A DNA stretch of 56,501 nt, the filler included, from Sluysia triapertura (lineage: Eukaryota): NCBI GenBank assembly GCA_046118255.1. It is 4 parts of 4 records of this genome, joined end to end, with 100 filler letters (N's around TTAATTAATTAA, not from the genome) between each part and the next. Parts side by side here need not be neighbours in the genome. Positions count along the whole stretch, not along the records: positions 1 to 13,782 come from JBJNIA010020404.1; positions 13,883 to 29,626 come from JBJNIA010220356.1; positions 29,727 to 44,211 come from JBJNIA010257184.1; 1 more part is not named here. One strand, 5' to 3'. The notes under the pieces were generated by a model. It ran no database searches, was not told the origin of the DNA, and worked only from the letters and a program-made list of their open reading frames with translations. Position 1 is the first letter of the stretch; the number at the start of each line of letters is the position of its first letter. Positions 1-56,501 of this stretch are shown one piece after another. A program made the translations under genes and the position numbers.

Positions 1-1394
1 TGATTCTTATTTCAACAGTGTTTATAATACTTCATCTGCTACTTCTCATCAATTTTTCCTTCATTTATAATTCTATACGTCTTCTACTCATCTCTTAATC
101 CAAAGTTGGGCAATCCCGACAGTTATAAAAGAATATTTAATAATGATTAACTCCAAACTCAATATTTTTAAAAAGATTTTATTAGCTCTTTTAAAGTAGT
201 TGTTTAAAAATTTTTAATCAAATATTATTAGTAGTTTTTACCGCCATAAAACTTTACAAAATTAACATTAAATTAAGTTTGATGTATACATATTCATACC
301 ATCACCGATTATTTGACCAGTACATATATAAATTTACATATATAAAATTAAACATAAGATTATATTATTAAATAGTAAGAACAATACAATTTCATAGTAT
401 TTTTTTAAAGTAAAAAACGAAAAACCGTCATTTGATCTGTTGTGGTACATTTAGAGTTAACTAAAGTTTTTCTAATTTCGATTAATAAAAGCAGAAATGA
501 TGATTGATAGGTAATGACTCGATTAATAGAATAATGGAACAAAGCTTGTCTAAGATCCACCAATATTTTATAGAATAATTATAAAAATTTTTCAAAAAAA
601 TTCCACTATTAAGTTATTCAAAATGTTTCTGTCTTTTTTAGTTTGTGAACTGCAACGCGCATCAGCACTCTTTTTATAGTAGTTTGCTTGACCTTAAAGA
701 TCAAGTTTATTCGAATATTTTATAATCTAATATTTTTTTAATATTAAAGTACATTAAACATAAATTTATATATTTATTTAAATTTTAAAGTATAAAAGTT
801 ACTCATTTAAAATGTATTAATGTGTTGAATCAGAATCAATTTTAAGATGCGCTAACATTATGATAACATCGGTAACTTCTACTGTGTTTATTATTATTAT
901 AACATCTGCAACTTTAACGGTTCAATTTACTCATCGTATGTAATTTAGCATATTATGTCTCTAAATTATTAACAATAACTCAATATTCAAATTAGTCTGA
1001 AATCTCGATATATTTTTAATAATCATAAAACAAATACCAATTATTCTTTGATCATAATACATTCTTAATATATACAGAATAAATACAAGTTCTCAGTTAA
1101 AATAATGTTTTTACACAATCAATTAACAAAATACAATCTCAAAATATATGGGTGGCACATACGCATAATGTTAATGCCCTTATTTAACAAAATAAATATA
1201 AAAAAGGAGGCCAACTAAAATGTATGTTTTATATTTCAAATTTAACTTAAATTTGTTTTGATGTGTAAGTTCGTTAAATATCTTGAAGGTTATATAATAA
1301 TATGGGAATTATCAAATGTTATATAAATAATATAATTAGCAATATAATGTTTAATCCAGTTAGATTATAATTAATTTTGATAACTGTAAATCAC

Positions 1395-2614
1395 ATGTCA
1401 ATTTATTTTCGTGATTATCCGTATAATGAATGGATGAAAAATTTGCCTGAAAATCTAACAAAAATACCTTTAAATTATTTGGCAATTCCGGGTATGTTTA
1501 ATATGATTAAATGAATTATTTACTATCGTATTAGGTAGTCATGATTCTTTTACTTATTCTATAACAAAAAATTGTGATATTTCACCAGATGCAGAAAGTA
1601 TAGTTAAAAAGATTGTATCAGTATTTGGCTTTTTGGCTAAGGCAATAATATCAAGATGGTCGAAAGCCCAAAGTCTGAATACTTTTGGTCAGTTACAAGC
1701 GGGTGTGCGTTATTTTGATATAAGGTCGGCTAAAAATTCGAAAGCAAAAGAAGAAATTTATTCGTGTCATAGTTTATTTGGTAATCCTATAAAGGATGAT
1801 TTGTTACAAATAAATGATTTTTTGAGGATGTGCCCTCAAGAAGTAGTATTATTGGATTTTAATCATTTTTACGATTTCAACTTAGAGGAACACATTCGCT
1901 TAATTAGGTATATTGAGCAAGTAATGTTTAATATTTTACATCAATACTTTATTAATATTTTGTGAATTTAACGAATGTGTTTTATTTTGAAATAAATTTA
2001 TATTTTGTTTAAATCTGATGTCGCTATTTGAAAACTATTTTTATGTAATTATACTAACAGATATTTGGACCAAAGTTAATTCCTTATTCGTATAATAAAA
2101 TTCCATCATTAGAAATTTTGTGGCAAAGCAATCAAAGAGTTTTTGTATTTTACCACGACTATTCTGTAAGAAGACCATTTTTGTGGCCGGGTCGTTATAT
2201 TCCATCTCCATGGCCAAATTTAAATGAATTAGAAATGCTTCAACAGTTTTGGGATAGTAGCTATAAGTTAGTAAAAGTTTCATAAGATATATATATATAT
2301 GTAATATAATATAATATAAAATTATATTTCTATATGAATTTATTAATAGAAGAGGTCATGAGATTGACTATTTCTATGTGCTTCAAGGTGTTTTAACTCC
2401 CAGAACTAGCGATATTATTAAAAATCCATTCAAAACTTTGAAAAGTCATTTTGCTGATGAAGTTTCTCCTGCAATGGCTAAATGGATGGAAAATAAAAGT
2501 GCAGGAGAAAACAAAATTAATTGTTCTATAATTGATTTTGTGGGAAATTATAATTACGTGTCATCCGTCATGCAAGCTAATATTAATACGGTTAGTATAT
2601 TTATAAATTTATAA
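1395..2614 (+). CDS. PLCXD: PI-PLC X domain-containing protein (PLCXD family), 4 exons: 1395-1491, 1535-1920, 2061-2266, 2350-2614
   Basis: The spliced translation reads MSIYFRDYPYNEWMKNLP...LAIPG|SHDSFTY...QLQAGVRYFDIR...CHSLFG...EVVLLDFNHFY...|IFGPKL...LWP...IPSPWPN...FYVLQGVLTP...IIDFV. These are the PLCXD motifs IPGSHDS, GVRYFDIR and LDFNHFY. All three introns are GT-AG and preserve frame. AATAAA at 2638. Confidence 0.93.
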
Positions 2615-5600
2615 CATTAAAAAGTATAAATTAATTGAATAAAAAAATTCAATTTCTAAGAATAATACTAACCATTATGCAATGTAATTAAAAATATGTC
2701 TGAATGGTGACCATAATTAAAAGAGATATTTGTTTTAATTTGATAGTTTTATACATGAACTTATTTTTATATTTAATTAACTCATTGACGGACAAGGCGG
2801 CTAAGCAGTCATCTTAAAATTTGTTATGGCCATCATAGTGTTAATAACATTTTTGAATAATTAAATTCATTCTTTCGATTTTATAATTTAAATTGATCAC
2901 GTTAATGAATTTAGCTAAAATGTTATTACAGATTATATCGAAATATCTCGATTTTCAAACAAAAACATAACTATCGACGATTCGTAAAACTTTACTATAT
3001 CGATATTTCTTCAATTTTTTATTTTTGTTGTAGCGGAATATATGTTTGTCTTATCAGCAAAATTCTTGAATATTTAGTTATGTTCGAATCGAAATACCAT
3101 TATAAGTAAAGAGTTGAATAAAATCTTAGAATGAAAGAACCGTACCAAAGAATAACGGAATTAAAACTGAATTCTACCTAATTGACAAGCAATACATAAA
3201 TTGAATACATAGGAACAAAACCTATGTTAGTGTTATTTCAGTTATAAGATTACAATTATTTTGTATTTAATACACAGTCTTTATGCCTGTACATTTTAAA
3301 TCTTTTATAGCCAAATTTTCAATGTCATGCAAATTTTACATGTTGCAACATGTTGAAACAAATAGTATGGTATTAATATGCTGCTATTTAGGATGCAAAG
3401 GAAATGGAGGTCAATAAATCGCCTACACTTACATTTTTAGTAATAAATATAACTTTAGAATCGTATATAATGTTTAAATTCTATAACTGTATTAACGCAT
3501 CTTTGCGTGAAACGAGTTAACACGTTCTGCACATAGTAAAATAATAGAATAATAGTAAAATAGCCCGCATGAAATGTGTTAATTTAAAACAGATTTCAAT
3601 TATATTACTTTATGCTAAACTTATTTTGGTGATGGAATAATAAAATGGTAAGGTTTATCTAGTTATATAAAAAAATATTTCATTAAAAATTTGATTATAA
3701 TTGAATAATGTCCTAGTAAGCTTAAAATACGTTCATGTTTATTAATTATAATAATTATGATTGAAAAGTAGAATAAACAAAACAACTATAAACATATTAA
3801 ATTTTGTTGAACACAAAAGGGAGAATGAATAGCAAATATGTATAATAAATATAAAATGAAGACACAATTCACTAGAATAACTTCTTACCTTATTTAAACA
3901 TGTTGGAAATCAAGGTAAAACATTTGCTGGCCGAATAAAGAGCTAAGGGAAGATAGACAAGCACTGAATGATCAATGAAGTTAGTTCTCATGACAAATCT
4001 GAGTAAGTACGCTGAGATGAAATACGTTGAGTAGAAATCTTGATTGAAAGTTACAACAGTTGAGACTTTTTGTACGTTTGTGACTGATGTCATAAACTTT
4101 AAAAATTAGAAATGGTAAAAGTAATTTATAAATGTATTTTGTAACATTGAGATGAATACTCGTTAATATACCATTTACTAATTGTGGATCTAACATTGGT
4201 TGCATGATTAAGTTCAAAAATCAGAAAGCAGCAGTAAGGAATTCCGACACAGATTGATTGCTACAATCGTTATAAACATTCGAAACACATTTGTTACTTG
4301 TTTATTAACAAAACTTTTATTTAGGTTAAGCGATGTTTTATTTACAATTTTGATATACAAACAAATGATTCTTTATTCATTACCTAATTAAAACTTTTGC
4401 AGACAACATTATCAAAATAAAAAGACGACGCATCTTAATTTACAAGAGATTAAATCACTCTTGCTTCATGCCTGTTAACAAAAGAGAATGTATTGTTAAT
4501 TCGGCTTAAATGATAATATATTGAGATGGTTTCAGAGTTATGTTTTCGCCTAATGTTACATCTTTAACCTTATTTGAATAAGATAGGAGTAAAGTTTTAT
4601 CTATGCATGTATTATTGCACAGCAAAATATTTTTAATAGGACTTTATGATTGATATAATAACTTTTCGTGCAACGTCATGCCAACAGAACTTTAATGTGA
4701 AGATAATCTTTAATTTGTATTTAATTGATATAAATAAATCGAGAACAAATGACAGAGTTTACTTATATCAATAAAGTGCTTTAATTCTGACTTCTTTACT
4801 CTAAATCTACCATTGACGTGAGTGGATTTGACGTTAAGTAATAAATTTTTATTGTAGCGTATATATGAGAAATTTATTTGCAACATTTAACGTTGCGGAA
4901 AATTAAAATTTTTATTTCGTGAATTTGCATACTCTGAACCTGTATTTATATCTGAATTTGGTACATCAGTAACTTGATATAAACTTTTAGGCTTCATTAT
5001 TCGATATTTCACAATATTCTCTCTTCAAAACTATTTACTTGTAATTAGAATTGTAATTTTTAAATGTCTTGTTACATTTGTAGTCTTTAATGTTATTATG
5101 ACAATCATAATTTTTTTTACAACACCGCTTTCAAAATCATTTATGAAATCTACACCGTGATTTTTATGTTTATGATTAGAGGAATTTTCATTGCATGGTT
5201 TATCTCGATAATTTCTTATTTTTGCTTAAAATCGTAAGCGAAGATTTTTTGTACATTAACTTCTGCCTTTAAGCTTTTAATTTCTTTATATAATGACAAA
5301 GCTTAAGTCAATTTCTTTAATATCTTCACATTTTTCATTTTTTATTATTTTATCAGCGTAAAGAGCCAAATAAGTTAATTCAAAATAGAAAGGTCTTTTA
5401 ATATTTCACTAACGTTTAAAGGTAAGAATGAAATAAATGATAATCGAATATCTTCTAATTTAAATGTATAATATTTTTCAATGGCAGACATGGCTTTAGA
5501 TATATCAAGTAATAGCAAAGGACTGTGCGTAACACAAGGAGCCATTTTTATCATTGCTTGTTTAGCTCGTAATTCAGCCAGTTCTTTTTTCATTTGAAAC

Positions 5601-5954
5601 CTATTTTGTTGCACTTCCACAGAACTAATGCTACCTGTCATTCAATTCATTTCTAAGGCTTTTAAACGTTGCTTTAATTAAATTAAAGCTGATTTTTGAC
5701 TTTCAATTATTTGTTCGTGACGATAACCACGTTTGCTGTGGAAAGCTGATGATGATTATGATTGAATGATAGTTATTTTTAAAATTTAAATTTAAATTAT
5801 TTTTAACTTTATAAAATTTAAGATTAGCTTTTATTAAAAATTCTTTGTAAAATTTTTTAGTTCCACAATAATTATCATATCTTCTCTAAACAAAAATTCA
5901 AAATAAAAACATAAAAATTTATTTTTGAAAAAATTTAATTTTGATATTTGACTG

Positions 5955-6790
5955 CTATGTATGATACTTCTTCTCGACGTTCCACCTACTAATAAATAAA
6001 AGTAATAATAATAATGATAATGATAAGTAATAATAATAATAAATAAAAGTAACGTTGTCGTCTGTTAAATTATTGCCGCCTGAAATGTTAGAAACGCTTG
6101 CAATATTATTTAGTAAATCTGTAATTCGTAGCAAGTGTAAATCGTAAGTTGCTTGATCTTGTTGTTCAACTTCAACTCTTGAATAGAATGAGTGTATCTG
6201 CAATACACTTCACGCATTAAGCAGATATCTTTATTATCAGTAAGAGCTGGACACGTACGAGTAAATTCTCTTTTATTTAACATACAATACTCATGCTCAT
6301 TATCTCTACGTCGAGAGTCATTAAATCTATAATTATTAAGAGGACAAAAATACTCTATCATTGTTATGCTTTTTATTAATCCTAGGTTTATTTTTATCAA
6401 TGTAATAAAAATTATTATCATTAAGAAAATTAATTACAATTAGTTTATAATAATAAAGTTCGAAAACATGTTTATAATTTTTATAAATACTAAAAAAATC
6501 GACTTTGTATTGTTTAAGTTTATAACATTTATCTTCATAGCAGCTAAAGAAACCATCGTGTTCTTCATTGTTGTTGACATGATAATCGATATATTTCTTC
6601 TTCTCAGTTTGCGTAACTTCATATCCAACATTGTTATCTTTATTATCATTAGGGTTATCATTGTTAGACTAGCAATACTCAACTTCAACATTAATAACTT
6701 TGACATTGTCATCTACAAGATTGTTATTTTGTAAATCGTTATCTCTTCTAATGCCAATTTTGTTATACTGATCTTCAAAATTATATGCTC
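5955..6790 (-). pseudogene. Degenerate CCCH zinc-finger gene, copy 1 of the element-borne family
   Basis: An N/D-rich acidic frame with one internal stop is followed by CPALTDNKDICLMREVYCRYTH (6188-6253, C-x9-C-x6-C-x3-H). After a frameshift it continues HLLRITDLLNNI, matching HLFRLENLLKSI of ORF 27256. Confidence 0.7.
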
Positions 6791-6824
6791 TAAAGTTTTC
6801 AAAAATTTGTGAAATAGATTGTTC

Positions 6825-8938
6825 AATGATTGGCCATCCAACCAGAGGCGTTATAAAGGAAACAATAGTGAAACTTATTCAGATTGGATGACCAATATAA
6901 ATGCATAAAAGAGATACAGAATGGTTGATGTGTAAACCACTATCAGTGGTAACAACGATTAGAAATTAATTTTAATGATATAGCCACTGATGGTGGTAGT
7001 TACTGAATAATTTATTAGTTTAATTGAAAATAAAAATAATAAATGGTCATAATAATAACAAAATGTTATTATTATTATTAAACACATAAAGTTTTTCGTC
7101 TTTATTAAACATGATCTTTCTATATTTCTTTTTACCTTCTGAACATATGAAAATCTTAAAACTTAAAGTACACTTATTCTTTTACAATGTAAAAATGAAA
7201 TATAAAATGTTTTAAGTGAATATATGTTATAGTCTGGCTTTTAATATGTTCAAAAGGTGATTATACGATGTTGAGGTGTGATTTATTTTCTTGATATGTT
7301 TGTAAATAGTGATGTCACCATGTGTTGTTAAGACTCAAATGATGTAGATCATGAATTCAGAGTGTTTGGAAAGATTTGAAAGTGTATAATAATTAATTTC
7401 GAACGTGGTTGTGATTGAATTGTATTGAGATAAAAGACAAAATACTTTAGATGAATTTTAAATGTAATTTAATGGTTTAGAATGTTATGAGATTATGTGT
7501 TTAGTTGATTTTAACGATGAAGAGTGAATTGATGTAAAAGAGATAATTATGAGAGTGTTAAAATGTTTAAGAGTGTACAGAATAAAATTAAATAAAATTG
7601 TTTCTAAATTTTTATTCCGTAAATAATTTTTAATTTTTATTTGTAAATTTGTAAAAAGTTTATTTTCAATTTCTAATAATTAAAATCTTTTTAATTAATT
7701 CTATAAATAGAGATTTTTAATATTTTAATTTTATATTTTAATCTTATAGACATATAAAAGAATTATATTTTAATTTCATATTTTATGGACACATAAAAGA
7801 ATTTATATGATTATTTATGCAAATTTAATGATATCAAAAATAATAAAATGATTATAAAATTTTTCTTTCATCAAAATAATTATCATATATAAAGAGATCA
7901 TTTTTGTGGAAATTTAATAAGCAACATTATTAAAAGTTAATTGCAAGGAAGATCTCGTTGGAATCTTTTAGTACAAATTCGATCGTTGGATACTGATGTA
8001 AAGTTATTGATGTAAAATAATTGGTATTTTATAATCTGAAGATTATCAATTTTGGAGCTTAATCGAACGATTCATTCCTTTATCGAGAAATTAAAATTTG
8101 GACATATCGAATTGTTAGTAAATGTAAGTTGATAATTATTAAGTTTTCACATAAATAATTATTGTGTCAAAATCATACTCAAAATCTTGTAAACATATCG
8201 CCAAGTATCATACCTGGCTCAATTAAACTTTTAAAATCTGAAAAATAAATAAAGCTTAAACTCTTTATTTTTAAAGTATTATTTCATCACATTATATGTC
8301 ATTTTTTGCATATTGTTCGTATTATTATTCGATTTTATAATAAAATTTGGTGTTTTGTAATTTTTCCTTTGATTAAAGTGTAGTATAAAGAGGTGTAAAA
8401 TTAATAAGAATAGTACTAAGACTTGGAGTATAAATTTTCTTTTTTAATTAAATATATTAAGAATTTAAATAAGGCTGTTGAGTTAGTTTTGCGTCAAAGA
8501 TATCGAGTTAATAGTAATTTTAAATATACTTAGTAAAAGTTTACAGAAAGGAATAAAGTAAAAATTAATTACTGCATTGAAAAAATTCTGATTGTAAGAC
8601 ACTGAGCCTTTCGATATTGTAAGGAGCGTTAATTTATTTTCACATTTTATCTGTAGTTGCGTCCTCGGCCAGACGTAAAGCTCAATATACAGACGAACCC
8701 GTCCATTTAAAAATCATAATTGTTAGTTTTTATACAGAAAAGGCTAACAAGAGTATGGTTTTATGTTGATTTAATTTAACGTTGTTTTCTGTTGATTTTT
8801 GAATGTGAATTGTAGATTTTGGAAGAAATTGTTATATTGAGTAAAACTTATGTAAAAAGAATGTTTTGGTAAGTGTTTTATGAATATGTTATATAAATTT
8901 TTAATAAAATTTATTAAGAAAATAGGTTGGCCAGCACA
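6825..8938 (-). repeat. Terminal module 1 (left-pointing): terminus TGTGCTGGCCAACCT at 8938, interrupted at about 7600-8760
   Basis: 8760-8938 is the reverse-complement homolog of 16454-16680. 7220-7500 is the reverse-complement homolog of 16800-17095. Palindrome ACCACTATCAGTGGT at 6936-6950. ATTGGATGACCAAT at 6883-6896. Confidence 0.75.
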
Positions 8939-11204
8939 AACAGTATGAAATGAAACTTCGATATATAAAATTTGATGAAGATTTTCATTTAAAAATTGCT
9001 GTGGTTTTTATTATTATTATTAACCTAGGCGAAATAACTGCAGTACGCAATTTACGAAACAAAATAGGCGTATCTGTAACTATAAGTGAACAATTTCAAC
9101 GTGTAATTTAATTATCAATTGCCTACTCTAATTTGTAAGTTGCTTAATCTTAAATTGAAAGTCTAATCTTATGTTAATGCTTTAACAATTTGTGTTTTAA
9201 TTCGTTAATAATCTTGTGTTGTGTCTTTATACTTTTACTTTAACTTTACTAAATTATAACCCTAATTAAACAAATTCCGAATATCGATATATCTTTTAAA
9301 ATAGCACAATTATACAATGAAAATTCTTTTATAATAATACACTTCTATTACATAAATAGAACTAATAATTCCTTTAACAAAAATGCCTTCAATAAATATA
9401 ACTTTAATATTTACTTTAAAATAATAAAAATATTATTAAATCATTACCAGGGTTGACACAAATCACGCAAAGTAAATATTGACGCCCATATTAACTAAAA
9501 TATAATGAATAAAAAACAAGTTACTTATATGTTTATTTTAGTTGATTGCTAAAGAATAAGCTTCAATTTCACCGTTTTCTACAGATGAATTGAAGCAGCG
9601 TCACTAAAGCTAAAAAGGTTTCGGTTTCTTTATTATCTTTGCCTACTCCTGTCTTGTGATTTTCTGCAAAATTAAATTAAAATTTAATATAAATATTATA
9701 TTGTTATTGTATTGTAACATAATATTCAACTTTTCAATTTTAATTTTTTAATTTTTTTAATTTTCAAAATTTCAAATTAAATTTAATGTTTAATTTAAAA
9801 AATAAAATTATTTCAAAGTAAAATTAAAATCATTATCATTAAGTTTATGATGCTTTATATCAATTTAAAATGAGATCTAATAGAGTTAGTATAAATTTAA
9901 AATTTAATAACAATTTAATAATAAAATTTAATAATAATTTAGTAACTAGTTTTATATTGAAATTAAACAAATTTTCATTTTAAAATGAGATTCTATAAAG
10001 ACTATATGACATTAAATTTTAAGAACATAGAAAACTATTCTAATATGGGAGTTAAAATTATATTAAATTGAGATTGAGTAAAACTAGTATACTTGTTAAT
10101 AAAATTAATAACATTATTCTCGATCAAAATTAACTTTAACTAAAGAAATATTGAGAGAATAATGTTATATCAAAATTAAAATGATTATAATCGAGAAAAG
10201 TCATATTAAAATAAGATTGAATATAAAGTATATGTAATCGTAATTTAATAAAACATAAATATTTAGGCTGAGAGCAATATTTATCATTATTATTTACTAC
10301 TTATTATTATGCTATTATGATTATTATTATTCATTACTTAATTAACGAAATTATTTACTGTACTATTACTCTTCATTACTTACTATGTTACTTATTAACG
10401 AAATTATTTATTGTATTTGTATTATTATTTATTACTTGCAATTTTAATACTGAATGAAATTATTATTTATAAACAATGATTAAAAATTAAATAATTAAAT
10501 AATTAAATAATAGAATGTATATAAATATCACTTACAAATATTTTGCAAAACACAATTATTAGTTATTATACACAGTATTACGCAGAGTTACCGATACATA
10601 AAGTAGTAAAAGGAGAATAATGCTGAATATTTCATAGAAAATTCATCATTGATATTACGAAATTAAAAGAAGATTTGAAGATATCGATAGAATCAATTGT
10701 TAATATTTCGAAATTAAGGGCACAATTTACAGTTAAATATCTAAGTTTTAATTTCAAGATTCAAATCAAAAATAATTATAATTATTGCTGTTTAAGTAAG
10801 TGATATTTATTGTACTCCCAGCTTAAAATTATAATATTTAAAATTATCATAAACATATATTTTAATATTATTACTCCTTTTTTGTACAGAGCATTTAATT
10901 AATAAATTTTTGTATTTAAATTTTTTTGTTCTGAGAGTAGTGCCCCAAAGAAAGAAAGTAACATAAAATCATAATCAAAGAATACTAGTTTTGACTAAAA
11001 TTAAAATTAACAATCTTTGTAAAATAAATTGAATTCATCCTAAAATAAAATAAAAACTTACTTTTGCGTTTCCATTCCAGGTTATCGGAATGAGTATCCG
11101 AGTTCAGGTGAAATAAATTTAAAGCATAAAAACTATAAAACGACGCTAAATAGTTGATACGATAAAAAAATCGTTAAGAGACTTTAAGCTATGGGTGTCA
11201 GAAG

Positions 11205-12709
11205 TTATTTATATGTTTTATTGTTATTTGAATAATATTTTGTGATTAATAATGATTTTGAGGGCGTTATATTGGAAGAGGTCACAGGATGGCGTTTATG
11301 TTTGAAATATGAAAATTTATATTGAATTTTATTGATCATTTGAACTTTAAATTTATAAGCTGTAAAAGTAAGACTAATAAAGTCATAATTGTTTTTTAAT
11401 TGAATTGATTTAATTTTAAAAGAAAAAGAATTCATAGCTGGTTATCATATTAGACCTTAATTCTAGATTAATAGTTTTAAAATATCTTTGACTATCAGTT
11501 TTGCAAATTTTAGATTCATAATGGTTAATATTTAAGTTATAATTTAAAACATTAAAATTTAGTCTCGAAAAACAACAATATTTACTATTTATTAACATAT
11601 TAAACGATGTAACTATATTAAGTATAAATTTTGATTTCAATAATTGTTTTCGATAGTCTCCGTCGTTCTGGATCTTGGCTTGTTTAAATTCTGAAATTAT
11701 AAAGTCATTATTGAAATAGTATATATATAAATGATAAATTATAAGATCAAGAAGTTGTGAATTAAAATTATTAACCGTGAATTTTTGGCGGCTACCACGT
11801 CCACGTATAGACAAATAAAACAAATTAATCAAACGATATCTTTCTGCGCTAGTAGGAAGTCCCATCATATTCTTGTTAAATGTAATAAAGCTTTGCATGC
11901 CAAGTTGTGCTCTCATCATTTCCGCAACATCTAAGAACCTGACGTCTAATACGTTGTCTTCTCTTATGACAGAACGTCTTGAAATCGTTTCGTGGTTATT
12001 CAATAATATGGCCTGAAAATGAAGGTGTTCATTTATATCAGATCGCATAACCAGATAGTGCTGGATTGCCACTTTTTTTATCAAATTGGTTATATTTAAA
12101 TATTTCAAAATTTATCATCTTTATATCATCATTATTTAAAATAATAAAAACAGAAAAACTAAATTCATCTTTAATTGATTGTAACACATAATGGATTCTT
12201 AAAAATTTCATCATTATATCATTGATATTTAAAGATACTAAGCTAAATATAGAGTTCTCATACGTATGAAGAAATAACAATAAATGTAGTTGTACTAACT
12301 TTTCTTTTTCTGAATCAGTCGACTGATTAGGATTATCAGAAATAGAGTCATGATGGATACATATAACACTGCGTATATTGGTCATATCCTCAAATTTAAT
12401 AATCACTTTATGTTGACTTAAACTTTTGTTATTGAATGGGTAACTTGATTTTAATTGTATATCCGATGGTAAATTTGGAGCATTTATCTTCAATGAGTTA
12501 TCTACAATAAACCGGTTGGAAACATATACCCAATTTTCTTTTACGTTGGAAACTATCAAATGCTTAACATGTTGTAAATGAGCGTCAGTTTTAGACGTAC
12601 TAAATTTATTTCCACTATACGAATTCAAATTACCATAAGCTGCTACGGAATTGTTTCGAACAACATCACTAAAGTAATTCATATTTGATACAGATTGAAA
12701 AAACTTCAA
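11205..12709 (-). pseudogene. Frameshifted lineage-specific ORF 'X' (three overlapping ORF pieces), function unknown
   Basis: Consecutive minus-strand ORFs 12709-12038, 12108-11416 and 11435-11205 lie directly downstream of module 2. They share peptides with 22480-23290 (YFKTxxLxL, NRFI/NQRFI) and 18967-19251 (K[YF]CxFxxLxF). Confidence 0.6.
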
Positions 12710-12904
12710 AAGATCGAGCTATGCCAAGTTTTGTTTTGGTTTATTTTATTTTTTATTGCAGCTAAATTGATCTCGAATTTACCACTATGATTTTTGTTAA
12801 AAGTTTTATTAATACTTAAAATTAAATTGTGATAAAGTTGCCAAAACTCATTTTAATTGTTAAAAATTTTCTGTCTGCTGCAATTGTGTGCAGATCAATA
12901 GAAA

Positions 12905-13782
12905 TTAGTTATTGGATTGAGCAAATGTGCGTGTACTATTTTTAGTACAATATAGTCTGCCTTGCTATTGTCTAGAATGCCCAATCAGAGTATATTTACT
13001 ATAATGACGGCAATCTGGACTCTGATTGGGTAATCACATAATTCGTAAACTTTTGGATTATACACCATCATCAGTAGTGATTTGTAATTTACGTAATTAA
13101 ATGAGGTGTCACAACTGATGATGGTGACAACAAATTTTAATCTGCCTCAAGATTTGAATGAAAATAATTGAAATATTTAATTAAAATAATTAACAATAAT
13201 AATAGTAACAATAATAAAGGATAAAAATAAAGTACATAATAATAATGAATAACATATTAATGATTATAAAACAATAATAACAATATTAGAAATGATGAAT
13301 TATTGTTGTTATTATTGTTATAAGGATAATTTAATACATAAACCCTTCAAAGTCTTTCCATACATGATCTTTTCTGTTTCTGATTTAATTTTCTAACATA
13401 TGGAATGAAGAGAAAAAGAGGAACAAATGGTGTGATAAAGAGAAAGTTAATGAATTGTCTGGAGTTATCTTAGACTCTATTCAAAATGGAAATAATTAAA
13501 TTTATAAGTGAATTGAAGAATGTTGAATTAATTTATTGAACTTATAGAAGGTTTGTGCTTTAAATGAGGTTTTTGTATTAATTGTGTTGATTAAAATGCT
13601 GTTGAAAAAATTGGAGTTATTTTGACTTTAAAAGATGATTGCGAAATAATTCTATATATGCTACAATGTTTTTACAATTGATTGAGGATGATGAGTATGA
13701 TTATATGAAGTAGTTTTAAACTGTTGTTGTTGATTATAGTTTTAGGTGAGATGATCTTTGTTTCTGAAATAGTTAATAACGA
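12905..13782 (-). repeat. Terminal module 2 (left-pointing, truncated by contig end)
   Basis: Perfect 12-bp inverted repeat CCCAATCAGAGT/ACTCTGATTGGG (12980-13030). 17/18 inverted repeat at 13063-13126. Conserved ACATAAA...ACATGATCTTT...AACATATG block as at 7081-7150. G-rich arm. Confidence 0.75.
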
Positions 13783-13882
13783 NNNNNNNNNNNNNNNNNN
13801 NNNNNNNNNNNNNNNNNNNNNNNNNNTTAATTAATTAANNNNNNNNNNNNNNNNNNNNNNNNNNNNNNNNNNNNNNNNNNNN
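13783..13882. other. Artificial 100-bp contig spacer (N44-TTAATTAATTAA-N44)
   Basis: The identical spacer occurs three times, and the linker gives stops in all six frames. Confidence 0.97.
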
Positions 13883-14199
13883 AACAAATTTTAATTAAAT
13901 TAATTAACAAATGTACTTTAATGTTTTAACAAATTAAACCTTTTACAGGGTTATTTTTTTCGTATCTCTCATCATTTTACTTTGATTAAAATATTCTCTA
14001 TAGTTATCTTGCTACTTCAGTTCATCATAATGCCTCGTCTTAGTTCTTTAATAACATTCTATCAACCCTTATTCTTCACTAATCCCAACAATATACAAAA
14101 CGCGCATATAATATAGCTATGTTCTAAATCGCCTATATAATTTGATTAAGTAATGAAAATATGATGTGATAAGTTATTTTAATTTGAAAAACTCCATTA

Positions 14200-15165
14200 A
14201 ATGTATGTGCACAATTTGTGGTATTGTCTTGATATTGACGACATCATTAGCCTTAAAACATTGATTAGAATATTTTGTTAAGTGAGGTTTTTATACCGAT
14301 GGAAAGGAAAAGGATTTGGGAGTCGAATAAATGGCCAAAATTGAAGCTTATTTTAACTAAATTGACTCAAGAAGAGATTGCCAAAAGGTAGATATTTCAT
14401 AAATCGTATGACTTTGCAGAAGCAGTTAGAGACTTGCGGAATTCACGTTAATACTAGAACATTAGAAGGAGACTTTTAGACTATGGTTTGCGAGCGAGAC
14501 GACTCAGAAGAAAGCCTAAGTTGACACCACGAATGATCAGTAAAAGGTTGATAATAGTCTGATCGGTTATCTGCATCCATGGTCCTGGCAGACCGTTCAT
14601 TGTTGATGGAATCAGCATCAATATAGGAATTTTCTTAAACAAAGCTTCTTCGGGTTCTGGAACGGTGAACACCAATTTATGCAGGATGGTACACTATGCG
14701 CAAGTTTCCCGATGCTAACCTGACCTGGAAACTCTCCAAGCGTGAATCCCATAGAAAATCTACCAAGACAGAACTTATTGAAACCCTGTTAAAAGTATGA
14801 CATATCGATGACGAGATCAAAGCTCCTCCGTGACATGCCTTTAAGGATCAGGAAGTTATTGGATAACAAAGGAGGGCAAACAAAGTACTGATACAACAAT
14901 TGGTACATATTTGATTTGTAGTAAATTGTGCCATCATTCTATATGAATAAAATTTCTGTATGTTTTGGATCTAGGTATTTTTATCTATTATTTTTCCTTC
15001 AGAAGAAAGTTTTGGAGAAAGTAGTACATTTTACATTTTCCGTGACAATTGTCGGTAAATGGCATATATTTATACACTTTTGATTAATAGTTTCTTAGTG
15101 TCCTTGAAAATTGTTGAATTTTATTACAAAATGGTCTTGAGTCTAATAATTTGGCCATCTATTTA
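14200..15165 (+). mobile_element. Degenerate Tc1-family (DD34E) transposon remnant
   Basis: Broken frames read TIRRRLLDYGLRARRLRRKPKLTPRMISKRL, FMQDG, WPGNSPSVNPIENL and DMPLRIRKLLDNKGGQTKY* (stop 14889-14891). A TIR-like right end CTAATAATTTGGCCATC lies at about 15143-15160. The left end is unclear. Confidence 0.85.
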
Positions 15166-17862
15166 TATGTCAGGTTATAAATAGATTAATTTCAATCAAT
15201 TTTAAAATAGTGTTTATGTGTGTTTATTATGTCAAATTGAATATATATTACAAATTATAGATGAACTATGTTTAGTTTAAAAATATATACGAATAATATT
15301 TTAAATCAATAAATTTATAAATAGAATTTTGATTTTGTGTAGTGTTACATTAACTAACGAAAAAACAAATGTCAAGGTCAGGTTAAAAGTAGTATATGAA
15401 GAATAATAATTATATTAGATCACACAGAAAAAATTCAGTAATTTTCTTTATAAATATTTATCAAAGAAGTATTGAAGAAATATATTATAATATTTGTAGA
15501 AAACTTGATTATTACTAAAGAAATATATTGTTGAAAAATATATTCTAATCCTTCGGAGATAATTTGAGATCAACTACTTGTATTCGTTAGTTAATTTTTG
15601 TATAGGTTTTAATTCGTTTTTAAAAGAACAGTAAATTCTACTTAATTTTAATAGTTAATTTAAAGAGATATTTTTAATTATCCAGTAAAAAAACCTTTAA
15701 TATCCCAAAAAGAACTTTATTAGTTATTTAATTTATATTCTGTAGAAACTTAAACTTATTAAATTTTTTATAAAAATAGAAACCGATTTTATCGGTAGTA
15801 AAATCAATTAAAACCGTTTTTAATAAAAAGAACGGTAGTAAATTTATTATCTATTTAAAACTTTTCGAGTAAAATATTATTTCCCTATAAAAATAGTTGC
15901 AATCTACTAAAAATATAATTGCCAATCGATCACTTAAAATAACTATTGACCTCCTTTAACTATCTTTTGTTTGCTACTTAAAACTTAGCCCTTAAGTGTG
16001 TAAGACTAAGATTGTAAGAGACTAACGTGAATTACATTTCACTAAAACCGTTTTAACTTTTTAAACAGAAAACTTTTTATTAAAATTATCCAGTAATTTT
16101 ATTATTTTCGACAATAAGGAAAAACAAATAAATAGACGAAGGTTTATTAAGATCAAAATGATAAAATATACTTTATTAAGAATAATAAAAAATATTAAAT
16201 ATAAAATATTGTTGCTAGAGTCGCTTAAATACTGATAATTCGAAAAACTGCAAACGGATAAAATCAGTCGTTAAGGTACCAAGTGCCTTAAATTTTAATT
16301 CCAATAAACGAATTGAATCTTTAAATTAAGACAAAACGTTGATAATGCTGGAGCAGAACTGGAATAGACTAATAACACTGGAGTAGACAAATAACTGTTA
16401 CTGTTTTCTCTGTTACCAATTTTTGTATATGAGTGTTGGGATTGTCTAGTTAGTGTGGTGACCAACCTATTACATTTAACAAAATTCATTAGAAATTTTC
16501 AGTTAAACATTACAAAGCCAGATTCACTTTCAAAATATACAATATACATTTTCAAAAATTCATTAAAAACATTTTTTACATAATCCTATGTCAGTATAAT
16601 CAAAATCATATGTTTCAATATAACATTCATCCTTAAAATATACAACTCACAATTTTAAATTCACAATTCAATACAAATACGACTAAAATCATAACCTTTT
16701 CAACACCACACCTTTTAGAATTCGTCAAAACCGTTTCTATATCTTATTTCTCTTCAGCTCCACCAAAATCAACCCCAATCTTTCAAAACATTTTAAATCT
16801 ACAATCTCATAACATACAAACCACAATGACATTCAAAACCATCAATTTACATTAAAAAGGTTCATCAAAAATATTTTATGCGTCATTTTTTAACAATCCA
16901 ACTACAACCACATTCGAAATTAACTACCAGACACCTTCAAATTAATTCAAACATTCTAAATTCATGGTCTGTTATCATATAATCCTCAGCAACACAGAAA
17001 GCAATATTACTTAAATATATCAAGAAAATAAATCACATTTTTAACATTGTATAATCACCTTGCGAACATTCCAAAAGCTAGACTATAACTTATCTTCTTT
17101 TCATCCTCGAAACTAGTCTCTTTCAACATATCTTTAACCCACAATCTACTAACATCTAAACATTATTTCATTCATAACATCAATGTATATTTAAAATCCA
17201 TGTAAAATATTTATATCATTTTTAAATACTTAAATCGTAAGTTTCTACATAATAACATTTAACCTTCACACATCATTAAAGATATTTGACTATTTTTAGT
17301 CGATTTAAATATGTTGAGAATAAATAAAAGGGTACAATGAAGATCGTGTTATAATTCAGATAAAATAAAAGGATTTATGTATTTTAGGATAGTAATAATA
17401 ATAATAATAATAACATTCTTTGTTATTATTATTATCACCATTTTTAATTTTTATCATTTTTATCTCAATTTAATTTTGTCTTGTAATTTATTAATTTAGT
17501 AACTACCTCTACAGTGGTGACTGCATTAATTTACACTTACAGTCATTGTCACTGTCATTGACAGTGGTTTGCATGTCAATCAGTTGACTTTTAATCATTA
17601 TTACTGGTTGTCCAACCAGAGTTATTCTCATCACTATTTTTATATTCCTTTGGTTGGACGGCCAATCAAGTTTATTTTTTAATGCAGCCAATCCAGACAC
17701 AGACAGAGAATTTAGTAACACAAAAATTTATTTTCGTAACTCACAAATTTGTTTGATGACTGAAAAATCAATTTAATTGTAGCTCACAAAATTATTATTT
17801 TAATTCAAATTTATTCATAATAAATAAGGCAGTTTTTCATCATTTTATTAAAGTTAAATTAA

Positions 17863-19251
17863 ATGACTCAAAAGAAGTCAATGACAGAAGAATTCAATAA
17901 ATTTGTACAAGCTATATTAACGTATAAAGAAAGTAGAAACTTTCAAGAAATATCGGATTTTATTTATTCATTTAATTGCTGTCCTGACATAGAACCGATA
18001 CTCTTTTATCAGCAACTTAGATGTGCATCTATTATGTTCGTAAAATTTAATATACCCAAGCTGAATTTTGATTATGAATTTGATTATAAATTTTCTTGAA
18101 TACCGGCACGACCTTAGTAATCCCGTTACAAGTATTGGTTACATTAGAATTTGGTTTCGGCACGTTATCCATGAATCAACCTTAAATCGTTATAGTGAAT
18201 CAGTAAAATATAATACGAAATTTTTGAATCGTTTTTATCCTAAGAGTTTATTTCTAAGAGATCTTGAAATGGTTGAAATATTTCACGCATTGTTAAAGTC
18301 GATCAAAGATTTGCATTCCCAGTTAAATACAATATCACCTTTAGTAAATATGTGGTTTAATTCAGATGCGTTAAAATTAGTAGACTTAGATGTGAACAAT
18401 ACCGCTATTGATTCGTTCGAAGTTCTTAATGTCGATGATGAATCAATGAATATGGAATCTATTATAATTAGCGATGATGATGACAATTTTTCTCAAATCA
18501 TACAAATGCAATTCCCAGTTCTAATTCACATTATGACGGAGATGAACGATTACACTGAGAATATACATCACCAAACTATGCGAACGATTATGAAGCTATT
18601 TTACAGAAAGCAAAGAAAATACCTAGAATCATTATGGTAGTTTACATCATTATAAGTTCCAAGACGGCTTGCGATCGGAGAAATGCACAAACGCTATAAA
18701 CGCACCAAATTCGAATGAACTTATCAAAAAGGCATTCTGCCTATTCAATAGCGATCAAAGCGGGATTTGTATCAAGTCCGGGATCTAGTGCCAATATGTC
18801 CACGCAGTCAACCAATTAGTATCTACCTATGTTGAAAACTTATACTATGATGACCATCTTTCTAGAATTGAAAATCTTCTCAGAAGTTTCGGATCGTCAG
18901 CTCAAGGTACGTCAAATAACAATTTATGTTTAGATAAACAAAAAGTAAATAATTTCTGTCATTTTTTTGATGCTACTAAATTCTTTTATTTTTATTCAGA
19001 TAGTGAAATGTGGATCTCAATCAAAGTCATTTTTAAAATATAAAATTGTTACAAATAAATTTTGTGCTTTTTACTCCTTGATCTTTATTGATTATTTTAA
19101 AAGTTCTTATTATCATATAAATTCAAAAAATAGAAGTTTTTTTAAGATATGTAAATTAAATTTAATTCAAAAGTTAAATTTTAACTTAAAGATTACAAAT
19201 GTGAAACAACCACAACACACCATAAAAGTATATAGAATTTTCAGACAGTAG
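17863..19251 (+). pseudogene. Chimeric RUN-domain + CCCH zinc finger + family C-terminus pseudogene (frameshifts, one in-finger stop)
   Basis: VTSIGYIRIWFRHVIHESTLNRY...FLNRFYPKSLFLRD matches the RUN-domain C-terminal blocks. CLFNSDQSGICIKSGI*CQYVH lies at 18738-18803. The downstream HLSRIENLLRSF...DKQKVNNF...EMWISI aligns with ORF 27256. Confidence 0.75.
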
Positions 19252-20181
19252 TTCACAATATTACGATGAATTTTCAGATAATAGTTGACAGATATTTGGT
19301 AAAGTATTGGGGACAGTATTTGATACATTATTTAACACAGTATCTCATACAAATTTTGGACCGCACAGATTATTATTAGTGGAATTCGTTCGAGTATTCT
19401 GAACTTTATTAATTGTATCAAACATTGAAAGTAATTGTAATTATTATTGCATTTCTGTCTGAAAAATTAAAATATTTTATTTTATTAACATTAAAATTTA
19501 TCATTATTAAACTATTTGCTATTTTCTATTTTGTTGTTATTAAGTGTTTATATCTTTGTTGAATAAAATTTCTTGTGATTTCATTGCTTTATTAATTAAT
19601 TGTTAAGTATAAAGAGAGAACCGTAAAGGAAATATAAAACAAAATAGAATAACATAAAATAAAGCAAGACGAAATAATATTTACTCTTATAACAATTAAA
19701 GTCAAAGTTGAGTATCCTCGCAAAAAAAACAAAATAAATAGAACCAAAAAACTTACTTGCGTTTCCATTCCCGGTCATCTGAATTATTATTATTATTAAA
19801 AGTAATAATACGATTTAAATTTAATGTTTGATAGTAAATGTAAGCACAATTAAAGTTAAAAATTCGTAATTTTTATTAAATAAAATAAAAATTTTTATAA
19901 TACAGATTACAAGACTTAAAGAGTTGTAGGATAAGGATAAGATTCAAGTAAATAAAAGTGTATTACAATTTAAACTGATGATAAGTATTTAACTTATGAT
20001 TAAATAAGATTTTTCTTATCAGGTGCTTCTGACATATTAATATATTACTTTTAAATAATTTTTAAATAACAATCAATTGTTGACTTTATTCAACTTTTCA
20101 AATTGTTAATCTAAATCCAGTAATTTTTTAAGCTACTGTTTTTAATTTGTAATTACTAGTTACGCTGTAAAATTAATCATG

Positions 20182-20290
20182 ATTGGGCGCCCAATAATGA
20201 TAATGTAGAAAAATAGCATTGATTGGACGTCCAATCAAACAAAATAATTGCTGATTGTGTTGTGTACATAGTAGTGATTGGATATCCAAT
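20182..20290. promoter_or_regulatory. Three perfect ATTGG-N4-CCAAT palindromes (inverted CCAAT boxes)
   Basis: ATTGGGCGCCCAAT at 20182-20195, TTGATTGGACGTCCAATCAA at 20219-20238, ATTGGATATCCAAT at 20277-20290. Confidence 0.7.
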
Positions 20291-21141
20291 TATATTTGCT
20301 ACTACCTCTCACAATTACAATTGATAGTAACCGTCAGTGATGGCAGTCAATAATCCAAACAAATCTAAAAACTGTCATTGCTGACAATATGCATAGTGGT
20401 AGAAACCACAAAACATGTATTGATAAATAATGTTAATGATTTAAATTAATAATAATAAAATTGAAAAATAATGATAAAAATAAAAAATAATTAATATATA
20501 ATAATAAAAAAATAAGTAATAAAATAATAATAATAAAATTATATAAAAACACATAATAGACCTTGCTTTTCCCTTATTTACATAAAACTCTTCTAAAATT
20601 CCAAAAATAAAATAAAAATGAGAACAATGATAAATAATACGAAGCATAAAAATTCTTTTTAATTTCACATTTAATTTCACAAAAAGGAGAATGCAAAAGA
20701 AATTGATAAAAGAATGTGTAAAGAAACGTGATAACGTGATTAAAAATGTTAAAGAAATTCTATTTTGATTGCAGTGTTTAAAAATGATTTTGAACTGAGA
20801 ATTTAAAGTTTTTCAATGATGTTAATGATTGAGTGTTGAAGAATTGTAAATTTGAAATGTTTTGGATTAACATTAAAATGTACATTTGATAATTTTAGAT
20901 GTAAATTGTGATTTTAATGTTGTGAAATTCTGAATTAAAATGATCAAAAGTATTTAATATTTTAATGAGTCTGAAAAGTAATATGTAAAATGTTAAGAAA
21001 AGTGATATTTAATGTATAATAATGATTTGATTTTTAAATAAAAAGGTTGGCAACCACACATGGAAACTGAAAAATAATTGCAATTCCTTGAATACACTAA
21101 AAAGATAAAGTTTAAAATGGTATCCACATTTCCAATATAGT

Positions 21142-22400
21142 TGTAGCGACCAACCTTAATAACCACTAAAATTTTGTTGTAAATCAACATCTTTTCCTTT
21201 TCATTTCGTTACATCTCAACAGTTATACATTCATCTATTCACAATTCCACAAAATCTAAATCCAAATTATATTAACTAATTCACCAAAAACATTACTCGA
21301 CATTCTCAATAATCCAACAACAAACTCATCCATTTAATACTTTCGAACCCTTTATTTTATACTACACTCTAACAATCAATACCTAATAATTCATAACATT
21401 TATTCAATAGTTTATTTGCTCAAACTAAGTCACAATTATAAACTTATAACACAAAAACCACAACGACATCTAATACCATTCCATAACACCAATAAATCTA
21501 CTCGAAACGCATAAAATACCCAATTCACACCTTCGAATCAATTGCAACGTTTCAAATGCACTATTCATCTATGCATAATCATCATTAATACAAATCTACA
21601 ACACCAAAAACATTAAACAAATTAATTACACAAAACATAGTATACACACCTTAAATATACAAAGAGTTGTATTGCAATTGTTCTTAGATTCATTAAATTA
21701 CAATCTTCTCAATAAACCGTTTATACCCGATATCTCAATACTTAAACCTTATTTTTAATTTTTAACTTCAATCAATATTTAAGAACTTATTCTAACATCC
21801 TCTATTTCATTTTTGACTTAACTCATTTATCATATCTTTAAAAGTTAAATATATTTATCAAATCTTTCAAAACAATCCTTACTCAGAAAGTTAGTTTCAA
21901 ATACATTTTAACTTATTTCAACACGCTAAACCTTTCAAGAATTTAAGCTAAATCTAATACAGTTTTAAAGAATTCAATTTTATACAGTGAGATAACAACG
22001 ATAACTCGAGCATTATACACCCTGTTATCGTTGCTATTTCACTCATTTCCATCAATTTTTATTTAATTTCTTTTGTTACCTTTTATATGTTAAGAACTAA
22101 GAATTAAGAAAGAGAATATCGTTTCTGAAAAAAAGGAAAGTTTATGTGTTATTTTGCTTTTTTTGTTTTAGTAATAATAATAATAATACTGTTGTTATTA
22201 TTGTCAGTCATTAAATTAATTATTATTAAAATTTTTATGCATTTTATAAAGTTGTTACTACTATCACCAGTGTCAACACTGATGATGGCTATTCATATCT
22301 AATTTTGTCTGCACAATTTAATCAATAATTTTTACATGACACCCAATCAGAGCTAATATTGTCTCAAATTCTGTTTGAAAGCTCTGATTCGATGACCAAC
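21142..22400 (+). repeat. Terminal module 5 (right-pointing), terminus TGTAGCGACCAACCT
   Basis: It carries the terminus motif, a C-rich arm, the conserved block at 22085-22150 and a palindrome at 22260-22290. The pair CCAATCAGAGC/GCTCTGATTCG at 22343-22391 is the same as in module 2. Confidence 0.72.
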
Positions 22401-22479
22401 AAAAACACATTAAAAGATAGTAGAATTGTAAAAGTGCTAAAAATGGAAACAATGTAATACACAATTTTTTGGTAACAAG

Positions 22480-23290
22480 CTAAAAACACAAAAAATGAAA
22501 CAGAACAAGATTTACTTAAATTTTAAGTCTCATGATAAATCGTGGCTACATTCAAACAGAAATATACTGTAATAATCGAAATTGGCAACCTAACCAAGTG
22601 ATCCCAACTATCATCTTAAGAAGTTATGAATTATCACATTTAATGTCTCATGTGAATCAACCAACGTTTTATAAATCCCACTCCTGACACCACTCCAAAA
22701 TGAACATAATGTCAGATTCAGAACAATCATCATCAAAACATTAGCAATGATTTTTAAATTACAAAATTCGAAAACGATATCATTAAATCTATTATCGTTA
22801 AGATTACTATTTTAGTCATTAATTTTATATATTCAATGAAAAAATGATGTAAAATATTATGTTGGCACTAAGGCGCTCAAAAGGCATTACTCGACTTAAT
22901 CGTTAACCTAAAATCATTTAATTGGCTAATTAAAGCATAAGGCGAAGATAAAGTTTCATTAAACATTAAGTTTTCAATTATAAAGAATATTAATCAAGTT
23001 GATATTAAATCAATTGGTATTACTATCTCTTCATGATCGTCGTATATAGACTTCAAAACTGTACTCTTTAATTTTGTATTTATAACGCAATCAAACATTT
23101 ATTAAATAGTGTTTATTCCCTCAATTAATACTTTTAAAATATCACACTTTAAAGTTTAGAGTTTATTTTAAAACCCTTCAATTGAAGTTGAATCAATAAA
23201 TTATGTGATAAATCAATATCTTTTAAATTCGTTAAGTCATAAAATGCAGTTAAACTTAATTTTACTTTCACATAAATTGAAAATAACTCG
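22480..23290 (+). pseudogene. Heavily decayed copy of ORF 'X'
   Basis: The fragments NYHLKKL*IITFNV..NQRFI, NIMLALRRSKGITRL, SIRRR and VYFKTLQLKL are collinear with DAHLQHVKHLIVSNV..SNRFI, KNMMGLPTSAERYRL, SIRGR and RYFKTINLEL of 12709-11416. Confidence 0.5.
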
Positions 23291-24979
23291 ATATTGTTAA
23301 TATTAAAAAAATATACTTAATACTTGATATAAGAAATTTTTTGTCATAATAATACATTCAGACCATTCAATGTTATATTATTGAGTTAAGATTTACTCAA
23401 CAATATCTAAAAAACTGTGCATGATCAAAAGACGTAAAATATACAATATCTTTCCTAATTTGATGTGAAATAATAGAACAATTTATGAGAAAAGTAATTG
23501 TAAATAACTGCAATTATTTAGAATTATTTTTAAACAATTTATATGAAAAGCAGTAAAATAATCATTGTAAATAGTTGTAATTATAAATAATTATTTTTAT
23601 GAAACTAAACTGAAAATTATTGAATAAATAAAATAATTTGATAATCATTGAAAATGATAATAGCACCAATTATTGTTTTTTAAAAAAAATTATAATTGTA
23701 GATATAATTACAAAAATTGTTTCATGATAAATAAAATAATAATTATCTAAAAATAGCAACGAGAGAGACAATAAAGTAATTTCAGATACTGATATCTCCA
23801 GATGGAACAAAAAAGGAACCAAGAATCCAGATATAATTTTGTTAATTTCTGTGAAATCCTCTGGCAGATTTACTTAGGATAAACAAGATATTAAGTAAGG
23901 TATTTGTGTACAACTTATCGTTGTCTCGCTTGTAGTAATAATAAACTAATTAGTATTGTTTAATTACTTCACATAATAGGATCCGAATAACACAAGTTAG
24001 TTAAATAAAACTAGTTGAAATAAGGATTTAGTAGATCACATTAATATCGTACAGTACAATTATAGAACTACTTAACTTTAGATCCTATCTGCTTGTTTCT
24101 TCCTAGGAAGTGTGAAATAAAACGAGAAATTAAAGCAAGTTATTCGAAAATGAAAATAAAACATCTTTTACCAACTCCAATGACATCAGAATTACATTCT
24201 TAAATAATGCCATTCGTCAACTTCATTTTCGAATACCTCTAAAGTTTTTAAATTGATTTTAATATTAAAATCATTATGATTCATCATTTTGATAAATAAA
24301 TTTGATTTTATCTAAGATAATTTAACAAAATTATTTAATCCGTTTTCTTCGATACGCTCGGATAATTAATAATTACATTATTATATATTATGTAAGTAGC
24401 AATATGTACGGAAATAATATTTTCTTGCTTAATGAGAACCAAATTTAATAATACAAATTAACAGTAGACTATAATTTATGATAATCTAAAATTCATCATT
24501 AATATTATTAAGTAAAAAATATCTTTAATTTTGAAATAATGATACCATGGTGACGATAACTTATATTTTAGAAAGAAATAATCAAGTTGATAAGTGTTTT
24601 TTACTAAATGAAAATAAAGATAATTTTATTTATACTATTTATTAGCGCTAATAAATTCATAAAATTAAATTTAGTTCTTGAGTGTTTATTTTATTACGGA
24701 TATTTGCACTAATAAAAGTGATGTTAATGATGGTTGAAGAGTAATAAAAATGAAAATTCAAGATAAGTGAAGATTTAATGAAGATGTAGTTATAGACATG
24801 ACATGAAATCGTGAAGGTGATTTATGGTCATTGTAAATATTAATATACAATTTATATGTATACATTCGAAATACAAAATGAATTCAATTTAATATTCTAT
24901 TAAATTTCAAAAATTTAAAATTCAAATTCAAAATTGCTTTTGCAAGCAGAAAGCAAAATATTATAAGCAAAACGTAAAT

Positions 24980-25750
24980 CATAAGATCTCAAGTAAGGTT
25001 TAGGGATCACCCAACCATTCTGATTTATTGTTTGTAAAACTCTTTCTTCAACATAAAATTCGAGCTTATAACATTGTTGAAAATCTTATAAATTTGCACC
25101 AAAGACATCCTGGCAAGTGTCCGTCCCAAATGAATGATTTTAAAGTCTACTCATTGATTTGTGATAATAAAGATCCAATTAAGTTCATTCGGTCTAACAG
25201 AAATAATGTTAGTTATCGTTGTTATTTTTCTAGAACAGTTTTCTGCGCATTCTTCCTATGGATATCATAGAATCTTGTGAACGTCATTTCATAAGCACGG
25301 AAAAGTTTAATGATAATGTGTCATCGTATTTAAAAAATCGACTTATTTTACAAGTTTAAAGCTATATAATTTATCCCTTGCATTTTGAATTCGATTAAAA
25401 AGGATTTATAAAAATGGTTCGTATAGTTTAATCTTTATGGGGTTGATCAAACTAATAATTTTGCTTATACTCGAATATGATTATAACTGAATAAACAATA
25501 TAAACAGTGACAGAATAAATTCAAAGCATTGAAACTTTAAAAGTAATTAATATAGTTTAATTTATAATTTATCGACGTATCTAAACCGTTGAAAAAACGT
25601 ATATATAAAGTTTAAGTAATAATGTTAATCTTATATTAAATCAGACAAAAACATATAAATTGGAACTAATGTTATCAATATTAAAATTCAAAAGTATCGA
25701 ATATGACAATTTAGGAAATAAAATTGATGAATTAGTATCCAGAAAGTTCG
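24980..25750 (+). pseudogene. Possible further decayed copy of ORF 'X'
   Basis: LQHKIRAYNIVENLINLHQR resembles LQHVKHLIVSNVKENWVYVSNR. The remainder is only weakly alignable by eye. Confidence 0.3.
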
Positions 25751-25893
25751 ATTACAAAGTGAAGATTATATTTGTAAGACAAAATTGTGAGATAACAATT
25801 AATATATATATATATAGATTCTTTTTTAATTAACCAATAACTACAAGTCCTCTTTATTTACGAATTAAAGTCTAGAGTATAAAGCCTACTAAA

Positions 25894-25904
25894 ATTATTA
25901 TTAC

Positions 25905-25951
<47 letters not shown>
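25894..25951. repeat. (ATT)n microsatellite
   Basis: Direct reading. Confidence 0.95.
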
Positions 25952-26299
25952 GTAAAGACGTTAGTTTTTTTCTTTATTTTATTTTCGTTTTTAGATCCTG
26001 ACATTGTTATTATTATAATTACTTTATTTATCAATATCATTGTTATTATTGTACTTGTTACATTAATTGATATTATTGTAACTGTAATCAAAATAAATGC
26101 AAAATATGATATTATGGAATATGTGCATCAGTCCCAAAGATTAAAAAAGGAATCTCAAACAACATCTAATGTAAAAGAATTAATTTCTTATTAGTCAAGC
26201 AAGAGTATAATTCAAAATTATGATGGTAATTGCTAAATGCTTACATTATGAAATTACGTACATTTCTTGGAGATTAACATTTGGAAACCGGGGATGACA

Positions 26300-27200
26300 A
26301 CACAACATATCACACTCACCTTCAAAATCTACAATCCACAATTTTAAATTCATCATGAACACCTTCTTACATAGTTCAATATTAACATAACCAAAATTAT
26401 ATCTTTATTCAACATCACACAATTACCTTTTAGAATGTGCCAAACATAGTCTATATTTATCTTCTTCACTTTCACTCAACCACACTCTTTTTAATGCATT
26501 TTAAAGTCACAACCTACCAACAACCTACTTTCATTCAAAACATTTACATTTATAATCCATTTTATATATTCATATTATTTCAAAATATTTAAATCATAGG
26601 CTTTCAACGATTGAACTCATCTTCAGCCAAAAACACTTACTGGTATTTAAAATTACATTTAAAACGTTTTACGAATTATCTTATAACACTAGAATCACAA
26701 CTACACCGTAAAATTTCATTGCAACAACATACGTTCATCATATCCTGACATTTAACCGCAGACATCTTAAGACAATTAACTTTTAAGAAACTAGATTTAA
26801 TATGTCCAGAAATAAACTAAACAAAGTAAGATCGTGTAAGAATTCAAAGAATTTATGTAGTTATAACATTGTGTTATTATTATTATTATCATTTTTATTA
26901 TTACCATTTTATTTTTATCAATTTTAATTTAACTTCGTTATTTAATCAGTGATTACCACTATCAATGGTGACACTGTTAGTTGCCATGTGTGAATTCTTG
27001 TCACCATTGATGGTGGTTGACTTTTCAACATAAAAATAATTTGTATTATTACTGGTTCTCTTCATTATTTTTATATCTACGGTTGGACAGCCAATCCAGT
27101 CACAGTACAAAAATACAATTTTTATTTGGCTCTTATTGATTGAATAAAAATGTATAACTACAATTTTAAAAATACCTAATAAAACTAGCCAATAGTAATT
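26300..27200 (+). repeat. Terminal module 6 (right-pointing, outer terminus missing)
   Basis: 26320-26520 aligns with 16630-16810. Conserved block at 26800-26865, palindromes at 26945-27020, GTTGGACAGCCAAT at 27082-27095. Confidence 0.72.
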
Positions 27201-27255
27201 AGTCATAATTAAAGGTAGTTAATCGTTAATTGTCTGTGATTTTCATTTATTATAA

Positions 27256-27810
27256 TTGAATATGAATGGTGATGAATGTAGAGAAGATCCTCTTCTGATA
27301 AAATTGAAGAAACGGTACGATTTGGAGATTAAGGTTGACGGTGAGCTATTTCACGAGTTTCAGTCACTGCGGCTTAAGGTTGATGAATTAAGCAATAATG
27401 ATAGTCATAAATATTCCAATAGTATATTAATTTCGAGTCAATATATTAGATCGGCACTTTGCCCATGTAGCAGTAACCCAAATGGTACTTGCACGAAATT
27501 CGGAATCAAGTGTCCATACGCGCACACAGTTAGCCAAATAGTAAATCTTAAGACCGAAGATGTATATCACGTAGGTCACCTCTTCAGACTTGAGAATCTT
27601 CTCAAAAGTATTAGAATATCAACATTAGAAACATCGGACAACATTGTATTCATGGATAATCATAAAGTATATAATTTCTATCCTGACATAAATGATAATT
27701 TAATTTTTGTTTTTAATTTAGATGATGAAACGTGGGCTTCGATAAATGACATATATAAGACTAAATTTGCGAATTTTAAAATTTTTATGAATAAATCTGC
27801 GTCTCTTTAA
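27256..27810 (+). CDS. Intact single-exon CCCH zinc-finger protein (Unkempt-like finger spacing), copy 3 of the element-borne family; ATG at 27262
   Basis: 184-aa open frame containing CPCSSNPNGTCTKFGIKCPYAH (27460-27525). It begins about 70 bp after the last CCAAT box of module 6. Confidence 0.65.
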   Translation: MNMNGDECREDPLLIKLKKRYDLEIKVDGELFHEFQSLRLKVDELSNNDSHKYSNSILISSQYIRSALCPCSSNPNGTCTKFGIKCPYAHTVSQIVNLKTEDVYHVGHLFRLENLLKSIRISTLETSDNIVFMDNHKVYNFYPDINDNLIFVFNLDDETWASINDIYKTKFANFKIFMNKSASL

Positions 27811-28444
27811 CGTCTTAAATATTATTTATAATTTTAAAAATTTTTCACCTCATATATATTTAGAATGTAAAAATTTAATACGATTTTGTAAAAGAATTAA
27901 CCGAATATTATCTATAAAGTTATTTTCCAATTTAAACAATATCATAACACAACAGTTATTAATTGATTTATAGATATAAGGATATGGTGCAGTTTATGTA
28001 GAGGTCCTGATTGTGTATTGTGATCTTTTTAACTTGTAATGTGTTATATGCTGATCTATACAATTAAATTGCATGTTTAGTTATGAACCACTACAATTGG
28101 CTCCCGGAAATTAGAACTACTAATACCGCACTTCCACTCACAGCTAACTCGCTATAATTCGTAAAACTAATCCCAATATGAAATAACAATTACATATTTG
28201 GATTAGTTACATATTGATATTTTAATGTTACTATTTTTAGCAAAAGAAAATAAATAATTTCATTACTACTTAGATAAAGTATTCTAAAAGTAATATATGA
28301 TGTTATTACAATTAGAAAGAATGAACTTATTACATACAATATGAATAGTTATTGATGTATCAAAATGAACAAACTAATTTTGTGGGTCCCTTAGTAAACA
28401 ATCATTTTCAAATTATTGTAAAATATATTGTTAAATACTCTAAC

Positions 28445-28788
28445 CTTATTGGAGCATTATGTATAATAAAAGCCTCGACAAATTTCACATATTCTCTACT
28501 TTCTGGCAATGAAGGATCTAACACTAAAATGGCGTTGAATAAATTTTTGCCAATTCGACGCATTACACCAGGATAAGACGGTGTTAATAAATCACGGACT
28601 GACTTCGGCCAATTGGAGTAGCGTTTATCTTGCTCCAAATCGTTAATGTATTTGATTGGTGCATATCGAATATCCAATAAAAATTGGGATTTACTTGATC
28701 CAACATTGGATCCATCTACATTGTTGCTACCATCGTTACTGTCTGAAGAAGCATATTGGACTTTTGTTATGGCAGATATTTGATCACT
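28445..28788 (-). pseudogene. UGGT: Isolated exon of UDP-glucose:glycoprotein glucosyltransferase (thioredoxin-like sensor region)
   Basis: Flanked by a TTTTAG acceptor and a GTTAG donor. It reads LDIRYAPIKYINDLEQDKRYSNWPKSVRDLLTPSYPGVMRRIGKNLFNAILVLDP...HNAPIR, matching the UGGT signature DIR..I...NNLE.D.RY..WP.S...LL.P..PG..R.I.KNL.N.....DP. No following exon was found. Confidence 0.85.
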
Positions 28789-29626
28789 CTAAAATTGTAA
28801 GTATAAAAAATGCATTTAAAATATATTTAGTATTCAAAATACCAAAGAAAAATAAACCAGTTTTTTAAATGCAATACGAAAAAGTAATAATGATACAAAC
28901 TTTATAAATAATTTATATTTTTGTTCTATCTTGGTTAACATTTGTTAACATAATAATATGCAAAACAATTGGTTAAGACAACCCTTTAATAAAGTAACAC
29001 TTTTATAAATATTTTATCAACGACTGCTTCATTTTCGAGCTGACTTCCAACAGAGATATTAGAAACATTTTAAAACATAAGAGGAATTTGATTATATTTG
29101 TCTCGTACATGCACCACCAATTGGAATGGACCACAACAATTTAAAAAATATTAACAGATATAACTCAATATTTATGTGGAATGGTAGAAACAGAAGTATT
29201 CTAGCATCATAATTGGAATTACTATCGAAATAATGATAAAACAGTAATCAATAGGTTTCTGTAAAGTAAAAAGTAAACACAAAACAAACAATGAATAATA
29301 ATAGATAACTTTATTATGGTGTGGTGGCGTACACCTGTGATGGCCGGATGATAAAAATAATTAATTTAGGGCTTAAATTTAAAATTGACTTTAATGAAAA
29401 ATAAGACTTAAGGTCTTTTGAATTATTATTATTGTTAAAATTACTTTTACTGAAAAAAATAAATTTCAAATAACAAGTAGAATTAATATATTCGATTAAA
29501 AATCCAACATGGATATAAAAAGTTATATGTACAGCATCATGTAGTATACAGTTCATTAATAGTTTATTAATTGTTAGAAGATCAACAAAATGAAGAAATT
29601 CAAAATAGTTAAAAATAAATAATAAA

Positions 29627-29726
29627 NNNNNNNNNNNNNNNNNNNNNNNNNNNNNNNNNNNNNNNNNNNNTTAATTAATTAANNNNNNNNNNNNNNNNNN
29701 NNNNNNNNNNNNNNNNNNNNNNNNNN
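29627..29726. other. Artificial 100-bp contig spacer
   Basis: N44-TTAATTAATTAA-N44. Confidence 0.97.
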
Positions 29727-29812
29727 TAAATTGATAATGTTGAGTGTGATTGTGATTTAGATGTTGTTAAATTTTAATAAATTTCTAATGATTATGAGTG
29801 TTGGCCACTACA
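29727..29812 (-). repeat. Outer end of another terminal module (TGTAGTGGCCAACAC at 29812)
   Basis: AAATTTTAATAAATTTCTAATG...GTTGGCCACTACA parallels 8895-8938. Confidence 0.55.
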
Positions 29813-30708
29813 AAAATAATCAGATAAACCAGATACACATGAATCATTGCGAGGAAGCGATTCCGAAATCTGATATTTATTTAATCAAAAAACGTAGTAT
29901 TGATGTATTACGCATTGATGTATTTTCTTACGTTGGAAGTTATTAAAATTAGAAAAGTCAACGAAGAGTTAAGTTGATGAACAATTATGTTAGACAATGT
30001 CATTTTAAAGCGAGATGTGTTCATATAAATATAAAGGTAAATTTAATGTAAACTTAATTAATTAAGTAATTTAATTTAATTATTTGTGGATTTTGTGTTA
30101 TGATTTAATACTTATTGGTTGTAATATTTACTTATAATAACTGATATTTATTGTCACTGTATTAATTGTGATATAAAGAATATAATTTTATAAAGAATAT
30201 AATCTTATTTTTATTTTCTGAGTTTTGAACTTAAAGTTGAGTTAATTTAAGTTATTTAATTTTGTTTTTAAGAGTTCAGAAAACCACAGCAAGTACATAA
30301 ATTGATTTGTGACAATTTTTATTGTTAAGTCACTGTTTCTTAAATAAAATTTCCATTTTCACGTACGATAACAAAATTTGTCAAATTTTACCAATTGTTT
30401 ACTTATATTTCAGTTTTGATTGCATAATTTCGACATTATTTTTGTCCTTAAATTTCTTGAGTTATTTTTGTTTATCATTAATTAGAGTACAAGAATAAAA
30501 TGAATCAATAAAAATTTTAATTGAATTATAATTACATTACATTTAAGTTATTGTAAAGTATTTTTTACTTATATTTTTCAAAAAATTCTTTTTGAATTAT
30601 AATTTATATTTTAAAAGTTTTTGTAATGAAAATTAACAACAATTAAATTTAAAATAATTTTTAATAAATCTGTTGATTTTATAAATGGAATTAAAAAAAT
30701 TAATTGAT

Positions 30709-30728
30709 TGACGTGCTTCATATAAATA
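30709..30728 (+). promoter_or_regulatory. Candidate calmodulin core promoter: CRE-like TGACGT plus TATA box TATAAATA
   Basis: TGACGT at 30709-30714 and TATAAATA at 30721-30728, about 140 bp upstream of the ATG. Confidence 0.5.
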
Positions 30729-30860
30729 CAAAAAACAAATAAAACAATACAATTTGTTTGTTTTATTTGTTTAATTGAGCTAATTTGTGTGAGAATTTTC
30801 TATTTTTATTCAACTGTTATTTTAAATTCAAAGGAGCATAAAGTTGAATTGTAATTCACA

Positions 30861-31352
<492 letters not shown>

Positions 31353-34300
31353 AATATGACTAACAATATAAGATTGTTTTTAAATCCATTTTAAAATTTT
31401 CCATTTAAATCAAATAGTTGTGTATTTTTTTTAAATTTCTTTGTTTAAATAGACTAGAATTTATTATGTCTATTGATACATTAACTATTTCGGTTTTATT
31501 ATTATATGTTGTCAATTTTTGTTCAATAAATATGCTATTTTACTCTATCGATTAATCAATATAAAATAAATATTATTTTGCTTCTTATTTTTGAATTAAA
31601 AACAAAAAGGAAATATGTATTATATTTAATCAATCACTTTTTTGAATTGTTATTTGTAAGTCTTGGAATTACTGCTCCAATTGGTTTCGGTGTTTTGCAG
31701 CCACTGTTGCTATGGTGTCTGTAATTAGTTAATATTAATTTAACAACAGTACGTTTTTGAATGTCAAGTTGTGTAAATGTTAATTCAGAATGAAATATTT
31801 ACGAGAAATCGATTTTAAATGCTTTAATTTTAATTTTATTTTGTAATACTAATTGATGTATATCGTTTAAACAATGATAAACTGTCGAACTTTTGTCAAT
31901 TTTTATTTAAGCTAATGTCATTCAAATTTTTTAGACAACCATTCGTTAAATAAATCTCTAATACAGCAACTCGTGAAACTGTGTTAAAATATCATTTTTT
32001 AAATTATATCTCGAAATCAGAGTTCTACTCGTCTCCAATGTTAAAGATAGAAGTACTATAAAAGAACTGAAATTTCTCTATTAGTTCAGTTAAGACGAAC
32101 TACTATTTAATTAAAACGTGTTTATGACAAAATAAAATAGCAACCACGCACTAAAGCAAATTATGTGTTTGAATATAAGAGAACTACTAGTAATTATTAA
32201 CACTTAATATCATAGATAAATTTTTCAAATTTAAATAATTTACCAAAATTATTTTCAAACAGAAATGTCCCATATCAAAATGGTAATCACTATTAAATAG
32301 TCAAATGCTTTGTTAAATATCTTCCACAAGAATCTGTCTAAGAAATGAACAATTGCAATCAGGTATATCAATAAGTGTTCAAATCCAAATCGTTTTTCTC
32401 TGCCAACCCACATTAACTATATAATATTTTTTCTTTCTAATCGTTGTCAAAAGCATCTAATATATCACTTACATTCTAGCCAATAGCCTATTTTATAAAT
32501 TCTCAATCAATCTTCCTATAGTTAATTTTGCCTCCTGACCAATTTCCTAATGTATATTCTAATAGACAAAGGCAGTTTATACAATTATTGTTAAATAGTA
32601 ATAGTTTTTCAAGTAGTATTTTATACTAGACAAATTTGTATTGTTATTATAATTATTTTAATATTATTATAATCATTATTATTTATTATTAATGATATAT
32701 TACATATTGTACTTTAAGAATATTATAGATAATAGTACCATTCTTATCTGATATTTGTACCCCCTTAATTTTATAAATAAATTATTATGTAAAATCTCAT
32801 GCTAAAAAACAATAAGCATTCTAATTGTTGAATGACATCATAAAAGGTTCAATTTTCAATTATTTGTTTCTAATATTTTTTATAAAAAAATATTTTTATA
32901 AATTTTTAACACATTTTCGTTAATGTAAATTTCGTTTTAATTTTTAATTAAATTAATTTATCGTATTTTCGTTTAGGGTCCAAGAATTTAACATGCGCTT
33001 GCAAAAAACAAGGGATGCGGGTTATATGAAAACTTTTAAAAAAACGATATTATTTGTAATAAAACTTAAAATCTCTAATAAAATCAATTATTTATTATCG
33101 AATCCATTAAAATTTGATTTGAATTCGTTTCAAAAAATACTAAAATGGATTCATAAAATATTGTCAGTGCGATCCATTGATGCCTTTATTTTCAATTTCT
33201 TCAAATTTCTCAACGTTGCATAATACAATATGCTAAGTTATGAAAATCACAAAATAATAAAATACAAAGACATTAGAAAAATTCTTAAGTATTTTTTAAG
33301 AATTATGAAAGACATATTCAAAGTAATCGCGCCTATAAATACTTTATTCTGAATTAGTTTTAACATGATGATTTACATATTAACAAGATTATTAATATGT
33401 AAATAATAATATTAATATTAATGATAATGTGTAAATTAAATATTAAAGTTATTTATAGATAATCTATGTGAAAACATTAATTTATATATTTTTCAAAATG
33501 TGATAAATTTTTTATGGTTTTAATCTGCTGTTTGTTTATCATGCAAAATACATAATCAAAGATTATATATTTCAAGATAATTCAATTTTTTTGAATATCT
33601 TGGTTAGTGTATCATTCAGATGGTGAAGGTCATGTTTTTAAAATAAAAATATTTGTGCTAGAAAATTTCTGATGCTTATTATTATTTTTCCTATTCATAA
33701 TATATATGACCAATAAGTATTAAATTTTCATATTTTAATATCATTATTTTACTACTTTAACCACTTTAACTACTTTTACTACTTTTACTACTATAAACTT
33801 TAGTGATTATATATTGAATCTTATGTTGTGACTTGTTAATCACAGTATATATTATTGTTTTGGAAATGTATTTTCACTGTGCTATAATATAATTATTTTC
33901 AAATTATAGTTAGTATTTATTTGTGTATGTTAGTGTTCATATTTAGTATATTTTCCATGTTTTATTGACATACATGGTGTCTTCTGGATACCAATTAAGT
34001 GCCATGAATTCTTACTTGCTTTTATCTTAAAGGTGCTTCGGAGTACTTTTTTATATTCATAAAGATATTTTGTGTTTTTAAACCGTTTTCAAGGTGAATA
34101 ATTGCGAATATTTGGATTTTGTAAGCAATGTTTTTTATCTTCAAAAATATTTATAAGTGGATGTTTTTAAATGAATATCGAAGCTTGTCTCTAACCAAAA
34201 ACAAGAAATCTTAATTAGATTGATATTTATTTTCAAAATGAGTTATATTAAGAAATGTTGAGGAAAGCAATAGCGAAATTTGTAAATGCTTGTGACATTT

Positions 34301-36581
34301 TCATCATAAAATGAGAAATTTAGTGCAAGTCCAGTTTCGCAGAAATAGCTATTTAATCCTCAATAAAAAGTAAAGTATTCTCAAATATAATTTTTTCAAA
34401 CGATATTGTTTCTTAAATAAGGCAAAACAGCTGTTTAATCTTTTGATTTTTTAAAAAATTACCTCTGTGAAAATAAACTAACGTATATCAGAGTAATAAA
34501 ATACTAATACTAATAATAATTAATATTAATAATAATAAATAAATAATACAAATAATTAAAAATTAATTTAAGAGCGTCAACACGCAATAATTAGAATTAG
34601 AATTAATAAATTAGGTTCTACAAAAGCGCTAAGAAAGACATAACTGTGACATTTGCAAGACAATAGAGAAAAGAAAAGAATTAATTAAAATAAATCAATG
34701 TCAAAACTAAGAAAAAAAATTCAGTTTACAGATACGAGTTAATTGAAGAGAAATAAAATTAAAAATATTTCGGTATTTCCAAAACGGAATTTAGTGTTAA
34801 ATGCATTTTAGTTCAACAAACTTGAGATTGATTCTAAATAATGTTAGTTTTTTAATTTATAAGTTTTCTGTACAGTTTAAAACGCACAAAAAATCCTCGT
34901 AATTGCTTACAATAAGCATTTTAAAGAACCTGATAAAACATCCTATAGAAAGACTGAGTCATATTTAAGAACCAGAGTCACAATCAAAGATATTCTATCT
35001 TTCTAACATTTATAAAAAGATTTTAATTAGTTACCTTATTGAATACCCCTAAAGGATTACTCATTTGTAAAATTTCATTTGATTCCTTTTTTGAGCTTAC
35101 ATTTTAAATAGAGATAAAATAATATTTTTCATTTTAATACCTCCTTTTAAGTACAGTTTTAAAATCAGTTATCACAATAATTCAACAAGTTAAACATTAT
35201 TTTTCAATAAGTCACGATATCGCTGCCCTTAAGTTATATTTAAGAAACACAATATACTCAAAGATTTAAGATTAATATAGATTGACCACCAATGTTCGTT
35301 AATACATTTTCTTATAAAAATTCTTTTTGTAAAGTTTTTTGTAAGCCTTGATCACATCGAACTCACTAAAAAAGTTTGTTTTATTTATGATAATATGCTT
35401 GTTAATTTTAGAGAAAATCCACCACTTAGAAACAATATACTTAAATTACAATATATCCATAAAGATAAATCTGTTAGGATTGCCAAACTACGGAATAAGA
35501 AATGGATAGAGAAGAAATGGAATTGAAAAGTGCAGGAAAAAGTGATGTAGGCAAAACGAAATAAAAAAATTGTTAGAATAAGAATGATGAAGAACTGATG
35601 AATATCTTGGAGTTATAAGGACCTTAATAAAATGTTAAGAACCTTGAGGAAGCTCAATATTAGTTTGCAAACGTTTTGAAACTTTAAAATACCTTGAGAC
35701 AGTTTTAAGATCTTTTAAACCTTGACAAATAATCTTATAATTTTTTGAAATATTTAAAATATTTATGACATGAAGTCGTTGTTAATAATATTAAAGTAGA
35801 TGTTATCTTAATTATTATCTTAATGTAAGAAGTAATTTAGGAGAAAATAAGCCGAGTAGTAGTACCGTATAATTTGTAAAAAAGTGTTTGATTGTAAAAC
35901 TCAAGAGTATTTCGATAATGAGATAAAGTATAAAAGGAATGAGTTGTAAGATTGTTATTAAAAAAATAATTACTATAAAAAAATTGAGGTTAACTATCAC
36001 TTTGATTTTTAAGATAATACAGAATTACATTAGGATACTTTACAAGATTCAACAAATCATCATTTGGATGTGTTTAATATTAATTTAAATAAATTCAATT
36101 TTTTATTCATTTGGTACAAAATGGAAAAAATATTTGCTAAATTAAATATTAAGTATATATAACTTAAAGAGCCAAAAAAATATATCTAAAAAATATACAA
36201 ACAACACTGCATAAGAAATAAATGGATAAGTTTAAATAGTATCTCTGAATATCACGTTTATAGAAATTTTTATTATACTAATAAGTGTCATAATTTTTTT
36301 GAAATGTCACAATAATTGTACACTTGATTTTAATAAAATAATTTCATTGATAATTTCACGAAAGAGGAAATTAGTCAATTATAAGGGCTGTGTGTTGCGA
36401 GTTTAATAAATATAAAAATGAATTTAATAAGTGAATTAAATTAAATAACTGGAATCAAAACATATATGAAACAACAATATGGATTACGTATGAAGTAAAT
36501 TATTAAACTCTATTTCTTTTTTATTATTCCAGCAAATTTTACGATTTTTTAACTCTCCATTTTGAATGAAGAATATCAATA

Positions 36582-36744
36582 CAGTCGGACCCCGTATAAC
36601 GCGATAATAAAATTGCGACAAAATCCATATAACGCGAAAATTTACCCCGTATAGCGCGTTAATAACATTTAACATTAATAACATTTTATTATCGCGTTAT
36701 ACGAAATCGCGTAATTGGGGGTCGCGTTATACGGGGTCCGACTG
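36582..36744. mobile_element. 163-bp MITE, Tc1/mariner superfamily (pogo/Tigger-like)
   Basis: Perfect 23-bp TIR CAGTCGGACCCCGTATAACGCGA with TA on both flanks. Internal copies of TATAACGCG/CGCGTTATA. Confidence 0.92.
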
Positions 36745-38203
36745 TATAAAACAAATCATTTAATGAAAAATTTTATACATAATCATAAAGTTAAATGATG
36801 TTTTTAAATTAAACTTTTAATAGCAGGTCATACTAAAAATTACCTGAAATATATAATTACCTTGTGCCAAATCAGTTAAATCAATCCACTGACAATCATA
36901 ATCATGAAAATACGTGTCTTTGCAACCAGTACTAATACCTAAATTCCATTTGTTTATAATCACAAATTTTTAAAATTTATTAATCGTCTAAATATTTATA
37001 TATATTGTTTGAAATTATGTTTTTAATATATCTAAATACTTGCTTGACTAAACAATGAAAAAGTATAAATCACAAACAAATACAATTTGATAAATATACA
37101 TTTATCAGTAGAGCACTTTAAATCATTCGTGGTACATTTTTTGATTATTTACATTTATCACGATAGTGATAGCAATTTTTTAAGTACCTTTAAATTCTAA
37201 AACCTAATAATTAATTACAGTATGACTGCTCATAATCAAAGAATAACTCTAAAGAAAAGAAGTGCATCTTTTGTATACGAATTTGTATTTTTATTTTCTA
37301 AAAAATTAAAATAAAATAGATTTACAAATTTTTAAATTAATTATAAATTTATGAAAAAAGAAATCTTTTAAATTAATGAAATAAATAAAAGAAATATATT
37401 AAATGAAATAAAATAATCCATTCAATTAATGGGTATTAATGGAATAGTCAATTAAATTAATGAAATTTGTGAAAATAAAATTAATGGATTCCAAATTATA
37501 AAATGAACTTTTTAAAAGAAGATAATTAGCAATTATTTCGTAGTTTTCACTCAATTTGAATTTGATTTCAAGTGATGTTCGCATTTCTTCAAATTTTTTG
37601 AGTTAAGTTTGCGACAGTTGAATAACTTCAAAAGACAATTCTTTAGATTCGTCAATATCACTATTCAAAAATCCACGAAACTAAATCAAATCATTTGTTT
37701 ATCGATTAATTTTGAAGTAGTATGTTTCTAATTAAATAGGTTGAATTCTACATTTTTATAAGAGCCATAAAAATATACTTAAATTATTATATTTGAATGT
37801 TGTTCGGACTAATTACAAAAATCATTTTTAATAAAGCATAAAAGCTTTATTATTTCAAACTTTTATCTTTATTATAATTGAATTTTTGATATTTATCTAA
37901 TATTGTTATTTTATTTTATTGTTATTTTAATATCTATGTGGTGGTCTGGCTCACACCTACTCCGACGCCACATAAATCATAACAATCACCTACACAAACC
38001 TCATCGCAAAAAATTACATTATAACTTTTATCCATACCATTTATAACATCACATCACCCATCCTCACAAAATTTAAATGCCTAATAAAATACTGTTTTGT
38101 TAAACACAACGCTCATTGTCATCCTGTCATCATTATGACGCAACGTCTTTTTCTTGTGTCTCCCAATTTTCATTTTTTCCCTTTTACAAATTATTATTTT
38201 TAG

Positions 38204-38728
38204 TATTATAAATTTGCAACCAAGCCTAATAAAAAAGGTGATGAAATTATTACAGATTATAAATTTCAAGTTTACGGTGATGAACAACAATGTTATCGTG
38301 GAAGTGTTAATTCCACTGGTGTGTTAGGTAAAATGAATGATAAATTAAAAGAAATGGCTGAAAAAGGTGAATATAATAAGCGAATGGATATTTATAATCG
38401 AATTGTGGAGAAAGGTAAATTAAAAAATCTAAAAGATGCTAGCAATTTAATAAATATACTCAAACATAATATTATAGACAATGACAGTTTTAATGATGTG
38501 TTAAGAGTATTAAATAAAATCAATAATTTGTTCTTCATAAGAGATTTTTTGGATTTAGGTGGTGTTAAAATATTATTATCCAATTTTAATCATTTAAATT
38601 ATGATAATTTTGAATGTAAATATCAATTATTAGAATTATTCGAATTTTTGCGACCATTCAAAAAGTTATTGTTATCATTAGTTAATATTTTAGAAATTCC
38701 AAAAAATTGGATGGAAAACATTTTTTAA
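38204..38728 (+). pseudogene. SETD2/Set2-like fragment: end of SET domain, degenerate post-SET, and the following helical region
   Basis: The frame is open from 38204: FATKPNKKGDEIITDYKFQVYGDEQQCYRGSVNSTGVLG, compared with the SETD2 pattern F..K....G.ELTFDYQFQRYG...QKCFCGSANCRGYLG. It continues LRVLNKINNLFFIRDFLDLGGVKIL...QLLELFEFL. Two post-SET cysteines are lost. Confidence 0.75.
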
Positions 38729-38740
38729 TACTTGATGTGG

Positions 38741-38800
<60 letters not shown>
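38741..38800. repeat. (ATT)n microsatellite
   Basis: Direct reading. Confidence 0.95.
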
Positions 38801-39413
38801 TAATTGTTATTACTAATATTATCATTACAATTATTATATTTATAAAACTACACCGTTCCGCCTATAATTAGTAACACGTACAGGTTACAATTTGAAAATT
38901 TTTAAAATTATTAAAAATTATTTTTAGATAAAATTGTTAAAAATATTAATTGTATGATATCAAAGCTGAACTGAAACGAGGAAAATTTTGAAAATGTTGA
39001 CGTAAAATTTTAAAAGATTATTTGATAGGACTTCAGATATAATTTGGAATCATATTAATGGTTACACGCTATTATATTTATCAACAAGAGATAACATTGT
39101 TACAAAGATGTTTTGGTTTTTGATGATGAAACTGACTTTGTTAAAGCGCAATGTAAAGATAAACGGGATATTAAATGAAATCAAATTAAGATTATTTCGT
39201 AGTGATATTACTTCATTAATTGCAGATATACAGTGTCAACTGATTCATGATTCGTATATGACATATTTAGTGGAATTGCTGTCTATATGTCTGCTGGTTA
39301 TAAACGAGAAATTCAAACCACGTTATTATTTTTGCTTCAATGTTGTGTCATGGGGCTACTGAATTTGTGAGAAAAGTAAAGTGAAGCAGATAGAATAAAA
39401 AGCCTAGCTTAAG

Positions 39414-39760
39414 GTGAGTTCACCAACGTACTGGGCTTACCTGTTAGGCCAGCCGTTGGATTTTCTATAAATTTTTGAAATGGAGGTTATAATACTTACC
39501 TAACTGTAACTTATTGTTTGCACTAAAATGATGAATTTAATGTATTTGATAAGGTTCTTAAATCGAACCTGGAATGCTAATATTTTAATAAGGTTCCTAA
39601 ATTGAACCTTTAAAAAATGATTTTAATAAGGTTCCTAAATCGAACCTTTACAAATTGTGAGATGATTTTAAGAAGATTCTGAACAGAACCTAGAACCTTT
39701 CAAAAACTTTTGAAGAATTTTGGTAAGTGATTTTAATGAGGTTCGTAATAGAACCTATAA
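39414..39760 (+). repeat. End of a repeat element: GC-rich structured head plus tandem AGGTTC-N6/7-GAACCT palindromes
   Basis: About five palindromic units at 39552-39757, the first three about 38 bp apart. The head is homologous to the reverse complement of 44450-44530. Confidence 0.7.
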
Positions 39761-41164
39761 AGTTAATTATAATAAAAATTAAGATTAAAATAAATTTATT
39801 ACCAAAAACTTTATACGAAATAATTAGTAAACAATTTCGTAAAATAATAATATATTTTAAATTGGATTGTAAAAAATTAATCCACTGTTAAAATTTTTTA
39901 AATGATGCAATTTAATATGCTACCCTGAAATGGTAGCGCAATAGAAACTTAATTTTAAGTTAAATATTAATCAAGAAATTTTAAAAATTGCGGGAAACTT
40001 AACACAAAAAACTAACAATAATCTAAGTCTTAATGCGAGCAGGTTGTAAGCGGGTCCTGATTCTTCAAAAAACTGTTAAATAACTCGAAACAGTTGCGAA
40101 TTATATAAAGAATTGTAAAAATTGTATAAAAATTTTGTGAGTTTTTTCAATCTAAATGTATGTTTAAATACCTTAAAATGTGGCCTTGAGGCCACTGTGT
40201 TTTAAAACAAATTAGAGAAAATAAATTAAAGATTTCAAAATAGTGAATAATAAATACTTTCCCTTAAAATGATTAAAAATTAATATTATTAATATAAGAT
40301 TTTATTTAAAAATTAGTATTAAAATAATTAAAAACTTACATTAAAAATCGTCCAAAAATTAAATAGATTTAAAATTATTATCGAAATAAAATAAACTTTT
40401 AAGTTAAATACATGTATTAATAAAATAGACATGAACTTAATTATTATTGATTTATGTAAAAACATATATTTATGTACAAACATAACATATTGATATATGT
40501 ATAACAAATTATTCGAAACAATATATATTTTTATGTCATATTCATGGGTCGTTAATGAAACCTCTAAGACTCATTGATGACTATATGATTAACATACTAA
40601 ACGGTACGGCATTAGATAGCGGATCAAGACATCCGTACGCATCGAGATTAAATAAATTTAAATTGTAATAAAATCTGTATTCACTTAAGAAACTTTTAAT
40701 ACACTTTTCTGACTCCTTTTCAAATTTTACAGCAAAACATTGCTTAGACCTTTCATTATTACAAAGTCGAATCTGTTCATATGTGTCTGCACAATCAGAA
40801 TTCTAGAATAACATCTAATATCCGTGGTAATATCCGAGGATTCATGAAACACATTAATTTGTAGCATTTCGCCAGATAATGATTTATTTTAATTACAAAA
40901 TATTTGAAATATTTTCAAAATGTATAAAAAATTTTTTTGGCAAAGAACAATATTTTGTAAGTTAAAACAAAAATTTAATAATAAGATTACATAAAAATAA
41001 TATGAAATTAAAATTTAAAAACACTATGATCGATCCTGTGAATAATCTTAAAATGTTATATTTAAAATCATTTTAATATTGACCATAATATTAATAAAAT
41101 AAAATCATTTTAAAATAAGAACTAGAAATTACAAAAATATAAGCCAAAAAACAAAATTTTCATA

Positions 41165-41217
<53 letters not shown>
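41165..41217. repeat. (ATT)n microsatellite
   Basis: Direct reading. Confidence 0.95.
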
Positions 41218-43023
41218 GTTTTATTACTTTGATATGACGATTATTATTATATAATCTTATGATATATGCATTATTATTTTTATTAGTGACTACTTATCAT
41301 TTTAGTCTGTTACTTTGATTAATTTTATATGAACCGTTATTATTATATAATTTTGTGACACCTAAACGACTAGTATTATAATTTTTATTAGCCAATATTA
41401 ATACGAACTATTATTATTATTGAATGTAGTATAATTTGTATTACTTTAATTTTATGATATACAAACAATTATCATTATTGAATGTAACGTATTATTAATT
41501 TTATATACCCAAAAATAAATATAGATAGACCGTTGAAAATATAAAATACAACAATATTTTAAGATCTCAAAAAACATTGCGATTCTTGTTCGAGATTATT
41601 TGCTGATTACATTATGGTTATTATTGAAGTGATATATTATTTTTAACTAAGGTGTCGAATATTTGTTAAATATTTTTTGGCTTAATACTGTCTATTTTAA
41701 ATATTTTTATTAATCTGTTAAAGTATAATGCAATTATAATATTCATTTGTATAACTTAATCATATTGTTTAAATAAAATTTAGTGACTTTTTTATTCATA
41801 TTAAAAGGAATTAAAAAATAGAGCCTACAAAATAAAATAAAGCTTCTAAGAAGTAAACTAAAGTTGTAAGGTAAAATAAGGTTGTTACGATAAAACAAAG
41901 TAAAGCTTTACCAAGTAAAAAGATAGTCGAATATGATTCATAAATTAAATTAAAATTAAATAAATCTCAACTAACTCTAGGTAAAATAGAAATTTAAATC
42001 AAGAAAACTTATAAGATAAATTATTTGTCAAGCACTTCCATCTCGAACAACTGAGACTCGCGACATTAAACGATAAATACTTTTGATTGAGCCTATTTTT
42101 AATAAAGTAGGTGAATAAGTGAATCATTATTAATAGTACCGATATAATTGAAAGAACTCAATGTAGAATAACCAGCCAAAAACATTGATTCAAACAATTA
42201 AATTTAACTAATAAAATAATTTTTAACAATTCTTAATTGGAAAATAGTATAGCAGTATCGGACTGCTACCGGGTGGATGTGAACTAAAATATACCCTTTT
42301 CTTGTAATCCTTTCAATTGACAAAATCTTGAGTGTTGTATGCATACTCTAGATTTGCTAAATTCTAGTAACAATTTAGGTTAATGCAAATTGTTTATATA
42401 GTGATGAACCAAATATTGGGTTGCCTTTTATTCCACAATAATAAGTATTCTAAATAATAAAATTATGAGATTCTTATTAAATTTATGAAACAATGTGTTG
42501 TCACAACATTTAAAATATTCTGCATCAGCTTTTTTAATAATATTTTAATATAATTCTGTGAAATTTCTGGAACCAATGTGAAACATTTTGTATATATAGT
42601 AATATTGTTTAATTAACTATAATTATAATAAATAAGAAAAGAAACAGTTATTGAAATTAGAGCTGTTGAATCTTAGTTCTAACTCGTCATCTCATCTAAG
42701 AAATGGAAGTGCAAATCGGATTTTAAATTCTATTTCAAAATCTCAAATTAAAAGAACTAAAAGTACCACAGGTAAAAATATTTTGTAATTATTTTAAATT
42801 TTATTTTATTTATTTGTTTAAATGTTTTCCATAATCACATAATGCTTCTGCATGAAATATCCAAATATATTTTTAATATTTTATTATTTTTCATAAATGC
42901 ATTAATCATAAGTTCGTTGAAGTATTGTATTTTATCTATCTTTGTGCAATATTTGATTTATCAAAGAACAAATTAATGCTATGGGTAAAGCTTAATTTTG
43001 GCACATTAATTTTTTACTAAATA

Positions 43024-44132
43024 TGGGTTGTTCGGAAAGTAATTTCGTTTTTCCCAACAGAGGACTTAATTGTGTTTTTTCAGGGCCGACTTCAAACTTA
43101 AGCCGCATAATCATTATATATTTTGACAGCTGATGTAGTGCTCTATCAAAGATGGAAAATCGAAAGCAGCATTTTCGGCATATTTTACTCTTACTATTTC
43201 AAGTATTTCAAGCAAAGCGAAAATGATGTGATGCGTAAAGGAAAAATTGCAAAATTTCGTTCCGGCAATTTCGATATTGAAGATGCACCACGTTCTAGAA
43301 GGCCAGATGACGCCGATGAAGACAAAATAAAGGCATTGATAGATGCAAATCAACTCGTGAGATTGATGGGAGGTTAAAATTGTCGAATTCGACTTTTCAT
43401 GATCACGCGAAACGTATTGGCTTAATTTCAAAACTTGAAATATGAGTTCCACATGTTCTTACAGAACGAAATTTGCTTTGTCGCAAACGTCAAGAAAATG
43501 ATTCATTTTTGAGGCAACGAAGAATGGGTTTGCAAAAATGTTAAGTGTAAGAGATCATTGAGTAAAAAAGATGAACCACCTGAAACAACCTCGAAGGCCG
43601 ATATTCACCAAAAAGGTTATGCTATCCGTTTGGTGGGATTTCAAGGGTATCGTTTTTAGACCTTGTACCGGACAATATCACGATTAATTCTGAAGTGTTC
43701 TGTGATAAACTGAACAAAACGATTGATTCAAACAAACAGAAAAGACCAGAATTAATCAATGGAAAAGGTATAGTGTTTCACCACGATAATGCGAAACCTC
43801 AGACAAGTTTTGTAACTCACCAACAGCTTGAATAGGTCTTACTACCACAACAAGCATGTTCTCCAGATTTGGCACTTTCGGACTATTACTTGTTCCGATC
43901 TTTACAAAATTTTTTGTACGGAAAGATCTCCAATTCAAATCAAGACGTCAAGTATCACTTGACAGCTAAGATCAGAAGTTTTATGAGCGCAGAATCAATC
44001 TCCAGCCCGAAAGATGGCAAAAGGTATTGAACCAAAATGGAGAATATATAATTTAATAAAATGTTTATACACTCTAAAAAATCGTGTTTCATTTTCACCA
44101 GAAAAAACGAAATCACTTTCCAAACCACCCCA
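43024..44132 (+). mobile_element. Near full-length defective mariner (DD34D) transposon; transposase pseudogene 43152-44056
   Basis: About 30-bp imperfect TIRs TGGGTTGTTCGGAAAGTAATTTCGTTTTT / AAAAACGAAATCACTTTCCAAACCACCCCA with TA flanks. Peptides include MENRKQHFRHILL, FRSGNFDIEDAPRS, VPHVLT, MLSVWWDFKGI, FHHDNAKP, SPDLALSDYYLFRSLQNFL and QNGEYII*. Confidence 0.95.
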
Positions 44133-44139
44133 TATTATA

Positions 44140-44211
<72 letters not shown>
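44133..44211. repeat. (ATT)n microsatellite at contig end
   Basis: Direct reading. Confidence 0.95.
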
Positions 44212-44311
44212 NNNNNNNNNNNNNNNNNNNNNNNNNNNNNNNNNNNNNNNNNNNNTTAATTAATTAANNNNNNNNNNNNNNNNNNNNNNNNNNNNNNNNN
44301 NNNNNNNNNNN
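44212..44311. other. Artificial 100-bp contig spacer
   Basis: N44-TTAATTAATTAA-N44. Confidence 0.97.
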
Positions 44312-44530
44312 GAACCTCATTAAAATCATTTATAGAATTCTATAGGTTCAGTTTAAGAACCTCATTAAAATAATAACAAACGGTTCTAGAATAGAATCAA
44401 ATTAAAATTTAGAACTTTCTGAATAAAATATTTTAATTAAGTATAACAGGTGACCTCCTTGCATTGCCAAATAAATCCAACGGTTGGCCGTTAAGTGAGT
44501 AAGTCCAATACGTTGGTGGACTCACTTCTT
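44312..44530 (-). repeat. Second, inverted copy of the 39414-39760 repeat end
   Basis: The reverse complement GTGAGTCCACCAACGTATTGGACTTAC...GGCCAACCGTTGGATTT matches 39414-39465. GAACCTCATTAAAA units are present. Confidence 0.7.
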
Positions 44531-45587
44531 AATTTAACACTTTTCTTACATATATATAAAGCTTTCTCGTTTTGCATTGTTTTTATAGAAAGGGAAATTC
44601 ATTCCCCTAATTCACCAGCAATAAAAAAATGTTTAATATTACTTTAGCTTTCAAAATGAAACATATGTACCTAAACGTAATAATCAATAATAATTATAAA
44701 TTATTTCTTGAAATAACTAAAAATTCATCACAAAAATATATAAACGATGATATTGTCAACAAATAAATAATTCGTTTACCTTTTTTAAACCTCAAAATAA
44801 ATATTTACCTAATGAATTAACAAATCTTCTGTTTGGGTTAATAAATTCTCTAAACTTCTTAAACATTTTGTTTGATATCGTATAATTTTACAATTATAAA
44901 CTGTATAAAGTTTAAAATATATTATGATAGCATAAAAAATCGCACAAAGTATGTTTGAATGTATTTTAATTGCCATTACTTTATAGAATAATTAAAATGC
45001 TTGGTATATTGAAAATAATATTAATCAACATTTAATTATATGTTTAATTAACGTATATTATATATATAATATACGTTTTATAATCAGTAGCTCAAAATTA
45101 TATTCAATAATTTATATCACAACCAAAATAATAAACATAAATTACAAGGTGAGAGATTTTCAAATCATATCATTATTATATGCACAAAATATCTTATGTA
45201 TCTGACTTAACTTAAATAAGAGTGAGATATGACACTACATCTAGAACAGAATTTGTTTCACAAATTATTATTATTATTATTACAAAGTACCATTTCTACA
45301 GTACAAATATATACGCGCACACTTAGAAACTTGTTTATTTACAAATCATAATTATCATTATTGAGAAAGAGCAATCACGATACAACATATATGTATAATT
45401 ATAATATATTCATTTTAATGAATTTGATGTAGATTTTAAATATTGTTTTAATAATTAGTATTTGTCAAATCAAATATATTTGATTGTGTATATTGAATTC
45501 ATACTTTAAATAAGAGATAAGTTTCTTCTTATTTGTTTAAGTTTTTAATCATGAGAAAATGTCAATGTATGCATTGAAGTTCAAAAA

Positions 45588-45657
45588 TGGACTGACGAGA
45601 TACAAACTCGGAACCTTCTGCTAAGCAGTCAGTGCTGTTACTTCTAGTTTACCAATT
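45588..45657 (-). repeat. Decayed tRNA-derived repeat (SINE head or pseudo-tRNA)
   Basis: The minus strand reads ...AGCACTGACTGCTTAGCAGAAGGTTCCGAGTTTGTATCTCGTCAGTCCATTTTT, collinear with 47749-47826. Confidence 0.5.
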
Positions 45658-45687
45658 TGATCTTAATAGTTAATTGCCAATTGTTAA

Positions 45688-45792
45688 CTGATCAGATGAA
45701 GCAACATCAAGACTATAAGCTGGATATGTCAGAACTTCTAGACTGATTTTTCTAGCATTACACGGCTTTGCATTGTCTTGCTGAGTCAAAGC
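45688..45792 (-). mobile_element. Short mariner transposase fragment
   Basis: ALTQQDNAKPCNARKISLEVLTYPAYSLDVASSD corresponds to QDNAxPH...EVLxHPxYSPDLAPSD. Confidence 0.75.
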
Positions 45793-47748
45793 AGGTACTT
45801 TTCAAAATGCATGATTCTTTCGAAGTTCCACGAACGGAAATAGCAAACTTTCCGAATTGATTTTTCTTTGGAACGGATTGAAGAATTTGACCTTTTACTT
45901 CGATCGTACTTAACTATGTATAACCTCTTGAAATAATGTTATAACTAGCATTATAACTTTTTCCTCAACCCGACGATTATGTACAATGATTATAAATTAT
46001 TATGTACTTTCACCTTTAAAATTTCGTAATAATAATATTTTAAAGCAAATCTTTAATTGGTCTTTAACAATAGAATTTTATAATGAAAATTATTCTAAAT
46101 TGGTACATAAATTTTTTTAAAGCTTTGAAAAAGCTAATAAAAGTTGTAATAAAATAATAAAATAGTAATAAACTGGTATGATAACAAAGCACGACATTTG
46201 TAAATAGTGCTGAATTTACAAAAGCTCTCATAAGACTAACAAAAGAAAAATAATTTTTACCAAAACATACATCCGACCTAATTTGGTATAATTGATCAAA
46301 CTTATGGATTTGTAAATTCATTTGATACATTCACGAAAACAATTTATAAACAATTATACAATCTTGGTTATTAAATGTAATCGAATTCAATCACTTCTGG
46401 AAATAATTGGGAATAACATAATAATATTTTGGTCGATTAGGTCTATAACGCGCTTATATCCGGCTTTGCAAAAGGTAGCATCTTTTTATCAGCTGGTTGG
46501 TTAATTTGTAAGTTTTGATTGTATAAATTGTTTCCCTTTGTTAATTAATGGATAAAATATATTTAACATTTGCTTAATTTGAGGCTAAATTAATGTCAGT
46601 CATAAAATGATTCTAAAATTTTTAAAAGAAAATTATTAAGAATCCATCTTAATAATATAATATGGCATTGAATTATTTATATAAAGAATTTTATTACAAG
46701 TATATAATGGTTTTGCAATGTAATTTTAAGTGTTATGCAATTATTTGTATTCGAGTATATCTAATTGTGATTTGTTCAATTTGCTTGATACGAATGTATA
46801 TATTTGAAAGGCAAATAAATCCTGAATTGAGTTAGAAATTAGAGATAATATAAAGTTCTACTAGTAGATTGAAATAAAGATCAAATATAATACAAGTAAT
46901 TAATATTTAATTAAGATGGTGAATTATTATGGTACGGGAAAATTATTTATAAAAGTGCAATAACGTTGTTGAACTTGTTGACGTTGGAACTAATAAGACA
47001 TGAACAGTTATAATAAAATTTATAGTTAAAGAACCGCAATAACCTTGAGTATTGAAATTCTAGTTTTCATAATAAAGTTTAACTAATTTTTATTTTTGAA
47101 GAATACCATTATTAAAAGGAAATTTTAAATTTAAATTTAAAGGAATATTAAAAGAAAATATCTTACAGAAATGTCTTCCATAGAAATATAAACCGTTTAT
47201 CATAGACAAACCCTAAACTAAGTTAATTCCATTTTGCAGAAAATAGAATTTTTTAACTTTTGAAAAAGGTTCACTGTTTTCGCTGATGTTTATGATTGAA
47301 ATGAGGATATTAAACTCAAGCATTTTCTTACGCACTTAGAAAAAATGAACAAATATTATCACTTAATATTCAACAATCACAACAATAGGAATGTTAGAAC
47401 AATTTTGTAGATTTATTTCAATCAATAATTATTGGTGAATCATCCGATCAGAACAGTGTCAATGAATTTCGAAATGAACAAGGACTTACATAACTTAATA
47501 ATTTATCAATTAAAATATCACACGCATCTAATGTTTGACAACGAACTTAAACGGGAACAACAATCAATTATAAATACATCACAATTACAAGGTATATTTT
47601 ATTTTAAAACTTTTCAAAATATTCATACACAAAAAACCATAGACATTTCATTGAAAATTCAATCTCTAGACCAACAATTATTATTTCTAAAAAGGCCTAA
47701 AGTGCCATGATACTAATATTGACTATAATAAAATAAAATTGTTAGACG

Positions 47749-47821
47749 GGGCTGATAGTTCAGAGGGTAGAGCATCGAACTGCGCAGCGAGAGGTCCCGG
47801 GTTCGATCCCCAGTTAGTCCA
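47749..47821 (+). tRNA. tRNA-like sequence, probably a pseudogene or SINE head (Cys-like body, loop reads GCG)
   Basis: Acceptor stem GGGCTGA/TTAGTCC, A-box TAGTTCAGAGGG, B-box GGTTCGATCC, trailing TTTT. The anticodon stem TCGAA/GCGAG does not pair. Confidence 0.6.
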
Positions 47822-48607
47822 TTTTATGAAGTTTAAAAAAATAACGATCTGAATAAAAATAGATAAAATGAAAAATGTAATTATCAAAATTGATTTAAAA
47901 AGTAACTTTAATTCTTGTATCAACCAGCGTATACACTACGTTTTATAAAATTTGTAAGATTAATAACCATTTAACTGACAAGTGCAGTAAAATTAAAGTA
48001 ATTAACTATTAATGTTATAAAAATATTTCTATCTTTAATACAAAATAACACATCTTTTAACGATAAATAATAAACAAAAGCAAAAGAATTGTATATTTCA
48101 ATTATTTTAAAACTCTTTTACTGCTCAATAAGATAAAATATATTAAAGCTAGAGACACAACAATTAGAAAAATTACAAAACAAATTAATCACATGTTAAG
48201 AATAACATGTGAAGTAATAAATTATGCAGAATTAATAAAAATAAATACTAAATCACATAAATTCGAAAAAATTATATTTTTCTTTTATATAATATTAATA
48301 TTAAACTTCCTTTTATTGATCTTTTAATAAATAAAAATAGTTACAGCTATAGATGAACGATTTTCGATAATATTTGATAAAACAACTTAATCAAAATGGT
48401 TGCAAATGGTGGAATTGTTAACATAAAAGGTAACTTATATAGTATTATCGCAATTAATTCAAAATATTGTCCTTAAACATTCATTAATAAAGTTAATTTT
48501 ACTTTTTTTTTACTAAAATCACTTATAACTAAGTCAGTAAGAATTTAATATTACTTATAAAATAAATATTGATAAGTTTAAGATTATTTTACTCACGATT
48601 ATGAATA

Positions 48608-48714
48608 CACCTATCCCCCGATTTACACGGTACTCGTTTTACACGGTTTTCCAAATAAGTTTTTTTTTCGTTTTTCTCAGGAACGTGTCTACCGTGTAAA
48701 TCGGGAGATAGGTG
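48608..48714. mobile_element. 107-bp MITE, Tc1/mariner superfamily
   Basis: 25-bp TIR CACCTATCCCCCGATTTACACGGTA with one mismatch, TA flanks, and an internal extra TTTACACGGT. Confidence 0.9.
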
Positions 48715-48789
48715 TACTTTATTAAATTTGGTATTTCACATTTTTACATTCTGTCGTGAATGTAAACGATACACAATTTAAAAACTCAA

Positions 48790-49240
48790 ATAAAGCACAC
48801 GAATAGCCATCCCAGCATTGACAGATTCATTACGACCGAACAGAGTTATAACATGGAATAAATTCCAAAGCAAAACACACTTTATTTCCCCAATCAAACT
48901 TCCATTTCAAATAATTTAAAATTTACATTCCTTCACATTAAGAAAAAATAACTTCAGCATATGAGGTACAAAACATGGAAGTTGATATATGAAAATGAAG
49001 ATTGTGCTAGTGTTATTAAGCGACTTTGTAGTCATGCATCAATGAAAGATAATTATTATTAATTTAATTAATTTTTACGTATAAAGCTAATTTATAATTC
49101 TAATTTAGAAATCACTTAATTATGACTTTATTATAAAAATGTTCTTTGTTATATAGCTAAGAAAATTTACCTGGTACTCCACTTTTAGAAACCGGACATA
49201 TCACACTTTAATACTCATATAATGACAACATGATATTTTC
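48790..49240 (-). pseudogene. Possible decayed rhodopsin-class GPCR fragment (TM1-TM3)
   Basis: SGVPG followed by a GTAAAT donor at 49170, then TKSLNNTSTIFIF, WKFDWGNKVC and SVVMNLSML in the expected TM1/ICL1/ECL1/TM3 order, with frameshifts. Confidence 0.4.
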
Positions 49241-50229
49241 AAACATTCCTATTCCAAAGATCCAGATCTGATACGCTAATACCAAATGATATGTGTATTT
49301 ATGCAAACATCGTGTAAGAAGGATTAAAGATTAAACACAAAGATTATACTTAAAATTCTCAATTTAAACTATATTTATCTTAATCATTTGTAGTCTTCAT
49401 GCACTCTCCACAGTATTAGTTAAATCATTATGTATGGTCTATACAAGATCCAATGGAAATTTAAGATTCAAAAGAAAGAAAAAGAAATTTTAAGAGTTAG
49501 AAGGAAATAAAGAAAAGAACTATAAAAATTTGCATCGCTCAGCAAACATTGTAATCATACTCACGTACTAAGATCGTCAAACAAAGTCTCCATACATCTT
49601 GCACTTTCGACATTACACTTCAACGCTCGAACCAGCTACAATTTTATTCTACATTTATATTAAATCAAAACCAGCCGCATTCAAGAAATATTCTTTATAT
49701 ATCTACATTTAAAGATGTCAATATAAACTTGTTAATTTTTTGGTGTTACAGACCTAAAACTTTATTTTAGTTCTTATATTGAATATTCAAATGCTCATGT
49801 TAAATTATAATGTAATCAATGTGGTAACTCAAACGACATTTTTATTATATGACAGACAGGCGTATCATAATATACATAATATCATAAGAAAATAAGAAAA
49901 TATTGAAACAAGAAAAATTAGAAAAATTAAGACAACAGAAATTTCAATTGCACTTGAATCACTTGTAAATGTATAGAAACAGTACGAACTATTAATGAAT
50001 TGAAATCACGTTAGATGTTATTGAAAAAACTAAACAAATCAATAAATTAAGCTTAGCCTTGCAAGACTTGGAGGATATACTAAAACAAGAAAATGAGGAA
50101 AATCTTATTTTAATAACAAGAAATTGTAACTCATTAATCAAGCTAATTTTGATTTAATATTGGCACAAAAGGAAAAATTTTTTAAAATTTGATTTTTAAA
50201 AACAATATGGATATAAATAAATTATACAT

Positions 50230-50760
50230 TAATGTCTAAGGAATTGTTAATAGGTATATAAATGGATATCTGAAGAACTGATGGTCAAATTCATTCAGCA
50301 ATAATATATTCTACAGATAAAGATACTGTAATTATTACATCTTTAAATAATCTTTTAAAAATGATAGTGAGATCGCAAACATTCAAAAAACAACTTAGAA
50401 AGTAATGTAATAGAATCAATAAATGAGCCAAGTAATCATAATGCTATGGAGTAAATGAAGCCGTGTATGATATGTGAAGATCATAATAAAAACTTATAAG
50501 CATGCTAAATCAGGTAAAAGTGCTCATATAAGTTATTTTGATCTTTACACTGAAGGAAATTGGATAAAATTGAAAAATACATTTTCACAAATTCGTTTTA
50601 ATGAATTTACAATAGTTGAGGAATGTAAAGCTCACAGAATGACGAAAAGCGGTATTTCAGAATATGAAGTTTCAAAATCTGGACAACAATAATTTAATTT
50701 GCAATTAGTGAAGCTGAATGCAGTATTGAATGTGTAAATGAATCTTCTAAGTCACATCTA
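50230..50760 (+). mobile_element. Possible MULE/SWIM-type transposase remnant
   Basis: IIYSTDKDTVIITSL (TDKD motif), SNVIESIN and EYEVSK...ECSIEC appear in plausible order, with many stops. Confidence 0.25.
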
Positions 50761-53453
50761 TTAAAATTTAAGTTTTAAAAAATTAAAAAAGACGAAAAAA
50801 GTGAATTTGAATTTAAAACTTCTCTAATTCGGTTGTCATATTTCAATCTATTTGTTTTTATTAAGTACTAATAAAAACAAATATGATATTTATGAAGGAG
50901 TGTATTTGCTCTAATAAATATCGATTTGTTTAATACAAAGTGTATAAAAACTTTAATAAATTATATTCAATTAGGAGTTGATAAGTTATTCCAAAAAATG
51001 AATACTGATCTGTGTATTGATTCCAATGAAACTAAGGAGGTGCTATGTTTGCATGAAAATAGTTGGTAATCAATATGCAACTTACAAATGTTCAGCTAAA
51101 CATTTTGTAATACGCTTATTGGAGTCATTTTGTAATATTCACCGATTAGATTTGGAAGAGATTGCTCTGCATAACAAAAACGTAAAAGCTAAAACTTAAT
51201 CCCTTTTGAATATTTTCGTAAGTTTTATTTATATAAAGTTTTCTTTAATTATCTAAGGATTAAAATCTACTCAAAATACTTTTAACTGGTATAGAGTCAG
51301 TTTTAAAATCCTGTTATAAAGTTTTAATTTGGTATTGTTATGTTAAATAAGATTATAGGGATGTATAAGTTTATGAAGTTTATAAGTTGGATTTGACTTA
51401 GCTCTTCTCGAGGTTACTGTTCGCTCGTCTCTGGTGTAAGAGATGGAAGTGCGATATTAGTTTGATTAAAAATTTGCCTTCTCCTTTTAACTAACTGAAA
51501 TAATATAGACTAAACACACTAAGGTTTATTTGTCATAAATTAATACAAAGTCAAAAAATTCGAATAATATACGCAATATAAAATATAAGATATACCACAC
51601 GTAGTTATATTTTAGGTGCTCATGAATACTTAAAAATAAATTTAAATTTAATACTTTAATTATTTTAAATGTTATTCTGATAAGGATGGAATAAATAAAA
51701 AAATATTCAAATGTTAAATAACTTCGATTAATGTACAATAATTTAATCGAACTGAATATCTTAGTCTCTTCTCCAAGTAACACTTGAAATCTCCTTCTTC
51801 AATAATAAATTGCACTTTCTTCTTCAATTATAATTTGCACCTTCAATAATAAATTGTACCTTGAATAATAATTGTCTCCCATTTTTGTTTCTTTATATAC
51901 GCTTTTTTAGACTAATAGTTTTTCTTGTCTCTTTGTAATAGTAATTAACTTTATATTATTTATTATTTTTTCTGCAATTTAATTTATTTATTATATGTTT
52001 TTTATTATTCTCTATAATATATGACGATTATTATTTCTTTCATAAAATAATAAGCCTTTGATAATATTAATATTGACGCTGATGACAATAGGCTTTTATT
52101 ATTACTACAAGTTTTTATTTTTATAATAGGTGCTTTTATTGTCTTTTCACTTTTGCAATATCAATAATGACAACAGTAACAATGGTCCTTTAACATTACT
52201 TTTACCATTATTCTATTACAGTCTCTTAGGACCATTGTTTTTTTGGAAATTATTCTTGTATTAACTAATACCATAATTTTATTTTCTAATTTATTTTAAT
52301 TTTTGATATTTTGCATTTTAATTTTAAAACGAAAAAAAAATTTTTATATTAATTTCAACATAATATTAATTCTAATATTAATTCAATTTTAAAATATTAA
52401 TTTAAACATAATAATATTAATTCAACAGCACATAATACTCTATTTTGTAAAATTCATTGCATTAGCATCATTTCACACACTTGTGTTAGTATTTTGTAAT
52501 ATATATTGAAGATTGATTTATTTAGTATAGTATAAAATATACAAAAAGTGATATTGACTTATTTTCGTACCATTGTTGGCAATATACGTTTTAAGTGATA
52601 ACGTTTTTGATAAAACATTTAAAGTGTTAAAAAAACGTAAACGAGTTATAAAGATTGAATAAATATCATCAAACGAATATTATCGTTCGAATTTAACATT
52701 ACTTTAATCCAAAGATTATTAATAGAAAGATAATTAAAAGTGATAGCCAGCAAGGAAATTAATTATCATGAATTACAGGAGTAAACAACACCGTAATTAA
52801 GAATATCCTCAGAATTAAGATATGTTTTCGATTACCAGTAAAGAACTATTAGGATCTAAGACATCAATTACAGGCGGACTTAATAAGTTAGAGATTAATA
52901 ATATATTTTGAGGTGCGATTTCCGTAGAGAAAATTTTGGATTTTCTTAATTTCTGCATTGTGTGCAGAGCTACTCTTTTTTCCAGTATTTTCTACTAATA
53001 TTATCTTATAGCCAATTAATATTTTATCCTATTATGTGACCCTTTCCTTTCTATGTATTTTCGTGCTATTATTGCCAATTTCATTCACATTGTTATTTAT
53101 ATTAAAATGTTTGATTGGTCAGATTTATATATAAATACGTATTCATTTACTTTCTAGTCATTTGTGTTTGTTAATATTAATTTTTCGTTTTTAATTCGTA
53201 TTTTATTGACTTATTAATTCAGCTGTAACAAATTCATATGTTTTGGTAGATTTTTATTTTTATTTTCGTTTGATTTTGATTTTATAACATTTCAAGATGC
53301 TTAAATAAAAGTAGGGTCATTTTTAACACAATTCACAGTTCTATTGTCCGGACATTACGGTACTTAATATAATCTTCAAAGAATTATAATAGTTGTACAG
53401 TTTATTTATATTAAAATGTAACTTTTTATGTAACATTATGTCAAGCACTACAT

Positions 53454-53455
<2 letters not shown>

Positions 53456-53500
<45 letters not shown>

Positions 53501-53526
53501 TAATAAATAATAATAATAATAATAAT
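53456..53526. repeat. (AAT)n microsatellite
   Basis: Direct reading. Confidence 0.95.
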
Positions 53527-54678
53527 TTAAAACATATTCAAAACATACCATCACTCGATTTCCAAATGTTCCACAGATCTTCCTTATTAATCAGTGCATC
53601 GCTTTTGTGAAAACGTTGTGTTTTCTCTGAAACTTGACTTTGTGAAAAAGATCCTTTAACAAACTTAATGTAAATATTGTTATAACAAATCTTAGTACTC
53701 GAGAAAATTATTCAATAAACTCTAACTAACAAAACAGTTTGTGAAATCGAATAAACAAATATTTAATAAATAAGAAAATAGTTTATTTAAATATTTCATG
53801 AGTTTGTAAAAAATCAAAGTACGCATAAATGAAATATGGTTTTTTACTTTTTAGTATATACTATCTATAAATACATAGTATCATACAGCAATTCATGTCT
53901 GGATGAAATCTAGACGGTGGAAGTACTACTGGTCCAAAAGGTTGAGTGATAAATCTTTTTGGTTTATTATTAATTAGAAAAAATAAATCGTAGTAGAATA
54001 AAATAAAATAAATTTAATGAAAAATTTTTGCATTTACTCAAACCATTATATTCGAAAATCCAGACTGTTCGGACGGGGAGAAACAATAATATCAACCTAC
54101 ATGAATATGGATCTAAATTTTTCGGTAGCCTTAGAGAGTACACATAAAAGCATAAACATTTATAACACAGAAAAAAATAATAAAAATAATATAAAGAAAA
54201 TAATAAATAAAACAAAAAAATTAAAAAAGTAAAAGTAATAAAAACATAAGAAAATAACAAAAGTAATGATAGCTAAGTAACATCGACGATGTTATCCATT
54301 TAAACAAATATCAGACTTAGAATTTTGCATAAGTTTAATTATAATCCTATGGTATCATGAAATCATTTTATAAAATTTATTAAAGTAAAGAATCTTACGT
54401 TATTTCCACTATTTGACATTTCTGTTTTACTCTTTTTTCATTTCAACTTTTGACATTATCAATGAGTTTTATAATTACCGTCTGCAGATTAATTTCAATG
54501 ATTTTAATTAAGTTCTTTTACCAATTATTGCGTTTAAATCTTATTGAAATTTTTACGATAAGCAACTTTAAAGATATCCATCACCATTTTATTTTTGCTT
54601 TTCACAGCCTATTAAATTTTTTGTTTTTTAAAATTTATAACTATCAATTTTATTTTACAATAGCTTAGAATTCAAAAG

Positions 54679-54750
54679 TGGACTGATTGAGAATCGAACA
54701 GAGTACAATTCGTTGTATAGTCAAATGCTTTGAAGTCTGAACTACCATTC
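54679..54750 (-). repeat. Decayed tRNA-derived repeat (SINE head or pseudo-tRNA)
   Basis: The minus strand reads GGTAGTTCAGA...AGCATTTGACT...GTTCGATTCTCAATCAGTCCACTTTT, collinear with 47749-47826. Confidence 0.55.
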
Positions 54751-55456
54751 ATAATCCTTAGTAAATTTTAAACCTATACCTTATAATAAATTTTTATTTA
54801 AAATTTACATCATTTATTATATTTAATTTTTATAAATATTAATTAGTATTTTTAATTGTTATTCTTATTAATAATTTTCTAATACTTCATATTCTCTAAT
54901 TGATATTTACATTTTAACAATATAATTAATATTGCCTTCAATGATAATTTTAGAATTCATATAGCATCCTGTAGCACGTAATTATAACATTATTAAAAAT
55001 TTTAACAAAACACTTATTTCTAACATCTTTAGATTCAGAAATATCAATATCTCCATTTTTATCATCATCTATTTGAGTATGTAAATCCGATATAGCTTTA
55101 TAATCCATTTCTTCGTGTGTACATAAATTAAAATTTTCTTTACACTTATCTGAAATCTTAAAATCTCCTTCTAAATAAATACGATAGATATCTTTTCAAA
55201 AAATATACTTGATAATTTAATGGATAAAAATATTAAATTAATATAAAGATATAATATTTTCATATCAAAATTTTTATAATTTTTTGAAAGTCGAAATCAA
55301 AATTGTAATGAGCTATATAGAGCAGTAATTGATAAATTTAAAGAACTTAAATTTTTATTTAATAAAAAGTGAAACTAAAATAGTAAATCATTATGTATAT
55401 TTTTATTTATATAATTTTTAATATTTAATTATCAGTTTTATGTCTTGATCTTAAAA

Positions 55457-56501
55457 TTAAAATGTTCCCATGTATATTTGATAATTTGGTAACCCAGTGG
55501 AATTCCGAAAACCTATAGTGTATGAGATAAATGATGTAGTGAGGGCTTTTAAATGAGTAAAAATATTATTATGATTTTTCTTAACTTCTTCATCACTTGG
55601 CCGTAAATACTCATGAATATTGTTAAGTTTTATTAGGTTGTCCTTAACTGAAATAACAATTAATTTATAAATGGATTCGGGTGGATAATCCATAGTTAAT
55701 TTATGTGCAATTAAGTCGCGTATATCTTGTTTATCACCTTTAAGAAAATTAAGCAAATCAATAAGTTTCTGCAAATATTCTAGACGCAATTCCATCACGT
55801 CAAGTATTAAATCAACTACACGATTTGGGTCTAAATCAAAATAACCGATCAAAGATTTCATTGGTTCAGTCATAATTATAGTATTTTCATTGAATGAAGC
55901 TAATTCAACAATTGATTTACAAAATCTTTCATTAGCTTCGTCTTCTAGGTGAATTAAGTCAGAAGGTTTACCTGCGTCACGTTGTGTTTTAACATAGCTT
56001 AATTCATGAATCATCATAACTAAATTTAGTTCTTTAACTGCTATTAAATACTTTTTATACCTCTTCATGACAATGTTTCTGTTATAGGTTTTATCGCTCC
56101 TACTTAATCTTATTAAAACTTCAAACGCGTTAATAAAATGTAAGAAGTACAAAACAGAGTTTATATTTACTAATTTTAAAAAAATTATGATGGAGTTATC
56201 GCTGGTCTTCATTTGCATCTCCTTCATCGCGGCTCCTAGTTCGCTGTACAAAATCCTAGAATTATAGATACAAAATATGATATGGTAAATATTTATAATA
56301 TAATACATGAAATTAAAGAAAGTACCTTTAGAACTATCAAATATCTGCATCACTAAGTGTGGTAACATTTCTTCTGTTCTCTTCGTTAGCTCATTATTAT
56401 CTTCATATGTCGAATAAAATCTACAGATAACGAAATCTGTATTATGAGTTGAAACTGCATCTTCATTACGCCATGGATTGCCAAATTCGGAAATATAAGG
56501 A
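55457..56501 (-). CDS. THOC2: THO complex subunit 2-like, N-terminal region only; frame open to the window edge
   Basis: MKSLIGYFDLDPNRVVDLILDVME is the THOC2/Tho2 N-domain signature. The frame stays open upstream of 56368 to the window end. There is a probable retained intron starting at 56325 (GTACTT, AT-rich). Confidence 0.8.
   Translation of the reverse strand, partial: PYISEFGNPWRNEDAVSTHNTDFVICRFYSTYEDNNELTKRTEEMLPHLVMQIFDSSKGTFFNFMYYIINIYHIIFCIYNSRILYSELGAAMKEMQMKTSDNSIIIFLKLVNINSVLYFLHFINAFEVLIRLSRSDKTYNRNIVMKRYKKYLIAVKELNLVMMIHELSYVKTQRDAGKPSDLIHLEDEANERFCKSIVELASFNENTIIMTEPMKSLIGYFDLDPNRVVDLILDVMELRLEYLQKLIDLLNFLKGDKQDIRDLIAHKLTMDYPPESIYKLIVISVKDNLIKLNNIHEYLRPSDEEVKKNHNNIFTHLKALTTSFISYTIGFRNSTGLPNYQIYMGTF

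Follow-up and report, generated by a model that had tools for sequence, protein, structure and literature searches.

In the parts of PMC2836005 drawn on here, Ginger1/Ginger2-TDD elements have TGTNR ends, TIRs of about 40-300 bp, 4-bp duplications, and extra domains fused to the transposase. In GingerRoot, transposase loss occurs together with gene capture (sections of PMC6839031), and GingerRoot/IS3EU elements mostly possess TA..TA ends, TIRs of 100-150 bp and a 6-bp duplication (sections of PMC6839031 and PMC10045372). According to the text passages of PMC8277862, multiplying gene-carrying transposons are rare in animals, and 370 Pack-TIRs were counted in 100 animal genomes, only four of which were multi-copy in the reference genomes, with Ssk-FB4 known additionally from fly populations. 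In the same passages, Ssk-FB4 has TIRs of about 700 bp and 9-10 bp duplications, hAT and Tc1/mariner are the main sources of animal Pack-TIRs, and nothing is said of Ginger.

The window, the whole 56,501-nt stretch analysed here, consists of four contig parts from an AT-rich animal genome, given as one strand in window coordinates. Three 100-nt gaps split it, and therefore neighbourhood across contigs is unsafe. The modules found in it are diverged arms of 0.8-1.3 kb, and there is about an even chance that they terminate a non-autonomous DNA transposon of the cut-and-paste kind with its own CCCH gene and a likely captured RUN fragment. Arms are called by their outer coordinate.

5958..6349 (-): behind arm 8938, a copy of the CCCH-finger ORF family broken by a frameshift; both pieces resemble the other two copies (equalled by 0-6 of 1000 shuffles), with the finger spacing as further evidence
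6825..8938 (-): subfamily A arm whose terminus TGTGCTGGCCAACCT lies at 8938, with a non-arm insert of ~1.2 kb (about 7540-8740, limits approximate)
11040..11098 (-): EWKRK exon-like piece with a donor-like site, gtaagt, at its end; it scores 86 against 19750-19790, where shuffles reach 50 at most
11416..12682 (-): behind arm 13782, ORFs of 214 and 210 aa that overlap each other, relatives not found
12885..13782 (-): arm, B-type judged by cargo; the gap at 13783 cuts off its outer end
16454..17700 (+): subfamily A arm with terminus TGTGGTGACCAACCT and an internal duplication ~345 nt apart; left end of the single complete inverted pair
18074..18640 (+): 188-aa ORF with a PLEKHM1-type RUN-domain fragment (about 18113-18358; Pfam RUN E 7e-5, PLEKHM1 E 0.0014), multi-copy
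18627..19043 (+): CCCH-finger ORF family copy with one in-frame stop (41% identity over 83 aa, E 3e-15)
19750..19790 (-): behind arm 21058, an EWKRK exon-like piece scoring 86 against the 11040..11098 piece
20175..21058 (-): arm, B-type, terminus TGTGGTTGCCAACCT, agreeing with 16454 at 15/18 positions; forms the right-hand end of the inverted pair
21142..22400 (+): arm with terminus TGTAGCGACCAACCT, separated from the 21058 end by 83 nt, low-copy DNA beyond
26289..27103 (+): arm, subfamily A, degenerate terminus; likeness to 16454 ends at CCAG[A/T]CACAG
27262..27810 (+): intact 182-aa ORF with an Unkempt-type CCCH finger (C-x9-C-x6-C-x3-H) and an unknown C-terminal domain (Pfam zf-CCCH_UNK E 1.5e-5, short of the curated cut-off)
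28444..28790 (-): lone UGGT exon bearing both splice sites, which may be cargo or belong to the host
29727..29812 (-): arm stub, terminus TGTAGTGGCCAAC, z 6.3 against 16454, across a gap from the preceding features

Shared features of the arms

The modules are real homologous arms with conserved tips. The terminus motif TGTRGYKRCCAAC (at most one mismatch) is present five times, at 8938 (-), 16454 (+), 21058 (-), 21142 (+), and 29812 (-); the shuffle mean was 0.17 and none of 100 shuffles reached five. TGT...CCAAC is common to the five ends (chance expectation 0.17). The tips of 8938, 16454, and 21058 are 15-16/18 alike, sequence outside the tips has no clear similarity, and the base preceding TGT differs among ends (T, G, G, T, T). 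The sequence-only reading had proposed at least six TGT-ended modules plus a stub; the homology stands, but an intact terminus was found in only four of the six modules. The outer end of module 13782 runs into a gap, and module 26289 begins with CGGGGATGACAAC, 7-9/18 alike to the other tips. Position 5955, at which the originally noted interval begins, offers no convincing terminus. Positions 5958 and 29320 were discarded as weak termini, and a mini-arm at 37937 has no significant likeness to the arms.

Similarity between arms was scored against 30 local shuffles preserving the composition gradient. Among the six modules, 13 of 15 pairs exceeded all shuffles, and the arms thus align beyond AT-rich background. 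Arms 8938 and 16454 are identical at 502/634 positions (z 61; up to 79% over 634 nt), and 16454 and 26289 at 267/342. The pair 13782 and 21058 was not above local shuffles, and 21058 and 21142 exceeded them by two points only.

A fixed order of features had also been claimed. C-rich, G-poor arms were found in all six modules (C 66-99 versus G 16-40 within each module's initial 400 nt), but the middle block is changed in 21142 and absent from 21058; exact matches to ATATGT..AAGATCRTGT..TTTATGT occur at 7084, 13336, 17309, and 26800 (shuffles 0.00). All seven TTGG-N4-CCAA palindromes of the window lie within modules (shuffle mean 0.40), although the full pairs that had been described are present in only four of six. 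An inverted repeat adjoining the (AAT)n tract has a fold z of -2.9 to -5.2 in five modules and -1.85 in 21142. The arm motif AAAAT[CA]TACAA, ATATGT alone, and CCAAT alone showed no enrichment.

No conserved RNA structure is claimed for the hairpin, because its four two-sided pair changes were reached by 237 of 500 shuffles and no consensus fold was obtained; no Rfam family, hammerhead ribozymes included, came near its gathering score. Indels of 1, 2, and 4 nt in the arms disfavour hidden coding. Matches to the three-part arm motif at 14 metagenome and two viral loci were judged chance, since none of the 16 contained a TTGG-N4-CCAA pair or showed C skew greater than 0.10 upstream.

Cargo and arm type

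Three arms lead into one ORF family, which encodes an Unkempt-type CCCH finger and an unknown domain. This ORF is under purifying selection (pN 0.32, pS 0.69, dN/dS 0.22; 119 codons), and two of its three copies are broken. The A-type arms are 78-79% alike over aligned columns, whereas the synonymous sites of the CCCH ORFs behind them are near saturation; the arms therefore look constrained or homogenised. The CCCH ORF had no relatives at E 0.001 among database proteins of 100-319 residues and no match in metagenome or viral contigs; its Atlas matches were all below 0.9, and a single-sequence fold prediction of the protein was unusable (pLDDT 31.6). For ORF 11419-12111, one marginal match (E 9e-4) and nothing usable in Atlas or PDB was obtained, while ORF 12041-12682 had no significant match. 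In an exact look-up, seven of seven window ORFs were absent.

Freely variable, shuffled cargo, as first envisaged, gave way to mostly two fixed types tied to the arm subfamily: A-type arms are followed by the CCCH gene (3/3) and B-type arms by the EWKRK piece (2/2). It had further been stated that five of six modules lead within about 250 bp into a same-strand ORF. ORFs of at least 60 aa start no more than 250 nt from the inner CCAAT in four of six modules (background 6.9% of positions), but those of at least 100 aa in only two (background 1.7%); the corresponding ORF has 51 aa in module 21142, and module 21058 has none of at least 30 aa.

Selection on the ORF, and the fact that the three most similar arms are those of the CCCH gene, would also agree with an amplified host CCCH gene family, whose conserved long upstream regulatory region spread by segmental duplication without transposition of its own. 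We regard this as very improbable: the TGT tips are sharp and conserved, arms stand before unrelated sequence and far outnumber the ORF, and the ORF is broken in two of three copies.

The RUN fragment sits between the inverted arms 16454 and 21058, and 15-17 contigs of the public run with differing letters cover the RUN ORF at 18132-18592. The fragment is likely a captured piece of a host gene; no parent gene of it was seen. The UGGT exon may belong to an ordinary host gene, and some nearby host-gene pieces may be plain exons of long-intron genes. A second UGGT exon near 29000, spotted by eye, was unsupported on testing.

Separately, host-gene pieces are scattered in the window (RUN, SETD2, LRR, LysRS-THOC2). 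A PI-PLC gene has its best named relatives in a snail and beetles (44-51%).

Copy number, pairing, and origin of the arms

Evidence on copy number comes from the contigs of one public run, which may be the source sample itself, and summed contig depth is not equal to copy number. Run contigs pile up on the arms and on the cargo between 16454 and 21058, which indicates a genome-wide repeat instead of a local duplication. Summed depth ranged over 253-21,151 across the 12 bins covering 16300-21099 and over 39-175 across the eight covering 22700-25870; values to the left of 16454 are likewise high, owing to other repeats, and depth therefore sets no boundary there. Arms are far more abundant than the cargo or ORF in contig depth. 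Other cargo copies differ at 67/505 and 28/262 letters, and one run contig links left-arm and right-arm sequence on opposite strands. The pile-up, with arms and cargo repeated across contigs, bears out a dispersed multi-copy family that extends beyond local segmental duplication. It is apparently non-autonomous, as previously suggested: no transposase or integrase was found among the 260 window peptides scanned, and no gag, RT, Rep or helicase match.

The inverted pair 16454-21058 spans 4.6 kb, has a multi-copy interior, and is the only pair with both tips on one contig; its arms agree at 15/18 positions of the tip and about 72% over 318 nt within. Within their own contigs, arms 8938, 13782, 21142, and 26289 lack an inverted partner, and 8938 and 13782 share orientation. 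Perfect duplications of 2-10 nt were absent from all eight left/right pairings (best 6/8, spanning a gap), in a test that placed the 5955 and 37936 ends a few bases off; with these ends correct, the test for 11-30 nt gave nothing above 52%. The same-contig pair has 4-nt flanks TTAG and CATG and no 9-10 nt duplication; several of its copies are shown elsewhere, their flanks not visible. The target-site duplication may have been lost from old copies. Gene capture and mobilisation, as proposed earlier, thus retain one inverted pair with an amplified host-like RUN fragment, but no target-site duplication. Most copies in the window are decayed or without a partner arm.

Each module could instead be a small mobile unit with two imperfect ends, pairs of which form composite transposons in KolobokP or bacterial style. 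An inner GGTTGG resembles the reverse complement of the tip CCAACC, arms occur in both orientations, one adjoins low-copy DNA, and solo units are common in KolobokP (parts of PMC9587614). We find this improbable, since arm type predicts cargo (3/3 and 2/2), unlike free-standing units, no duplication surrounds any single module, and KolobokP ends are RR..YY in those same parts.

The absent duplication and the often unpaired arms, together with internal palindromes, a microsatellite, and the scattered host-gene pieces, would suit a one-ended rolling-circle element of Helitron2/Helentron type, in which the promoter-bearing end is fixed and the opposite end varies, acquiring host DNA without duplication. 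Helitrons and Helentrons have TC or T at the 5' end, CTRR at the 3' end, and a fixed insertion dinucleotide. These end and insertion features do not occur in the modules and their flanks: the ends are TGT instead of TC or CTRR, a variable base precedes TGT (T, G, G, T, T), no Rep or helicase matched, and an inverted pair with matching tips is present. There is little probability in this explanation either.

The main rival is an LTR origin, unlikely though less so than the foregoing alternatives. The modules would be LTRs (solo or 3') of diverged Gypsy- or LARD-type families with outward transcription from the G/T strand, and the CCCH and EWKRK sequences antisense accessory ORFs by the 3' LTR. 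TGT...ACA ends, a length of 0.8-1.3 kb, a 16454/26289 alignment ending at CACA, and an arm abundance far above that of the cargo agree with it. Read directly, the G/T-rich strand shows CCAAT boxes, CATAAA, GATCTT, a G/T-rich tail, and ACA in this order. Plant Retand elements with antisense ORFs beside the 3' LTR (passages of PMC11963269) and planarian Burro elements with host-like domains (passages of PMC6431247) offer parallels. However, no near-identical direct pair was found, same-direction neighbours being 66-68% alike versus 87-89% for cargo copies elsewhere. The duplication of a solo LTR near the inner end was absent in 5/5 cases (one 4-mer 359 nt off), as was an inward CA..TGG primer site (5/5; TGG just outside ACA in 21058 only). 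A purine tract was absent before 6/6 TGT ends, visual inspection showed none ahead of the inner end in 16454 or 26289, and none of the 260 peptides matched gag, RT or integrase.

For the DNA transposon, Ginger-like TGT ends with unusually long diverged arms and a Pack-TIR-like way of working form the best reading, which we hold with roughly balanced confidence. Movement of the unit would depend on a Ginger-like integrase-type DDE transposase that is encoded elsewhere and binds the tips; we infer this mobility from the ends only, since no target-site duplication was found. The inner CCAAT palindromes are a putative inward promoter, by analogy with Mutator arms. If host DNA were copied in behind an arm, it would be expressed as a fusion with the element gene and multiplied along with it. 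The CCCH zinc-finger gene is likely the element's own, and one subfamily likely carries the RUN fragment as well. RNA binding is predicted for the CCCH protein, which, speculatively, may serve the element, e.g. against silencing.

It is doubtful that the modules represent an undescribed integrase-type lineage with kilobase promoter-bearing arms and genome-wide gene shuffling, a domesticated Unkempt-derived anti-silencing gene, and a role as source of chimeric RUN, SETD2, LRR, and LysRS-THOC2 pieces. No description of such an element was found in the main texts of the open-access papers searched. If the preferred reading is true, a multi-copy, TGT-ended capture family with kilobase arms and a selected, predicted RNA-binding gene of its own would add integrase-type DNA transposons of an animal to the elements that capture genes, and a direct test would open of whether passenger genes aid the survival of a non-autonomous element. 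If the arms are LTRs, this would be an ordinary new retroelement family with accessory ORFs.

Comparison with known systems

Similar to KolobokP, the family has long terminal modules, including solo ones; in the parts of PMC9587614 cited, KolobokP modules differ in direct orientation, RR..YY ends, lengths of 450 or 660 bp, and duplications. TG..CA ends, host-like domains, and antisense ORFs near the LTR are shared with Burro and Retand Gypsy elements as presented in passages of PMC6431247 and PMC11963269, whereas the modules lack a direct LTR pair, primer site, purine tract, gag, and pol. GingerRoot/IS3EU elements, in sections of PMC6839031 and PMC10045372, are alike in being integrase-related, capturing gene fragments, often missing the DDE gene, and leaving many unpaired TIRs; their 6-bp duplication and 100-150 bp TIRs are not seen in the modules.

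In comparison with Ginger as described in parts of PMC2836005, four of the five intact tips fit TGTNR (8938 has TGTGC), the host is an animal, and extra domains travel with the element. The arms here, however, measure 0.8-1.3 kb, are alike mainly at the tip, and come without duplication or a visible transposase. The modules are not filed as Ginger because the arms are too long and neither target-site duplication nor integrase was found. With Pack-TIRs and Pack-MULEs they share a multi-copy host fragment between long inverted arms (RUN, 16454-21058). In contrast to the Pack-TIRs and Ssk-FB4 of the PMC8277862 text passages, they carry a family-specific gene under purifying selection.

Arm structure and dispersal

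The modules (arms, each named by the position of its outer end) are real, and represent a dispersed repeat with conserved tips, arm-type-specific genes and one amplified host-like fragment. In the window, the terminus motif occurs five times against 0.17 expected, the three-part middle block (ATATGT..AAGATCRTGT..TTTATGT) four times against 0.00 expected, and TTGG-N4-CCAA seven times against 0.40 expected, all seven within modules. The fixed order of parts proposed in the sequence-only reading was retained in part: the motifs are real, but the set of parts is incomplete in several modules, since an intact tip, an exact middle block and a full CCAAT pair are each present in four out of six.

Arms were aligned with a matrix fitted to their composition, and 13 out of the 15 pairs among the six modules scored above all 30 shuffles made per pair, which preserved the local gradient. 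The top-scoring pairs were 8938/16454 (502/634 identical), 16454/26289 (267/342) and 8938/26289 (217/297). The tips of arms 8938, 16454 and 21058 are alike at 15-16 of 18 positions. An inverted repeat with a stem of 13-19 bp is located after the (AAT)n tract of the arms, and its covariation was not above that of shuffles. The tips of arms 21058 and 21142 stand back to back, 83 nt apart, and this spacer (21059-21141) has no second match within the window. At 29320-29350 (plus strand), TGTGGTGGCGTACAC is alike to five tips at 8-12 of 18 positions, with no arm behind it.

Modules are present on three of the four contigs, which are divided by three gaps, each of 44 N, TTAATTAATTAA and 44 N; two gap edges lie inside modules. 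We take TTAATTAATTAA, which has stops in all six frames, to be a linker for joining contigs, and therefore adjacency across gaps carries no evidential weight.

One public sequencing run, X1, contains the stretch (0.58 of words) and may be its source sample. X1 contigs were placed on 13900-25870 at 80% likeness, where summed depth does not equal copy number. Summed depth was 1,400-21,000 on arm 16454, 580-1,700 across the cargo (RUN and CCCH), 250-10,400 at 19500-21099, 7,300-20,400 on arm 21142, and 39-175 at 22700-25870, low-copy DNA that a single 2.7-kb contig of depth 14 matches at all but 2 letters. Bins 13900-16299 are likewise high because other repeats raise them, so the left end is unmarked by depth. 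A very high-copy, presumably Tc1-like relic occupies 13884-15100 (summed depth up to 435,753), recognised by its motifs at ~14100-14900. More direct than depth are the variants listed: at five cargo sites between 18132 and 18828, 14-18 contigs have different letters, and two of the contigs listed differ from the cargo at 67/505 and 28/262 letters. Single contigs span a joint between 16785 and 20959, read on opposite strands, and a joint between 16922 and 21527; both joints are short-sided and weak alone, and imply that other copies combine features of these arms. The comparison rests on 40 of 1,343 differences, 15 of 228 joints and 8 of 19,590 pieces, as listed. Depth and variant contigs together indicate a genome-wide repeat, in agreement with the earlier proposal of a mobilised element family, rather than a local duplication.

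Genes behind the arms

An ORF close behind the arm had been claimed for five out of six modules; ORFs of at least 60 aa starting within 250 nt were found in four out of six, compared with 6.9% of positions. The cargo, described earlier as variable, is mostly fixed by arm (CCCH ORF or EWKRK piece), the variable part being the DNA that separates an arm from its fixed gene.

The three most similar arms, 8938, 16454 and 26289, have one ORF family behind them, encoding a C-x9-C-x6-C-x3-H finger resembling Unkempt finger 3 (Pfam E 1.5e-5, short of the curated threshold; PDB E 0.14), followed by an unknown domain.

27262, CCCH ORF copy, intact
18627, CCCH ORF copy, one stop
6349, CCCH ORF copy, frameshift

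Over 119 codons, copies 27262 and 18627 gave pN 0.32, pS 0.69, pN/pS 0.47 (bootstrap 0.36-0.62) and a dN/dS of 0.22, which is rough because protein similarity guided the choice of alignment and synonymous sites approach saturation. The copies point to a protein that was probably under selection in the past. A weak match to Unkempt zinc finger 1 at 32951-33049 (minus strand; E 0.0076, one of 74 peptides) may be chance. That the arms belong to a host gene family is the least probable of the readings considered.

Arms 13782 and 21058 have in common an exon-like EWKRK piece that carries a donor-like site; the two copies align with a score of 86, where shuffles reached at most 50. Inside the only inverted pair on one contig, 16454/21058 (4.6 kb), the CCCH gene and the EWKRK piece converge. 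The variable stretch behind 16454 holds a PLEKHM1-type RUN fragment, that behind 13782 two ORFs for which database searches found no relatives, and those at other arms unrelated N-termini. Arm 21142 runs into low-copy DNA with a decayed LRR piece (leucine-rich-repeat coding pieces, 22614-23316, minus strand).

Host gene pieces

The window is eukaryotic, with a GC content of 18-37% per kb. It harbours an intact calmodulin gene and a PI-PLC X-domain gene of four exons, 55-64% identical to database protein P0001, with introns, taken from sequence, down to 42-43 nt. The host is an invertebrate-like animal.

Among the host pieces, only the RUN fragment is a good case of host-derived cargo: incomplete and diverged, it sits between the arms of the inverted pair and is multi-copy. 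UGGT is represented by a single complete exon, 64% identical to database protein P0010 over 121 aa, and its end coincides with that of the match; no other P0010 exons are in the window. Given its distance of 0.8 kb to a contig end, and conservation equal to that of the genuine PI-PLC gene, this piece may be an exon of a host gene that has the arms in an intron. The other pieces are:

37937-38728, plus strand, TGTGGTGG-started C-rich stretch, splice-acceptor-like site, then SETD2 fragment
55457-56501, minus strand, LysRS-THOC2 in-frame chimera, a single open frame of 347 aa or longer, start beyond the window
53541-55195, minus strand, two consecutive STIM EF-hand exons
36820-36969, minus strand, solitary lysyl oxidase exon with good conservation (Pfam E 4e-14)

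The SETD2 fragment (E 8e-5) is diverged, with most post-SET cysteines lost. The short C-rich stretch before it is possibly a second, shorter arm type; its alignment to the arms gave no significant likeness. The chimera joins lysyl-tRNA synthetase residues 3-61 to THOC2 residues 184-320. Motif searches of the window found neither a STIM SAM-domain exon nor further lysyl oxidase exons. Chimera, STIM exons and lysyl oxidase exon are without visible arm, and should such pieces abound in the genome, arms could in some cases lie beside host pieces by chance. A tRNA-like sequence without proper anticodon, possibly a SINE head, is present at 47749-47821 (plus strand), and two small palindromic MITE-like inserts were seen by eye at 36605-36745 and 48605-48716.

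Proposed mobilisation and relation to known elements

The 16454/21058 pair has no target-site duplication at 2-10 nt or 11-30 nt. Out of 1,058 peptides of at least 25 aa in the window, 260, picked by length and composition, were scanned against Pfam, and the only transposase matches were to a mariner relic at 43562-43832, within a decayed mariner element (43000-44130) with Transposase_1 matches. The arms could be LTR ends with antisense accessory genes, an unlikely reading, as neither solo-LTR duplication, inward primer site nor purine tract was found at them. Composite modules and rolling-circle elements are each a still more doubtful account of the arms.

We give an even chance to a non-autonomous DNA transposon mobilised in trans via Ginger-like tips, with expression of captured DNA from the inner end. 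Through its CCAAT-rich inner end, such an arm would drive expression of DNA copied in behind it, and the copied DNA would spread along with the element. Inverted CCAAT pairs with 4-nt spacing appear closer to a single dimer site than to a pair of NF-Y boxes, so that they might just as well be bound by a transposase. The tips are more conserved than the arm interiors, as would be expected if a trans-acting transposase kept them intact, and the TGTNR tips suggest an integrase-type enzyme (PMC2836005, in the portion available).

A matching description was not found in the accessible parts of the literature. The family is likely a new gene-carrying non-autonomous transposon of unsettled class. It is similar to Ginger in its tips and differs in TIR length and duplication; as both tests failed in the window, it is not filed as Ginger. 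As far as the available portions of the reports describe them, Pack-TIR elements (PMC8277862) and GingerRoot carrying fragments (PMC6839031) work in like manner.

Follow-up and report, generated by a model that had tools for sequence, protein, structure and literature searches.

Homologous promoter-like repeat modules ahead of differing gene pieces suggest a gene-shuffling mobile element in Sluysia triapertura

Introduction

Why does one stretch of an animal genome hold three copies of a zinc-finger gene, each behind a repeat of the same kind? A sequence-only reading of the DNA analyzed here (the window: 56,501 nucleotides of Sluysia triapertura, GCA_046118255.1, with N gaps at 13783-13882, 29627-29726, and 44212-44311) proposed that an element had amplified a family of RNA-binding proteins. 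The surrounding genome is AT-rich. Gene capture by non-autonomous elements is known, and well-studied animal cases are few. Our analysis suggests a gene-shuffling mobile element, in which a promoter-like repeat of about 1 kb stands ahead of differing gene pieces. This module is a larger finding than the finger gene itself.

Results

In a six-frame search, the pattern C-x9-C-x6-C-x3-H matched exactly three times in the window (Table 1), at the spacing and positions that the sequence-only reading had given; that reading was silent on the in-frame stop within finger B. The HL motif, HLxR[IL]x[ND]LL, likewise occurs exactly three times. It had been described as following each finger, and it is present in all three copies, but that of copy A lies in another frame than its finger and 50 nt after the His instead of 51 nt. 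When the window was simulated 200 times with an order-3 Markov model, the mean number of matches was 0.04 for the finger pattern and 0.005 for the HL pattern, and three matches were reached in 0 of 200. Both patterns were derived from the copies themselves, and the HL test is therefore post hoc. Firmer proof of homology than these pattern statistics comes from the protein alignment of B with C (40% over 109 aa, E 3.7e-20). The three fingers are real, homologous, and well above chance. Copy A lies on a different gap-bounded piece than B and C, and its genomic linkage to them is thus unproven.

Table 1. Positions of the finger genes, modules, and other cargo in the window.
Feature	Positions	Strand	Remarks
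Finger A	6188-6253	-	C-x9-C-x6-C-x3-H
Finger B	18738-18803	+	C-x9-C-x6-C-x3-H; in-frame stop 18786-18788
Finger C	27460-27525	+	C-x9-C-x6-C-x3-H; inside ORF C
HL motif of A	6111-6137	-	starts at 6137; frame other than finger's; match to B piece 18789-19040, E 0.024
HL motif of B	18855-18881	+	starts at 18855; pattern match
HL motif of C	27577-27603	+	starts at 27577; pattern match, inside ORF C
Copy A cargo	5300-6830	-	broken finger gene
ORF C	27262-27810	+	182 aa, open; ATG at 27262
Post-stop frame of B	19036-19251	+	open 71 codons; homologous to C 27791-27973
Frame overlapping ORF C end	27791-27973	+	open; possible lost C-terminal part
Module A	6826-8938	-	hairpins 6826-7005; TAA/TTA tract; outer-end motif near 8938
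Module B	16454-17700	+	most complete; outer-end motif 16454; TAA/TTA tract; two hairpins 17495-17672
Module C	26290-27110	+	outer end poorly defined; one hairpin 2 arm shortened
Module D	21142-22400	+	back to back with F; no recognizable cargo
Module E	12965-13782	-	hairpins 12965-13135; cut off by N gap
Module F	20177-21058	-	back to back with D
Probable seventh module	29729-29814	-	outer end only; runs into N gap
First open piece of B cargo	17863-18099	+	78 aa
B cargo RUN piece	18074-18640	+	intronless RUN-domain fragment ~18113-18358, PLEKHM1/2 type
Cargo ORF E1	12038-12682	-	214 aa, open
Cargo ORF E2	11416-12048	-	210 aa, open; no family match
Tail of unit E	10890-11095	-	common to E and F
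Tail of unit F	19600-19800	-	common to E and F

The closest known finger is, by similarity, the third finger of Unkempt (UNK/UNKL), which has the same spacing and had been named in the earlier reading. The best Pfam match is zf-CCCH_UNK (PF25427), with 25.3 bits and E 1.5e-5 for ORF C and 25.1 bits and E 1.7e-5 for finger B with its stop read as X, and the best PDB match is 5ELH residues 94/95-126 (E 0.004). The E-values show a likeness to Unkempt, although the Pfam scores lie below the curated cut-off of 31.1. The likeness holds for the finger but does not extend to the protein. Unkempt has six tandem CCCH fingers plus a RING (PMC4358403), whereas each copy here has a single finger (one matched stretch each), the sequence after it does not match that of Unkempt, and a RING like that at the Unkempt C-terminus is absent from every piece scanned. 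To judge from these comparisons, the finger protein is not of the Unkempt multi-finger type.

Relatives of ORF C were found in 0 of 30 candidates of near length and 0 of 284 longer ones. A profile of B and C, run against 1.84 billion representatives, returned one match, a repetitive protein over a 22-position stretch, which we judged spurious. None of nine window proteins was in the exact-match collection, a PHROG search with ORF C gave no match, and 0 of 214 pattern matches in viral contigs were confirmed as relatives. The structure models were unusable (pLDDT 31 and 35), and a suspected Bro-N likeness of the C-terminal part was without Pfam support. In a literature search that covered few subscription papers and no supplements, the combination was undescribed; supplementary repeat libraries could hold the family.

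Copies A and B are broken. The gene of A has a stop near 6669, and its reading frame changes near 6336 and again between the finger and its HL motif; it is followed by a TAT-rich tract and then by a coiled-coil-like open piece (5375-5641), which had no match in a Pfam scan and presumably belongs to the same gene. The stretch 5837-6064 of A was tried as a counterpart of the C-terminal part, and the match failed. Only 27256-27810 had been said to remain open, and this is the sole open frame that holds finger and HL motif together, but C may itself be shortened by a one-base shift near 27797-27800, because, past this one-base length difference, C keeps the homologous frame open for 56 codons and B keeps it open for 71. 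These frames may represent a lost C-terminal part. At the protein level, the proposed extension gave no match (z 1.5, E 0.39), and its third codon positions are the most conserved, contrary to the open-frame signal. Beyond their stops, B and C have about 190 nt in common.

Past selection on the protein, claimed from the outset, is borne out by a dN/dS of 0.30 for B versus C and a pN/pS of 0.49 (bootstrap 0.37-0.67), which indicate that purifying selection acted while B and C diverged. Over 138 nt, the finger genes are more alike in B-C (61%) than in A-C (45%) or A-B (44%). The cargo bears no sign of introns; the host genes in the window have short ones.

All three finger genes stand behind a module, as had been reported, at a distance of 364-1071 nt, but the module is not specific to this family. 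It is present in six copies (A-F) plus one partial copy, and three of the six carry other sequence. A module measures 0.8-2 kb. Its outer end is sharp, and it also contains a C/A-rich tract, a tract of TAA/TTA, and a pair of long hairpins; inverted CCAAT-type boxes lie in the second hairpin. With a profile built from modules A, B, and C alone, D, E, and F were the next matches (E 4e-9 to 6e-6), and no match stood close to any host gene on piece 3 or piece 4. The C/A-rich tracts of A (about 7140-7620 and 8300-8938) are broken up by AT-rich DNA, and that of B contains an internal duplication of ~340 nt. An (ATT)n tract precedes module C. We rejected a suspected module at 24400-24900, which had no profile match and lies within a low-depth 2.7-kb contig.

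The outer-end motif lies at the start of a C-over-G skew. Outer ends start with TGT, preceded by T or G, and the sequence beyond the motif differs between modules. When each site was left out in turn, the held-out site ranked first among non-training sites in three of four modules and second in the fourth. The best match outside the four training sites is that of the probable seventh module (z 4-5 to A2, B, and F). The hairpin regions fold better than shuffles in 6/6 modules (RNA z -2.8 to -6.9 on both strands; DNA z -1.6 to -6.2). Among the five of six modules that were aligned, 8 of 35 hairpin pairs are changed on both sides, a count reached in 8 of 500 shuffles, and other covariation measures are unexceptional (61, 86, and 347 of 500). 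Outer motif and inner hairpin arms have only a 6-7-base core in common, with no joint change. An Rfam scan of 5000-29600 gave three matches, all far under curated scores. Two module patterns had 0 matches in metagenome contigs, and in viral contigs 67 of 67 motif matches (GC 35-68%) fit the short motif only, none fitting the module beyond it.

Likeness between modules falls from A-B to B-C to A-C, both in the inner part (z 24.5, 14.4, and 9.0) and in the outer part (z 30.1, 11.2, and 3.7). This order disagrees with that of the genes, in which B-C is highest, in a comparison of three copies only.

Homologous modules precede at least three kinds of cargo. In B, a piece ahead of the finger passes the Pfam RUN threshold (PF02759; 23.4 bits versus a cut-off of 22, E 7e-5, profile positions 56-128 of 131), with PDB matches to PLEKHM1 (E 0.0015) and PLEKHM2 (E 0.037). 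It resembles the C-terminal half of their RUN domain; compared with these proteins, B has a fragment only, frame-broken, and ahead of a CCCH finger. The open piece before it is perhaps the first half of the domain, which is unproven; it had no match in family and structure scans. No parent gene of the RUN piece was found among 103 candidates. In unit E, ORF E1 has no match in Pfam or PDB and a weak lead to a galactose-binding-like fold (Atlas scores 0.88-0.90, recognition 1849; a lead only). Units E and F have a tail in common, with an ATG, three or four codons, a GTAAGT donor-like site, and T-rich DNA (E-F z 8.3), which would amount to a start plus a splice donor. About 400 nt devoid of ORFs separate module F from its tail. 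The DNA downstream of D, tried as such a tail, was not significant (z 1.3-1.4).

Run X1, the only run, may be the window's own sample. Its contigs that are identical or nearly so to the window have a depth of 14-21. Summed contig depth, which does not equal copy number, was 668-1549 in B cargo bins, 438-828 in C cargo bins, and 2,300-20,000 in C/A-rich bins. Five of the six listed sites in B cargo each have 14-18 distinct differing contigs, the remaining site has 3, and position 27678 has 22. The end of B's RUN piece and the finger are covered together by a contig of 505 nt, which has 67 substitutions and 19 gaps. In this run, module and cargo both occur as many diverged copies. Module-tail joints in these contigs were left unused; low-complexity DNA may create them.

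Discussion

We tentatively favor, with a little less than even confidence, an element that is non-autonomous and one-ended, bears a promoter, and both carries and swaps its cargo. The module would serve as the one fixed, cis-acting end and as an inward promoter, and the cargo behind it would vary and have a loose far end. The orphan single-CCCH gene would belong to one subfamily (A, B, and C) and would have been translated, under purifying selection, in source copies; B would have acquired a RUN fragment from the host, placed behind the promoter and ahead of the finger, and E and F would bear other cargo. Capture could proceed as in Helitron read-through, with one required end, one loose end, and promoter and gene pieces carried along. 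An enzyme outside the window would mobilize the element in trans, and inserted copies would mostly decay afterwards. The protein most likely binds zinc and, weakly, single-stranded nucleic acid through its one finger, and the HL helix may be a packing or oligomer surface. The sequence data show the repeat anatomy, the homology, the selection, the difference in cargo, and the many diverged contigs; mobility, promoter activity, mechanism, and protein function are what we infer from them. Against the element, the window holds no transposase, Rep-helicase, or reverse transcriptase for it; no target-site duplication, 5'-TC, CTRR end, or partner terminus was found; and no empty site or polymorphic insertion is shown from run X1.

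A host gene family would explain sustained purifying selection no less well. Segmental or dispersed duplication could have multiplied an ordinary lineage-specific family (birth and death) whose ancestor had taken a common repeat as promoter, with the remaining module copies being independent insertions or other families. The regular place of the module before the finger genes, the sequence common to B and C past their stops, and the lack of both a mobility enzyme and a target duplication would all follow. However, homology ends at the outer-end motif and the flanks differ, the similarities of modules and genes conflict, unrelated cargo lies behind homologous modules, and the cargo is seemingly intronless among host genes with short introns. 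We consider such a family unlikely, if well worth keeping in view.

A quite unlikely further explanation is a new kind of mobile element in animals, a one-ended cartridge bearing a promoter. Its double hairpin would be both promoter and cargo exchange point. Coding cassettes would be swapped among module variants, and host domains such as RUN slotted in; the family's own orphan single-CCCH protein, kept under selection, would recognize the hairpins as RNA or single-stranded DNA and aid movement or expression.

Modules B and F point toward one another, each starting at a copy of the outer-end motif, and they could be the ends of a 4.6-kb Pack-MULE- or Foldback-like element, the modules being long terminal inverted repeats (TIRs) with inward promoters. 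FB4 provides an animal precedent for long-TIR capture (PMC8277862). This arrangement is decidedly unlikely, as B and F rank low among the pairs in similarity (z 4.0 inner, 3.7 outer), flanking direct repeats of at least 3 nt are absent within the offsets tried, and A, C, D, and E are without an inverted partner on their pieces.

Retroelement descent, with the module a Penelope-like pseudo-LTR or an LTR, intronless cargo passed via RNA, and the CCCH gene an accessory ORF, would suit the TGT outer ends, the back-to-back F and D, the position of C behind (ATT)n, and cargo that appears intronless. Tandem and inverted structures, a microsatellite preference, and a start site in the pLTR are described for Penelope-like elements in PMC8557442. 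We find this very improbable: neither a hammerhead nor any other Rfam family reaches the curated level, the window has no reverse transcriptase, no second direct module copy lies behind any cargo, by eye no primer-binding site follows the inner ends, and the 5' boundary is fixed, unlike that of 5'-truncated Penelope-like copies. An origin from pieces of a large DNA virus, or of something virus-like, that became endogenous and whose genes had a promoter module in common would suit the intronless orphan ORFs and the weak Atlas neighbors from large DNA viruses (0.85 and 0.80, a lead only). It is extremely improbable in view of the viral-contig and PHROG results above and the absence of any viral core gene from the window.

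This repeat family has no recognized ends, and the cargo behind it is of at least three kinds: one evolves under purifying selection, and another is fused with a trafficking domain of the host. Should the module be a mobile promoter whose cargo can be exchanged, new chimeric genes would arise from it naturally in this lineage, and a mobilizing enzyme would exist that is not yet linked to it. If the genes are a duplicated host family, the interest would be modest, and they would still form an orphan zinc-finger family whose promoter derives from a repeat.

Comparison with known mobile elements

The proposal of an element-amplified family agrees with the many diverged copies of module and cargo in run X1, but no element class appears assignable: the hallmarks of Helitrons, Helentrons, Pack-TIR, LTR, and Penelope elements were not found together in the sequence. 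LTR retrotransposons have a TG...CA repeat at both ends, a primer-binding site, and a 4-6-bp target duplication; here only the TG start is present, the cargo is not followed by a second copy, and neither primer site nor duplication was seen. Penelope-like elements and Terminons likewise have a promoter-bearing terminal module, inverted neighbors, accessory ORFs, and captured host genes, whereas the modules show no hammerhead, no reverse transcriptase, and a fixed, untruncated 5' boundary. Naiads, which are Penelope-like, are also without a hammerhead (PMC8557442).

Ssk-FB4 of Drosophila has ~700-bp TIRs and a 9-10-bp target duplication (PMC8277862). Such Pack-MULE/Pack-TIR elements, as described there, resemble our units in having long terminal modules beside captured, selected coding sequence in several copies. 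Here, in contrast, no matching TIR pair exists, only the weakly alike B and F face each other, and this pair has no 8-11-bp target-site duplication, which decay could have erased.

The non-autonomous Helentrons DINE-1/HINE carry a microsatellite, a central tract of tandem origin, and inverted repeats toward one of their ends, and they lack a target duplication (PMC4067079). The modules are similar in their microsatellite (a TAA/TTA tract in 6/6), central repeats (the duplication in B), inverted repeats near one end, and lack of target duplication. However, they have no near-identical subterminal inverted repeat pair (at least 11 identical bases), TT flanks and a short terminal (3') palindrome were not seen by eye at four outer ends of what are old copies, and coding cargo is carried.

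Helitrons start with 5'-TC inserted behind A, and their 3' end is a CTRR directly preceded by a short hairpin. Here, outer ends are TGT after T or G, no CTAG end with a nearby short hairpin was found (far ends undefined; scan loops 15-74 nt, which would pass over hairpins with shorter loops), the window has no Rep-helicase, and the hairpins are long-looped and lie between module and cargo. Nonetheless, Helitrons such as HelibatN3 and Helraiser, in read-through, likewise have one fixed and one loose end and amplify a promoter with gene pieces. In HelibatN3, the sequence carried along includes a promoter, six codons, and a splice donor (PMC4778049), and the tail that E and F have in common closely resembles this arrangement.

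The finger genes and their state

The finger pattern C-x9-C-x6-C-x3-H matches exactly three sites in the window, the same three fingers that the sequence-only reading had reported (A, B, and C in the table), and the HL pattern, HLxR[IL]x[ND]LL, also has exactly three matches. None of 200 simulated windows reached three matches. The B and C proteins align gap-free over 109 residues at 40% identity, and A is more distant, sharing 16 of 46 residues with B and 12 of 46 with C. B carries a stop within the finger and frame changes on both sides of it, and A one stop and two frame changes, one of them between the finger and the HL motif. As had been claimed, C alone is still open (27262-27810, 182 aa, no stop).

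Over 108 codons of B and C, pS is 0.62 and pN 0.31, and dN/dS, only a rough value because dS is close to saturation, is 0.30 rather than near 1, which bears out the past protein-level selection proposed earlier. The pN/pS ratio is 0.49 (bootstrap 0.37-0.67); the remaining forward frames gave 1.38 and 0.59, and the reverse frames 1.47, 0.33 (the frame with common third positions), and 0.86. The signal is strongest from the finger to the HL motif (0.37), with 0.58 downstream of that motif. This shows selection along the path between B and C and is not evidence for the present copies.

Whether the ancestral finger protein was longer than the ORF of C stands at about even odds. Likeness between B and C persists for about 190 nt past the stops, where one homologous frame runs through 52 aligned codons without a stop, against 10 and 8 stops in the remaining two, and contains just two gaps, of 6 and 3 nt. 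This frame stays open over 71 codons in B (shuffle P 0.0008) and 56 in C (shuffle P 0.0034), and C reaches it only via a one-base length difference near 27797-27800. Counting against a longer protein, the pN/pS of this frame between B and C reaches only 0.70, third codon positions show the highest conservation, and the B and C extension peptides gave no significant match to each other.

The proposed likeness to the third finger of Unkempt was borne out, with zf-CCCH_UNK the best Pfam match (E 1.5e-5) and residues 95-126 of Unkempt 5ELH the best solved-structure match of the B-C profile (E 0.0037). At 25.3 bits, the Pfam match stays below the cut-off of 31.1. No homologue of the finger protein was found among protein candidates, with the B-C profile against 1.84 billion representatives, in the exact-match collection, or among viral contigs. 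The finger is Unkempt-like and the protein as a whole an orphan, whose putative weak nucleic-acid binding has about an even chance of being real. In the excerpt of PMC4358403, Unkempt is described only from animals and combines a RING with six fingers in tandem, each three-finger set binding RNA with micromolar affinity; the lone finger here, in contrast, is not that three-finger unit. The restriction of Unkempt to animals makes an animal the likely source of the window.

Modules, cargo, and surroundings

The window is eukaryotic (24.5% GC), and its gaps bound pieces of 12-16 kb each that may be unrelated contigs. A sits on piece 1, whereas piece 2 contains both B and C; the linkage of A to the other two is therefore unproven. 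The host genes have short introns readable from the sequence, and the Thioredoxin_14-domain exon is presumably UGGT-like. At 38204-39362 (+), two open frames (174 and 118 codons) without a family match probably belong to a divergent host gene as exons. A decayed transposase at 14250-14900 (+), which we take to be Tc1-like from a single motif, overlaps a stretch (13890-15461) where contigs of one sequencing run sum to a depth of 32,000-398,000. A decayed mariner-like transposase at 43100-43900 (+) matches Pfam Transposase_1 at E 0.0022, below the cut-off, and GC-rich inverted repeats (arms 15-27 nt) at 36593-36737 and 48606-48716 are probably small non-autonomous elements.

Features located in the window
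Feature	Coordinates	Strand	Remark
Finger A	6188-6253	-	
Finger B	18738-18803	+	
Finger C	27460-27525	+	
Module D	21142-22400	+	profile match
Module E	12965-13782	-	profile match
Module F	20177-21058	-	profile match
Gaps	13783-13882, 29627-29726, 44212-44311		three identical: 44 N, 12-base linker (stops in all frames), 44 N
PI-PLC-X-like gene piece	1400-2614	+	
Thioredoxin_14-domain exon	28408-28788	-	
Calmodulin gene	30860-31352	+	start ATG separated by an intron of ~43 nt
STIM EF-hand piece	54950-55195	-	
THOC2 N-terminus piece	55457-56368	-	

A profile built on the inner ends of modules A, B, and C finds the three further copies D, E, and F. In gene direction, a module runs from an outer-end motif through a C-over-G tract (several hundred bases, C well above G), a short conserved box, and a TAA/TTA tract to hairpins 1 and 2. 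Hairpin 2 holds CCAAT-type boxes in inverted orientation, which, given the usual role of the CCAAT box, would mark a promoter. The outer-end motif was first spotted by eye and then checked by leave-one-out scans, in which the withheld end of A, B, and F outranked every other site not used for training, and that of D came second. The scans also put a probable seventh end at 29814; the outer end is indistinct in C and swallowed by the gap in E. On either strand, every one of the six inner ends folds better than its shuffled versions. In a covariation alignment of five of the six modules, A to E, 8 of 35 pairs changed on both sides, equalled in 8 of 500 shuffles, and three other measures were unremarkable. 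Because no strand preference is evident, RNA folding and inverted sites at the DNA level are equally likely. Module D has a hairpin with 20-bp arms at 21986-22043, within its C/A-rich tract, that is absent from the other modules.

Each finger gene does follow a module, at 580 nt (A), 1071 nt (B), and 364 nt (C), but modules D, E, and F precede none. The front part of the finger-gene cargo differs in each copy, that of B holding a RUN fragment of PLEKHM1/2 type. Behind E lie two open frames without a family match, E1 (12038-12682, -; 214 aa) and E2 (11416-12048, -; 210 aa); the start of E2 overlaps the stop of E1 by 11 nt (12038-12048), either a two-gene cargo or a single frameshifted gene. F has about 400 nt without an ORF and shares with E a 200-nt tail containing an ATG and a donor-like GTAAGT, and no cargo could be recognised behind D. 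By their modules A pairs with B, by their genes B pairs with C, a conflict that hints at cargo exchange, three copies falling short of proof. A short internally repeated stretch at 19253-19460, between units B and F, whose ends converge there, is multi-copy by depth.

The region was found in one sequencing run, possibly the window's own sample, and the run's contigs were placed on 13890-29600 at 80% likeness. Contigs exactly or nearly matching the window have a depth of 14-21. Summed depth, which is not copy number, is 41-145 across 22798-25941 and across the region of the host exon (28038-29085), 438-828 across the C ORF, 668-1549 across the B cargo, and 2,300-20,000 across C/A-rich tracts. 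Cargo sites have many distinct contigs with differences, two of those listed being diverged counterparts of 18469-18958 in B and 27159-27434 in C. A single diverged contig could be an allele; the 14-22 different contigs at one cargo site are not all alleles, and therefore module and cargo are both multi-copy, the module far more so, their linkage being seen within the window only.

Element class

Of the amplified CCCH family proposed from the sequence, the Unkempt-like finger, the selection, and the multiple copies stand, but the finger is a lone one and the module also precedes other sequence. Gene-capturing non-autonomous elements are a known kind, and we tentatively read the unit as one of them, a one-ended cargo-carrying element, with confidence just short of an even balance. 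A host gene family spread by duplication comes next and is less likely. A Pack-TIR element with B and F as its ends is improbable, since the two are too dissimilar and no target duplication was found at them. A retroelement origin is slightly more improbable, the hallmarks of Penelope-like and LTR elements being absent, and a virus origin is very improbable.

We place the cargo-carrying element under none of the families compared. Replitrons, in the excerpt of PMC10288648, carry short terminal repeats in direct orientation, have a loose right end, and are described from plants, algae, and protists. Of the DINE-1/HINE hallmarks in the excerpt of PMC4067079, the microsatellite and the central repeats were the only ones recognised here. 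The Helitron, although its TC start is missing here, is closest in way of working: in the excerpt of PMC4778049, Helitrons need the left end and not the right, capture sequence by read-through, and in one bat family carry a promoter, six codons, and a splice donor.
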